From the IMG/VR virus record IMGVR_UViG_3300040786_000061: a stretch of DNA of 64,000 nucleotides; one strand, written 5' to 3'. This stretch comes from a virus. The notes below the pieces were generated by a model. That model saw only the letters and a program-made list of their open reading frames with translations, was not told the DNA's origin and ran no database searches. The position numbers and the translations under genes are program-made. This document shows positions 1 to 64,000 of the stretch, one piece after another (the stretch's first letter is position 1; each line of letters opens with the position of its first letter).

Positions 1-2692
1 TTGTAGATGAAAGATTACCTTCGGTAACGAGCGGACTAGTCGCACACTATCCTTTAGATGGAAGAAGTGGTACTGTTGATATTATATCAGGGGATACTGC
101 TCTATATAGTCCAGATACCAATAATAATATTGAAGCATTAAATAATCTTGGAAGAATCCTGCTAATTGGAGTGGACCTGGTGCGGTTTGGGATGAAGTAG
201 AAGAAGCAATTAGATTTGACACACCTAACACAGAAACAACATTAGTAGGTTTCATACCAATACAAACTAATAAACATTATTATTTAAGATTTGATATGAA
301 ACAAGGTGCTAGTGCTAATGGAATTATATATGCCGGTACAAAGTCATATGATACTAACAAAACATTTTGGCAGGACATCCAGGATATTATGATTATTTCG
401 TTAGAGTTGGTCAGACATTAACTACTAGTTGGGTAACTTATAATAATAATGAAATAGGTGAATTTGGTGCAGGTAAAACAGGCGAAGATGCAAATACAGG
501 AAACTATGGTGCATTTCATCCAGGTACAAAATATGTTAATATAATGTTCTTACCAACTATTCAGAACTGTTGGTCCTACATACCTAAGAGAATTTATACA
601 AATGATACAGATACATCTAATCTAGTAGAATCATATGATGGTATATCAGTACAAGAAGCAACTACTAATTTAGTGCTATCACCGGCAGTTACGTTATACT
701 CACCATTTAGTGGATTTGTAGGAACAAGCACAGCCTTTGTTTCTCCATCTGGTTCAATAGGCACCGTTCTTATTGGTAAAGTAGGAGGTGGTTGTCAATG
801 GCAGGGTGGTGTGAATAATATTGTAATATTACCAGTACAGTATATACAGTATCTTCTAGAATAAAGGCTACTAACTATGGTTTGGTATCTGGTAATTTTT
901 CTATATTGACAATATAACGGTGGGTCTAAACAAGTGAAGGTGGTAAATTTAATAGCGCAAATATGCGAGATCTTAATAATGGTTACTATTTAGCATATGC
1001 AACTTTTACTACGGATGCAACTGCTAATACCTTGACAATACAAAGTTATGGTATGCTTCGAACATTTCTATAAGTGCATATGATTTACAGTTAGAAAAAG
1101 AGCATTTGCAACTCCATTTATAACAGGTTCTGTTGGTGCAGGTAATCTAAAGATACCAATTCCCGCAGAGATAAAAACATTTCCATTTTCAGCAACTGTA
1201 AAATTGAAAACCTATTAACTGGCGGTCAAGTCGGAAGGAAGTGAGCCAAGTGTAGGATATCCTTTCTCTTGGTGGCAGGCGCAGGATATGCAGGAATTCT
1301 ACATCAAGTGGGAAGAAGCAACTCATTTTTCAACTTAGAGATTTTCAGTAACAATAATATTTCGTGCTACTACATTCGATATTTATTATAACAACACATT
1401 AATAACTAATAATGGATCATATTACAATGGATTACTCCTGCACTTACTTTACCTTTTGGTTTAGGTACTAGAAATGGTGAGGAATATACAGGTAGGTTTA
1501 ATGGATTATATTCAAATTTTCGGTTTATAACAAACAGTTAACAACTACTGAAATTAATACATTAGTTAATAGCACATCGTCATCTAGTCAAAGTTTATTT
1601 GTTGTTAATAAAGTAGAAGAGTATCCTAATTTCCCAGATAACTCATATTACTTTCCATTAACAGAGAATTCATCTGATATAACTGGTACTATTTTATCAC
1701 TATCACCCAACGGCTTGGCTTATGAAGATAGTGCTATTTGGGTTGGTACTGCTACTACAAACTTTACTAATCTAACACTTTTGGTGGTAACTCAACATCT
1801 TTGGGTAATAGTATTTATAGATTTACTAATCAACAATACCGAAATGCTGGTGTATCAGGATTAGTTGCATCATCTAATTGTACGACATCTTGGAGATTAA
1901 AGGTATCGTTACAGGTCAAACAATAAGGATATCCACAGAAGGCGCATCATCAGGTAATGGATATGATCTTACTACATTAAGTAGGTATTCTAAAACATAC
2001 AAGAAAACAATAGTTTGTAGTGCTGCTGGTTACTTTAGTCCACTACTTTATCAATTTACAGGAGATAATAATAACTTATCAGACTTATATATTGAGTCAG
2101 TTCAAGTTGAAAATAAAATATTTGGATCGCCATATATTGGGTTCTAGACCAGCTAGTTATTTGGTTTATAATTTTAATCATCAATTGGTCTTGATTGGGC
2201 CGCGATTGGTCAATATGTTATTGGAAGAAACCGGTTGGTACACACACGATGGTTTTGATGGTTAGCATAGAATCACTAGGTGCAAACTCGAATACTGTTG
2301 GTGGTGGTTATATATGGTGGGGTAAAAGTGGAGCGAATACAATACAAGACTACACCATCTACCTTTGTAGTATCTGACTACTTCGATAAGTGGCATATGG
2401 TTTCACTAGTTAGATCAGGCACAACTGTTACAATAACTACTTGGTCTGTCGGAAATCAAACTCACGTAAATGTATCATATACAACCACTAATACGAATTA
2501 TATGGTTAATCAATATGGATATGATTTTAAGTTAGGTGGTTGGGATAATAGCCAACCTACTAATGCATTTTTTAGAATTTAGTTGTTACTAAGTATGCAC
2601 TTTCTGCTACTCAATTAGGACTAATTTATAATCAATCAAGTTTATCACCAGCCGGTGTAAAGCTTAAAATTTTAATAGAAAAGGGTGTGTGA
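1..2692 (+). CDS. LamG/concanavalin-like domain virion (tail) protein, 5'-truncated at window edge, frameshifted
   Basis: Starts LPSVTSGLVAHYPLDG, a typical LamG N-terminus; later WHMVSLVRSGTTVT and FKLGGWD..NAFF. Joins ORF fragments 367-864, 1878-2147 and 2280-2582. May be more than one gene. Confidence 0.55.
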
Positions 2693-2738
2693 TAGTAAAT
2701 TATATACATGAGATGAAAAATAATAAAGTTAACATACT

Positions 2739-4154
2739 ATGGCAAATCTAAAAGGTGGTACTACCATTGGTGGACAATTAGCATTAAATACTAGTAATGG
2801 ATTAGCATTAACCGGTGGTACGATGAAAGGTAATACATTTATACCTGGTGTTTATTTCACAAGATATGGTCCTAATATTGATTGGGTGCGACCCTACAAA
2901 TTGGTGGAAACGGTACACTTGGTATATCAGAACAAATCTTATTGCATCTGTGGTTACCACTGATGGTAATCTACATATTGATGCTGGTAGTACTAAGGCA
3001 ACCTACTTAAATTTTTACTCAGGCACTGGTGGTACTTTGTTTGGAAATGGTGCTGGTGTTTTAAGTGGTGCTAGTGTTAATAATGCTGGTGATATGGTTC
3101 TTAAAATAAAATTACTTTGGGTACTACTGGTGGTATACTCGCTGGTGGTGGTGGTTATTTTACAGATTATGTGACGAACGGAAGAACTTCTTTAGGTGCT
3201 CTTACAGCAGGCAATGGTTATGGAATTTTTTTTTATCAAGGTTCAGCCGGAAGAGATAGTGTTGATTCTGTAGATATTGTATTTAATACAACAACTTCTG
3301 CAACTTCTGTAATGTCTGTTAAGACTAATGGTGAAGTTAAAATATCAGGTACTGTATTCGCATCTTTTAGTGGATCAGGAGCATCATTAACATCTTTAAA
3401 TGCATCAAATTTAGCATCTGGAACTTTGCCTGATGCAAGGTTAACTGGTGCTTATACAGGGATAACAAGTTTTAGTGCGGCAAATATACTACTATCCGGT
3501 AACTTGGGAATAGGTGGTGCCGTTCCTGGTGGAAACCTAGCAGGCACAACTTCATTAGCTATAGGAGATAGTGATACTGGATTTAGGCAAAATGGAGATG
3601 GTAATTTACAAACTTGGGCAAATAATGTTTTAGTGAGTACTAGCACTTCTGGAAGTACTGCATTTAATGTTAACCTTTCGACAACTGGAAATATCTTAAT
3701 AGATAGAGCTGGTGGTGGAGGTTTAACAATACAATGTAGTGGCGCTGGAAGCGCACAAATAACATTAACATCAAATAGTACAGGAGGTGGGGATGCAATC
3801 ATAAACTCAACACTAGCTTCAGGAGCGTTAGTATTTAATGTTGGTGGTGGAGAAAAATTAAGAATAGCAGGTGTAGGTGGTGCAGCGACATTTACTTCAA
3901 GCGTTACTGCAACAGGATTTTTCAATCATCAGATTTACGTCTAAAAGATATAATATCAAGAGAAGGCGATACGGTTCGTTTTACTTGGAAAGATAAAAGA
4001 GATGAATTAGTACATATTGGTTATGTAGCACAAGAGGTTCAAGAAAATTACCCTGACCAAGTTAAAGAATATAAGGAAATGTTATCTATAAATTATATTG
4101 AGGTATTAGTTGCAAAATTCAAGAATTAGAAAACAGACTTAAAAATTAGAATAA
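2739..4154 (+). CDS. Tail fibre/spike with C-terminal peptidase S74 intramolecular chaperone
   Basis: Gly/Ser/Thr-rich body (IGDSDTGFRQNGDGNL motif). C-terminus in the shifted frame reads SDLRLKDI...HIGYVAQEVQENYPDQV...INYIEVLVAK..ELENRLKKLE*. Confidence 0.8.
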
Positions 4155-4181
4155 TATTTAATATAAAAAAAATAAAATAAT

Positions 4182-4514
4182 ATGAAACTGCCAATATTAA
4201 TAATCAATGATAAATTTTAAAGTCTATAAGTATATTTATGAAAACAGGCGGAATAGCACTATTTCCATTTATTATACTTAATACTCGATTATCAAAAGTA
4301 CCTGCTAAGATAAACCATGAAACAATACATATAAAGCAACAACAGGAATTGCTTGTGCTATTTTTTTTATTTGTGGTATAACAGAGTATATTTTCAGGAC
4401 TTTTCAATATGGTATTAGAAAATTAAATGAATATTTCATTCGAGAAGCATATCTAAATGAAGGAAATGCTAATTACTTAGTAGATAGAAAGTTCTACTCA
4501 TTTTAAAATATATA
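4182..4514 (+). CDS. Small HExxH protein of a Bacteroidota-type conserved family
   Basis: GIALFPFII...NHETIHIKQQQELLVLFFY...ISFEREAY, reconstructed across indels. Confidence 0.45.
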
Positions 4515-4532
4515 AAAAAATAATAATAAATT

Positions 4533-5051
4533 ATGAAGAATTACTTAAAAATAATTATTGCTGTATTAGTTGTTGCACTACTTTCTTTTATTATATGGAA
4601 AGCCGTTGTGTATAAAGAGCCTGCTTTTAAAACGGTTATTTTAAATCCATCAAATTTAACTAGAAATTACACAGATATGAAATATTTAGATACTATTGTT
4701 CGTGTAGGTCTGAATGAACTTAATATGAAAGATATTATATAAGACCTATGGGGTCATAAAAAATTTAGAGAATTTTAAAGATCTTGATATAGAAGCATAT
4801 ATAGTAGGTTCTGGTAAAATATATACAATATACATTAAGAATAGTAATAGGTCAGAGTCTATTACTATTATATCACATGAACTAATACACCTTTGCAGTC
4901 TAATACTAATCAGTTGGTAATTGATAAAGGTTTATTTTTGATGGAAGAAGTTGATATAAAGAAAGTACCATATGCCGAACGTCCTTGGAAATAGAAGCAT
5001 TTAGTAAAGAAGGTGATTTGAAAAATAAAATAGAATCTAAACTTTACTAAT
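4533..5051 (+). CDS. Membrane-anchored zincin-like (HELIH) protein
   Basis: N-terminal hydrophobic helix (IIIAVLVVALLSFIIW); downstream ISHELIHL and PYAERPWE. Confidence 0.45.
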
Positions 5052-5071
5052 ATTAATTTTATATATATATT

Positions 5072-5907
5072 ATGATAAAGAAATATTTAGAGTTTATTAA
5101 AGAAGCAAAATTTAACACTATTGGGAATGGGTTGAATCATTGTACAATGATGATTATATTAAAAATATAGTTAACAGATACATTGAGGATATACATCCTG
5201 ATATTAGAGTATCTAGTTGTGTAAATATTTTAGATGAAGAAGTACAAAATGATATTAAGTTTCAAATAGATAATTATCTCAAAAGTGGTATTATAGAAAA
5301 GAACCAGTTGTTTCTACATCAACTGAAACAGAAGATTTACTAGAGTCGGTAGACTCAGTAACAACAGCAGGTAAAGGAATATTCACATCCTTTTGAAATC
5401 ATTAACTGCACTTGGTAAAAAAGAAACGAAACCTGATTTTGAGAAGTGTCCAAACGACTTTCTTTATATTATCATTATCCTAACATAAACTCTGATGATG
5501 TTAAAACCGTATTTTCTAGATTTAAATCACTAACAACATATGTTGGTCTAATAGACTATGCTAAAACGAAGTTGATTTATACTTTGGTATAAAATGTGAT
5601 GGTACTTTTGAATATGGAGTTTCTTATGATAAACATTTACAGATTGGACAATTCAAATTAACATCGTCTGTAATAAAGTGGATAGTTCTATTAGAGTCTA
5701 AGTCTGCAACTCTCTTAAAAGGAAATGGTGAATTTAGGGTATAATGATATTTTATTATTAGGTAAGATTAAATCCGATATGATACAACTATTTCCTGGAT
5801 ATCATGAAAAAAGATCAAATGCTACAATTAATGATAGAGTGATAACCTTTGGGTATTTTGGATTAGGTAAGTGGGATAATGGTAAAATAGATGAAGATGA
5901 ATTTTAA
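5072..5907 (+). CDS. Hypothetical protein with CTS-like N-terminus (MIKKYLEFIKEA)
   Basis: ATG at 5072; continuation via fragments 5140-5343 and 5725-5907. Confidence 0.5.
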
Positions 5908-6024
5908 ATATAAAATCTAAATTTAGCACTTGGGTTTCTAAAGAAAATGGGGTAGTAAGGTACTAATAAGCGTTGAACCTAAATCATTTTGGGTATACGT
6001 TAATTTAAAATTAAAATAAAAAAC

Positions 6025-6346
6025 ATGAAATACGTTAATAAATTGACAAATACATCAAAGAGTCTACATCAAATATTGACTTCGCATTATCAAAGATAAA
6101 AGAACAATTTAGTGAAGAAGATGTCGCAGGTAAGTTTGATAATGAAATACTGGAATGGGTAGAAGATGGTTGGGAAGATGATTATGAGTCTGAATATGAC
6201 TGGTATATAGACCACAGTAATGAGGAGGCTCAGGATGTCGTTATTAGCGAACTTATTTCATGGTATGAAAGAGCATATAAAAGCAAGTATCAACAGATGA
6301 ACATTACGAATTATATTACATGCTAAAAGATTATTACAATCTATAA
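6025..6346 (+). CDS. Acidic hypothetical protein with CTS-like N-terminus (MKYVNK[F]DKYIKES)
   Basis: ATG at 6025; one-base loss in a T run is assumed; Asp/Glu/Trp-rich body (FDNEILEWVEDGWEDDYESEYDWY). Confidence 0.45.
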
Positions 6347-6376
6347 AACATTTATATTATTTTTTATATAAATGTA

Positions 6377-6577
6377 ATGAAACTACCAAAATCAAAACCA
6401 ATATACAATCATACTGTTTCTGCCTTAGGTAATATATTTGCGAGCAAAGAAGAATTAGACTCTTGTAAATCAAGGTTTGAATCTGATAAGAGGGACTCTA
6501 AAATAGATTATATTCTAAATGGTGTTGAGTATGATATTAAATCTACACTTGAAAAGATCCTGAATACATTAAATTAA
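6377..6577 (+). CDS. Small hypothetical protein with RDSKIDYIL motif
   Basis: Intact ORF in track. Confidence 0.5.
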   Translation: MKLPKSKPIYNHTVSALGNIFASKEELDSCKSRFESDKRDSKIDYILNGVEYDIKSTLEKILNTLN

Positions 6578-6888
6578 AAAATAAAGGAGTATATCCTTTA
6601 AGTAAACCTAGTGGTTTATTACTTTACATGGAAATGTATAATAATGATATTAAGGATACTGATAGTGGATATAAAATTAATAAAGATGACGATAATGGAT
6701 ATCGATATATCTAATAGTGGTTTGACCTCTAGTGTAGACTTCTTAGAGAAGTACTCCGCACTTCATTTAAGTAATGAACTCTATGAATCTAATTTCGATT
6801 CTGATAAAAAAAATAGTTTTGATATGTTTCCGATTGTTATGAATATTTCGGCAAGAACAATTGCTATGGATTTGATACCGGTTACTCT

Positions 6889-7092
6889 ATGAGTGAACCT
6901 GGTTATAATTCTGATGAAGAATTAGAAAAAATAAAAGGTGAGGTTAAGTCAATAAATCATAATAAGATAGACTCTATTTTACATGATGGGGAATATAAAG
7001 AGATGGATATAAAAGAACATTCTGATTATAAAGGTGAAGGACTTTTATACATAGACTATGTATACCCTGGAAATGTTTCTAAAAAATGCTAA
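6889..7092 (+). CDS. Small hypothetical protein with NHNKIDSIL motif variant
   Basis: Intact ORF in track. Confidence 0.45.
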   Translation: MSEPGYNSDEELEKIKGEVKSINHNKIDSILHDGEYKEMDIKEHSDYKGEGLLYIDYVYPGNVSKKC

Positions 7093-7193
7093 AAGGTAAA
7101 ATAATATGCTTGTACTTGGGATTTTTATAGGATGGTTAATATGGGCTAGAAAATAATTAAAAAAGAGGGTCATGTTAGTATTATATATACTTG

Positions 7194-7518
7194 ATGATTG
7201 TATATTTAATAAGTGCTGAAATAAGTGGGTCTAAGTTGCATAAAATAGGTTATACGAGGCGAAGTATTGATAAACGTATAAAAGAGTTCAAGACTGGTAA
7301 TGCATCAGAATTCTTCGTTATAGAATCTTTAAGTCTAAATGGTGTACTAAAATAGAATCAAGACTTCACAAGTTGTTTAAAATAAACTGGTTAGCGGAGA
7401 ATGGTTTAATTTAAATGAAGATGATATATTCTCATTCATCGAAACGTGTCAAACAATGCACGATAATTATGAACTTGTTTCTAAGTCTACCTACTACTTA
7501 GAAAGAGGTAAATTTTAA
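7194..7518 (+). CDS. GIY-YIG superfamily T5orf172/Mug113-like nuclease
   Basis: MIVYLISAEISGSKLHKIGYTRRSIDKRIKEFKTGN...IESRLH...GEWFNL. Confidence 0.75.
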
Positions 7519-8320
7519 AAAATAAAAATAAAAATGGAATCACTTAAAGAACATTCAATTAGACAATATATTTCAAAAAATCAATTTTAATAATGATGAC
7601 TGGAAGATATCAAGTATTGAAGAAGATATGCGTAAATTCTTAGGAGAAGTTCCTGCTATAGATATTATATACAAAAGATGTAATGATAAATGAAGTAACA
7701 GGAAAAGCGAAAGAGATTGTAGATATTGAAAAAGTACAAATCATATTCTTGGACCTTGATGATAAATTTAAAAAATAGAATTTATTATAAATAATAAGAT
7801 TTAAAAAAAAATAGAAAATATGGAAAATAAAGAATTTTACTTAGACCTTGACAAAAGTTGCCAAATTGTTTACAAATGAAGAAAGGAAAATTATACATGG
7901 ATATTATACTGATATGTTAAATGCATTTTCAGATTCAAGAATGGTATATGCAAGATCTATTATGAATACGCTTATAAATGGTGGTTATTTATTAGAAAAT
8001 GACAAAAAAAGAAGGTAAAATATTGTCATAATATGAAATTTGATGTAATTGAATACTTAGGTAAATTTGAAGATGGTGTAATGGTTTTAATATCATTAAA
8101 TTATCTCGATGTGTATTATGATGCAACTTTTTTTTTATAAAGATGATTTTGTAACACTGACGGTTGATGAGATACTTGAAGATATACTTGATTGTGCAAT
8201 TGAAAGTTGGTCAGGATATGGTGAGTTGATAATCGATATATTAAACAAGGTTATACGAAGAGATTATAACACGACTTGATGAATTAGATCTTAGTGAATA
8301 CTTTAAGACAGAAGAAGATT

Positions 8321-8348
8321 AAAAGCACCTATTTATTAGGTGCTTTTT
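8321..8348 (+). terminator. Intrinsic terminator hairpin
   Basis: aaaagcacct-atttatt-aggtgctttt directly after a stop codon. Confidence 0.8.
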
Positions 8349-8415
8349 GCTACTATACTTTTGAATAACAACTTATTTTTAATTATACATATAAAATTAA
8401 AATAATAATATTTAA

Positions 8416-10087
8416 ATGTTAATAAGCGAAATAGGTATTAGAGGTATAAATCTTACGGAAATAATGAACAAGTATTAAAATTAAAGACAGATAAGGGAAT
8501 TATATACTAGTTGGAGATAATGGTGCAGGTAAGTCATCATTATTAGATTCATTCGATTACACACTTTATGGTAAGACCAGAGGTCGAAAAAAAAATGGAG
8601 TACTTTATCTTCATTACCAAATAGAATCAATGGAGAACTCTTAAATAGAGTTAAATTCAATTCGAACAGGTTGATGTTGAGATAAGAAGAGGTATATCAC
8701 CAAGTGTATTAGAACTAATAGAAAATGGTATAACCAATGAAAGAGCAGGTAAGGCCAATATTGATGATAAGATAGAAAAGTATATTGGACTTGATATAGA
8801 AACATTTAAATCATTCATATCAATGAGTATTAACGATTTTAAGAATTTTATTTCTCTAACAAATGAAGAAAAACAACTATTACTAGATAAACTATTTAAC
8901 TTAGAAGTGATTAATATACTAAAATGGCATACTAAAAGATATTAATAAGAATAATAAGACTAGAATGTTATCGCTATCTTCTGAGATAAAAGCCTTGATG
9001 AGTCTATTGATTCTATTAAAAGTTCTATTGATAAAGTAATTGAGAGAAAAAGAAAATACTCAACAAGAGATTGATGTTCTTATTGAGGAGATGAACTCTA
9101 AAAAGAAGAATATAAAAATTAAAGAAAGTTGATAAGATAAGAGAAAAAGAGGACCAACTTTCAAAAGAAATGGATATCGAGAAAGGCAATATCAAAATAC
9201 ACAAAACGATATCAGAAATACTCAAAAGAGATAAGTCTGTATGATGAGGGAAAATGTCCAACTTGTAGCACTGATTTTAAATCGGAGCATTTTGTAAATT
9301 TAAGAAATGTTTTAGAGGAAAAGAAGAATACTCATTGGAATATTGGAAGAGATTCAAGTTAACATCACATCAATAAAAGAAAAAACAAGTTAAACTAAAA
9401 GGTATCGCTGATAAGACCACTACATTATTTAATGATCTTAATTATCTTTTGAAAAATTATAAATCTCAAATTGATAAATTAAACTTAAAGAAATCTAAGA
9501 ATGTTAAATCAGTGAATATACAAGAGTTCCAAAATACTATTTTAGAGTTAGATGGTAAAAAAAATATTGGACATGAAAGTGTTTCTTTATGTAAAGAGAA
9601 AGAGTTATATTACAAAGAACTTAATAGAGTTCTAAGTGAGGATGGTGCTAAGAGATCATTATAGCAGGTATAATTAAACCTATAAATCATTTTATAGGTG
9701 AAAATATAAGTAAAATGGGATTACCATTTACCGTAAGGTTAGATGAGACATTCACTGCCGAGATAAGACAATTAGGTTCTGTAATTGATGCAGATACGCT
9801 ATCAACTGGTGAGAATCGTAGAATAAACATTTCTATACTTATTGCATATTTGAAATTAATTAGAACCAAAAAAACATATAAATATTTTATTTTTAGATGA
9901 AGTATTTTCTAGTGTTGATTTAAATGGTATTCAAGATATACTAGTTCTATTAAAATCATTTGCAACTGAGTATAATATTAATATATTTGTTGTTCACCAT
10001 GCAATAATGAATGAAGAGATATTCGATAGAATAATTCGTGTAAACAAAGAGATATTTTCTACTATAGAAGAAGTGCATAATGTATAA
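8416..10087 (+). CDS. Recombination/repair SMC-like ATPase (T4 gp46/SbcC family), frameshifted
   Basis: Walker A GDNGAGKSS, long coiled coil with a central CPTC zinc hook, signature LSTGENRRINIS, Walker B/D-loop ILDEVFSSVD. Confidence 0.9.
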
Positions 10088-10290
10088 CCCAAAACAAAAA
10101 AATATGAATAAAAAAGAGTTGAATAAAGAGAATATTATAAACATATATAACCAAGGATTATCTAAACTAATATATTTGGTAGAGAATCAAGATATACTAG
10201 TATTTGAAGATAAGTTTTCGGAAGATGTCTCTGATATAATATTAAACTATGATTATATGATAATCGATAAAAAAATATCACAATTGATAT

Positions 10291-10988
10291 ATGAACTTAA
10301 CTGAAAACTATTATAAAACTCTAGAATTAGCAAAGACTCTGATGAGAAGACCATTAAAAAGCATATTATAAACTTTCATTCTCTTTACATCCTGATAAGA
10401 ATCCTGATGTAGATCCAACTATATTTCACTCAGTTGTCAATGCATATAATATACTCTCTGATTTGGATCAGAGAAAAGATTATGATATGAAGAGCAAATT
10501 TGGTAATAATTATAACGAGTACTATGAATTATTTGATGTTAATTTTAATTACTCGTATGAAGATAGCTCTGATAAGTTATCTAAATTCAAAACAGATGAG
10601 TTATTAAACATTCATATTAACATAGATGATACTTTTAATGGAACTGTTGAGTTTGAAAGATGGGTAAATTGTAAAACATGTGATGGTACCGGTAAAGACT
10701 TATCATCTAAAATAGTCATAAGAGATGTTAACGGAAATATTACTAGAACCTTTGATGCTGATGATGGATGTGATTTTGTGATGGTACTCAAGGATTATGC
10801 TAATAGAGAATGTTCTTTTGCTTTGGTAAAGGTAAGATAGGAATGTCACCATGTAAAACTTGTAAAGGAGATAGACGTATATTAGGTAAGTTATCCAAGA
10901 TAAAGTTAACTGGCGATGAAACTAAAATAGATTCAATGGGTAACTGTTCTAAAACAGAAGCTGGTAAAGTAGGTTATCTATTGTTATA
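10291..10988 (+). CDS. dnaJ: DnaJ-like co-chaperone (J-domain plus CxxCxGxG zinc finger)
   Basis: MNLTENYYKTL...LHPDKNPD; CKTCDGTG, CSFCFGKG (across a frameshift), CKTCKGDR. Confidence 0.85.
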
Positions 10989-10992
10989 ATAT

Positions 10993-11018
10993 AAAAGTCC
11001 TATTAAAATAGGACTTTT
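10993..11018. terminator. Bidirectional intrinsic terminator
   Basis: aaaagtccta-ttaaaa-taggactttt between convergent genes. Confidence 0.85.
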
Positions 11019-11023
11019 ATTTG

Positions 11024-11473
11024 TTATTTATGTGTTAATATTCCATTTGCAATATATAGATCATTATCTTCTACTCCTAAGTCATAAATAGTTAATTCAC
11101 CACTTAATATTTCTATTTTATATATTTCTATTTCATTTCCAAACTCATCTGTCAAGAAGTCTCCTATCTTAATTCAAAAGTTCTTAAAAGTCTCCACTCA
11201 CCATTTTGCTTAACCAAATGTATATGTGAATCACTTACATTCAATAATCCATCATTTATGTTATTCACTGATGAAACATTGATTGGTATAATTTTAACAA
11301 CTTCTACTTCACAATCTATAAGTGTTAGTAATTCACTTCCATGTTTCGTTATTATCTTCATTTTCATTAAGACCACCAACTGATTTACTAAATAGTTTAT
11401 CTCCTAATACAATATCCTCTACTTTTTTGATACTACCATCAAACATTGTTATTTCGGTGCCTTTTAAAACACA
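11024..11473 (-). other. Hint (Hedgehog/intein) domain at the C-terminus of the giant virion protein
   Basis: Block A CVLKGTEITMFDGSIKKVEDIVLGD, block B NVSDSHIHLV, block F IYDLGVEDNDLYIANGI, block G LTHK*. Confidence 0.85.
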
Positions 11474-14400
11474 TGAATTTCCACCACAACGGAAATCATC
11501 ATATTGACGACCTGTCTGTCCGGTCCAGTTACATATGTTGTTCCATCACAAAATGGGTAAGTAATTGTAGATATAGTACAAGTTACACAATTAGTAACAG
11601 TTTTAATACTTGATGCTGATATTAATTGACATCCGTTTTCAACTGGACCTATAATAAACCTATTAACTAAACCATTCGCATCAAAATAATCAACCCAACT
11701 ATTTATCTCTGGTTTATTTAATGTGTCACCTGCATTCCAAATTCCTTTATAATAAAAGATAAAAGTGGAAGTATTACACTTGATACCGATACAAGAGCAA
11801 ATGCCGAAGAGCAGTTAGTAGGATTATTAGTCTCACATATCTTATATTGTATAGTATAAGAGCCTGGTGATATTCCTATTGGTACATTAATACGACCTAA
11901 AGCATCTATATTTATAGCAATGTTCGTTGTTGATAATTGTTGTAGACTTACTCCATTAGTACCAATTCCTATTGTTACTTGAGCACCGTCTAATTTATCA
12001 CCAGTGATAACACTATTAGTATAATTTGCTACATTATTAAATACCGGATAGTTATCATTATTTGCAATAATTAACTTGTTCGGTAAAACTGGAGCAACCG
12101 TTATTGTTATTTTAACAGTAAAACTAACACTACCTGCTTCATTTTCCATAGTTATTATATAATCACCTGTTGATACTGAAACACCAATTCCTGATATTAT
12201 ACCTGTTGTAGGTGATAGCAGTATTCCTGGTGGTAGAGCAATATTAGAACTAAATACACCAATAGTTCCTAAAAATAATGGATTTAGTGATATGCTTGAT
12301 CCAATAGCTAGTGTGTTTGAGTTGTGTATGATAAATTAGTAGGTGCTATTATAACATTATTAGGTATATCACACTTAATATCATTTACTATTGTTGTCTC
12401 TACTGTATCTATTCCAATATTTATATTATCTAAAAATATAAAGTCAGACTTTGAATAATCTATAGATGGTGCAGTTGCTGTTATCGGATTTTGAATACCC
12501 TTATAGATATTATCTTCTGTAAAATATTTGAAGAATGGTATCATATCAACCTCATATAATTTTATATTATCTAATATCACCATCGATGAACTTGATCCCA
12601 TAAATCCATTTCCGCTAATACTCATCATCAAATCAGTTTTATTATAAAAATATTCATACTTTTTATTTGCAATATTTTGATATTCGCTACTGTTCTCAGG
12701 TGAGGTGTTCTGCGATACATCTAATCTAAAAGAATTTTCTGTAACAATATGGTCAATATTTTCAGATATTGGTAAATATGACATTTTATTATATACTTGT
12801 TCTATTGCAGTACCTACTATTTGATTACTTATATCATAGTTTAGATTAGATAGATGTAAAATAGGAAGTGATATATCAGGTCTATTATTTTTGCAATAAT
12901 ATTCTTATAAAAGAATTTTAAAGACCAACTTTCTAAATCAACTGTACTTGTATCATCTGCCACATATAGTGTCCAGTTTCCTGTTATAGTAGAAATCAAA
13001 TCCTCCCAGAAATATGTATTAGACGTGAATGACATAGTTCCCTGTCCTATTACTTTATCCATTCCATAAAGTCCTGAATAAGGTGGTGGTTGAACACCTA
13101 ACATGCTATATGGTGATATAGAATCACCAACTGTTTGATATGAATCATTAGTATTAAACTTAGTACCTACCAATCTAAATCCTATTCCTGTTCCATACTT
13201 TTTTGAGATTTATTACACTTCCATTAGGTGATACTAAATTTATAGTTATTTTAGAAAGATCTCCTATTAAATCAACACCTACTTCAATTTCTACAATATC
13301 TGCTAGAATTATATCACTACTTATATAACCGGAATCATTTGGATATAAATTCTGTATATAGTATTCTGATGTTACTTGGTTTGGTATTGGATATTTTGAA
13401 ATGTTCCATTAGTAGCCGGAATAGATTCTATTGTATAATAGTCTGAATTCTATGTATATAGTCTGTGTTATAGTTACTATGAGTAATTACATCAAACTCT
13501 ATAACAGAATATCTATCTTTGTCCATAGTAATATTGTTATTTAGAATAACACCTGCTGATGCACCAAGAGCATACAACTCATCACCAGTAACTCCTGAGT
13601 CTAAATAAGCCTGAGTGGTCTCTAAGTCATACACATTCAATGAAACTATTGAATCAGTTCGTAATAATTCAATATCACTTGGCTTATTATATGAATAGGT
13701 CCAACCAGTTTCATCAAGGTTATCAAAAGGCTCGTTAAAACTAGAATAATCACCTATAAAATCATTAAATAATTTATACTTTGTGCCAAGTCTATAAGAA
13801 TTAACATCTAAACTAAAACTATCTCTAAAGTATGAGTTGCTTGATAATACATCATAAGTAGGATAACCATAAAGATTATTTCTACTTATTGACTTCTTTG
13901 TAAGAAGGTCATAAGACTTAAATACTTTACCTATTGTAACTGCTCTAGTTTCATCATAATTAACATCCATCCAAGAGTTAAACCTAAATATGCTGGATGA
14001 TAGTGAATTATTACCAGACTTTATCTTAGATCTATTACTATCATAGAAGTTAAAGTTTTGTATAAGACCTGTTGCGAATATTTCTCTAAATTACCTATTA
14101 TAGATAATTTTGTGGTATCAGGACTTATGCTTGTTCCGGTTATATATAATAAATCAATCTCTATTTTAGTTACTCCTAAATCATTATCTACTTTTAAAAC
14201 CAAGAACACCATTATAATAATTGAGTATTCATAGTCTTCGTCGTTGAATGTTAAGTTTATATACTCACCCGGTAGGAATTTATAATTAATAAAGGATTGT
14301 TTTGAAATGTTAATACCACATTTCCTACCTTACAGCCATCAACAGGCATAAGTCCAATTATATAAAGTGATGCTCCATATCCAGACGCGAACTTACCACC

Positions 14401-15891
14401 GTTGTATATACCATCTATCCAGTATGTATCTTCCATTTCGGTTATTACTGGATACCCTCTGAAAAGTCCATAGTTCCAAACTCCTGAAAAGTACCCATTG
14501 AAGAATGCTCCTGATAACCAAATATTCTTAGTTACTTTGATTCTATGATTATCGGAATCTCTTTCGATTCTTCTATAAGGAAATGTTGTATTAATTTCTA
14601 TTTCTATCCAACTAATATCAGACGATTCATCACTTTTATTGATAACTCTATAATAATCTTTCAGAAGTTTTCGGTTATCATTTATATCGATTGCTACTAT
14701 ATTACCAACAGAGACCTTATCTCCTTTAGTAAAGAATGATGTAGATTCTAAAGAACCTTTAATCTTTACTCTCAAGTAATATCTGAATATGTTTGTATTG
14801 ATTGATAAATATCATCAAAGTCTTTAAAGTTTTCATCACCTCTCCATCCATTGTTCCAAACACCGTTTTCCCATACACCTTCTTAAATACTCCATTTCCG
14901 AATTTTGATGTCAGACTACTAGTTCCGCTGTTTGATGCACCACTATTAAAACAGTTGAAAATGAAAATATTGCATCACTAGGTAAACTAACTAAGCCATC
15001 AGTGGTAAGTTTATTATTATACTCATGATAACCACCATATATGTTAATATCTGATATTGTTGAATAAAAATTACCACTTGAATTCGAGCCTGATATGATT
15101 AAATAGTTTTTCTCATTATTTGTATTTATACCTTTTAAACTAAACTTTTATAACCTAAAGTAGACTGTGTAAATGTATTTATTTTTTCCCAAGTTGAACT
15201 ATCTAGTGAACTTGATACATATATAGACACTTGGTCTTCTGAATTACCTTCCAATTTAGTGTAATTTAGTTCTAAGTTATATACGTCATATTCCATTAAC
15301 CTAGCAATATAGTTTGTCTCATTTATTACATTTGTACCAGATCCTAAATTAGAAAATGTAGGTGATAATATAGAAGTGTTTGAATAGTGCCAGCTATAGT
15401 TGTTGTTATTATCATAAGACCATCCATTGGGTTGTGATTCTGCTGAGGATAATCTATCTAGATATCTAAACTCAGATTGTCCATTTATAAAAAAGTCAAT
15501 CTCTTTTAAATTAGAATAAGAAATAATGCTATCTATAAAGCCACCTGTAGCTCCATATGATACTATATTATTAGAAGATCCGGTTGTTACTGGTGATATA
15601 TATGTATAGAATTCAACACCACCAACACCGTCTACATCTCTAGTATTAGATATTGCACTTTTCTTAAATGGTGCACTAAAACCTATCTCTAAAGTTGCGC
15701 CAATTGGATTTGAGCCAGTTATGCCAGTTATAATTTGATAGTTTTACCTTGTCGATAAGATATAGGATCATTTGCTACATTATAGACGTATCTAATATTA
15801 GATACCCAATTCTACTAATCCCTGCTCCTCTAAAGTCACCTAATGCACTATCTTCCCAAGCGTGAAGTTTATTCTTATCTACAAATCCCAT
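11024..15891 (-). CDS. Giant multidomain virion protein (about 1600 aa): WxxG repeats, proprotein-convertase P-like domain, putative Ig (He_PIG-like) domain, Flavobacterium-type adhesin repeat, C-terminal Hint domain
   Basis: ATG 15891 (MGFVDKNKLHAWED) follows a TTAATATATA motif. Fragments 14257-14775, 13428-13970, 12841-13173 (ITGNWTLYVADD...SWSLKF), 12308-12784, 11718-12149 and 11164-11379 are collinear. A single reading frame is inferred across indels. Confidence 0.6.
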
Positions 15892-15895
15892 TTAT

Positions 15896-15905
15896 TATAT
15901 ATTAA
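15896..15905 (-). promoter_or_regulatory. TTAATATATA putative late promoter
   Basis: Exact motif 4 nt upstream of ATG 15891. Confidence 0.45.
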
Positions 15906-15910
15906 TTTTA

Positions 15911-18900
15911 TTAAGGTACCACTACCTCTTCAATAGATAGACTACAATTTATATTACTTATAGATACCCAAAATGCGAACTTCTATTATTTCGACCATCA
16001 TAATTCTCATCAAAATGTAGTGATATACTCTCACCAGTCAGAATATTTAATGTTATGTCAAAAGGTATGCTATATGAAACACTATTTTGTATAAAGTCAT
16101 TAAATGTTGGTGATGTATTAATTATTGATAATAATATATTACTTCTTTTCCAAGTATAAGTTGATGCGTTTCTATATGTTGTGAGACCAAGTCTAAATAC
16201 GAAATAATTGACATCATCATAATTTGTTACAAAAGTATTAAAAGAGATATTACCTACAATTCTTAATGTTCTGTTTTTATCACTTATTCTGTAGAAGATA
16301 TTCTGAACCACCGCATTGGAAGTCTTTTCCCAACTATCATCATTTACAGTAAGTCCGTTGGCATTATTTGTGGACGGATGCTCCGAAGAAACAATAGATA
16401 GTGGAACTCCACTTAGTTGACCTCTTGTCTTGCCGTTTGTTTCTCTATATAATGTTATTAAACTACCACTGCTCACAAAAGTAGATACTAGTAAAGTAGG
16501 TATTGGTGTAGGTGGTGTAGGTACCGGTGGTAAGCATTTATATATAGGTAAATAATTATTCAATCCACTAACGGATGCAGGAATAACTCCTAAAGGTCCA
16601 ATAGCAACTATATATTTCTCACCAGTATTTAAATTATTTAAACTTCTATAATATGTATTATCTCCTGCAAATGTGTTATTTAAAACACCTCCTGTAAATG
16701 TGTTATATATTGTAGACCCGGCTCCAAATGTATATGTTGTATAAACATTTTGTGATACAGTAATCGCACCAGGACAGAATGTTGTAATGTCTGCTACCTC
16801 TGATATATAATTTTCAACAGTTGTTGATAATTGTAATATTATAATAATTGGTACATATACTTCATCATATCCACTATAGTTTCCTCTACTATCTCTAGCT
16901 CTTATTTTGAAGTGAATTTCATCACAAAAGTTTGTAGTATATAAATATATATCATCGGATAATGTTGAATTTATAAATAATATATTCCAATTTATGTCTC
17001 CTGATAACATGTATGATATTTCATATCCGGCAATACCATAACCTGAATATCCACCACTCCAACTCAATACAATTCTACTAGTTATGCCACCCACGCCATC
17101 AATATACTGAATTGCCGTAAGTATAGGCGTGTCTGGTACATCTGATATTATTAGATCTAAATATACTAATCCTCTACCTCCAGTATTTCTACTGATGGTA
17201 TTAATAGAAATTGGTTCTTTGTAGAATATGTTCCAAGTATGTAATGATGCTGTGTTACCTCTGGATATAAGTTTTAGTACAAAGTCATCCGTAGCGCCAC
17301 CATTTTCATTTATGTTGAAATATGATCCATTCCAGTTTCCATTTCTCCAAGTTCCATCATTCCAAAAAACATTATAAGCATTCATATAATCAGAAACTCC
17401 ATTATTCCAAACCATTCCATATGCTGGTACCTGATATAAATTTACCATTATTCCAATTAGATATATAGAAATCTCCACCTTCAAAACACCATTATTCCAT
17501 ACAGAACTTTCTTCAAAACTAAATGATGGAGTCAATTCATCTCTTAACATAAGGATTAAAGAACTTGATTTAAATAAACCATTTTCAAAGAACCACTTAC
17601 CAAACAGAGTTTTGAATCTCACCATTAGTATGGTTAAATATTCCTTTTTCCATAGTATTTTTTTAAATATAACTCGATTATTATCTCTCTTTGGATCAGT
17701 AATTCTTTTGTCTATATAATTTGGATCTTTAATATTTGTTACTATACCATTTCTCCAAAGTCCATAATAATCTGAATTAAATCCATCTTTAAATTTATTA
17801 CCAGGTGCAATACTTCCAGAAGAAGTTCCACCAAGTGCTGAAAAGTTGCACTACCAATAAATTCACCAGCAGAAAATAAACCATTTTCCCATACTCTTCC
17901 TTGAAATCTACCACCATTAAAGTTACCATACTTCCATGTAGAGTTTTCACCTATTGTGGCATTTCCGAACACACCACCATTGAAAGTACCATTATCCCAA
18001 CTGAATAACATATCTATTGTATCAACTGTTTCATACTTATATGTTGATATAAACTTACCTCCATTGAAGATACCGTCTTCCCATTTGGCTTTATTTATAA
18101 ATTCTCCGTTGTTAAATATACCACCACTCCAAGTTGCAGTATTTAATCCCTCATTACCAAAGACTCCTGAGTTAAATATACCATTTTTCCAGTGAATTTT
18201 GATGTATTATTAGAAAGTCCATAATTAGAAGATACTATTCTAGAATTTTCTACCGCAGTATAATTTATAGTTCCGTTATAAACAACTGTGTTGTCTAAAG
18301 GTATACTAGAGTCACCTATTCGTCCATTATTTACTACACCATTATAGAACTTAGGTAGTAAAATTTACCGCCATTAAGTTCACCATTTTCCCAGTCACTT
18401 TTATAAAATTCACCATTTAAAAGATACCACCTTGCCAAGAGTATCTGTTATTCGGTAAAACACCACTCTTATAATATGAGTCTATTAAATTCTCATTATA
18501 ATTTGAACTAGTAGATCCATTAAAAGTATTAGAGTCATAGAATAAACCACTATTAAAGGTACCATCTATCCAAGTGCTTTCTTTTACAAGTCCATTGGTA
18601 AATGTCATTTTATTCCAAATAGAATTATATAATATTCCATTATCCCAAGTATCACCACCTAAGTCTCTGTTGTATACAAAATGCGAATTCATATATAGAC
18701 CTTTAGATAAAATATTAAAATTTCCAGAGAATATACTATCTTTTATAACAAGAGTCTTTATTTTTCTAAGTCATTAAAATCCTTATCACTTACATCATAA
18801 GAGTCATTCTTTATTAAAGAACTCTCAATAAACAAACTTTTGAAGAATCCAGATTTAATTTTAGACCTTGTAAACTTTGCAGTGTGTAAATATCCATATC

Positions 18901-21696
18901 TATTATTTGCTCCAATTGTAAGGAATCTACCACCTGGTGTAAAACTAGTTTCGGTTAATAATATATCATTTAATCTTAATAGTCCATTATTAAAGTTTTT
19001 CTCAATTTTATATGATGATGGTAGCCTTGTAACAGAACCGGTTATATCTGCTATTAGTATTTTGATTCCTCACCTGAGTTTACACGCACTATATCCCCAA
19101 CTGCATATCCAAGTCCACCCTCTACTATACTCGCTGATATAATCTCACCATTATTTATGCTATTAACGGTGAATATTGTTGGTATACCTCCTCCACCAAA
19201 ATCATAATTAATACTAAAGGTGGTACCTACAGAATACCCAATACCCCCATTAACAATAATAGCATCTGATGCGCTTGCTAGTTCACTATAAATAGTCAAT
19301 CCACTACCGACACCATTTGTTGATGTGCTTTTGGATTACTAGAAGTTGCTACTGAATATCCATTTCCTATGGAAATGGAGCCAATACTGTTATTGATCCT
19401 ATTATTGTTGATTCTATATTTAATAGTAATCCATAACCCGTTCCAGTTAGGCTAGTTGCTGAAAAGTTCCTGATCCGTGTGATATACCTACTTGTGATAT
19501 TTCTGTTCTAGATACTTTACCACTAGTATCATAATCAACATCATTTAAGAATACTATATTACCTTCTGCTAGGTAATCTTCTTCTATCTCTCTATTATAT
19601 GTATCATATGGTACAGTTACCATTAAACTTGTTCCTGTCAGTCCTAAGTTATAAGAACTGCTATTAGGTCCTGTTAATCCTATATTATAAAATCCACCTT
19701 CATATCCTGGTATTGTTATATTTACATCATTACTGTAATTAAAATGACGACCGCTATTCCAATTTGAGTTTTCAAATACACCACTTTCGAAATCAGATTC
19801 TATTATAAAAGCAGAACTATAATCTATTATATCTGATAGATTATAATCTTGTGCTAATTCATCATTTATATCCTTAGTATTTATAAATATATCTATTGAA
19901 TATCTTCCGTCTAAACCTTTAGTAATGTTATTGTTTCCATCTACGCTATAAAAGTAATCGTTTTCTTTAGGTGTTGACGAGAATGCCGAATATTGAATAC
20001 CTCTTTTATAATATGATGATGTCCCTAAAAATCATCATATTCTGTCCAAGATCCTATTCTAAATTTCTTATCAAAGAAGTTACTTATGACTTTAGAGTTA
20101 TCTTTAAATTTTATTCCTTTATATAAAAGTGTCTTTAAATTTAAACTTCTCATAACTCCTTTTGTTTATATAGAATTTGTATACTTTAATATGATTATAG
20201 TCATAAATAGTAGTCTCACTATAGTCAAGTATCTTTATTATATTATCACTTATATAGTTTGAATTTATTATAAGTGATGTTTTATAGTGTGAATTTACTG
20301 ACTTTATATTACTAAATCTAGTGTTAGTTGCTCTTGAATTTCTTACTTCTGCATTTTCAATATTAGCATCTATAAATCTACAATTATCAAAAGTGCTTTA
20401 TTTATTATGTTACTAAAATTATTCTCTATTGCAGTAGAATCAAGGTTACCTTTCAGATGCTCTTCAACTACTATGTAATTACTTGATTGTGATCCAAGTG
20501 TTGTATTACTTAGGTTTCCATTATTTATTACCGAATTTTGAATATCAGAGTTTATTATAAAGTTGAATCCATATCCGTTATTATCTGGATTTGTTATCTT
20601 TTCATATGGTTTAGAAAAGTTTTCAGAAACTTCTGCTACATAACTCTCCTCTTGACTATATATAGAGTTAATAATACCTTTTTCCAAACAGTATTTAAAA
20701 GAGTACCTGAATTAAAAGATATCACTATTCCATTTAATTCTTTTCGTTAGATCCAAATAAACCACCATTCCAAATACCATTGAATTGTCCACCTCTAAAA
20801 TTGCTTTTAGTTATAATTGGTGGGTTATTATTCTCATGTTTAATGTTTATTTCCCAGTTTATATCATTCCATTTGTAAACAGAATCTTCTTTAAACTCTT
20901 GTACCGATGCTGTTGAGTATGATTGTGTGAAAGTTCCGTTTAATATAAGAACTTTTCCACCACTATTATCATTTGGTGATAATGCCGATGAGAAAGATCC
21001 TGACATAAACTCGGATGTTATGTTTGTCCAAGTATTGATGCCGTTCTTAACAAAGAACCCACTTCCTATAAGACCTGCACTTTCACCCCATCCTGAAATA
21101 GGATCATATCCTTGTTTAGTAAATATTATGTTATTTTTATTGTAACTAAATTTATAATCAAAGTCCTCTCAATAGTTGTTATTTGTCTATTTACTTGTAT
21201 AAAATCATTTCTATCTTTAACATAGTAAACCTTCACAAATTGGTCTATGTCTTCTACCGCATCTACGGTATCTTCATTTGCTGGTAGGTAACCAGTGAAA
21301 TCTATATCCAACACTATTCTACATTTATCTATGAATAGTACTGTATATCCATCACTACCTTTTTATACTTATCATTCTGTATAAGTAAATTGCTATCATA
21401 AGAACCATTTATAATAAAACCTTATCATTTATTTTAATCCAGTGTTGACTTCTGAATAGAATAATGTTTTGAAAATCCTGCAATTACATATTCTTCTACA
21501 TAATTAAGTAGCCTAGGACTTACTGAATTACCATATTTCAAAGTAATAAACTCATCACCTGTTGCTGATGTCCTTAATGGATCAGAACCTACTAGATTTA
21601 TATCACGACCTATTGTATTCAACTCCTCAACTGTCAACAGGTAAGGTTTGGTTATTATATTCTTTTTACTATATTTGTAGAGGAAAATGTGTGCAT
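15911..21696 (-). CDS. Giant virion structural protein (about 1900 aa) with W/F-x-x-G-x-F/W repeats and an FN3-like domain
   Basis: Many WxNG/FxGG repeats (17742-18011, 18417-18692, 20734-21006), GGxGYxxGD repeats (19054-19299), FN3-like PDTPILTA...IVLSWSGG..GIAGYEISY in 15958-17625; probable true end ...SIEEVVVP* at 15911. Confidence 0.6.
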
Positions 21697-22274
21697 TAAA
21701 TTAATGATTAACTTTTTTACTATATATAAATATATTAATAGTTCTAAACTATCTTTATAGTATTTTCTATAAACATAGAGTTAAATAAAATAAAAATATG
21801 ATAAATTACAACGATATTATTAAGAATTTAGAAATTGCATTAGAAATTGCAATGAGACCAACACTTCGTAAGAATAAAATTCTTAATTTATTAAGCAATA
21901 TAAATAAATAATAATGATAGATGAATTTGAAATAGGAATTAGGGTTGTTTGTATTAAAGAATACAATACAATTAAAATCGGTAAGCACTGTCCCATAAAA
22001 GCAGTGGTGATTTAACTTGGATACATGGTACTGATAAAGAAGGATACGGGTTTAGTGTTGAAGATGATGGACCCTGTTATGATAATTATAAACTACCACC
22101 TAATAAAATAAAAAAAGTCTATAATTTATTATTTTACTTTAGAAGAAATGAGTGAATATTTTATTTCAGAAAGTAGAGATTATAGAATTTATTTAAGGGA
22201 TGAAAAATAAAAGAAATTTTATCATAAATATATTTCAACTAGAGAAGAAAGATTAAATAAATTTTAAAATAATA

Positions 22275-23015
22275 ATGGATTTATTTGACAAGAAATTAGA
22301 CTTAAATAACATCACTTGTCACTCTGGTGGTGCATTGGTACCTCATTTGAATTAATAGGCGAAGAATTTGGTTAAAACAAAGGCATATTCATACAAGACA
22401 AAATACCACACAAGTAACAATAAAATTGAGATTAGTGATGATGATTTTACAGACGGTGTTAAAGAAATATATAAAGCAAATAAAATACTATCTCGTTACG
22501 GTATCAGTAAATATATAAACCTTCTTGCTAGAAATTGGGTACAAGTAAAGTATTCAGAAGAATTATTTGCAATAGGGTATGTTGTTAAAACTGGTGAAAG
22601 GGGATCAAAAGGATTTTATAATAAGTCTAAACTAGATGTGATTGATGGAGGTACTGGTTATGCTGTACAAATAATTCATGGTAGACTTGTTTATGTAAAA
22701 AATAAAATAGGATGGTTTAGATGGTCTTTTGTTTCTTTAAAATTTGAAGAATGTTTACCACCATCAATTACCTCACAGAACTTTGCTGGTGTTGGAACCA
22801 GAGAAATAAAACCAAATGGTATTTTAGCAATTAAAAATTATATAAACAAACATTCTTATGCTAGGTTATTTTATAAAATATGTGATAGAGTTATAATTGT
22901 AGAAATTAATGGAAATCTGCTATATAAAACTCATCACCATTATTTGCTACCAATTGAAGAAGATTTAAACCAATATGAAGTAATTAGAAAAGACATCCAT
23001 ATGCAACTTATATAA
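22275..23015 (+). CDS. SLOG-superfamily (YspA/DprA-like Rossmann fold) protein
   Basis: ITCHSGGA...LLARNWVQV...IDGGTGYAVQ...FAGVGTREI. Confidence 0.65.
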
Positions 23016-23146
23016 AAATAGATTTACGAGAACAATTATATGAGAAAAGTTTAAGAAGAACTTTGCCTAAAAAAATAATGGATGTTGTATTATCAATACC
23101 TGAAGTAAAAACTTTATTAAGAAATGAAAAATAAATAGTATATTAG

Positions 23147-23571
23147 ATGAATAAGTCAGCCGGTATAATAATTATACTCAATAAGAGTAAAGTTCTTTTA
23201 TGTCGTTCTAGCAATTCTATTCTTTCGTCAACCTATTCATTTCAAAAGGAGGTATTGAAAAGGAGAGAAGAAAATAGATGCTGCTATAAGAGAACTATTT
23301 GAAGAGACTTCAGTTGTTGTTACCAAAAGCAAATAATCAATAAAAGAGCCTATTGTCATAAACTATATAAAAAAAAGGATTTAATTACAAGAGAGTTTAT
23401 TTATATAAGGTTTATATAAATGAAATATCTGATATTATGTTAAATTCTGAAATTATACCTTTTGATAGATTGCAATTAGGTGAGGTTGATTGGGCAGGAT
23501 TTTTAACTAAAGAAGAGGCTATGCCTAAAATATTTCATAGAGTAAAACATTTACTTGATTTAATAATATAA
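23147..23571 (+). CDS. NUDIX hydrolase
   Basis: MNKSAGIII...KGGIEKG....DAAIRELFEETS (Nudix box); C-terminal EVDWAGFL. Confidence 0.85.
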
Positions 23572-23576
23572 ACTAA

Positions 23577-24384
23577 ATGAAAGAAGAATTAAACTTAAAT
23601 AATCCTATATTTGTATTCTATATAAATATCGCATCACTGTCTACAACAAGCACATTCATATATAGAAGAGGTTAGAAATTCATTTGATATATATAGTAAT
23701 ATAACACAATGGATTATATCAACAGAAACATCTCCTACCAGAATTGATTGCATTTATGATGGAAAATCTACTAATAATAAATTAGTTAGTTTAATAAAGG
23801 ATATAAATGATAGGATAGAGATTTTATCAGGTTCTAATTCATTTGAAGATTTTAAGATAAATATAAGAGATTGGAGACTGAAAGGAATATCTACTAATAA
23901 AGAATTAAGAAATTCAATAAAAGATATAAATGATAGGATAGAGATTTTATCAGGTTCTAATTCATTTGAGGATTTTAAGATAAATATAAGAGATTGGAGA
24001 CTGAAAGGAATATTACAAAATGAGGAAGATAGCGAAACAAAATATAAATTAGAAAATTCAGAATTAAAGTCAATTAATAGTCAATGGTGGGATGACTGGG
24101 ATGACTATTATGATGACGATTCTGATTATTATCATAGTAACTACTATGATGAAGAATACTCCTATTTAGAATTGGAACCTATCACAACACATCAGATTAG
24201 AACAGGTAGACGAATAGGTTGGCCAAAGTTGCCTATTTATAATTCACCTTCTGTTCAATATAGAAGAATAGATATGGATTCAATCTACTCAAAAGAACTT
24301 CTTAGAGAAAAGAAGATTAATAGCATATTAGGTATATCAGACTACTATATAAACCCAACATTAAAAGATTTTTTTAAAGAATGA
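23577..24384 (+). CDS. Hypothetical protein with an internal 41-aa duplication and an LREKKINSILGI tag
   Basis: ATG 23577; C-terminal fragment 24172-24384 in track. Confidence 0.45.
23767..24012 (+). repeat. Tandem duplication, 2 x 123 bp
   Basis: ...gatataaatgataggatagagattttatcaggttctaattcatttga(a/g)gattttaagataaatataagagattggagactgaaaggaata occurs twice with period 123. Confidence 0.95.
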
Positions 24385-24829
24385 AAGAATACTTAACTAA
24401 ACTTATCGAAAAAGAAGGAGACTTTTAGAGTGGACTTATACCACTAAAAATGGATATGAATACACTTGTAATATTAGAAGAAGTAGTGGTATTGGTAGTC
24501 TATGTGGTTATGTTAGATTAACACCTGATAGTAAACTTTATGGGGTTTCATATGATAATATTTATGATATTGTCAATGTTATTGTACACGGTGGATTAAC
24601 ATATTCAGTAGAGGTGATAAAGATGATTGGATAATTGGATTTGATTGTGCTCATTTAGGAGATTTAAATCAACATTTTTGCTTAATGATATGAACTATAA
24701 TATTATATCTCAGGAGGTTTATAGAGATATGGAATATGTTAAGACAGAGTGTGAAAACTTGTGTGAACAAATTTCAGAATTTAGTTTTACTTTTAAAGAG
24801 ACAAGATATTGAATAGTATTCTTAATTAG
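24381..24829 (+). CDS. Conserved phage hypothetical protein (CGYV...VHGGLTYS...IGFDCAH)
   Basis: LCGYVRL, VHGGLTYS and WIIGFDCAHLGD motifs; ends KRDKILNSILN*. Confidence 0.6.
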
Positions 24830-24899
24830 TCTTTTCAAGTAACTCAGGTTCTACTGTTTTCAAAAAAAGCATTTTTAGCATTCCCAGTGTATTCATCAA

Positions 24900-25520
24900 T
24901 TATTTCTGAATTTCCACCATATGGCATGAAAATGGAATTACATTTTTTGATATCATATCATATATTTTGGTAGCATTTTCTAAATCTATTTTTACATTAC
25001 TATTAGCAATTTTAACCACAGTATATCCCTTTTCTAAATAACTAGGTCCTGTTCCATTAACAGACTGTTTAGTTGCCCAAGTTATATTATAACTTCTATT
25101 ATTTTCATCTTTACAAAATAGCACTATTTCTCTTACACGATTTACATCAAGAAGACTTATCGAATATCTGCTAGGTTTTAACTTCAATGTTCCTCTCAGG
25201 TATGCTGCTGTAGTCACAACTTCAATCGATTCTACGTCTAATATATTGTTTTTTACTTCTATTTTAAAATTAACTACCGACTTTTTATAATCAAATGATG
25301 TTCTAGTTATTCCTGCAAAGTATATTTTCAATTTTGTTATTGCATCTTGGTACATTTCAAATGCTTCATCAAAATCATACTCTCCTGTATATTTACCGGT
25401 TACCATATTATCATCAACTACAATGTTAAATCCATTATCACTAAAATCATAGAAATAGTCTTTTAATTCCATTTTATATTTTGTACTCTCTGATTCGTTA
25501 AACTTTTTTAAATGTTTCAT
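24900..25520 (-). CDS. CTS-tagged hypothetical protein, paralogue A (MKHLKKFNES)
   Basis: Intact 206-aa ORF. Confidence 0.75.
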   Translation of the reverse strand: MKHLKKFNESESTKYKMELKDYFYDFSDNGFNIVVDDNMVTGKYTGEYDFDEAFEMYQDAITKLKIYFAGITRTSFDYKKSVVNFKIEVKNNILDVESIEVVTTAAYLRGTLKLKPSRYSISLLDVNRVREIVLFCKDENNRSYNITWATKQSVNGTGPSYLEKGYTVVKIANSNVKIDLENATKIYDMISKNVIPFSCHMVEIQK

Positions 25521-25560
25521 ATATTTACTAATGTATTTGGATTAATTTCAGCAACTTGCT

Positions 25561-26109
25561 TTAATGTTTGATTATTAACATAATCATCATTATAAGGTCT
25601 ATACTCTCCGTTAAGTATATTTTCAAAACTTTTTCAACATTAACTAGGTCTATTTTACCTATACGGCTACCTATTCTGAAACTATCATAATTCCAACCAA
25701 CAGATACTTTTTTATTATTTAAAATATCTATACAATATAATGTTAAATAACCAGGTGAATAATTATAGTTAACTACATTTAGTATTAATTTAGTATTAGA
25801 GGCCGATAATGTAACCTCAATTGAATTTTCATTAGGCTTATGCTGTACTTCAATAGTGAATGATGTTGTAGTTTTTTGTATTATAGAAAGAAGTTTTGCA
25901 ATACCATAGTAATGTTTTAATTTTGTAACTACCTCTAAAAAAGTATCTAATATATCAACAGAGTCTATATTACCTTTATATTTACCCTTTATTACATTAT
26001 CTTCTATATCAATAGTAAACCCATTGTCGCTAAAATCATAGAAATAGTCTTTTAATTCCATTTCATATTTTGTACTCTCTGATTCGTTAAACTTTTTTAA
26101 ATGTTTCAT
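25561..26109 (-). CDS. CTS-tagged hypothetical protein, paralogue B (MKHLKKFNES)
   Basis: Likely start 26109 rather than 26169; first 80 nt nearly identical to paralogue A. Confidence 0.7.
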   Translation of the reverse strand: MKHLKKFNESESTKYEMELKDYFYDFSDNGFTIDIEDNVIKGKYKGNIDSVDILDTFLEVVTKLKHYYGIAKLLSIIQKTTTSFTIEVQHKPNENSIEVTLSASNTKLILNVVNYNYSPGYLTLYCIDILNNKKVSVGWNYDSFRIGSRIGKIDLVNVEKVLKIYLTESIDLIMMIMLIIKH

Positions 26110-26117
26110 ATATATAC

Positions 26118-26127
26118 TATATATTAA
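26118..26127 (-). promoter_or_regulatory. TTAATATATA putative late promoter
   Basis: Exact motif 8 nt upstream of ATG 26109. Confidence 0.45.
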
Positions 26128-26465
26128 AATATTTTCCTTAAATTTGTATAAAATAAAACATATGTACACAGACTCAATTTTAAACGATTACTTAGAAAGT
26201 TCACAGATTGACCAATCACAACTATCCGATTTTCTAATAATGTTAGAAGACTATAAAACCAGTTACCTGGACAAGAAGCCTTGTTTGTAGAGTTATTTGA
26301 TGATGAGAGCTCCACTATTAATGTTTTACCTTTCTAATAATTAAAAAATAATAAAATGGTTTTATCCAGTGGAGTTCATAAAGAATATACAAACTTTGAT
26401 TCAGAGTTGCGTAATGTTAAATTAAAGATTATCACAGAAGGATTTAAATTCTCTGTAAAAGTAAT

Positions 26466-26918
26466 ATGTTAGATAAGATGTCGCCTCAACTTGATATGGT
26501 AAGGTCACAATTTTCTAATGATGTTATAACAGGCTCTCTTGCTCTAAACTTATATGAATTAATATACAGAGATATATCTGATATTGATATTATAATTAAT
26601 GATAGTACAAGGTATACTAATTATATTAAATATAGTGCTTACTCTGATTTAGAGAACGTTAGTAATCTTGGTTATAAGGTTATGAGTTATAAGAGAAATA
26701 TATTCTCTAGGTCAAAAGATTTTAAAATAGATTTTTTCAAAAATGACGATGTAAGATATAATACGTTTATTTATCGTGATACTGAATTAAGAGTGCAAGA
26801 GCCTCTTCAAATAATCACTGAGAAGATAAATATATATGAATTATCAGAAATTAACAGAAATGAGTCACGCATAAAACATCGCAATGATTTATTTGAAATA
26901 TTTAAAAGAATAAACTGA
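26466..26918 (+). CDS. Minimal nucleotidyltransferase-fold protein
   Basis: VITGSLALNLY..IYRDISDIDIII matches the GS...DxD Pol-beta NTase motif. Confidence 0.55.
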   Translation: MLDKMSPQLDMVRSQFSNDVITGSLALNLYELIYRDISDIDIIINDSTRYTNYIKYSAYSDLENVSNLGYKVMSYKRNIFSRSKDFKIDFFKNDDVRYNTFIYRDTELRVQEPLQIITEKINIYELSEINRNESRIKHRNDLFEIFKRIN

Positions 26919-27674
26919 CAAGATTAGTTAGCCTTCTAATATACAAGATAAATAACTTGTATTTGTTTTATCAGAATCCTCAAACTCTTGTAAAGTATTA
27001 TATGCTTTATTTTGAGAATCTAATTTAACTATTTTATAAATTTTAAATTATAAATAGACATACATTGTTCTATTGATTCTGCCATTTGTGAAAATATCTC
27101 ATCGTTGCCGTTGTTAGATAATGTAAATTTAAGTAAACTATATTTATCATATTGAATTATATTAGTAGTAACTCCTAAATCCTTTAGTTGTAAAAGATAT
27201 CCATATTAATATTACTTGCTAAAATTGGTATAGCATTTCTTTTTAATTCAATTATAATTAATTTACCTGAATCATTATCGTTAATTTTATCTATACTATT
27301 TGTTTTTGTGTGCATACCACCTCTCATAGAGCAGGAAGTTATGTTAAATCCATTAATTTTATCTATTAATTTAACCTCATTTTTATCTCAGAAAATTTTA
27401 TTCTTTGTGAGTGTGAGTGTAATTTACTTAAATCTACATCATCCTTTTTTAAAGTAATAGAAATTTTAAAAACATTGTGGATATTTAAGTGTTGTAAAAT
27501 TTTCTTATTTTTTCCAACAAATACTTCTTTAATTTTCACATCTAAAAAATCTAAATTTGATAAAATTTCATATATTTGTTTTTAACATCTTCGTTAGACA
27601 TATTTTCAAATAATTTGTAAGTAAATAAATATTTCATAACTTATATATTATTTTTTATTTATATAATAATTCCT

Positions 27675-27682
27675 TATATTTG
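27675..27682 (+). promoter_or_regulatory. Bacteroidota-type -7 promoter element (TAnnTTTG)
   Basis: TATATTTG in intergenic DNA just before ATG 27687. Confidence 0.4.
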
Positions 27683-27686
27683 TACT

Positions 27687-28313
27687 ATGAGATACGATAA
27701 ATATAGATATGTTTTCCTCCAGACCAAAGAACGCTGTTCCAAAGTGAATTAGACTTTGGGACGGTGGTACTATGATGCACAGCCTAAACTTAATGGCTCC
27801 AATACAACTATTTATACTAATGGTATTAAAGTCATTGTAATGAATAGACACAACCAAAGGTTAACTAACTTCAGAATTACTGACGAGGAAGTTATATCAT
27901 CAATGTATCGAGGTAATGGTGGATGGATGGCTAAATGGTGAATATATGAACAAATCAAAAATGATAAGTACAATAAAGTATTCAATCATAAATTTGTGAT
28001 ATTTGATATTCTTATCCTCGAAGGAAACTATCTTGTAGGTACAACCTTTGAGCAGAGAGTTGATATTTTAGATAATATGTATGGTCAAATTGAGTGTGAC
28101 GATGAATTTTTATACAACATTTCAGAAAATATATTTAGAGTAAAATCTTATAAAATTCAATTCAATTATATTTTTACTAAATTAGTTGAAATTGATATGT
28201 ACGAAGGACTTGTTATGAAAAGAAGAAATGCCAAACTTGAAATGGGTACTGAAATGAATAATGTTAAATCTCAAATAAAATGTCGTAAAAGTAACTAAAA
28301 TTATAAATATTAA
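27687..28313 (+). CDS. Minimal ATP-dependent polynucleotide ligase (adenylation domain only)
   Basis: Motif I AQPKLNG, Ia NRH, III GEY, IIIa FVIFDIL, IV EGLVMK, V QIKCRK; joins fragments 27756-27941 and 27996-28298. Confidence 0.75.
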
Positions 28314-28991
28314 ATATATGTATGGTACAAAAAAATGATAGCAGGATAATATCGCACCTGCCTTTCATGAGAAATGGCAAAAAAAACTTTAAAAGGTTCT
28401 TTTGAGTTCAGAGAAAGTGTGTAGTTATATTTATATCTATTGCAAGACAATGGGATGAGGTTAAGACCGAAGGTTTAGTGCCTAATAAAGAATATGTGAT
28501 AACCTTTAACTCCTATGATGCCTTGTTACAAGGTTCAAATATTCGTATTATTGCAGATACGGAAACGGCAACACTAAATTGGTATTTGTTAAAGTAACCA
28601 AAAAATGAAATACAAATGAGTTATACAAAAGAAGAGATAGAAAAAGGTTTAAAAGATAGTTTATATAATATTCTATCTGATTATGACCAGGAAAGTTCAA
28701 TTATAAGTTTAAAATATATGAGAGTGGGACTTGCACAATTGAATTAACAGTGCATATAGTAGAAGAAGATAATTATATTATTTGATGGATACCAATTTAA
28801 AAAAAGGAGATAATGTTAAGATAATTTGCTTTGTCAAGATTATTATGGAATTATATAAGTATAATACTATATCACTGAGACTAAATTCTAGGGTTTATAT
28901 AAAAGAAGTTTAAGAACCCATTGGGTAGAATCGGATTCTCCTGAAATTGGTAAAATGAGTTTTATATACAACGATTTAATAAAATATTAAT

Positions 28992-29646
28992 ATGATAGAA
29001 GCGATAAATAAAAGACTTAATGAGTATTTAGGATTTGATAACAAAGAACTATATAGATCCTCTTGTTAGGATATTTGGTGGTGCTATTAGAGATAGTATA
29101 GCAGATCAAGAAATTCATGATGTTGATATACTTTTGTGGTTCTAACTCAATAAAATTAGTTCAACAAGTTCTTATTAAAATGGATATAAGTTTATTCCAA
29201 AACTTTCTACTATAGATATTGTTACTTTATATTCAAATATTAATGTTATCTCAGAGCCAAAACATTTATTAAAGGAGATAGTATAGTTCAACTTATTAGA
29301 CCAAGGTTAATTATTATGTTCTAAAGAAGATGGTACTTCTAATTTCGGATTTTATGAGGATAAATATATTAGAATTTCAAAGAACTTATAAAAAATGTTG
29401 ACCTGTCTTGTTGTGGTATTTCTTTCTCAAATAATATACTATCAGAATTATGAAAATGCAATTATACATTGTCTTAATAAGGTATTTGTTGTTAATAATT
29501 CAGCAAGGATGTACTCATACGAAAGATGTGTTAACAGAACACATAAAATGATGGAAAGAGGTTGGGAGAAAGTAGTATTAAATACTACGGAAAGAGAGAT
29601 TTGAAGTTAGACTTTTTACTAAATCCTATATCATTTGAATTTACTA
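28992..29646 (+). CDS. Class II nucleotidyltransferase head (CCA-adding/poly(A) polymerase-like)
   Basis: RIFGGAIRDSIADQEIHDVDI and NVDLSCCGIS; C-terminal RDLKLDFLL in the shifted frame. Confidence 0.7.
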
Positions 29647-29653
29647 ATGAATT

Positions 29654-30134
29654 CTAAAATAATATCTGATTAATAATATCTTCACGATTATCTATAAAAT
29701 GCTTATTAAACTCATCAATAGTAATGTATATTTTAAAAATGTTAGATGTAAAATAACTGACTTGATACCAACTAACACATATAAATATTTTATTGTTGGA
29801 TAGAACTTAATAATCTTTGACTTGTATTTGAAATCAAACATTCTAACACATACAAAATTCTAGACTTATATACTTCCACTATAGTTAAAAGTAATCGGTT
29901 TAACTAATTTACTCAGCACTTCAATTCTCGAATATTATTAACTTATTATGAACTTGTTTCTTATTAATGTTAACCTGTTTAACAAATTTCATTACATTAA
30001 TATCTAAATATTTTGCTATTCTTTCAGGAGAAATTGTAAAAAAATTATTTAGTTCAGATATGTTATCATCGGTTTAATTCTATCAGGTATTTAAAATAGT
30101 TATTAAATTCTTCTATACTTTTAAAACTTTTCAT
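29654..30134 (-). CDS. Hypothetical protein ending NREDIINQILF*
   Basis: ATG 30134 (MKSFKSIEEF); frameshifted. Confidence 0.35.
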
Positions 30135-30192
30135 AAATTAAGTATATTTTATCAAAATTATATTATTTAATCTATTTAAGTTGTATATTTGT

Positions 30193-30741
30193 ATGAAAAA
30201 ATTAAAAGAATTTGTTATCGTGGATTTGAAGGCAACTTGCTATAACAGTGATATGGTAGACCAATAGACTTTGTAAATGAATTATAGAAATTGGTGCGAT
30301 AAAAGTAGATAAAGATGGTAAAGAGATTTCCAGATTTGGTAAATTTGCAAAACCTCTTAAATTTCCAGTAATTTCAGAGTTTTGTAATGAACTTACAACT
30401 ATCACACAAGAAGATATAGATAGTGCAGAAAATTTATCTGATGTACTTATTGAATTCTTTGACTGGGTAGATGGTGCAACTCTAATCAGTTGGGGTATGT
30501 ATGATAAAACTCAATTACAAAAGACTTAATTAGAAATGATTTAGAATATTTGCTTGAACAGACAGAAGATCACTCTAGTTTAAAGCATTTACACGGTGCT
30601 TGGAATAAATTAAAACGAGGTGGTATAGGACTTACCGGCGCTCTTAGATTCGAAAACTAACTTTCGAAGGAACTGCGCAGAGGAATTGACGATTCTATAA
30701 ATATAACTAAGATATTTAGAAAGTACATTGATAGATTTTAA
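30193..30741 (+). CDS. DEDDh 3'-5' exonuclease (ERI1/KapD-like)
   Basis: FVIVDL.ATC...EIIEIGAIK...ISEFCNELTTITQEDIDSA...SWGMYDK...GIDDS. Confidence 0.85.
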
Positions 30742-30775
30742 AAAAAAAAGACTTGTTTTTTACAAGTCTTTTTTT
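30742..30775 (+). terminator. Intrinsic terminator hairpin
   Basis: aaaaagacttgt-tttt-tacaagtcttttttt. Confidence 0.75.
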
Positions 30776-30785
30776 ATAAAACATT

Positions 30786-30795
30786 TTAATATATA
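30786..30795 (+). promoter_or_regulatory. TTAATATATA putative late promoter
   Basis: Exact motif between the terminator and ATG 30803/30815. Confidence 0.45.
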
Positions 30796-30814
30796 ATAAA
30801 AAATGTTTATTCAA

Positions 30815-32607
30815 ATGATAAGAAAATACAATAACTTCAAGGAAGATAGAATACTAGAGTCTATAAATGAATCTTATTTATATTTCACTAACAATTTTAG
30901 AGATATACTTAAAAGATGAAAAAATAAAATTTCATCAGATATATTAGATGCAGAGAGAACTGATGTAAAACCAGATATGACATTTATAGATTTATCTAGT
31001 AAAGAAGGACATATCATTTAGCCAAATAAAAAAAGGTATTTCTATAATAAAGAAGTGGGCAGATGAACAAGGATATAGTGAGGATGATGTAAAACACATT
31101 TATCAAGATATAGATAATGGTCGTTTTAATTTAAGTGCAGTTGGAATTTCAGGGATGATCTCTTATCTAAATCTAGGAATGATGTAAAGATTGGTAAGTT
31201 AATTAACTCTCTGTTCCCTGGTAAATATACCCCACAAGAAGTCGAAGAGTTTGTTAGTAGATTTAAGAGGTATGCAAGTGGTGAGAATGATAACAAATTT
31301 AAAATTGTTGAGGGTGATGAAATAAAAGCTCCTTATCTGTATAGTAACTATGCTGAGGATACAGAACACTTGGAAATTCATGTATGAGAAGTTCCAGCTC
31401 TCAAGTTTTTGATATCTACACAGAAAATAAAGATGTGTGTAGGTTGCTTGTTTTAAGTGATCCTGATGATTTAGTTGTAGGTAGAGTCTTAATATGGAAA
31501 ATTTCTAGCATCAGTGATGAAGAACTTAAAGACGCTGAGTATTTTATGGACCGTATTTATACTATTGACGATTCAATTATGAACGACTTTAAAGACTATG
31601 CAACTACTAACGGTTGGATAAGAAAGATCGAATACTGGGTATAGTGATACAAAGACACTTACTTATAATGATAAGGTATACAGCGGTGTTGATATGGAAG
31701 TAAAATTAGAAAGTTATAAAGATATATAGATGAATTTCCTTATGGATACTTTTAAGAGGCTAAATGTATCAACAGGTGTTTTATATAATGATGATAAAGA
31801 GTAACCGATTGTTATCAATTAGAACAAACTGATGGAGGTTATCAAAGATCTGATGGCGTTTGGTCGGAGTATGAAGATGAATATATAGATGAAGATGAAT
31901 CAGTTTACTCAGAACCGCTCGGTACCTATATATATAGAGATGGTTCTATCGAAGTTGAGACAGGCTCATCTTCAAGAAGAGGATATTATCCAGAAGACTA
32001 TGATAGTATAGTTTATGATGAATATAGAGAGAGTATATACATGAAGATGATGCATCATATTGTGAATATGATGACCAAAGCTTCTATGATAATGACTCTG
32101 TTGAATGTATAACAAGATTTAGTAATATTCGACTATGATAGTGAAAACTTTTCTAGTAATAGTAATAATAATAGAATCTAAATATATGCAATGTTATGAT
32201 TATTTAGATGATAACGGTTTAGAAGATTACTATTTTAATAGATATATTAGGTTCTGGAAATACTGAATCTTATCGTACTTACTACTTTAAAGAGTTTGAA
32301 GTTAAAGTTCTTAAAACTAAATTAGGGAACTACACAAAGTTGATTGTGATATATTAGATATAAAAAAATGTTCCTGAATTTGATAAAGAGGGAAAACCTA
32401 ATATGTTTTTGAGTGATGAATTTGCATATAATTCTAGTATAGATATTGATGAAATTATGAAAAGTGTAAAGAGAAAATGAATTACTATAAATCTGTATTA
32501 AGTGGTAATCAGACTAGACTTAATTTCGAGGATGAGGATTCATTTAAAGAAAAGTCGAAGAAATGTATAAATATTTCTCGGAAGATATGATGAATTGGAA
32601 AACATTT
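30815..32607 (+). CDS. CTS-tagged protein (MIRKYNNFKEDRILESINES) with an SCM..GRxLxW..MDRIY domain and an acidic C-terminal region
   Basis: GNSCMRSSSSQVFDIY...LLVL...GRVLIW...FMDRIYT (31384-31644); paralogous to 60218-61542. Confidence 0.55.
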
Positions 32608-33077
32608 AGTATCTTTGTTAAAAAAATAAGAAACTATGGGAATTTTTAGCAAGTCTAATAAAGAAATTGAAGTTGATGCGGTTACAAAAGAAGAAGAAAA
32701 TTAAAAGTATTCTACATCTTCTAAAGAAGGAGAATACTGAAATTCTAGTACTTAGTTTGTCTGGTAGATTTATTATATCAAACAATACAGGAGACACATC
32801 AGTAAACATATTAGTAGACGGTGTTGCAGAGCTTATTAAGATGAAGGTTTCAAAAAACGGAGTACAGATAAGTTCGTTTATTGATGTCACGTCTAAATCG
32901 ACAATTGCCAAACTTAGAGGTAGTTTTGTTGACCAAATTATTAAAGTTATTATTGTTTGGATTGATAAGATAGATATATTCGAGAAAAAGCATTATTTGA
33001 CGAAACTACAACACTGGATTATGTACATGAATTGATTGATAATTTATCAGATTTTGAAAATAAAAAGATACAGAAGT

Positions 33078-33105
33078 AAAAAAATCCCTTATTTAAGGGA
33101 TTTTT
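33078..33105. terminator. Bidirectional terminator
   Basis: aaaaatccctt-att-taagggattttt between convergent genes. Confidence 0.8.
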
Positions 33106-33119
33106 ATTTATATTTCAGA

Positions 33120-33649
33120 TATTCTTTTATTATATATTTCAGATATTCTTGATAGTGTATCTTTTTTAATTTAGTGATACTGAATGATTCCGAGTATAAT
33201 TTCAGTGTTTCTAAATTTGTTATCTTTTAACTTGCTCTTCAAGAAGAAGTAAAAGCACTTCATCATCTTCTCCATATTTTTCTAATAATTGAGCCACCTT
33301 ATAATTTGTTTTAAATTTATCTCCAATAAGGTTAGAATTTAAAAGTCTATTTTAGTATCAATAACATCCCAGTCTTTTATCTCGCTTTTAAGACTCTCTA
33401 ATAATTTAGTCTGTGCCTTAACTGCCTTTTCATCCAAAGGCTTAATAATGCTCCGTAAAGAGTTCTTGACCTGAAATCTTTATAGTTCCTGCTTGATAAT
33501 ATCTATCTGTTGGACCATAATGCGCCACGCTTAGATATTGTTCTAATAAGTTTAGAACTTTTGATTTAAAAGCGATGATTCATCTACCTTTACTCAACAA
33601 CTGGTTCTTTACCTACTGTTTGATTTGTTATGTTTGAAAATTTCTTCAT
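33120..33649 (-). CDS. Hypothetical protein with CTS-like start (MKKFSNI)
   Basis: ATG 33649 preceded by TTAATATATA at 33672-33681; frameshifted. Confidence 0.4.
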
Positions 33650-33719
33650 GATGTTAATTTTATTTATAGATTATATATTAAATAATTATTTCTTTTTTTA
33701 TTATATCTTAAAACACATT

Positions 33720-34072
33720 TCAACAAAATCCACTCTTTTATTAAAGTTAGATTCAAAATAGACATATGGTAGTTCATTTAATTTATAATTATTTAATTGT
33801 ATATAAAATCATCATATTCATAGTATATATCAACATAATCCATTGTATAAATATAATCCTTTACATCACTTATACTGAATATACTCATTCCTAAATTTAG
33901 TCCAATTTTATATAAAAATCATAATTATCAAAACCATCGGTTTCTTGTTCAAATGGTAATATTCTAAATCCTTTATCTTTTAGTTCAATGGTAATACCTT
34001 TTATATCTCTTATTAACTTATTAAAGTTATTTGGATCAAAGTCGTTATCTTCAAATGTTTTATATACTTCAT
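33720..34072 (-). CDS. CTS-tagged hypothetical protein (MKYIK[T]FED...IKGITIELKDKGF)
   Basis: ATG 34072 after TTTTATATATAG; one A missing in a homopolymer. Confidence 0.5.
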
Positions 34073-34085
34073 GTACTATATATAA

Positions 34086-34108
34086 AAGACCAAGTAAAAC
34101 TTGGTCTT
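34086..34108 (-). terminator. Intrinsic terminator hairpin overlapping the next promoter
   Basis: aagaccaagt-aaa-acttggtctt followed on the minus strand by TTTTATATATAG. Confidence 0.7.
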
Positions 34109-34329
34109 CTTATTATTTTATACTCTTGTACATCATCCCTTATTTCTTGTGATAGTTTTTTATCTCTTGCATTACTTTACGAACTCTTACACCAGCGGTC
34201 TTATTATTTGATATGAAGAACTTTTCAACATCTTTTTTTTAGATCAAATTTCTTTCCATCAATTTCAATTTCTTCAAAAGAATTTTTATTAATCTATCAT
34301 ACTTATCTAAATATTCCATATTCTTTATT

Positions 34330-35404
34330 TTTTTATAAAATTATATATTTTATTTCTATTACTCTATATTGAAATTTTTCTTTAAATATTCAAATGCCAA
34401 CTCTCTTGGTTTTATTCATATATCTTGAACTGCCACTAACTTTAATTATACCAATTCCATTAAGTACTTTTAGAAATCAATAACATCTTTAGGTAAAACA
34501 ATTACATCGTTAACCTTACACATTTCAATTATTGACTTATTCGAAGGTAGTTTTGATTTATCTTTGATCTTCTTTGTAAATAACAGATAACATCTTTTCA
34601 TATAAGAACCATTTTTTGATAACCTGGATCCTTTTCTATTTTATCTCTAAACTCTCTATAAGATCTAAATTTATAATACTCATTAAAAAAAACTCCTGCT
34701 AGAATTGTAATTCTATAAAAGATGATATAATAATAAACATAAATGAATTTTTACTGTTATCTTCTTTCTTCTCGTCAGTGATGTTGTTACCTCACCTTCT
34801 TTGAAGAAGCAGTAGAGTTCTGACTTTAAGTTTGTAATATCTAACTTTAAGACTTCCTTATCCTTTTTTAAATCCTTATTCTGCTTCTTTGTTGTCTGTT
34901 GGCATACTGACCTTCAAGGTCTGTTTGCTCTTTATCTTTGTTCGAATATTTGCTTCTAACTGTTATTTTAGAGTTATATGAACCGGATACACTATCTTTA
35001 TAAGTTGTCAAGACTTCTGTTTTATTCTAATACCTTACTCTTAGATGAGAATTCTGCACCACTTATAGATGCATAAAAGGAAATACTAATTATCAGAAGA
35101 CTCAGCATCAAAGGTAGAACCCTTTACTTATCCTATTGGCCTTTAAATGTATTGAGAACTTATCAAATATATCTCTTAAGTAACTCGATACCACTAATAT
35201 AATTATACATGCAATAAAACTGCAATTATACTATCACTCATTGCACTTGATAAAATTTTAGACAACATAAAATAAGCCAAGAATATAGATGTTATATGAC
35301 CAAAATAGGATAGAACAGTCATCACGACATTTATTGTATTATAACTCTGATTAAAGTTCTGCCCATTAATTTTCTTCTAATTTCTTATAATTTTCAATTT
35401 TCAT
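34330..35404 (-). CDS. Multi-pass membrane protein with coiled coil
   Basis: MKIENYKKLEE...VVMTVLSYFGHITSIFLAYFML...; several hydrophobic segments flank a Lys/Glu coiled region; frameshifted. Confidence 0.4.
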
Positions 35405-35769
35405 TTTCTTTTAATATTATTTTTCCTGTCCATCTTTCCTTAAAGGTTAGAGTTCTCTGTTTTAGAGAATTTATTACATTATCTCTATCCGCTATTTAAT
35501 TTCAAAATTATTTTTAACATAGCAATGCATATTCACATTGCTCATTCAATTTTTTTATTCACCTTCTAATAAACCTGTCTCTATCACCAATACTATATAT
35601 TGATCTATAGAAATATCTCCACTTAACAAGAAGGAATTTTAACTCCATAGGTGACCAATCTCCTTCAAATTCACTAGTCATTAAAAGTCTAATATCTCTT
35701 TGTCACTCAATTCTGATATTTTCATATATTATTAAAATCCTGTTTTATAGCTTACGCTATTGGTATTCT

Positions 35770-36700
35770 TTTATTATATCAACTAATCTAGTTTTGTTTT
35801 TATATTTTTATTAAACCCTAAATGCTTTGATAAATCAGTTGATTCACCTGGGGTTAAATCTTCAAACTTTATTAAATTTATAAGTGAATTAGAATCTAAA
35901 AGAACTATCAATCTCTTTAATATCATTAGTATTAAATATTGTGATAATGTTAACCTGTATAGAATCCGACAAAAGCCTTCTACTATTTGTAGTAAGTTAT
36001 TGGTGTACATTAGATTTAGAAAACATATCATTAAACAACATCTCACAATCATCTATAACTATTATAGGTCGGTTATACTTTTTCAGAAATGTCTAAACTC
36101 TTGATTATTTATTGTACTCTCTATTAGTGTATTAGGTATAAATATAACAATTCTATCTAGTTTATCACATATATAACTTATTGTATTGGTTTTACCTGTG
36201 CCTCTTTGTCCATATAATATACTTAATCCTTTATCAGACTTTTTTATAGATTTTACTAATTTATTAATATTTTTTAGTGTTTTTTGATTATAGTACAATT
36301 CTACATTATCATCTACCAACTTCTCAATACTCTCTATTTCAATACCATTTGCTGACAAGTATATTGTGTTTAGGCGATAAGAGTCATCTTCCTCTTTAAA
36401 GTCTAGAACTGTTTCATTTAACTTCTCCGTTATTTCATTCACTATTACATAATCATCTTGTGTCTTAAAGAAAAGTTAATCTCATGTATAAATGAGTTAT
36501 CACTATCTCTATCTAAAATTATATAAGACAAGTAAACTGTATCACTTATTTGTATAAGTACTTTATCATTTACTATATCCAATCTATATCGGGTATTATT
36601 TCAGTAAGTGTATTTTGTTAATAATATGTTCTTCAATTACTTGTATAAACTCATTTTTTAAAAAAACTATTATATATTTTTTATTTTATTTGGCATGTTA
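35770..36700 (-). CDS. AAA+ ATPase domain protein
   Basis: ILYGQRGTGKT Walker A in fragment 36083-36442; downstream fragment 35783-36052. Confidence 0.65.
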
Positions 36701-37289
36701 TCAAACATATGCCAACAGTATAAAAGTCATTATTCTCTGAATCATCTTGACTAATATTTATTTGTATCTTGCTTTTATTTTCATTTTCATATAAATATGG
36801 TTTTTTTTGTTTTATATATATCAAAAAAACTAATCTATGGAAAGAAGAGATTGAATCTATATTATTGATAAATTGGTATTATATTGGTCATAAGCTACAT
36901 GAACCCAAATCAGTGAATACAGTTTTAGGAAAGTACCTAAATAAGAGAATAAATAGAAAGTTTGAAAGTTCAAGTCTTTAAAGATTAACAATGTTTTTAC
37001 TATTCTGTTTATAATTGTAATTAGATTTAGGTTTTTACTTATTTTGCCATTATTTTAAATTATTGGTCCAAAGTTATTTTACTATCTTCAATTACAGTAT
37101 TATTATCGAATTTTCCGTTTTCTTGCTCTTTTTTAATTATATTATCAACAAAGTCTATCTTTGCTTTCTCTTGTTTTTTAGAATCTTCAACATTTTTATT
37201 TCGAACATTAACCTTTTTTTTATGATTTTTCTTTGTCTTGATTTTGGCATAATTTATATTTTTATTTTTATATAAAATGGAACGATATA

Positions 37290-38400
37290 AGTTTTACTAA
37301 GATGACCTATTATCAAATATAAGATTATACTTTGATCTTATACTCTCGAGTTCAACATCACTTAAATTAGTAATTACACTTCCATCAGGAAGGTGAACAT
37401 CATATACATAACTTAGAAATTGAGTATTTACTTCGGATATCTCTCATTTCATTAAGAGGATCTATAGTATTCAAAATTTCATTTAATGATAATGGATCTA
37501 ATGATAAATTTTCCGACTTCTTTAAAATATCTACTTTATCACGACACTCTTTAATTTCTGCTTTTTCTCCTCAATTAGCTTGCTTTTCAAGTTGTGACTT
37601 AGTTGGTCTACTTCTACCAACTAATCTTGCAGCACCTACTTTTTGCTTTTCAAATTATCTAAATCAACTACTAATAATTCACAACTTTTCTCTTGTGTTA
37701 CTACTGAGTTAGAAGTTTTATCTTCTTTTTAGGGCACTCATTAGTTTATTAATTAGTTTTTGTAAAACTCTAGTTGAATCATATAATGATATTAATATTA
37801 ATACTGATATATTTATAGAACAACAATAGAATCATATTTATCCTCAGGTAAAACTAGTGGCAGATACTTCAAAGGGCTAGATTCTCAATAGTACTAAGAA
37901 TTTTAGATATAAGGACACCTATTGATGTAACTACCAATAAAATAAGTGATATAGCACCTGGTACATTAAAAGATGGTGGTGATATTAACAATGAAGCACC
38001 TACTATGGAAGAACTTGTTGTATAGAAACCTTGACCAATTCATCTAATATTTCTTGCTGCTCTTTAACCATTAACATAACCGCTTCTTTTATTTCTGATT
38101 TCTTTTTTCAGATTCCTTGTGATAAGAACTATCTTTAGGAAGTGGCCATATATTATTCTTTTAGTAAAATCTTTTAAGTCTTGGTTTTCTTTAGATATGG
38201 ATGATGTTAAACCTGATGCTGATGATGCTATAGATGATGTTAAACCTGATGCTGATGATGCTATGGATGATGTTAAACCTGATGCTGATGATGCTATGGA
38301 TGATGTTAAACCTGATAAAGATGATGTCAATCCTACCATCATATTTAACACATCATCATCATACTGTGGATATTGTGATTTTATTATATTTTTGATAACT
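37290..38400 (-). CDS. Hypothetical protein with Ser-rich 11-aa repeats and a hydrophobic segment; boundaries uncertain
   Basis: Fragment 38064-38351 SGLTSSIASSA repeats; gene orientation taken from neighbours. Confidence 0.35.
38197..38316. repeat. 33-bp tandem repeat (about 3.6 copies)
   Basis: Units of at(g/a)gatgatgttaaacctgatgctgatgatgct start at 38197, 38230, 38263 and 38296 (partial). Confidence 0.95.
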
Positions 38401-38561
38401 TCCTCATTTGGTAAAACTTTGGAAATGTCAAAGTTAGAACTATAAATTTTATCTTGTAGTATTGCAATATTTTTTCGAGTGTAGTCATCTTAAACGTAAT
38501 TTTCTACTATATATTCATCTACAAGATATTCCTATGGCATTTAGTTTTACAATAATAATTT

Positions 38562-38571
38562 TTAATATATA
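38562..38571 (+). promoter_or_regulatory. TTAATATATA putative late promoter
   Basis: Exact motif 22 nt upstream of ATG 38594. Confidence 0.45.
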
Positions 38572-38593
38572 CATTAAAAATTAACACAAGTAG

Positions 38594-40010
38594 ATGAAGT
38601 GGTTAAGAAATTTCGAATTATTTAAAGAATCAAAGACATATTCTGATAAAAGCCTAATAACGGAGATATGCGTAAGTATGTTATTAATAAACAATGATTT
38701 CCTGTCTAATATTTTAGACAAAGGTATACGTGGTAGATATAATGAAAATTCACAGGTGTTTATAACTGACTTAAAAGTTTATTGCTTGCTAAAAATAGAC
38801 TAAATCTTGGTAAATTTGATGGTGATAAGTGTATATTAGATACTGAGATATCGAAAGTTAATATTTTATTTGATGAAGTTAAATTTGACATCGAAAAGAT
38901 TGGAAGATTCTAGTTGATTCTAGAAATATAGCAAGGTCTATAATAGATAAAATAATACCCGATGATAAATTAGACTCCGATAGAGTTAGAAATATATTCT
39001 GGATAGCAAATAATAAAACAGATGAGCATAAAGAAGATATAGTTATCGAACTAAATGATGGTAAACAATATTCATTCTTTTGAATAAAATTTATCAAATC
39101 AAAAGTGCATCCTTTAATACTTTTGCAGAAGACTTAATTGGCGAAGATTTACAATTACTTTCGGTGAAGAGTACTTACCAAAATGGGACAAGTTAACTCA
39201 TGAATGGGTTAGAATTTTATACGAAAATGCAAATAAGAATATACAAGCACATATAGAAAAGTTCATAGACCCTAAAAGAATAGAAACCATAGGCTATTTC
39301 GATTATTTTGATATAAGACATAGCGATCCAAGGTTTAAGCACTTAGGTGAGTTTATTAAAGACTTTAATAAAACATTCTTAAATTTCCGATTTGATGTTA
39401 GAGATTTGGAAGAACAGAGATATTTGTTTTATGGATACCGAAAGAGTGTATGAAGAATGGATGGAAAGAAAAGTAACTATTTTAAATTCTAGAATATTAG
39501 AAAACCTTTAACAAACTCTTTGAAGGCAAATTTCAAAGAAGATATTAAAAAATTAGATGATGGTTTTAAACTGGCAGAAGGTACAGTTAAAATGAAACTC
39601 TTTAAAACACTTGTTGAGAAAATGGGTTCTGTTGAAACACCAGTATATTATATTGGGGAAATGGTAGTAACTTTAATATGTTACCAAGCAGAGATTTCTT
39701 TAGAAATTACTATGATGATTTAACTATTAAGTTTGATTATCACGTAAACTTTCAAGTTAGTGAAGAAGAAGAAAATAATGATTTTAATATAAAGATAAAG
39801 TTAGAATTAGATGAAGTCAAACTAATAGACTTGAATATTGCTATTAAATTTACAAGTGAGATGTCAGGTCGCTTATCTGCTAAATATAAGTTTGATATAT
39901 CACCTGAATTTAGTTATTTGATAGCTAAAAAACAATTAGAAGAACCTAAAGATGAAGAATCTAAAGAAATTACTAAAAAGATTCTGATGACGATAATGAT
40001 AATAATGACC
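38594..40010 (+). CDS. Large CTS-tagged hypothetical protein (MKWLRNFELFKES)
   Basis: Joins fragments 38594-38803, 39520-39723 and 39678-40076. Confidence 0.5.
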
Positions 40011-40053
40011 CACAGGAATTACCAGAGGAATATAATAGTAAAAATAGATAAAG

Positions 40054-40689
40054 ATGAAATATTTAAAAAAATATAACAATTTCAAAGAGTCAATTCTAAT
40101 TGATTTAAGTTTTCAAAATGTCGGTGAGTTAATGGAATCGTTGAGTGTTTGGTATGACTCTCTACTATCTTCTATTAATGCGGAAGAGGTTGATATATAT
40201 GACACATTCAAATTACCTAAAGAGGATTTCAAAGATAAACTTGATTTAGATTTTTTAGAAGACAATGTTGAGTTTATAAATTCATTATCCAGTATTGCAC
40301 TTAAGAAGTCTACTGTAAGTAATAGCGATGATTATGAAACTTTCTTGAATAAACCTTGTAGATTTATGTTTATATTTAACATTGAGAGTAATGAACTTGA
40401 AAACCCGGCGTATTTAATATTCCAGGTTTGGCACGAATCATTGAATAAGTGGGATGACGTTAAATTATATAAGATAAATGATAACGTGCAGAAGTTCTAT
40501 GATACCCTAATAAGTAAAACCGTAGAACTTGTAGATGGTGATGAGAAGTACATTTATACTATAACTGGTAGTAAAGAGTGGGTGCTTCAAAACATTGAGA
40601 ATGAGAATGATATTTACAAGAAAATGTTTAGAAAAGATGAGTTTCAAGATTTATTATCAAGTAGAAAGATAAAAGTTAACATAATATAG
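40054..40689 (+). CDS. CTS-tagged hypothetical protein (MKYLKKYNNFKES)
   Basis: Intact 211-aa ORF. Confidence 0.75.
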   Translation: MKYLKKYNNFKESILIDLSFQNVGELMESLSVWYDSLLSSINAEEVDIYDTFKLPKEDFKDKLDLDFLEDNVEFINSLSSIALKKSTVSNSDDYETFLNKPCRFMFIFNIESNELENPAYLIFQVWHESLNKWDDVKLYKINDNVQKFYDTLISKTVELVDGDEKYIYTITGSKEWVLQNIENENDIYKKMFRKDEFQDLLSSRKIKVNII

Positions 40690-40710
40690 TCTATAAAAAA
40701 TTAATAAACT

Positions 40711-41542
40711 ATGGCAAAGTCAAAGACCCCAGAAGAACTAGCAAAGCAATATGGTATTCCAATGAATTATTCACTCAATATAAATCCAGCATTTATAGAG
40801 TCGATTAAAAAAAAAACCTAAAGTAGAGACACCTTTAAAGTAGAGACACCTGTTAAAGTAGAGTTTGATTATAAAAAAATAGTTATTAAAATCCTATTAT
40901 TATATTTCAAGAAAATAATGGACTTACACCAGATGGTGATATCGGTCCTGTTACAATAGAGCAATGCGTATTGCATGGAACAAAACACACATACAAGTAG
41001 CTCATTTACTTGGTCAGGCATCACATGAAAGCGCCAATTTTACTAGATTAGTAGAAAATACAAATTATTCTGCACAAGGAATGGCTAATACATGGCCAAC
41101 AAGATTTGCTAGTAATTCTAATGCTAAGATAAAAGAACCCAATGCATTAGCACTTAGTCTACATAGAAATTCAGAAGCTATCGCAAATAACGTCTATGCA
41201 AATAGAATGGGTAATGGATCAGTTGAAAGTGGTGATGGTTCACTACACAGAGGATACGGAGTTAAACTGGAAGGACAATCAAAGAAAGTTTGCCGAATAT
41301 GTTAAAGATCCCAATATTATAAAATATCCTATACTAATAGCAAGTAAATATGCATTAGAAAGTGCTCTATTCTTTTTGATAGAAATAACTTATGGAGATT
41401 TGCAACAGACATCAGTACCGATTCTATTGATAAAGTATCCGATGGTGTTAATCGAGGAAACCCATATGCTAGTGGGTACGCAATAGGTTTTGATGAACGT
41501 AAATCAGAAACATTGCATTTTGCATCAATAAAAGAAATATAA
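40711..41542 (+). CDS. Glycoside hydrolase family 19 endolysin with a peptidoglycan-binding segment
   Basis: FQENNGLTPDGDIGP (PG-binding 1-like); AHLLGQASHESANF..LVENTNYS; RMGNG...GDG..HRGYG. Confidence 0.85.
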
Positions 41543-41586
41543 ACATATATTTGTATTTAACATATAATAAAAAATAATAACAGTAT

Positions 41587-42045
41587 ATGAAACATATTAG
41601 AACATGAGGATGATCAATGGGATAATGAGGATGATTTTGATACATCTATCGTTCACCCAATTACTGAAAATACTTGTTATGTAGCTCATCAAGGAATATC
41701 TGATATAATAGTTATTTGACGGTAAAGGTAGACTTAGAATTCTATCCTGAAACCGGCAACCTTATTAGAAAGAAAGACTGGGTTAATATAACAAAGTATT
41801 ATAACAGAATCTTAATTAATTTGTTGTTATGATTCTAGTAATGTTTATATATGAAGAAGGCAAATGGGTTAATCCAGTTTATCAAACATATACACATCAT
41901 TTAGAATATTAGAAAATAGACTATTAGGTTTAGAAGTGATATTTGTATGAATATAGTAGTAGCGCAGATGCTGTTGTGACCGCTAATAAAATAAAGGATC
42001 AATATAAATAATACTGATATTTATTGGCTATTGAATCCTCATTTT
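41587..42045 (+). CDS. Hypothetical protein with CTS-like start (MKHIRT[F]ED)
   Basis: ATG 41587; frameshifted. Confidence 0.35.
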
Positions 42046-42059
42046 AATAAAATTAATCA

Positions 42060-42623
42060 TCATTTCGGTCTTTTTGTTTCATCCTCCATTTTATCCATTG
42101 ATACGTAAATGTGCTTTCTAAAAGAAATCCTATTTTTAATACTTTCAATTTTACCTTCTATTATTTTATCATCTTCTATATCTATATCATAATCAATATC
42201 TAAGTAAGTACATATCTTATAGATACCTATCTTATCATTTTCATCATAACATTTTGTAGACTCTATATAAATATCATTAAGAGATTTATTATCAACTTTA
42301 TCAGGATGTGTCACCTTTACAATATCCCTATAAAGTTTTCTTATTTTAGTAGATTTTAAGTCTGGTGTTATCTCTTTTCAAATATCTCTGATATATCATC
42401 TATTATAATATCAATGTTTCCTTTTATAACTGAGTTTATCTTATCAGTTATCTTTCTATCATATAATTCTTTTAATTCGGATAATCATTCAAAAAATCAT
42501 TAACTTTTTTTATAAAATCTGAGTCTGCTTCATTTATTATTTCATTTCTATATTCGTAGTCAGACTCTATATAATCCAACTCTTTGAAGAGTTTTTTTTT
42601 TTCTAAAGCTTTATTTTATCCAT
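42060..42623 (-). CDS. J-domain-containing protein
   Basis: IRKLYRDIVKVTHPDK motif; N-terminal coiled coil MDKIKALEKK. Confidence 0.7.
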
Positions 42624-42673
42624 AAGTTATATATAATAAATATTATCATCTGTATAATTGTTAGTATTGTAAA

Positions 42674-42683
42674 TTAATATATA
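42674..42683 (+). promoter_or_regulatory. TTAATATATA putative late promoter
   Basis: Exact motif upstream of a run of four CTS-tagged genes. Confidence 0.45.
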
Positions 42684-42706
42684 ACTTATAAAAAAATTAA
42701 TATATT

Positions 42707-43115
42707 ATGAAACACATTACTTTATTTGAAGATTTCGAATATATAAAAGAAGATACTTCTGCTACAGGAGGACCACCTAGTAGTGGAATGGGTGCTGTTG
42801 TTAGCGCAAACCCTTCCAGTCTAGCAGGATCTACAATTGGTACAAATTGGGTTCCAGTGGAGGTACAATTGGATCCGGTGATATTTCAGTTCCTTATAAT
42901 CCAGGTGGTGCAGATAGAATGATACAGAAGATACCTGTTATGGGTTATAATCATGGTGCAAGAACTGGTAAAAAATCAAGAGAAAAAGTTGATATGAAGG
43001 CACTTAGATTAGCACTTGCTGGAAAAAAAACAAGATTCAACAAAAGAACCTAAGTCTAAAAAGTGATGAGTTTTGATGATTTCGCAAAATCTGATATAAA
43101 TAAAATTAAAAATAA
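42707..43115 (+). CDS. CTS-tagged Gly/Ser-rich, basic-tailed protein (MKHITLFEDFEYIKED)
   Basis: Joins 42707-42922 and 42847-43053; ends KVMSFDDFAKSDINKIKK*. Confidence 0.55.
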
Positions 43116-43116
43116 T

Positions 43117-43560
43117 ATGAAACATAAAAAAAATTTAACGAAGAGTTTGATCCAATGGGTAGTTGGAATCCTAAACATCCAAGTAATTTAAAAAAGAAAG
43201 GAATATTCAGAAATAGTATTAGATATAAAGAAGATATTTTAGAAAACCCACTTGATGGTAATTTTATGACTCCACTTGATGGGGACTTTATTGTTAAGTA
43301 TAATAAAAAAAATGATAGAACAATAATAACTATCGAAAATCCAAATGTTAGAGGAAATTCACCTGGTTTAAGTTATGGTGAGTTCTTATGGAAAGAAATA
43401 AAAGATGCCGTTCTTAATATAGTTGAATATGCGAATAAGGAAAAACTTTCCGTTACATTATATAATGTAGAAGATTCCTACTCTTTCCAAACGGTGTAGT
43501 TGATATTAATGATATTGGTAATCTTAATAGATTTAATAAACTAAAAATAATTATAAAATA
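43117..43560 (+). CDS. CTS-tagged hypothetical protein (MKH[I]KKFNEEF)
   Basis: ATG 43117 upstream of fragment 43155-43499. Confidence 0.5.
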
Positions 43561-43567
43561 GTAAATA

Positions 43568-43950
43568 ATGAAACACATAAAACTATTTGAGAACTTCGAA
43601 AAGAAAGCCTTCGTTTTAAGTTTCATGAGGATAAATTAAGAACCGATATCGATGGTATATTTGTTGAGTTATTAGACAAAGGATTTAGATATTCGGTATA
43701 TTTTAAGGAATACTTAGAAATTAATATAGAACATAGTGTAAATGATTGGTTCTTTTGATGAAATATATGAAGAATTAATGATGTTAATAGATTATATGAA
43801 TATAAAATTTAAAAATGACATTGATTTTAAATATAACTATGAAGAACATCTTGAATTAAGAAAATTGAAGATAGATGATAAACAAAAGTAATGATGAAAG
43901 AAGATAAACATGTTCTTATGAGTTACTTTGAGTTAGACATAAAATTAAAA
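43568..43950 (+). CDS. CTS-tagged hypothetical protein (MKHIKLFENFE...IDGIFVELLDKGF)
   Basis: ATG 43568; frameshifted. Confidence 0.5.
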
Positions 43951-43956
43951 TAAGAT

Positions 43957-44194
43957 ATGAAACATATAAAAAAATTTGAAGGATTCTCTATGCAAAAGAT
44001 AATTGTGATAGATGTAATAATCCAACTAACGGAGTTACTACAATGGGTGTGTTTAACCAAGATGTTATCTGTTCGGATTGCAAAGAAGCAGAAAAGATGA
44101 CCCGGACTATGAACTTGCGAGAAACACAGAGTCCGAAGAAGTAAAAAAGGCAATTACAACTATCCAGGTATATACCTAATTATAAACCAATTTA
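43957..44194 (+). CDS. CTS-tagged small zinc-finger protein (MKHIKKFEGF; CDRC...CSDC)
   Basis: With one A restored: DNCDRCNNPTNGVTTMGVFNQDVICSDCKEAEKDDPDY...KGNYNYPG. Confidence 0.6.
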
Positions 44195-44251
44195 AAAAAA
44201 AAAGAAAAGTTTACACTTTCTCTTTTTATGTATATTTAAGTTATCATTTTC

Positions 44252-45310
44252 TTATTTTCTTATTAGAATCAATTCTACTCTTCTAGCAACATCATAAACA
44301 TTATCTACTGAATAGTTGTAATCTTTCCTTTATAATCTAAAGTTATTCTAGATGCATCTAACCCCATATCAACATACTTATTTTTTACTACTACCAGCAC
44401 GAGTTTTAGATAGTTGAAGATTGTAATCTGCGCTACTTGAAGTAGGTGATGCCCAGCCTTTAATAACCAAAGTCAATGTGCTATCTTGTCTCAATTGTTC
44501 GAATATCTTATAAATTGAATTCAACTCAGTACTTTTGATAACAGACTTATCATTATCAAAAAATATGTACTCTGATGTTAAGTATTTACAATCACATGAC
44601 TTCTCAATTACATTAGTAGTATAAACTGTTGGATAATTGTTTACTATTGTATTTTTAGTTATACTTGGTTCTGTGTTCTTAGTCCAATCTGCATGTCTTT
44701 TACCTTTTGCATTCTTACCGAAATAGTAAACATAACCAACTGAAATATTATGGATTGTAGAACTAATTCCATCATTAGAGGTATTAAATGAACCATCCAA
44801 TGTTCTGTTCTGTGCTATATTTCCGGTTGTGCTAAAGTCCAATCTTATTGCTGAACGATCCTTAACTCTAAATAAACCAGTGACTCCACCGCTTATAACA
44901 GCAACTGTTTCTTTATATGTATTATTTGTTCTTATAAATCCAACACCGGGACCACCATGTAATTGTAAAGTAAACCAATTAGAGTACGTCTAGCATCTTA
45001 AATAAGTCCATATTAGCATCAATATGTACTCTCGTATAGTCCAACTCAACTGCTTTACCATTAAAGTCAATTAAGTCAACATTATCATATCCACCTCTTA
45101 ACCTAAGCCGAACTTAGGATTAAAATTATATCGAACACCTGCTCCTACATGCGATAATACATTATAGGTGTCATTTGATTTTGCAGATTCGTCATTTACA
45201 GTGCTATTACCCAATTCAAGGTCTGCTGACCAATTAGTGTATGCTTTTTCTTGTCCATATGAATAAATCGATACGAACAAAACCATCATTATTAAAATTA
45301 TTTTTCTCAT
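44252..45310 (-). CDS. ompA: OmpA-family outer-membrane protein (beta-barrel plus OmpA C-domain)
   Basis: Signal peptide MRKIILIMMVLFVSIYSYG-Q; HVGAGVRYNFNPKFG; IFFDNDKSVI...IKGWAS...YNLQLSKTRA...ARRVE. Confidence 0.85.
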
Positions 45311-45330
45311 TTTTTTTTTTTTATTATTTA

Positions 45331-46809
45331 TTATTTACATCCACCGATGCATCGTTTTGTGTGCTATTACCATTATGATATTCAAGTACATGTTTAACAT
45401 ATTCAGAAAGGTTCAAAGTTAATGTAACTCTATCTCTTGATGCCCAATCTGGGTTATCATCACTTTGTGTGTTACTGTATGACAGATTGTTACACTACCG
45501 TTTGTCCCATTGCTACCATTACTACCATTAGATCCGTTACTACCATTACTACCATTACTACCATTAGATCCGTTTGATACAAATACTGTTGTTTTAACAC
45601 CGTTTTACTGTAATCGTTAAGTTATAACCACCAAATTCATACATCACCTAACCTTGTAGCACAACCAACACACTAGATATTGTTGCGTTCGTGCCATTAA
45701 GTCCAGCTACTCCGTTAGTTCCATTAGTTCCATTTGTTCCGTTAAGAATTGTTATACGTGTTTCTTTATCACCTACTTTAATAATGCTACATAACCACCA
45801 ACTATGTCTTCGGTTCTTACTGTTGCTGTAACGCATCTTTACCGTTTGCTCCGTTAATACCATTAGTACCATTAATACCGTTAGTTCCATCAGTTCCATT
45901 GCTTATAAATATTACTTTAGTCTCACCACCAACAGTGATATAGAGGTTGTAACCACCTTCTGTTAATTCGGTTCTAATTGTAGAACTAATACCATCTTTA
46001 CCATTTATACCTGGTAAACCATTTACACCATCTTTACCATCAGTACCGTTAAGACCATTGGTACCATTTGTACCGTTAGTACCATTGTTCCGTTAAGAAT
46101 TGTTATACGTGTTTCTTTATCACCTACTTTAATAATTAATACATAACCACCGACTATATCTTCAGTTCTTACCGTTGCAGTAACGCCATCTTTACCGTCT
46201 GCTCCGTTAAGACCTGTCGCTCCGTTAGTACCATTAGTACCATTAGCAATAAATATTACTTTAGTTTCAGCACCAACAGTGATATAAACATTGTAACCTC
46301 CTTGTGTTACTTCAGTTCTAATTGTAGAACTAACACCATCTTTACCATTTATTCCTGGTAATCCATTAGCACCATCTTTACCGTCTTTACCATTAGTACC
46401 GTTAATACCATTGGTACCATTTGTACCGTTAGTACCATCTTGGCCATTTTTAATAAAACAGTTGTTTCTTTAACACCGTCTCTAATTATTAAAATAGTCC
46501 CACCAGTCACCACTTGAGTTGTTACAGTTACTGATGTACCATTCGTTCCGTTAAGTCCGTTAATACCGTTAGTACCATCTTTACCGTCTTTAATAAAACT
46601 GTTGTTTCTTTACTCTCTAATAATTAATAGAGTACCTCCATAAACTGTTTGTGTGGTGATTGATACTGATGTACCATCTTTACCATCTTTACCATCAATG
46701 CCGTCAATACCGTTAATCGCAAGAGGGTCCAAGCCATCTATACTACATGCACTCACCGAGAACAATAGTACAAAAATAGCAATAATTTGCCAATCATAAT
46801 TTTTTTCAT
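45331..46809 (-). CDS. Lipoprotein with collagen-like G-X-Y (NGTNGTNG/DGKDG) tracts alternating with beta-hairpin repeats
   Basis: Lipoprotein signal MKK(N)YDWQIIAIFVLLFSVSA-C; repeated GTNG/GKDG; C-terminal VTICH...H...QND...GCK*. Confidence 0.75.
45739..46440 (-). repeat. Internal 351-bp (117-aa) repeat units within the lipoprotein
   Basis: ccgttaagaattgttatacgtgtttctttatcacctactttaataat at 45739 and 46090; flanking sequence also repeats. Confidence 0.85.
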
Positions 46810-46837
46810 TTTTTCATTTTAAATTTTTCGTGAATAT

Positions 46838-46856
46838 CAAATATACTACAAATATA
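46838..46856 (-). promoter_or_regulatory. Two tandem Bacteroidota-type TATATTTG elements
   Basis: Reverse complement ttaaTATATTTGtagTATATTTGatattc upstream of the lipoprotein-OmpA pair. Confidence 0.5.
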
Positions 46857-46965
46857 TTAATAAAAGAAAAAGACTAAAAATATTATTATTTTTATAATAA
46901 TTAGGTAAATATTTAATATAGTATTAAACAAATTAATAATATTATGCTACAATTAATAAATAGTA

Positions 46966-47506
46966 ATGAGTATTAAAAAAGAAAAGATAATTATCTTAGG
47001 TACTTGGAAGTGGAAAAGTTTCTTAATGAGAAAACTTATAGAAAAAGGACTAAATCCTTGTTTAAAGTGGACTACAAGACCTATGAGAAAATATGAAGAA
47101 CAAGGAGTAGATTATAATTTTGTTAAAAGTATAGAATTCTCAGAATCTATAAATGAAGAATAAATTTCTAACTTATCAAAAGTTTAATGTAACACCACAT
47201 AATTCCTCAGAACAGACATGGTTCTATGGCATAACATTAGAAGAATTTAATAACTCACAAGTTTTTATAATGACACCTGGTGAATTTAAAGATGTTTCTG
47301 AAGATTCAAGAAAGGGTTGTTTTGTGGTCTATTTAGATATTGATAGAGGTATTAGAGAAAGTCGGTTATTCAAAAGAGATGATAAAAATGATTCTATAAA
47401 AAAGAAGGCTTGATTCTGATGATATAGATTTTGATGTTAGCTTTGAATATGACCTAAAGATAACGGATCCAGATTTCGGAGTTGATGATATATGACCTTA
47501 TGAATT
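46966..47506 (+). CDS. gmk: Guanylate kinase-like protein
   Basis: IIILG....GKS...TTRPMRKYEEQGVDYNFV...VVYLDID...RESRL. Confidence 0.85.
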
Positions 47507-47512
47507 AATAAA

Positions 47513-47537
47513 AAAAGAGAACAAAATGTTCTCTTTT
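47513..47537. terminator. Bidirectional terminator
   Basis: aaaagagaac-aaaat-gttctctttt between convergent genes. Confidence 0.8.
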
Positions 47538-47542
47538 ATTAA

Positions 47543-48304
47543 TTAATGTTTTGGTTCTGTTTTACCACCAAATTCCATACCACCTAAGGCACCGTTTATA
47601 GTCCACAAATATCCTCTGTTTTATTAACAGTGTTTTCTAATACTGAAAGCAGTATATTTAAAATTGAATAAACTTTAGTCTATTTTTTTCAGAGTTATAA
47701 AATGGTGAACTACATATACCCTCTACAAGGTCTATGGTCAGTAATATGTTATCATTATTTTTAACTTTCATCTTTTCTATTACTATACTAGGAATTCCAG
47801 ATTCTACCATCTCTTTCTCATAATCATAAACTGTTTTGTTTATTATGTAGAAATAGTTTCAACATTTGTGGCTCATCCATATCTTCATATTCTTTACTTG
47901 TTATAAATTCTAAAACATTTTCTTTATAATTTTCAAATATATACTTAAATATTTCCTAAATACCAATGTTCTATACTCTGTTGAGAACTGAAAGGTTGGA
48001 ACTTTGAATACCTCCAAAAGTCTATATATGTAAATATATCATGATTTGTTATATTAGAATCTGTTATCTTTTTATAGAGTCTTCTACATCATCTTTTCTT
48101 CTAATAAAACTCTCAATAAATTTATCAGACAACTTTGATATAAATCTTAGTAAACCATGCGCTTTTAAGCAAAACCGATTATGATATATACTAGAACTAT
48201 ACCCAACAAACCTACAAATCCATGCTTATCTACAAGGTTTGTTATGAATTGAGTAACTCATCAATAACAGATAGGGGAGTACTTACTGATTGTATATTAT
48301 TCAT
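47543..48304 (-). CDS. Hypothetical membrane protein (N-terminal TM helix)
   Basis: MNNIQSVST...HGFVGLLGIVLVYIIIGF; frameshifted. Confidence 0.4.
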
Positions 48305-48411
48305 TAACTTAATTATTTTATATACATATATAAATAATTGAAAACAAAATATATAAAATAGTTTGTGATTATACACTTTATTAAATTATTCACTAATGGC
48401 TTAATTTTATT

Positions 48412-48421
48412 TTAATATATA
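48412..48421 (+). promoter_or_regulatory. TTAATATATA putative late promoter
   Basis: Exact motif at the head of the baseplate operon. Confidence 0.45.
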
Positions 48422-48770
48422 ATAAAATTAATTAATTATGTATTTAAAGCAAAATATAAACAAAGTTCATGGAGACCTCTAAACAATTTTAATGAAGTTA
48501 TTATTTTAGAGAAGTCTAGCTTAGAGATGAGTAACTATTTCGAACTATCAATACTAGAGAATAATAAAGAGTTAAAAGTTATTATAAAAAATCTGATATT
48601 GTAAACACGACTTTCAATTGAAATATTATTCTTAGATTCGAATTCATACCCAATTGAAAGAAAATCATCAATTGATAACTTTATAATGATGTCAAAGATA
48701 TTTTAGAAAAAATAGATTTGATGTAGATTATGTTAATAAGATAAATAATAAATAAAATAATAAATAAATA

Positions 48771-50468
48771 ATGGCACTATTTTCCGAAATAACCTTTAGT
48801 AATATAAAATTTGAGGTTGAACAATATCTAAAAGAAAAGTATAACAAGGCAAATGTTTTATTTAGCCCAGCCAGTCCTTATGGTCAAATACCATCAGTAG
48901 TAGAAAATTTACAACAATCATCGATTCTGTTTTAAAAAAATGCAAAAACCAGTTTGATTTAAGTCTACCAAATTTAATAATGATAGGGTTATTAGAAATA
49001 CTGCAATTGCAGCGGGTCATAACCCTGGAAGAGCAATATCAGCAACTGGTACTCTTCGACTTACTCTTAAATCATCTGCTGATATAGAAAGAGATATACC
49101 GGATCTAGAATAACATTGAGAAATAAATTACTAATTAAGAATAAGACCAATTCCATGGATTACCTTTAATTAGGTAATGAAACTATAACACATAAAATAA
49201 CACCAAATTATCAGTTTTTCATCCCTATAATACAAGGTAGTTGGAAAACCAAAACTATACAGGTGATGGCTCTGAATTACAAACAATTTCAGTATCCGAA
49301 ATAGGTAGAAAGGACCTTGAGAATTTTAATATAGAGATTTTAGTTAATGGTGACTTTTGGACTATTAAAACCAATTATTCGAAATGTTACCTGATGAGAA
49401 ATCTTGTGTAGTTAAAACTGGTTTTAATGGAGGAATTGACGTTATATTTGGAAATGAAGGTTTTGGTTTGATGCCCACTAGGTTCTATAATATCTATTAG
49501 GTATTTATTAACAGATGGATCTTTGGTAATATATTTCGTAGAACAATTAATGATTGGAAGTTTATAGATGATATTATCAGTGGTGATGGTGAGATAATAA
49601 ATATAGATAAAGTATTTAATGTTGAGATTTATACTGATATAAATTTTGGAGCAGATAAAAAAGTCTACTTTTCACAAAAGTATACCAATCGTAAGTAATA
49701 ATTTTATTAGGACTTCCTCAACAATATGCAAATAAAAAAAGTTAGGAGTTTTTTCGCATGTAAATGCATATGAAGCATCAGGTACTATTTTCATAGTTGC
49801 AACTCCAAATATAAAACTATTCAAGAATCAAAATGCGAATTATTTTACTATTGATATAAGAGCATTTGAGTTGGATAATTATGAAAAGTCAAAGATAGAT
49901 AAATATCTAAGAATAAGTGGTAATATTCAGTTAACTCGAAAGTATAAAGTAACTTCACCTAAACTGTCTTTTTTATATAATTAATATATTTGTTATGTCT
50001 TATACCGACTCGACTGATGATTCTGTTAATGCACAAATATTAGATAAAATATCTGAGTATTTTCTAAATCTATCAAGAATCGATAGAATACCTAAATTAG
50101 ATATAATACGTGAACTATCAACTATAAGCGACATACACTCAGTTGATGTACAGTTTTTATGTAAGAATAATGAGGATTATCATAGCGAAAACATGAAGAT
50201 ATTTCGATAAGGTAAGCAAGTACGATTCTAGTTATAATGTAGATATATCTAATTCAATAAATAACAATTACGATCCATCAAGTACGATAGGAATAGATCC
50301 TGTTTTTAAATGATATTATATTCAGTCCAGATGAAATACCTTTGATAAGAGGTGGTTGGTATGATAGAAATGGTGTATATTTCTCTGATGGTGTTGATGG
50401 AAATGGATTAAAATCAGTTAATATAATATCGAAAGGTAAGATAGATACAAAAAAATAGACCTATTTAA
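48771..50468 (+). CDS. Baseplate wedge subunit (T4 gp6-like), frameshifted
   Basis: MALFSEITFSNIKFEVEQYL...SPYGQI...RNTAIAAGHNPGRAISATG...IIQG...DVIFGNEGFG. Confidence 0.7.
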
Positions 50469-50710
50469 TTATGCTATATCAAAGAAAACAATTACCAGAA
50501 CTTTTTATTTAAAAACGTCACAATAATGATATGATTTTGTAGATTATGAGAAAACAATTTTAACCAAAACTTTATCTCCTTACTTATATGAGAATGAGAT
50601 GATGAATGGTTTTCTAACAAGGTTGCAACCACTTGTTGCATTGCTATTTGACCAAATGAACATAATTAAGAATCTTAAAACTATATGGTTGATAAACATA
50701 ACTATAAATA

Positions 50711-51035
50711 ATGAAATACTTAAAAAATATGAAGGTTTTGAAGGCTTTGATGAATGGTTTAATGAAAAGATAATAATAAACGTAAAGTAATCGAAGATGT
50801 TAATGAGATAGTTTTAGATCTATCTGATTATAGAATAATACCGATAATTAAACATTATGATAATAGATTATCAGTTATTCTACAAACTGATCCAGAACAA
50901 TTAAAAATATCGAGAAGTGGATATGCACATGTTTATAATATTTGGGGTCGAGGTGAAACCACATTTACATATAAAAATATAAAAGATAGAGTTGAACATT
51001 TAATTGCATATATGCATTATAAGGAAATGAATTAA
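50711..51035 (+). CDS. CTS-tagged hypothetical protein (MKYLK[K]YEGFEGFDEWFNE...IEDVNEIVLDLSD)
   Basis: ATG 50711 hidden inside track ORF 50599-50790; one A missing. Confidence 0.45.
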
Positions 51036-51224
51036 CTGAAATTATAATAAATGATAATAAATATCTTAGTAAGCATAACTTTAGTTTCGATGATAATAGT
51101 TTTGAAAAAGAGAAAAGTTAGAAAAATAGGTAGCGAGGAAAACATAGAATTGTTTATGTTTAGATTAGAGTTCAAAATAAATTACTAGAAATATTAAAAA
51201 AAGTCAAAATTAGAGATATATTAT

Positions 51225-51234
51225 TTAATATATA
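51225..51234 (+). promoter_or_regulatory. TTAATATATA putative late promoter
   Basis: Exact motif 22 nt upstream of ATG 51257. Confidence 0.45.
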
Positions 51235-51256
51235 CATTAAACAAATTAAAAAAAGA

Positions 51257-51890
51257 ATGGCAGAAAAAATAGCAGGATTTAAGAAATTTTCAGATTTTAA
51301 AAAAATTCTAGTAAAAGAAGTGACTCTATCAGAGATAACTCCTGATACTGACTCTGATAGACCTATGACACCTAACCTTCTAATGATTCTGATAAAATCG
51401 AAAAGAATTCATTCAAGAAAAGGTATCATGCCCGTGGAACAAAATTAGTTTAGGTACTGAAAACTTTCCTGGCGAAGATGACGATGAATATCCAGTCGAT
51501 TTAAAGTTAAAGAAGGAAAATGTTAAAACATATGGTAGAGTTGCAAAATTCCCTAAGAATGTTAAGGCATCTAATGCTTTCAACTTTCTTGAAAATGTTA
51601 AAGTATCTAAAAGTCTATTTGGTATATTATTGTTGAGAAACAAGAAAATGAACTTCAAATGGTTAAATATAATAACAAGAAGGTGTAGATTTAAATAAAT
51701 TTGTAATCGAACTTAAATCATATTATATAAGTACTCTAAAGATCAAAAAGTATGTAAGATGATAGAAGGTTTGAGCGTAGATGGTAATGATAAATACTCA
51801 ATGGTTAAAAATATACCATTGATTACAGTAGATGGAAGAAAGATGATTACTATCATAACAGAGGATTTAATAAAGTTATTATCTAAATAA
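51257..51890 (+). CDS. Hypothetical protein with CTS-like FKKFSDF near the N-terminus
   Basis: MAEKIAGFKKFSDFKK; frameshifted. Confidence 0.45.
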
Positions 51891-51921
51891 TAATACAAAA
51901 TAAAAAAAATAAATAATAATT

Positions 51922-52104
51922 ATGAATAAAGAACAAATTTTCGGTATCATTCGTCATTTACTAACATCAGTAGGTGGTGTTATTATAACAAATGGTTACA
52001 TCTCTGATGGCATGGTTGCAGAAATAACAGGATCTATTATAGCAATAGTTGGTGTTATATGGTCAGTTTTATCTAAGAAGAAAGAAGTTGAAGTTAATAA
52101 ATAA
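51922..52104 (+). CDS. Small two-TM holin-like protein
   Basis: MNKEQIFGIIRHLLTSVGGVII...IIAIVGVIWSVLSKKK; two hydrophobic helices and a basic C-terminus. Confidence 0.55.
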   Translation: MNKEQIFGIIRHLLTSVGGVIITNGYISDGMVAEITGSIIAIVGVIWSVLSKKKEVEVNK

Positions 52105-52154
52105 AACCCACCAATTTGGTGGGTTTTATATAACCCACCAAATTGGTGGGTTTT
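52103..52154. terminator. Pair of identical-stem terminator hairpins between convergent genes
   Basis: aaaacccaccaatttggtgggtttt followed by aacccaccaaattggtgggtttt. Confidence 0.85.
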
Positions 52155-52159
52155 ATTTT

Positions 52160-53316
52160 AGTTTAAGAAAAACTGTGAGTTTGTTTCTTCTTTAAATCAT
52201 CTACACTAAATGATTGAGGATTTTCTTTACTCATTTTAAGTATTTGAAGAAATGATTCTTTGGCTTCTTCTTTTCTACCACAATAGAAACAAGCAGCTGC
52301 ATGTGCCTCTGCAAACTTCCAGTTATATAGAGCCTCATCAACAAATAATAATCTCTTAGGATAAGGTTTTTCCATGAAACGTTTCTATTGCAAATTTAGA
52401 GTATAGATATGCTAAACTCCACTCACCAATCTGAAGGTAATAATCTATTATTGTTTTATAGACTCTCCTCTTGATGGATCTACTGCATATGCTTTAGACA
52501 TTCTTGAAGTGTTAAATTCCAAGGCTCTTCTAAATTCCTCATTATTGTACCTATTCTAAAGTGTGAATAGTAAACCTCTTCTGGATATCCATCCGCTCTC
52601 AGTTCTCTCTCTATAGTAATGACCTTCTAAGTCTTTCTTCATTTTCATCTTTATTATCTGCTATGGAAGCAGAGTCATGATAAGATTGTGCTGTATAGAA
52701 AATCCATCGAGCATCACTTCTATCATTGCTAATATAAGTCTCTAGTCTATGGGCATGATCTAAATACTTCTCTGATGTTTTACCTTGCCAACTTGCACCA
52801 TCCATTTGAACATTAACAAGTAAGTTTTCTGCTAATCCAGATGTGATATTTTTTTCATCACACACGATGAATTCGTGAACTGGACCATACCATCTGAAAG
52901 GTTTTGATACTTTGAAAAAGTATTTCTAGTATACTTCATTTGACCTATATAAACATTCATCATATATAAATCATTTACAAATTGGTCTTTATTAAAGTTA
53001 TTTTCAACAACTAAATTCTCATCACATCTATCCAATATCCGTGTGTCTTATTACTATCCCACTCTAAATCCTTTACAACGTCTCTAAGTTTTTGCATTGC
53101 AAAATTTCTACTCTTTTCAAATCATCAAAGGTCTTTCGAATACATATGTAGGTATGTTATTTTCTAATCCAAATTTCTTAATTAATTCCTGTGTACCATC
53201 AGTTGACCCTGTATCATTTACTACTATTAAATCAGTTATCGTCTTGACACTATTTAACATTCTTTCTATTACATGTGATTCATTTTACATATAAAATTTA
53301 ATGCAAGTTTACCCAT
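52160..53316 (-). CDS. Glycosyltransferase family 2 with TPR repeats
   Basis: MGKLALNFICKNESHVIERMLNSV...DTGSTDGT...FDDFEKSRN...IDCDE; TPR-like C-terminus (52611-52865, 52163-52375). Confidence 0.85.
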
Positions 53317-53374
53317 TTATTTAATTTATTATTTTTAATTTATACTAAAAGTTATGTATAAAGTTTTAATAGAT

Positions 53375-53771
53375 ATTATTTTTTTGAGGATTTAATAGTT
53401 CTTCTAACTTAATATCTCTTATAATAGCAACAAGTTCTTTACCAGCAAGTTTTCACCACCAAGAGAGTCTGCTGTTATTTCAACTGAAATACTATATTCA
53501 AAATTGTTTATATTTCTAATATAACATCCTAATAACTTTTGAGCTCCATTGCCACTAGATATAATAATATCCCTTTCTTTCATAGAACCATTTTTCTATA
53601 TAAGAAACTTCTGATTTTTTCTAATTCTAATGTTATAGAAATAGTAGATATCATTTGGGTGCAAATCCTCTAAGACTAGCCTCTGTTTCAATGTCATAGT
53701 TTAGAACATTTAAACTTCTACCTTCTTTAAGTCATAGAGCATTATTTTTCTCATCATTTCTGTGGTATCAT
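53375..53771 (-). CDS. Hypothetical protein ending IRDIKLEELLNPQKK*
   Basis: ATG about 53771; frameshifted. Confidence 0.35.
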
Positions 53772-53782
53772 TTTAGTATTTT

Positions 53783-54751
53783 ATTCAGTTATCCATTTTG
53801 AGTCATGTTTGGTATTAGTATCATATTGCATATTCAACTTCAACTTTTTCAAATTCAAAATCACATTCGGTTAACGACCACTTAATTGAATCGACGGCAT
53901 GTTCGAAATCTTCTTTACATGTCATATTATCTCGATAAGTAAGCATATTAACAAACTTACTACCATCCTTAGATTTTTTTAAAAAAGTTTTGACTTAATT
54001 TAGAAACACCTGTTAGTTTAATTATACCTGCTTCTGTATAACCATTGTTCAAACCATCAACGAATTCTTTTAATTGTTTTTTCATTAGGCTCGATAACAA
54101 TACCTATATGACTTTCAAAGTAGCAATTATTAGGTATCACTTCACCCGTTATATATCTTGGAGCAGCAGGGTGCCAGGGAACACTCTCTATCTTACTTCT
54201 AACGACTTTATATCCATAATCTTTAAGTTCATTAACAATTCTTAATGACTCATCATACGCACTTCTGTTATCACCAAAATGTTTTGAACTTGTCATTATA
54301 TCTTTTATAGAACCTTCTTTCATTTCTAAATCTAATACAATTGGCTTAACTTCAATTTTACACAATCTTCTCTAAACTTATCAACTCTACTAAAATCTTC
54401 ACTAACATCTACTGTTATATGTATTTCAAAGGCAATGGGTAAGTAACTTCTGATTCCTTTGATTGAATTGATGCCCACTTATTAGACTTTCTATTTAATA
54501 CCTCTTCAAATTCATCTTCACTAAACCCTAATGAATGTAATATTGAAATATTTGTTAAATATACATCCACAATCTCTTCAAGTATTTTTCTCTATCACTA
54601 AACCTATGCATTGTTCCAGGTGCAGAATCAAATGGTAGAATAACTTTGCAAGTTCACCTACTTCTTCAACTACTTTTAATACTTTTTGTGATAGTGTTTT
54701 ATTATCTTTTATTGACAAGTCTTTTATGAAATCGTTTATGAATTTATTCAT
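53783..54751 (-). CDS. mazG: MazG-like pyrophosphohydrolase fused to a conserved uncharacterised domain
   Basis: KTLSQKVLKVVEEVGELAK...EEIVDVYL, then continuing FEIHITV...KPIVLDL...RSKIESVPW...YFESH. Confidence 0.7.
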
Positions 54752-55505
54752 TTTATTTATTAGTTGGTCTATATTATAGTTTCTAAGTTCTCTTAACTTA
54801 ATTGCATTATATTTATTTGTCTTTTCCTCACTTTTTTTTATATTAACACCAAATACTTTTTCAAGACTTTTGAAAATATCAAGTGCAGTTAATTCACTTA
54901 GCATATAAGTATCGTATAAATTGTTATAGAAGAAAAATTAACCTTAACATCATTTAAATGGTGTAGAGGATTTGGTACATCTGGATTCGTATTTGGAAAT
55001 GTTTCATATAATTGAATACCAAATTCCATCCTAGGTGATATATTATTATCTATATCTACTGATATACGGACTTTAATAACATATCTTCTATATCAGATAT
55101 AATAATATTTAACTCTTCTATTTTCATATAAGTTTACTTAATTTAAAATCTCTATTTAATGTAACTAAATTATTTTATTAAAAGTAAAATATAAAGATAA
55201 GGTATTATTTATAATACCTTTTTTTATCTGATAGTTTCTATAATCTTTATTGAGAACTCAATATATTTATTAGGATAGTTTAACTAATTAACATAGCCAT
55301 AGGTAGATTTTCATAGTTTGAATCACTAATTTTAATTAAACTAATTGGATAAACTTTAAGAGTGTCATATATTATCTCATATACTCCCAAGCCATTGGTA
55401 CAATTCATAAGTTTGTCTATTTGCTTATCATCAACAACACCAGTAATTTTTTTACCAAAGCTCATCAATAAATTTATTTTAATAGATAACCTATTTCTCA
55501 TGTAC

Positions 55506-55964
55506 TCATTCACCTAATATACCTTTAATGTCAGCAGGTGAGTAATTTATAGACTTAAGAACTTTATTATCTGGTGTTCTATATACTATCCATTTTCCAT
55601 TTACTTCTTTGTATGTTCCCTCAGTACCATCTTTCTTTTATAATGTAATAGAGTTTCAATTGCTTCTTTTTTGTGTGTTGCATGCTTTACTCATATTACT
55701 TCTTACCTCATTAAAGGCAACATCAAACTTATCTTCATCCCAAACTCTAAAACTGCACCATGTAGGACATATGATAAATCACAAATGCATCTAAAATCTC
55801 AACTAAATCATCATTTTCGATTGCCAATTTCAACTCATTCAATTCTTCTTGTAATAATTCAACCTCAATTCACATCTATCTTCTGATGGCATTTGCGGAG
55901 TATCTAAAACAGGTGCATTAAATGTGTCGTGAAAGCATTTAACTTTTTCTAAAAATTCATTCAT
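55506..55964 (-). CDS. Phosphoribosyl-ATP pyrophosphohydrolase-like (MazG superfamily) enzyme
   Basis: VKCFHDTF...QEELNELK.AIENDDLVEILDA..DLSYVLHG...SNMSK...DNKVLKSINYSPAD. Confidence 0.8.
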
Positions 55965-56021
55965 AGTTATTTATTATTTATATTAATATGTTATTTTGAC
56001 TAAAAGTTTAGATTATTAAAG

Positions 56022-56031
56022 TTAATATATA
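56022..56031 (+). promoter_or_regulatory. TTAATATATA putative late promoter
   Basis: Exact motif 23 nt upstream of GTG 56055. Confidence 0.45.
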
Positions 56032-56054
56032 GTTTATAAAAAATAACTATTATT

Positions 56055-57720
56055 GTGAAATATATAAAGACATTTGAATCATATAAATCGAAAAGAGATG
56101 AACCAGTTAACGAAGAATTGTTTGGTGGTATATTGAACTTCTAAAAAATATGTGGGGTAAGGCGGTTGATGAAATTAAAAAAGTTAGGTGAAAAGCCTAC
56201 CATGGAACAACTAGACACTTGATAGAAGAAAATGTTTTAATCGAAATAGCAACAGTTACTTATTCAAAATCGTTATGGATGATTTTAAAAGAAACCAGAA
56301 GCCACCGTAGATGAATGCTTGGTCTAGTTGGTAGCATAATTGATCCTAATACAGGAGCACTTGGTAAACAAGCACTGTCACCTTTATATGATTCACTTAT
56401 GAAGGTGTTTGGTAAAAATTTAGGACCATTGAATACTATAAAATATTATTTTTCAACCGCAAGAAATAAAGCAATAGTTGATTATAATATGCAGGAGGAC
56501 CTATCGCTGATGCTAAGACTCTTTATCCCAATGTAGATCCCTAAAATAATTAAAACACTTGAAAATAAAACACATCTACCAGATCTTAAATTGTTATTAA
56601 CCCGTTAGCAGGAGAAGGAAATGGAGCAAAAAAGAAAGGATGTAACGGTTATGGATAGAAGGTACTTTATTACCTAGACTTTTAAAGTATATACAAGACA
56701 TAAAAAGGAAGAGGTTGATAAATATTTAAAAAATAGCAGGAGTTGAAACAGAATCAACCACTACTGAGGATTCAGTGGAGTTATTTTGGGCGGATAAGAG
56801 TATAGAACTATCACCTGATGATAACAAGGCTACTATAAAATATCAAAATCTAATAGTAGTAAAATACTTGTGGATGATTTTAAAATATCAGGTGAGGTTA
56901 AAAGGATCACTGGTAAAACTAACAGATGTTATTAGAGGTGGTCAAAAGTTCCGAATTTGAAGAAACTCATATGAAACTGGTTCCATCAAAAAATAATGGT
57001 TGGTGGTGTTGAGGTAGAAACTCATACAATTTACATCAGAAGAAAATAATGAAGAGGAAAAAACGAAAAATTGAGTACATAAAAAATGATACTAATAAAA
57101 TGGGTACCATATCGAAGGTAGTAGACGCAATGGATGATCCGGAAAATTAGCATCAATTACTAATATATTAGAGAAAAGCCGGTTTAAATAATAAAAAAGA
57201 AAATTTAGAAAGAAGAAGAATTGAGAAAATATTCACTCAAATAAATAAGATAGGATCTAAAGGAAGAGATAATGAGTTAGAATATAAGAAGTATGTTGAT
57301 GATATTGTAGCAAGGGGTGATTACGACAACTTACTACAATGTTTATATTACTATTATGATATTGATACACAAAATTTTAAAACAGTCGAAGATGTAAAAA
57401 AGAAAACTTGGAAAGACATTATTTTAGATCTAAAAGTTCATTTGAAACGAAACTTAAGAAGTTATATATTTCTAAAGGTGTATATCAAACATCATTTGAT
57501 ATATTCAAGGATGATAACACTTTTTAGGTCAGTTGAAAGAATTAACCACTTATACAGATGAGACTAAATATTATATTAAAAGTAGACAATATGCTAAGAT
57601 AACAGGTACTCGAAAGTCTTTATAGAAGTAACAAAGGTAGGTGCATCAAGTTCCGTTATTATAGCAGAAAATGATCCAGCATTCCCAGAAGATCAGAATT
57701 TATATAATAGATATGTATTA
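56055..57720 (+). CDS. Large CTS-tagged hypothetical protein(s) (MKYIKTFESYK...VNEEL); heavily frameshifted, may be more than one gene
   Basis: GTG 56055; fragments 56315-56536 and 56775-56960. Confidence 0.35.
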
Positions 57721-57753
57721 GCATTAAATATATTATTACTTTAATCATCAAAA

Positions 57754-58129
57754 TTATAAGTTATCATTAAAATGCCTCAAACAAATAACCTGATCATCAT
57801 CATCTTCCTCTTCCTCAATTTCGAAGTTAAATTCTTTATTAGGAAATTTTATTTTAACCTTATTAATACTATTATCAATATCTAAATAAAATTCCTTACT
57901 TATTTCATGAAATTCTATACGCTCTTCTATTGTATCAAGACTATTGCTATTTTCCCAACTTCCATTATTATTACTAATACCAGGTAGATTAATAATAATT
58001 TGTATATACTCATCATCTCCTATTTCTATCAAAGCACCTTTATCAATAAAATCAATAAAGCAATTTTTAATATTCTATTCCTTGTAAGTCAGATTCTATA
58101 TCCTCATTATATTTTCTTAAATGTTTCAT
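57754..58129 (-). CDS. CTS-tagged hypothetical protein (MKHLRKYNED...FIDFIDKG)
   Basis: ATG 58129 upstream of fragment 57754-58032. Confidence 0.5.
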
Positions 58130-58180
58130 AATTTATATATAAAACTTTTTTTATAAAAAACATAAAAAAATAAAAAAGTT

Positions 58181-58654
58181 ATGATAATAAAAGTTGTAGA
58201 TTTTGAGATATTATCAAGACACTTGAAAAAGTATCAAGATGGTCTTAATGAAATCGGTGAAGTAAAAAGAAAATTTGTAGATAGATTAACCCGTTTAAAA
58301 AGAAATGGAATCAATTATAACTGCTGCAAATAGCGGAATTGTTTTAGACGAAGAATCTGAAAAAAGAGAGTAGATAGATTCCAAGAAATACAAAATACCG
58401 CAGAAGTTGATGGTGAGTTTAAACAAGAGATGAGAAAGATGAATGATGAACTATCTAAATCTGTTTATGCTGAACTTTCGGAAATAATAACTAAATGGAG
58501 TGTTGATAAAAATATTGATATGGTTATCGGTAGCACTGAGGTTGTCTTTCTAAAAGAGGAACATTTTGCAACTAATGATATATTAGAAATTCTTAAAGAG
58601 AAAGATATGTTTATAGATAACTACTTACATGAAGGACTAGAAAAGCAATTTTAA
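58181..58654 (+). CDS. ompH: OmpH/Skp-like chaperone lacking a signal peptide
   Basis: MIIKVVDFEIL...coiled coil...IITKWSVDKNIDMVIGSTEVVF...ATNDILEILK. Confidence 0.65.
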
Positions 58655-58670
58655 AACTGAATGAATAGCG

Positions 58671-58713
58671 AAAGAATAGATATTATATTAACTTAATATA
58701 ATATCTATTCTTT
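58671..58713. repeat. Perfect 21-bp inverted repeat with a 1-nt centre
   Basis: aaagaatagatattatattaa-c-ttaatataatatctattcttt between convergent genes. Confidence 0.9.
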
Positions 58714-59340
58714 TATATAATTATATCTATAGCATATGTTATATTTTTATATACCTCAATTTTCCAACCTTTCCATGATTTTCTAAATTTATCTTCTGCT
58801 TCTGTTACACTAATAGCAACTACAAACTCAGGCACATCATATTTACTACCTGTTCTTTCATTAATCTTTATTGCATATATTTTATATAAATTCATATAAT
58901 TTAATTTAATAGTTTATTTAATAACTTTTCTCTTCCCAGCCGATAATAATATTTTCATCGACAATATCATAATTTTTTAAGAAGAATATAGCAATATTTC
59001 CTTCTACTCTATGCAGTACTTCATATCTCTTTAGAAAGTACTTTTAGTTTTCCATTCAATAATATATCTATCTACAATAAAGTCTCCTTTATGATTTTTT
59101 ATTACATCCAATAACTTAGAGTCAAGTATTTTAAACTCTATACTTGAAAACCCTGGTTGTAAGTATTCGTCATATCGATGTATAAAACGGATTGGTTTTA
59201 CATCAATTGGTAACCCTTTAGATATTCTATTTGATTTTCTTTTTATTTTGACATATAAAAGGATCAATAATATGTAAGTAATGATTATACACATACGATT
59301 GAATGACGTTCTTTCCTTCATAAAAAATTAAATATCATAT

Positions 59341-60184
59341 TTATAAAATTTTGTTTAAATCTAATGTTCTATTTATAACATCCATTGGTACTTTAAATTC
59401 TTCAAATCTATCATCTTTTAATAAGATTAAGTTAGCTCTCACAATTTTAATATCTTCATACTTACTGCCTTTTAACATTTCTTTTAAATAGTTTGGCATA
59501 TAGTGATAGTTGAACATAGTAATGTCCTAATGCAGTATTTGGTAAGTCCTCATAAGGTTTATACATTCTGTTAGTCCATTTTGTCTCAACAAAATTTTTA
59601 GGTTTATTTGTTTTCCAGTCTGTTATAACAATACCTAATTGAGTTTTCTCTTTATTACAAACTATCCAAAACTTATCTGCTTGTCCCGTATAACCTAAAT
59701 TAGGATCACCCATCACAACCTCTGTGTCGATTAATACAGCACCACTTCTTAACATCTTTTATAGAAATCTACACCACTCTCAACCATATTATCAGAAATA
59801 ATAGTTTGTTCAAAATCACAATTGAACTCGGGTTCTCTAATTTCTTTTCAATCCAAACAACTCTATTCCTTTTCTTCTAGAATAAAGTGTACTCTGCTAC
59901 CAATATTGTTAGCATAATCAGCCATATCAGACCATTCTTTAATAAGTCTTTTGTATTTCCTTATCACCTCTTGCTTTTTTAAATGATGCTTCTTCGGTTG
60001 GAAATTCTTCGTGATATTTATGTAGCACCTTGATACAGAAGGCCATTTATTAGAGTTAACTCCTTTTAAATCATTCATATGATATACATGACTATCTTCT
60101 ATAAAATATAGGTTTAAATCACTACGTCTACTTTCCAATATCTCTTATATCACTAGCCACCTTATATAAATCAAAATTTCCCAT
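59341..60184 (-). CDS. PD-(D/E)XK exonuclease (Cas4/RecB-like fold)
   Basis: PSVS...GSRVHFILE...DTEVVM...YTGQADK...IVITDWKT...YYVQLSLY. Confidence 0.8.
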
Positions 60185-60210
60185 CTATATTATATAATAT
60201 AGATGGGAAA
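60177..60210. promoter_or_regulatory. Perfect 34-bp palindrome overlapping the nuclease start codon
   Basis: tttcccatctatattat|ataatatagatgggaaa; minus-strand ATG at 60184. Confidence 0.7.
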
Positions 60211-60217
60211 AGTTTAT

Positions 60218-61542
60218 TTAATCTACCTCAGTGCTAGTAACAGAATTATAAAAGTCTAATAATTCTGAACTACTAAATAGTTCATTTCTCAAAGCCCCTC
60301 TCGCTCTACTAGCACTTCGCTGAACCTCCTAAGTTCCAAGGATTTAACTCACTTGTACTTATAGAACTCTCAATATCAATGAAACTAGAAGCACTTTCTG
60401 ATACACTTTCTTTCTCTCTCTGTGAAATAACTTGTTCAATTCTAGGACTATTTAACATATTATACTCTTTGTTAAATATATAATCATTTATAATTTCGTT
60501 ATACTCAGAATCTTTTCTAAGAATATATTGATTATTAATATCAGAATATTGTAAATTATCACGGATGTATATAGTTTTATGTAATCAACATATACGGTAT
60601 CATTTCTATGTCTAAAAATTCTATTAATATCATCTAATCGAAGGTAGTCGCTATCATGAGTATTACCATCTGAACCGGATAGTGTTCGTACATAACGGTT
60701 CTCACTATCATTAGATATATAATTAGTTAAAACTCCCTTTCTCTATCTAAAAACTTGAATGTGTCCATATATGGATAGTTATCAAATCTAATATTAGATA
60801 ACTTAATATCGATTCTAAGTTCTCTTTTCTTTTGACCAACCTGTTCAAAATATAAAGTATTGGACCAATTTTGTTCGCTTTTATAGAAATCCGTTTTCTG
60901 TCCCCACTTCTTAAAGTGAAATTGTAAGTCTTCGTCATTTGTAGTATATATTCTATCCATAAGTTTAATAGAATCAAGGTCCCAAAGAATAGCTCTACCT
61001 AGCAATCCCCCACTGCTATTCAACATAACTAAGAGATACCTTATCTTGGTTCTCACAGTACAATTGAAATATTCTTGACAATGGTCATGCTTCATACAAG
61101 ATGAGCCAAGTGAACCTCTCATTTGCGCATAAGAGTCTTCGCTATAATATTTTTAATATCATAACCACTTACTATTTCAAAAACAAAGTTAGTTTTCACA
61201 CTCTGTGATTTAAAAAGACTAGAAAACTTTTCAACTTCTTTAGCATCAATACCTGTGAACATCTTACTTATGAAGGCACCTGGCTTAGTATGATACCTTC
61301 TACTAGAAGTCCAATAGTCATCCGAGTCAACACTTGACATCCTATCACTAGTTAAATATGATATCTTACCTCTATCCTGAGATGATATTGAAATGAAATC
61401 AACATGTGACTCTACCAAACTTTCTTTAGTATGTCTTGTTTTAACAAAAGACTCGCTACAATAGATTCGCTTTCAATTTCTCTTAATATCTCTTTTAAGT
61501 CTTCTGATACGTTAATATCAACTGTTTTCTCTCGTATGCCAT
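60218..61542 (-). CDS. SCM..GRAILW..MDRIY-domain protein (untagged paralogue of 30815-32607)
   Basis: GSLGSSCMKH...GRAILWDLDSIKLMDRIY...YPYMDTF; fragments 61119-61418 and 60727-61122. Confidence 0.6.
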
Positions 61543-61624
61543 AGAATGTTTTTTTTACAAAGATATGTATATCTTCTTTAATAGTTAGTATAATTATGTT
61601 AATTTATCTTTTTTTTATTAGTGA

Positions 61625-62480
61625 TTAAATTCCCAATGATTCTAGAATATCGTTTCTAACTGAACATTGTGTAATTTTCATAATTCGTTCAGTCTCATTC
61701 TTTATGATATGAGAGTCTTGTTTGTTGAAAATTCTAAGATAAGTTTGAAATCCCAAAATGCATCAATATAGAAATCTAATTCTTTAGGAATAGTATTAGT
61801 AGATTTAGAATATGAGAAAGTAAATTTCTCTGGTCAAGGATAATTCTATTTTATTTTTACCACTGCACTTCTAAGTGAGTTTTAAATGCATCTAACTTTC
61901 TGTGGTTAATATCTGGTACATCACCATCACCAAGAATAATACCTCTTAACTTAGAGAACAAAACCCTGTGTCCTACAATAGAGTTCATAGATTCAATTTG
62001 TTCGTCAAGGTCTCTCCATTTAACTTATCAGTTGCATCCTCAGTTGCTTTGTAACTCCTTTCAAGTGTTTTTTTATTAAACTTGTATTAGTTGAACCAAT
62101 AACATAACAACTAGCATTTTCAGAATAAAGTCCTACATTAAAACTAAGTCGTCTTGATTTATCAGATGAATTCAAAATATAAAATGATTTATAAAACTCA
62201 ACACCACCTACTTCCACTTTATCAGAAATAAGTTGTAGGTATTGTTTACCACCAATTATATCAATTTTATATTGACTAATTTTAAAGTTTTTCTCAATCA
62301 AGTCAATTTTACTTTTAGATATTTAGCAATATCAAATATCTCATATCTGTTAGAAACATTTGCAACTTTGATAACTCTGTTACCATATTTAGTTACTACT
62401 TGATCTCCTTCTTTAGTGATTGATATTCTGTCAATTACTGAAAATAAAACTTCTTTGTTGTATGGTAGAAAATTTCTCAT
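61625..62480 (-). CDS. Possible DUF932/DUF945-like protein; ends VRNDILESLGI*
   Basis: FYILNSSDKSRRLSFNVGLY resembles the NSxDGS...AGxF motif; joins 62298-62480 and 62020-62301. Confidence 0.4.
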
Positions 62481-62505
62481 ATTTTAGATTTAGATTTATA
62501 TTCTA

Positions 62506-62513
62506 CAAAGATA
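62506..62513 (-). promoter_or_regulatory. Bacteroidota-type -7 element TATCTTTG
   Basis: Intergenic, 25 nt upstream of ATG 62480. Confidence 0.5.
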
Positions 62514-62541
62514 AGGATAATATTTAAATGAAAAGGCATAT

Positions 62542-62551
62542 TTAATATATA
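62542..62551 (+). promoter_or_regulatory. TTAATATATA putative late promoter
   Basis: Exact motif 4 nt upstream of ATG 62556. Confidence 0.45.
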
Positions 62552-62555
62552 CTTT

Positions 62556-63852
62556 ATGAAATATTTAAAAGTGTTTAAAAGTTATATAGTTAATGAGGAA
62601 GTTTCAAAAAATGATCCTATTCAAGAGTTAAATTTTAATGAAAAATAGGTATAGTTTTATTAGGAACACCTGGTGTTGGTAAGTCAACATTTGCGGAGAA
62701 CTTTGTAAAACATAGACGTAGAGATATAAAGATATTTTCTACTGATGATGTTTCTTTAACAAGAACTAAGGATCCAAATTTATATAAACAAGGATCATCT
62801 GAATTGAATTTAAAAAAATTAGAATCTTATATAAATGTTGGAAAAGGCTCATTTATATATGACACAACTGGAGTGCAAAAAGTTAATATATCAAATGTTA
62901 CTAAACACGCACATAGTAATGGATATCAGGTTATTTTCATACATCTAATAGGATCTCTTGATATGTCACTAAGACAAAATATACAAAGAAATAGAAATGT
63001 ACCCGAAGATTTTATAAAACATGCATATGATGAGCAATTTAAGAATATGAAGTACTTTTCTGAATTAAATCCAGAGAGTTACTATATCGTATATAATATA
63101 GATGGTAAGTATAAGTTTATGAAATATGAAAATGGTAAGATATTAAAACGAAAAGTCGACAAGTACGTTCCATTAAAAGAAAGTATTGAAAATAAAGAAG
63201 ATGACTTTGATATCGAAGACATTATGTTATATGTAATTGATGCAATTGATGCTGGATATAAAGTTAGTTTTAATTCAATAAATGGAATGACTTTAAGACC
63301 TGAAGATATTTACCAAAGACCCCAGCCTTCACATACTTCAAACTTACTGATAAAGTATACGATAAGATTAGAAGTAAATTTAGTATAAGAATAGCCGGTA
63401 AAGGTAATAGTGGTATAGATTTCACAAAATTTGAAGAGGTTATTAACATTATGGCAGTTTCTACCCAACATTTAAAATTAAAAGTTGGATATTAAGTGAT
63501 TTTAAAATTAATACTATAGAACCTGGTCGAGATAATCCTAATGGTGATATAAGTTTTAGTAGTATAGAGTTTATATACACTAAGCCAGATGTGCAAGTTA
63601 AAGAAGAAGTAGCATTAAATCAGATTAAAAAAAAAATAATAAGAGCATTTGAAAATGAAGGAATATATATAGAAAAAAAATAGTATAGTATACGATGATT
63701 ATATTCAAATTCAAGAGTATGATACTTTTAGTAGAGAAGACTCAATAATATCGAGAATAGACGATGTATGCAATCAACTTGGATCAAGTGAATGGGAATG
63801 GCATAACGGAATAAATATGATAAACATATTTTTTAAGAGTATAGGTATTTAG
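62556..63852 (+). CDS. CTS-tagged P-loop kinase (zeta toxin/AAA_33-like) with extra C-terminal domain(s); 3' end uncertain
   Basis: MKYLKVFKSYIVNEE; GTPGVGKST...STDDV...FIYDTTG...GYQVIFIHL...RN..RNRNVPE. Confidence 0.7.
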
Positions 63853-64000
63853 AGTATCTACCTTCATCAGTTAAGTCTATCTCCATAATTACCTCTTTGT
63901 ACGGTGTATTAAAACCACTACAACACTTTTCATATAATCATTATCAATAACATCATATAGAATTTCATTCAATACTAACTCTCGCTCATCTTCTTTACTT

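Follow-up and report, generated by a model that had tools for sequence, protein, structure and literature searches.

A common N-terminal leader on unrelated proteins of a Mahaphage-type huge phage, a candidate capsid-targeting propeptide

Why should more than a dozen dissimilar proteins of one virus begin with nearly the same residues? In the 64,000-nucleotide stretch of viral DNA analysed here (IMG/VR record IMGVR_UViG_3300040786_000061; hereafter the window), a sequence-only reading had listed about 19 such starts, likened them to the capsid-targeting sequence (CTS) of phage T4 and proposed that their bearers are packaged and injected. We asked whether these starts form a genuine common leader and what that leader may do.

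The window is part of a Mahaphage-type huge phage that uses the standard code. Its GC content is 27%, and it contains many indels; an alternative genetic code was considered as the cause of its broken reading frames and rejected, homopolymer indels being to blame. Its kinship to genomes of 634 to 735 kb is drawn from protein matches: 51 proteins of LR745206.1 have counterparts in the window, arranged in syntenic blocks and 27-71% identical. The genomes of 634, 636, 642 and 735 kb are Mahaphage, with hosts predicted to be Bacteroidetes (PMC7162821; Al-Shayeb et al. 2020). LR745206.1 (916 genes) is polished and is the closest complete genome to the window, and a second polished relative, L085, was used to check the window's reading frames.

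A common leader on more than 12 window genes is confirmed. It occurs in two forms, type 1 being M-K-(Y/H)-(L/I)-(K/R)-x-(F/Y) and type 2 M-x-K-K-Y-x-x-F-I-x-E. Among the 19 sites first listed, 10 are intact type 1, 5 are type 1 once a base is restored and 2 belong to the second form, while 2 are weak. The candidate sites are as follows.

5072..5107, plus strand: type-2 (T4-like) leader MIKKYLEFIKEA; the LR745206.1 orthologue g290120 begins MIIKKYIKFIKEN.
6025..6066, plus: type-1 leader with a 1-nt indel, MKYVNK(F)DKYIKES; this restoration is supported by the W01 orthologue g291084, which begins MKYLRKYNES.
25491..25520, minus: type-1 leader MKHLKKFNES, intact, of a 206-aa gene (24900-25520).
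26080..26109, minus: type-1 leader MKHLKKFNES, intact, gene 25561-26109; AATATATA box upstream.
27602..27637, minus: type-1 leader MKYLFTYKLFEN, PSSM score 21, absent from the first list.
30815..30874, plus: type-2-like leader MIRKYNNFKEDRILESINES (MIRKYNNFKED); orthologue g418202 begins MISRYNKFRENLLLESIINES.
33649, minus: weak candidate MKKFSNI, low score; residues 12-16 of the W01 orthologue read KVNEE.
34040..34072, minus: type-1 leader with one base restored, MKY(I)KTFED, score 19 after a 1-nt insertion; relatives give no confirmation.
38594..38632, plus: type-1 leader MKWLRNFELFKES, gene cut by frameshifts; the counterparts are L085 2591-4051 (486 aa) and g557002 (458 aa, leader identical).
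40054..40092, plus: type-1 leader MKYLKKYNNFKES of an intact 211-aa gene (40054-40689) with >1200 homologues; all of 35 sequences compared keep M1, K5, Y7 and E12, and the AlphaFold model is poor (pLDDT 56).
41587..41615, plus: possible type-1 leader with one base restored, MKHIRT(F)ED; the gene is absent from L085 and relatives give no confirmation.
42707..42754, plus: type-1 leader MKHITLFEDFEYIKED, intact, on a small protein bearing a copy of the predicted maturation-site segment of the capsid protein (MCP; BLASTP).
43117..43146, plus: type-1 leader with one base lost, MKH(I)KKFNEE; polished L085 bears out the restoration, reading MKHIKRFNEE at 6463.
43568..43600, plus: type-1 leader MKHIKLFENFE; L085 has MKHLKLFENFE at 6916.
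43957..43986, plus: type-1 leader MKHIKKFEGF of a small, zinc-finger-like protein rich in Cys (L085 7315, 81 aa); the W01 orthologue has a degenerate leader, MDNLETFESF.
50711..50745, plus: type-1 leader with one base restored, MKYLK(K)YEGF; gene absent from L085.
51257: weak candidate, since its FKKFSDF is internal, within MAEKIAGFKKFSDF, in both the window and L085.
56055..56117, plus: type-1 leader with a GTG, not ATG, start, VKYIKTFESYKSKRDEPVNEE; orthologue g536880 begins MKYVRTFESFRNKKTEPVNEE.
58100..58129, minus: type-1 leader MKHLRKYNED, intact.
62556..62600, plus: type-1 leader MKYLKVFKSYIVNEE, intact, followed as far as about 63388 by a P-loop kinase-like body (weak Pfam 6PF2K match, 62804-63388).

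Chance does not account for these starts. In the window, 11 intact starts fit type 1 where about 0.5 would be expected, and some 5 more fit after restoring one base. At a PSSM score of at least 10, the window has 11 ATG sites, against a mean of 0.49 and a maximum of 3 in 100 second-order Markov surrogates. The leader is also nearly confined to N-termini: in LR745206.1 its profile scores at least 10 in about 116 of 916 genes as against 2 of 2497 internal Met, and the consensus pattern occurs in 74 genes at the first ATG and in 8 more at a near-N-terminal ATG, with true internal matches at 2 of 3665 internal Met. Permuting the N-termini of this genome leaves 1.2-1.6 matches. Type 2 adds about 20 genes in LR745206.1, and complete relatives carry more than 100 leader genes per genome, so that the original figure of about 19 proteins proved far too low. 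We found no published account of this leader in the literature.

A shared start could in principle reflect a translation optimum, either AT-rich, unstructured first codons or a favoured nascent peptide, on near-leaderless mRNAs in a host clade that does without Shine-Dalgarno sequences. The codons of the leader are indeed the most AT-rich ones, no Shine-Dalgarno sequence was seen, and the AATATATA box frequently stops 4-5 nt short of the ATG. Yet the same spacing is found in 46 untagged genes, and the order of residues is fixed (1.2 matches after permutation against 74-100). Synonymous codons, in turn, are unconstrained: K2 is AAA:AAG 65:24 at leaders, where genome-wide usage predicts 65.7:23.3, and Leu4 is written with five different codons. 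Synonymous leader codons therefore follow genome-wide usage, and selection acts on the peptide. Moreover, the MCP and portal, presumably highly expressed, have no leader, and the 735-kb relative, similar in base composition, has a different one. We regard this explanation as very unlikely. The type of leader follows the genome: for the 211-aa protein, type 1 is shared by the window and three relatives, and the orthologue in the 735-kb phage (LR756501.1) has type 2. In that phage, type 2 is present in 37-45 genes and type 1 in few, with 7 loose matches (about 2 expected) and 1 strict DNA-pattern hit.

The proteins behind the leader are for the most part unrelated, as had been claimed. BLAST sorts the 134 tagged proteins into 117 clusters, and 108 of these have a single member, which is not the signature of paralogues. 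Among the bodies are two NUDIX proteins, a methyltransferase and a Zn-protease-like protein, whose domains begin at residue 25 or later. These observations support the view of the leader as a portable N-terminal module. One fast-diverging multigene family, or a 5' cassette spread by gene conversion, would explain the shared start by common descent without any address role. Two observations fit it: 14 of the 134 tagged proteins have a second module in common, and the tandem paralogues at 25520 and 26109 are identical at 86 of their first 90 nt and divergent beyond. The preponderance of singleton clusters and the presence of the leader on unrelated Pfam folds and on an MCP-derived segment argue against it, and leader codons differ freely among genes; therefore, there is no general DNA cassette. 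This explanation, too, seems to us very unlikely.

If the leader is processed as in T4, a gp21-like protease is expected, and one was found in the nearest complete relatives, adjoining a Gp23-family capsid protein. The evidence for protease and MCP comes from the genomes of these relatives: a 707-aa protease-scaffold fusion (phrog_207, 4e-30), which scores 16.8-20.1 bits against Pfam S77, below the cut-off of 27, and an MCP of the Gp23 family (PF07068, 1.8e-26), whose N-terminus KKWSPVLE matches NKWKPLLE of T4. The relatives also have a T4-type portal (phrog_213, 2e-59).

The end of the leader resembles a cut site, again in agreement with the sequence-only reading. A hydrophobic-x-Glu motif lies within the first 13 residues of 78% of leaders and 22% of untagged proteins, and it is followed by S/N/E/A/G. 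P3 is taken by F, I, L, Y or V and P2 often by Asn, and Ser stands at P1' in 35% of leaders against a background of 7%. The motif recurs at the predicted propeptide junction of the MCP, H-(S/Q)-(I/M)-(N/H)-E|N, which is kept in four genomes; comparable sites, I-N-E and L-N-E, precede the conserved MCP core in PTm1 and Lak-B5. It recurs as well in the protease-scaffold, where hydrophobic-x-E-[SAGN] sites number 23 against 3.5 expected (P 5e-12), in part from about 12 tandem repeat units, and in the scaffold of PTm1 hydrophobic-N-E-[SAGN] occurs 7 times where 0.39 would be expected. Leaders are absent from PTm1, the nearest cultured relative. The protein at 42707 joins the two kinds of site: its leader and body match MCP residues 36-84 (BLASTP E 1e-9), with FEDFECIKE|D aligned to YAEFHSINE|N, leader included. 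Its W01 orthologue has another leader, which again ends in hydrophobic-x-E directly before a conserved TSATGG.

This evidence bears on cleavage, not on retention, and the leader might accordingly be a head-protease propeptide without cargo loading, for example one for timed activation or removal late in infection, or one on assembly helpers that exit the head. In T4, most core fragments do exit the head once cleaved (PMC9026906). The T4 protease, however, works within the prohead (PMC9026906); its substrates therefore need prior entry. Cleavage alone would also leave the conserved M-K-Y-L-K upstream of the cut site without a role, and we consider it unlikely.

A different possibility is that some other phage-encoded partner reads the leader, as a tag for docking or sorting, and that the likeness of the leader to the T4 CTS is convergent. 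Such a partner might be a chaperone, a modifying enzyme, an intracellular compartment or a degradation machine. What is demonstrated is the shared leader alone, and the tagged set is very large for head cargo. It is also acidic, with an average net charge per residue of -0.045 against -0.011; such acidity sits badly with packed DNA and is an awkward fact that counts against capsid cargo. On the other hand, tagged genes are dispersed across the whole genome, with no cluster at one enzyme gene, and the end of the leader has the motif of the MCP propeptide junction and of the scaffold sites. We hold another partner to be rather unlikely. Close relatives differ in their tagged genes, as the window and L085 do, and T4 internal-protein genes are likewise gained and lost between close relatives. 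A promoter-like AATATATA box is enriched at tagged genes, lying upstream of 46% of them and of 16% of untagged genes; it also precedes large virion-like genes, the portal gene among them.

We thus favour, as somewhat probable, the reading of the leader as a capsid-targeting propeptide of the T4 kind, much expanded in one clade of huge phages with predicted Bacteroidetes hosts. From the sequences we infer docking, cleavage, packaging and injection. The amphipathic N-terminus of 9-13 residues, whether type 1 or type 2, would dock a new protein on the prohead scaffolding core, which here would be the repeat-rich part of the protease-scaffold fusion. The gp21-type protease would then cut the leader off at its final hydrophobic-x-Glu-(S/N/E/A/G) motif, just behind the Glu, and the mature protein would remain in the head, probably to exit with the DNA at infection. 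That the clade packs some hundred mostly orphan proteins into the capsid through one tag (about 13% of genes, with NUDIX, methyltransferase and kinase members) and injects them with the DNA is a more doubtful proposition that we advance only tentatively. If true, no pre-made effector payload known from a bacterial virus would come near it in size. Head cargo amounting to about 13% of genes is far beyond any studied phage, which counts against the capsid-targeting reading itself.

Should the leader direct proteins to the capsid, those that uncultivated huge phages inject could be listed by a simple sequence rule, a task for which purified virions are now required. Each genome would yield more than 100 candidates for a part in host takeover or anti-defence, almost all without known domains. 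Huge genomes would then serve in part to carry a large and fast-changing stock of proteins made in advance for the opening minutes of infection, and, given a cultured relative, the leader could become a portable packaging tag for engineering. If its partner is instead another one, the leader still marks an undescribed sorting system that takes in about a tenth of the proteome.

The closest known counterpart is the CTS of T4 internal proteins IPI, IPII and IPIII, MKTYQEFIAE (Mullaney and Black 1996, reviewed in PMC9026906 and PMC3012670; sequence in 10.1101/2021.01.19.427310), in which positions 4 and 7 serve targeting and positions 8 and 10 processing (PMC9026906). Both are N-terminal, about 10 residues long and carried by otherwise unrelated proteins; both begin with M-K, have an aromatic pair and end in hydrophobic-x-Glu. 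The head genes are of gp20/gp21/gp23 type (here in the relatives), and tagged genes differ between close relatives in both systems. The proposed likeness holds best for type 2, MIKKYxxFIxE, in which Tyr, Phe, Ile and Glu are spaced as T4 residues 4, 7, 8 and 10, the residues shown by experiment to matter; the aromatic pair of type-2 genes in LR745206.1 and LR756501.1 reads Y/F-x-x-F/Y. It is looser for type 1, the dominant form, whose aromatic positions Y/H3 and F/Y7 are four apart rather than three as in the T4 CTS, and whose Phe is itself P3 of the predicted cut site, P2 often being Asn. In contrast to the three or four tagged genes of T4, each genome here has more than 100; acidic proteins predominate among those tagged, protease and scaffold form a single fusion, and the system is described here from sequence.

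The giant phages phiKZ, 201phi2-1 and SPN3US, which have many head proteins (about 50), offer a second comparison. Their head and ejection proteins mature through a protease, gp175/gp245, that cuts after S/A/G-x-E (PMC5694885, PMC7411985, PMC10052503); here too we find a diverged gp21-like protease and a short Glu motif, and their packaged proteins lose N-terminal propeptides. Those propeptides, however, are long and varied, and a single shared leader is not described for them (PMC5694885, PMC7411985, PMC10052503). Their P3 is small, whereas here it is hydrophobic, and they form a separate phage lineage with other hosts. The present leaders differ in sequence as well from the candidate N-terminal tags MIKLIDILKE, MNRYDIALGKKPPP and MKIEAxxRL of uncultured T4-type and jumbo phages.

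The window has a GC content of 26-35% over its 64 kb, and its ORFs are highly fragmented whichever code is applied (table 11, table 4, or TAG=Q). The alternative codes (table 4 and TAG=Q) were rejected, since the ORFs stayed unmended. Many long homopolymer runs and frame breaks are evident, and we attribute the fragmentation to homopolymer indels; the polished relative reads in table 11. A search of the window for tRNA genes found none. Proteins encoded in the window match those of the largest curated phage genomes: LR745206.1 (634,780 bp, the closest complete relative), LR756502.1, LR756504.1, and LR756501.1 (735 kb). Al-Shayeb et al. 2020 (PMC7162821) assign these genomes to Mahaphage, a clade whose predicted hosts are Bacteroidetes. 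The 211-aa product of 40054-40689 is 66% identical to its LR745206.1 counterpart. The latter genome uses the standard code, with ORFs of at least 100 aa covering 86% of its length, and 51 of its proteins map onto the window in syntenic blocks. In addition, a polished 14-kb JGI contig (L085) aligns with 36.0-53.7 kb of the window at 85-94% nucleotide identity. Taken together, the Mahaphage matches, the standard code, the synteny, and the identity to L085 establish the window as part of a Mahaphage-type phage, assembled with many errors.

The sequence-only reading listed 19 sites in the window at which unrelated proteins begin with a common tag. Most of the list stood: 10 leaders are intact, 5 need a one-base repair, and 2 are of a second form, while 33649 and 51257 are weak, the motif at 51257 lying off the N-terminus. 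A strict pattern likewise recovers 10 intact leaders in the window. The leader at 56055 is intact with a GTG start codon, and a further leader, at 27637 (-), was missing from the list. L085 confirms the leaders at 38594, 40054, 42707, 43117, 43568, and 43957, and LR745206.1 orthologs confirm those at 5072, 6025, 30815, 38594, 40054, and 56055. Restoring single bases is reasonable given an error-rich assembly, and the Ile restored at 43117 is present in L085. When ATG sites were scanned with a profile built from LR745206.1, 11 in the window scored at least 10 vs 0.49 (maximum, 3) in 100 Markov surrogates. Comparison of the window with L085 shows gains and losses of tagged genes. L085 lacks two genes of the window (40700-41560 and 50716-51174), one lysozyme/chitinase-like and the other the tagged gene at 50711, and an extra tagged gene (159 aa) at L085 4051-4530 is absent from the window.

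Complete genomes reveal the scale of the set. Among 916 ORF-genes called in LR745206.1, the first ATG gives a strict match in 74 and a near-N-terminal ATG does so in another 8, vs 2/3665 internal Met residues; 116 genes reach a profile score of at least 10, vs 2/2497 internal Met residues. The consensus of this main form (type 1) is M-K-(Y/H)-(L/I)-(K/R)-x-(F/Y), after which comes N-E-S, E-x-(F/Y), or K-(I/L)-F-E-S. Another 18 to 21 genes begin with a second form, M-x(1-4)-(Y/F)-x-x-(F/Y)-(I/L/V/F)-x-E. At the DNA level, the strict pattern occurs 66 times in LR745206.1, 72 in LR756502.1, 34 in LR756504.1, and 14 in LR756500.1 (reversed control, 0 to 3), and it marks zero real starts in Lak-B5 and the cultured phage PTm1. 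Lak-B5 has no type 1 leaders. The capsid protein led to the cultured relatives PTm1, PAU, pT24, MaF61, and MA9V; PTm1, searched whole, has no such leaders, which rules out its virion data as a stand-in. In IMG/VR, 21 stretches match a single exact codon version of MKYLKxFNE, nearly all with several tagged genes per 10 kb. The tagged 211-aa protein has 1221 metagenomic homologs; a related-loci search of viral contigs with it gave no match.

A start shared by so many genes could reflect a translation optimum, or the tagged genes could be diverging members of one family. Both explanations are disfavored. Permuting residues 2 to 12 of LR745206.1 N-termini leaves 1.2 strict matches vs 74 at first ATGs, and synonymous codon use in the leader equals genome-wide use position by position. 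With their first 14 residues cut off, 134 tagged proteins form 117 BLAST clusters (108 singletons), which bears out the proposal of a shared N-terminus on otherwise dissimilar proteins. Moreover, the 735-kb phage starts 37 to 45 genes with M-(I/V/L)-K-x-(Y/F)-x-x-(F/Y)-(I/L/V/F)-(N/K)-E-(A/S), a type 2 (T4-like) leader, vs 1.3 expected. These patterns argue for a peptide signal rather than an RNA signal or a paralog signature, and the leader is very likely functional.

A Pfam and PHROGs scan of 30 tagged LR745206.1 proteins, plus about 10 encoded by the window or L085, returned four domain matches (two NUDIX, a methyltransferase, and a Zn-protease-like domain) and no known virion protein. All four domains begin past residue 25; therefore, the leader is an add-on. 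Across 35 homologs of the 211-aa protein, M1, K5, Y7, and E12 are invariant. An AlphaFold2 model built with these homologs (pLDDT 56; below 35 at residues 1 to 31) was too poor for a fold search, and its low confidence at residues 1 to 31 is compatible with a free leader without being evidence for one. The tandem genes at 25520 and 26109 are identical at 86/90 nt across the leader region and divergent beyond. In these paralogs (window 24900-26109, -), the conserved first 90 nt comprise the leader and a ELKDYFYDFSDNGF module, as though this 5' module had undergone gene conversion or recombination.

Leader type varies by genome. The 211-aa protein begins with MKYLKKYNNFKES in the window and with MRYIKSYKTFKES, MKYLKKYKKYKES, and MKYLKRFKLFEKS in three relatives; its ortholog in the 735-kb phage begins with MRIKGYNKFVKED. 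Type 1 leaders are few in that phage (7 loose matches vs about 2 expected; one strict DNA-pattern copy). Such tracking is as expected if a genome-specific partner reads the leader. The dialects include MIKKYxxFINE(A/S) in LR756501.1 (735 kb) and MKYIKEY in LR756500.1 (462 kb); the capsid protein of the 462-kb genome itself begins with MIKLINEA.

In LR745206.1, a AATATATA box lies upstream of 46% of tagged vs 16% of untagged genes, its end separated from the ATG by 4-5 nt or by some 20 nt; about 180/304 copies fall within 60 nt upstream of genes. Examples in the window are as follows:

62536-62555, AATATATA box
26110-26135, AATATATA box

The portal gene has the box upstream as well, as do a head-decoration-like gene and several virion-like genes of very large size; the gene for a 987-aa protein has it too. 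Frameshifted orthologs of this protein and of another very large LR745206.1 protein (1591 aa), both probably virion proteins, occupy window 12395-21658 (-). A box 4-5 nt before the start codon would yield leaderless or nearly leaderless mRNAs. Its distribution suggests co-expression of tagged and virion genes, and the box may be a late promoter.

Three head genes of LR745206.1 lie within 10 kb of each other:

Portal, LR745206.1 (phrog_213, 2e-59)
Head-maturation protease, 707 aa, LR745206.1 198546-200669 (L035 8546-10669; phrog_207, 4e-30)
Major capsid protein (MCP), Gp23 family, LR745206.1 (PF07068, 1.8e-26; weak match to T4 gp23 structures)

The gp21-like protease anticipated elsewhere in the genome is thus present in the relative, although Pfam Peptidase_S77 scores 16.8-20.1 bits, under its cut-off. 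It is fused to a scaffold-like tail that combines about 12 tandem 14-residue repeats (AYSEYLAENLDKNI) with a long acidic tract. This fusion recurs in PTm1 as ORF-300, where the annotation reads prohead core scaffolding protein and protease.

A hydrophobic-x-Glu motif occurs by residue 13 in 78% of leaders vs 22% of untagged proteins. The middle residue is usually Asn or Phe, and the residue after Glu is Ser in 35% (background, 7%), followed by Asn, Glu, Ala, and Gly. In the MCPs of 4/4 large genomes, the last such motif before the conserved core is H-(S/Q)-(I/M)-(N/H)-E, then N; PTm1 and Lak-B5 MCPs have similar I-N-E or L-N-E sites upstream of the core. The protease-scaffold contains 23 hydrophobic-x-E-[SAGN] sites vs 3.5 expected (P = 5e-12), with tandem repeats supplying part of the excess, and four N-E-S sites vs 0.21 expected; in the PTm1 scaffold, hydrophobic-N-E-[SAGN] occurs seven times vs 0.39 expected. 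The 42707 protein (L085 6036), leader included, aligns with MCP residues 36-84 (E = 1e-9), pairing FEDFECIKE/DTSATGG..GMGAVVSANPSSLAGSTIG with YAEFHSINE/NAYANAS..GMGAVVAAQPASLAGTTI, the slash marking the predicted cut. Its LR745206.1 ortholog has a different, longer leader, again with hydrophobic-x-E immediately before TSATGG. Small proteins copy this MCP segment (GMGAVV.A.P.SLAG.TI) behind a short leader, and might be capsid N-arm mimics or a minor head protein:

Window 42707-43110, small MCP-segment protein
L085 6036-6461, small MCP-segment protein
LR745206.1 from 555284 (-), small MCP-segment protein

Overall, we lean slightly toward the leader being a T4-type capsid-targeting propeptide, the evidence being convergent but indirect. 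Against this reading, about 13% of genes would become cargo, the average tagged protein is acidic, the MCP maturation site is itself predicted, and the head genes are known from relatives only. Less probably, the leader may dock onto another partner, or may be cleaved without the protein being retained in the head. Putative injection and anti-defense roles lie a further step beyond capsid targeting.

The capsid-targeting sequence of T4 is a well-known element, with similar leaders in T-even relatives (PMC9026906); our literature search (leader sequences, Mahaphage, capsid targeting in huge phages) found no description of these leaders or of an expanded set. What is notable here is the scale of the leader and the alignment tying it to the predicted MCP maturation site. 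In T4, gp21 cleaves after L/I-x-E and scaffold proteins are cut to many fragments; the targeting sequence of IPIII is its first ten residues, with residues 4 and 7 important for targeting and 8 and 10 for processing (PMC9026906). Compared with this sequence, MKTYQEFIAE (10.1101/2021.01.19.427310), type 1 leaders space their aromatic residues differently, a further point against capsid targeting, whereas type 2 leaders space Tyr, Phe, Ile, and Glu alike.
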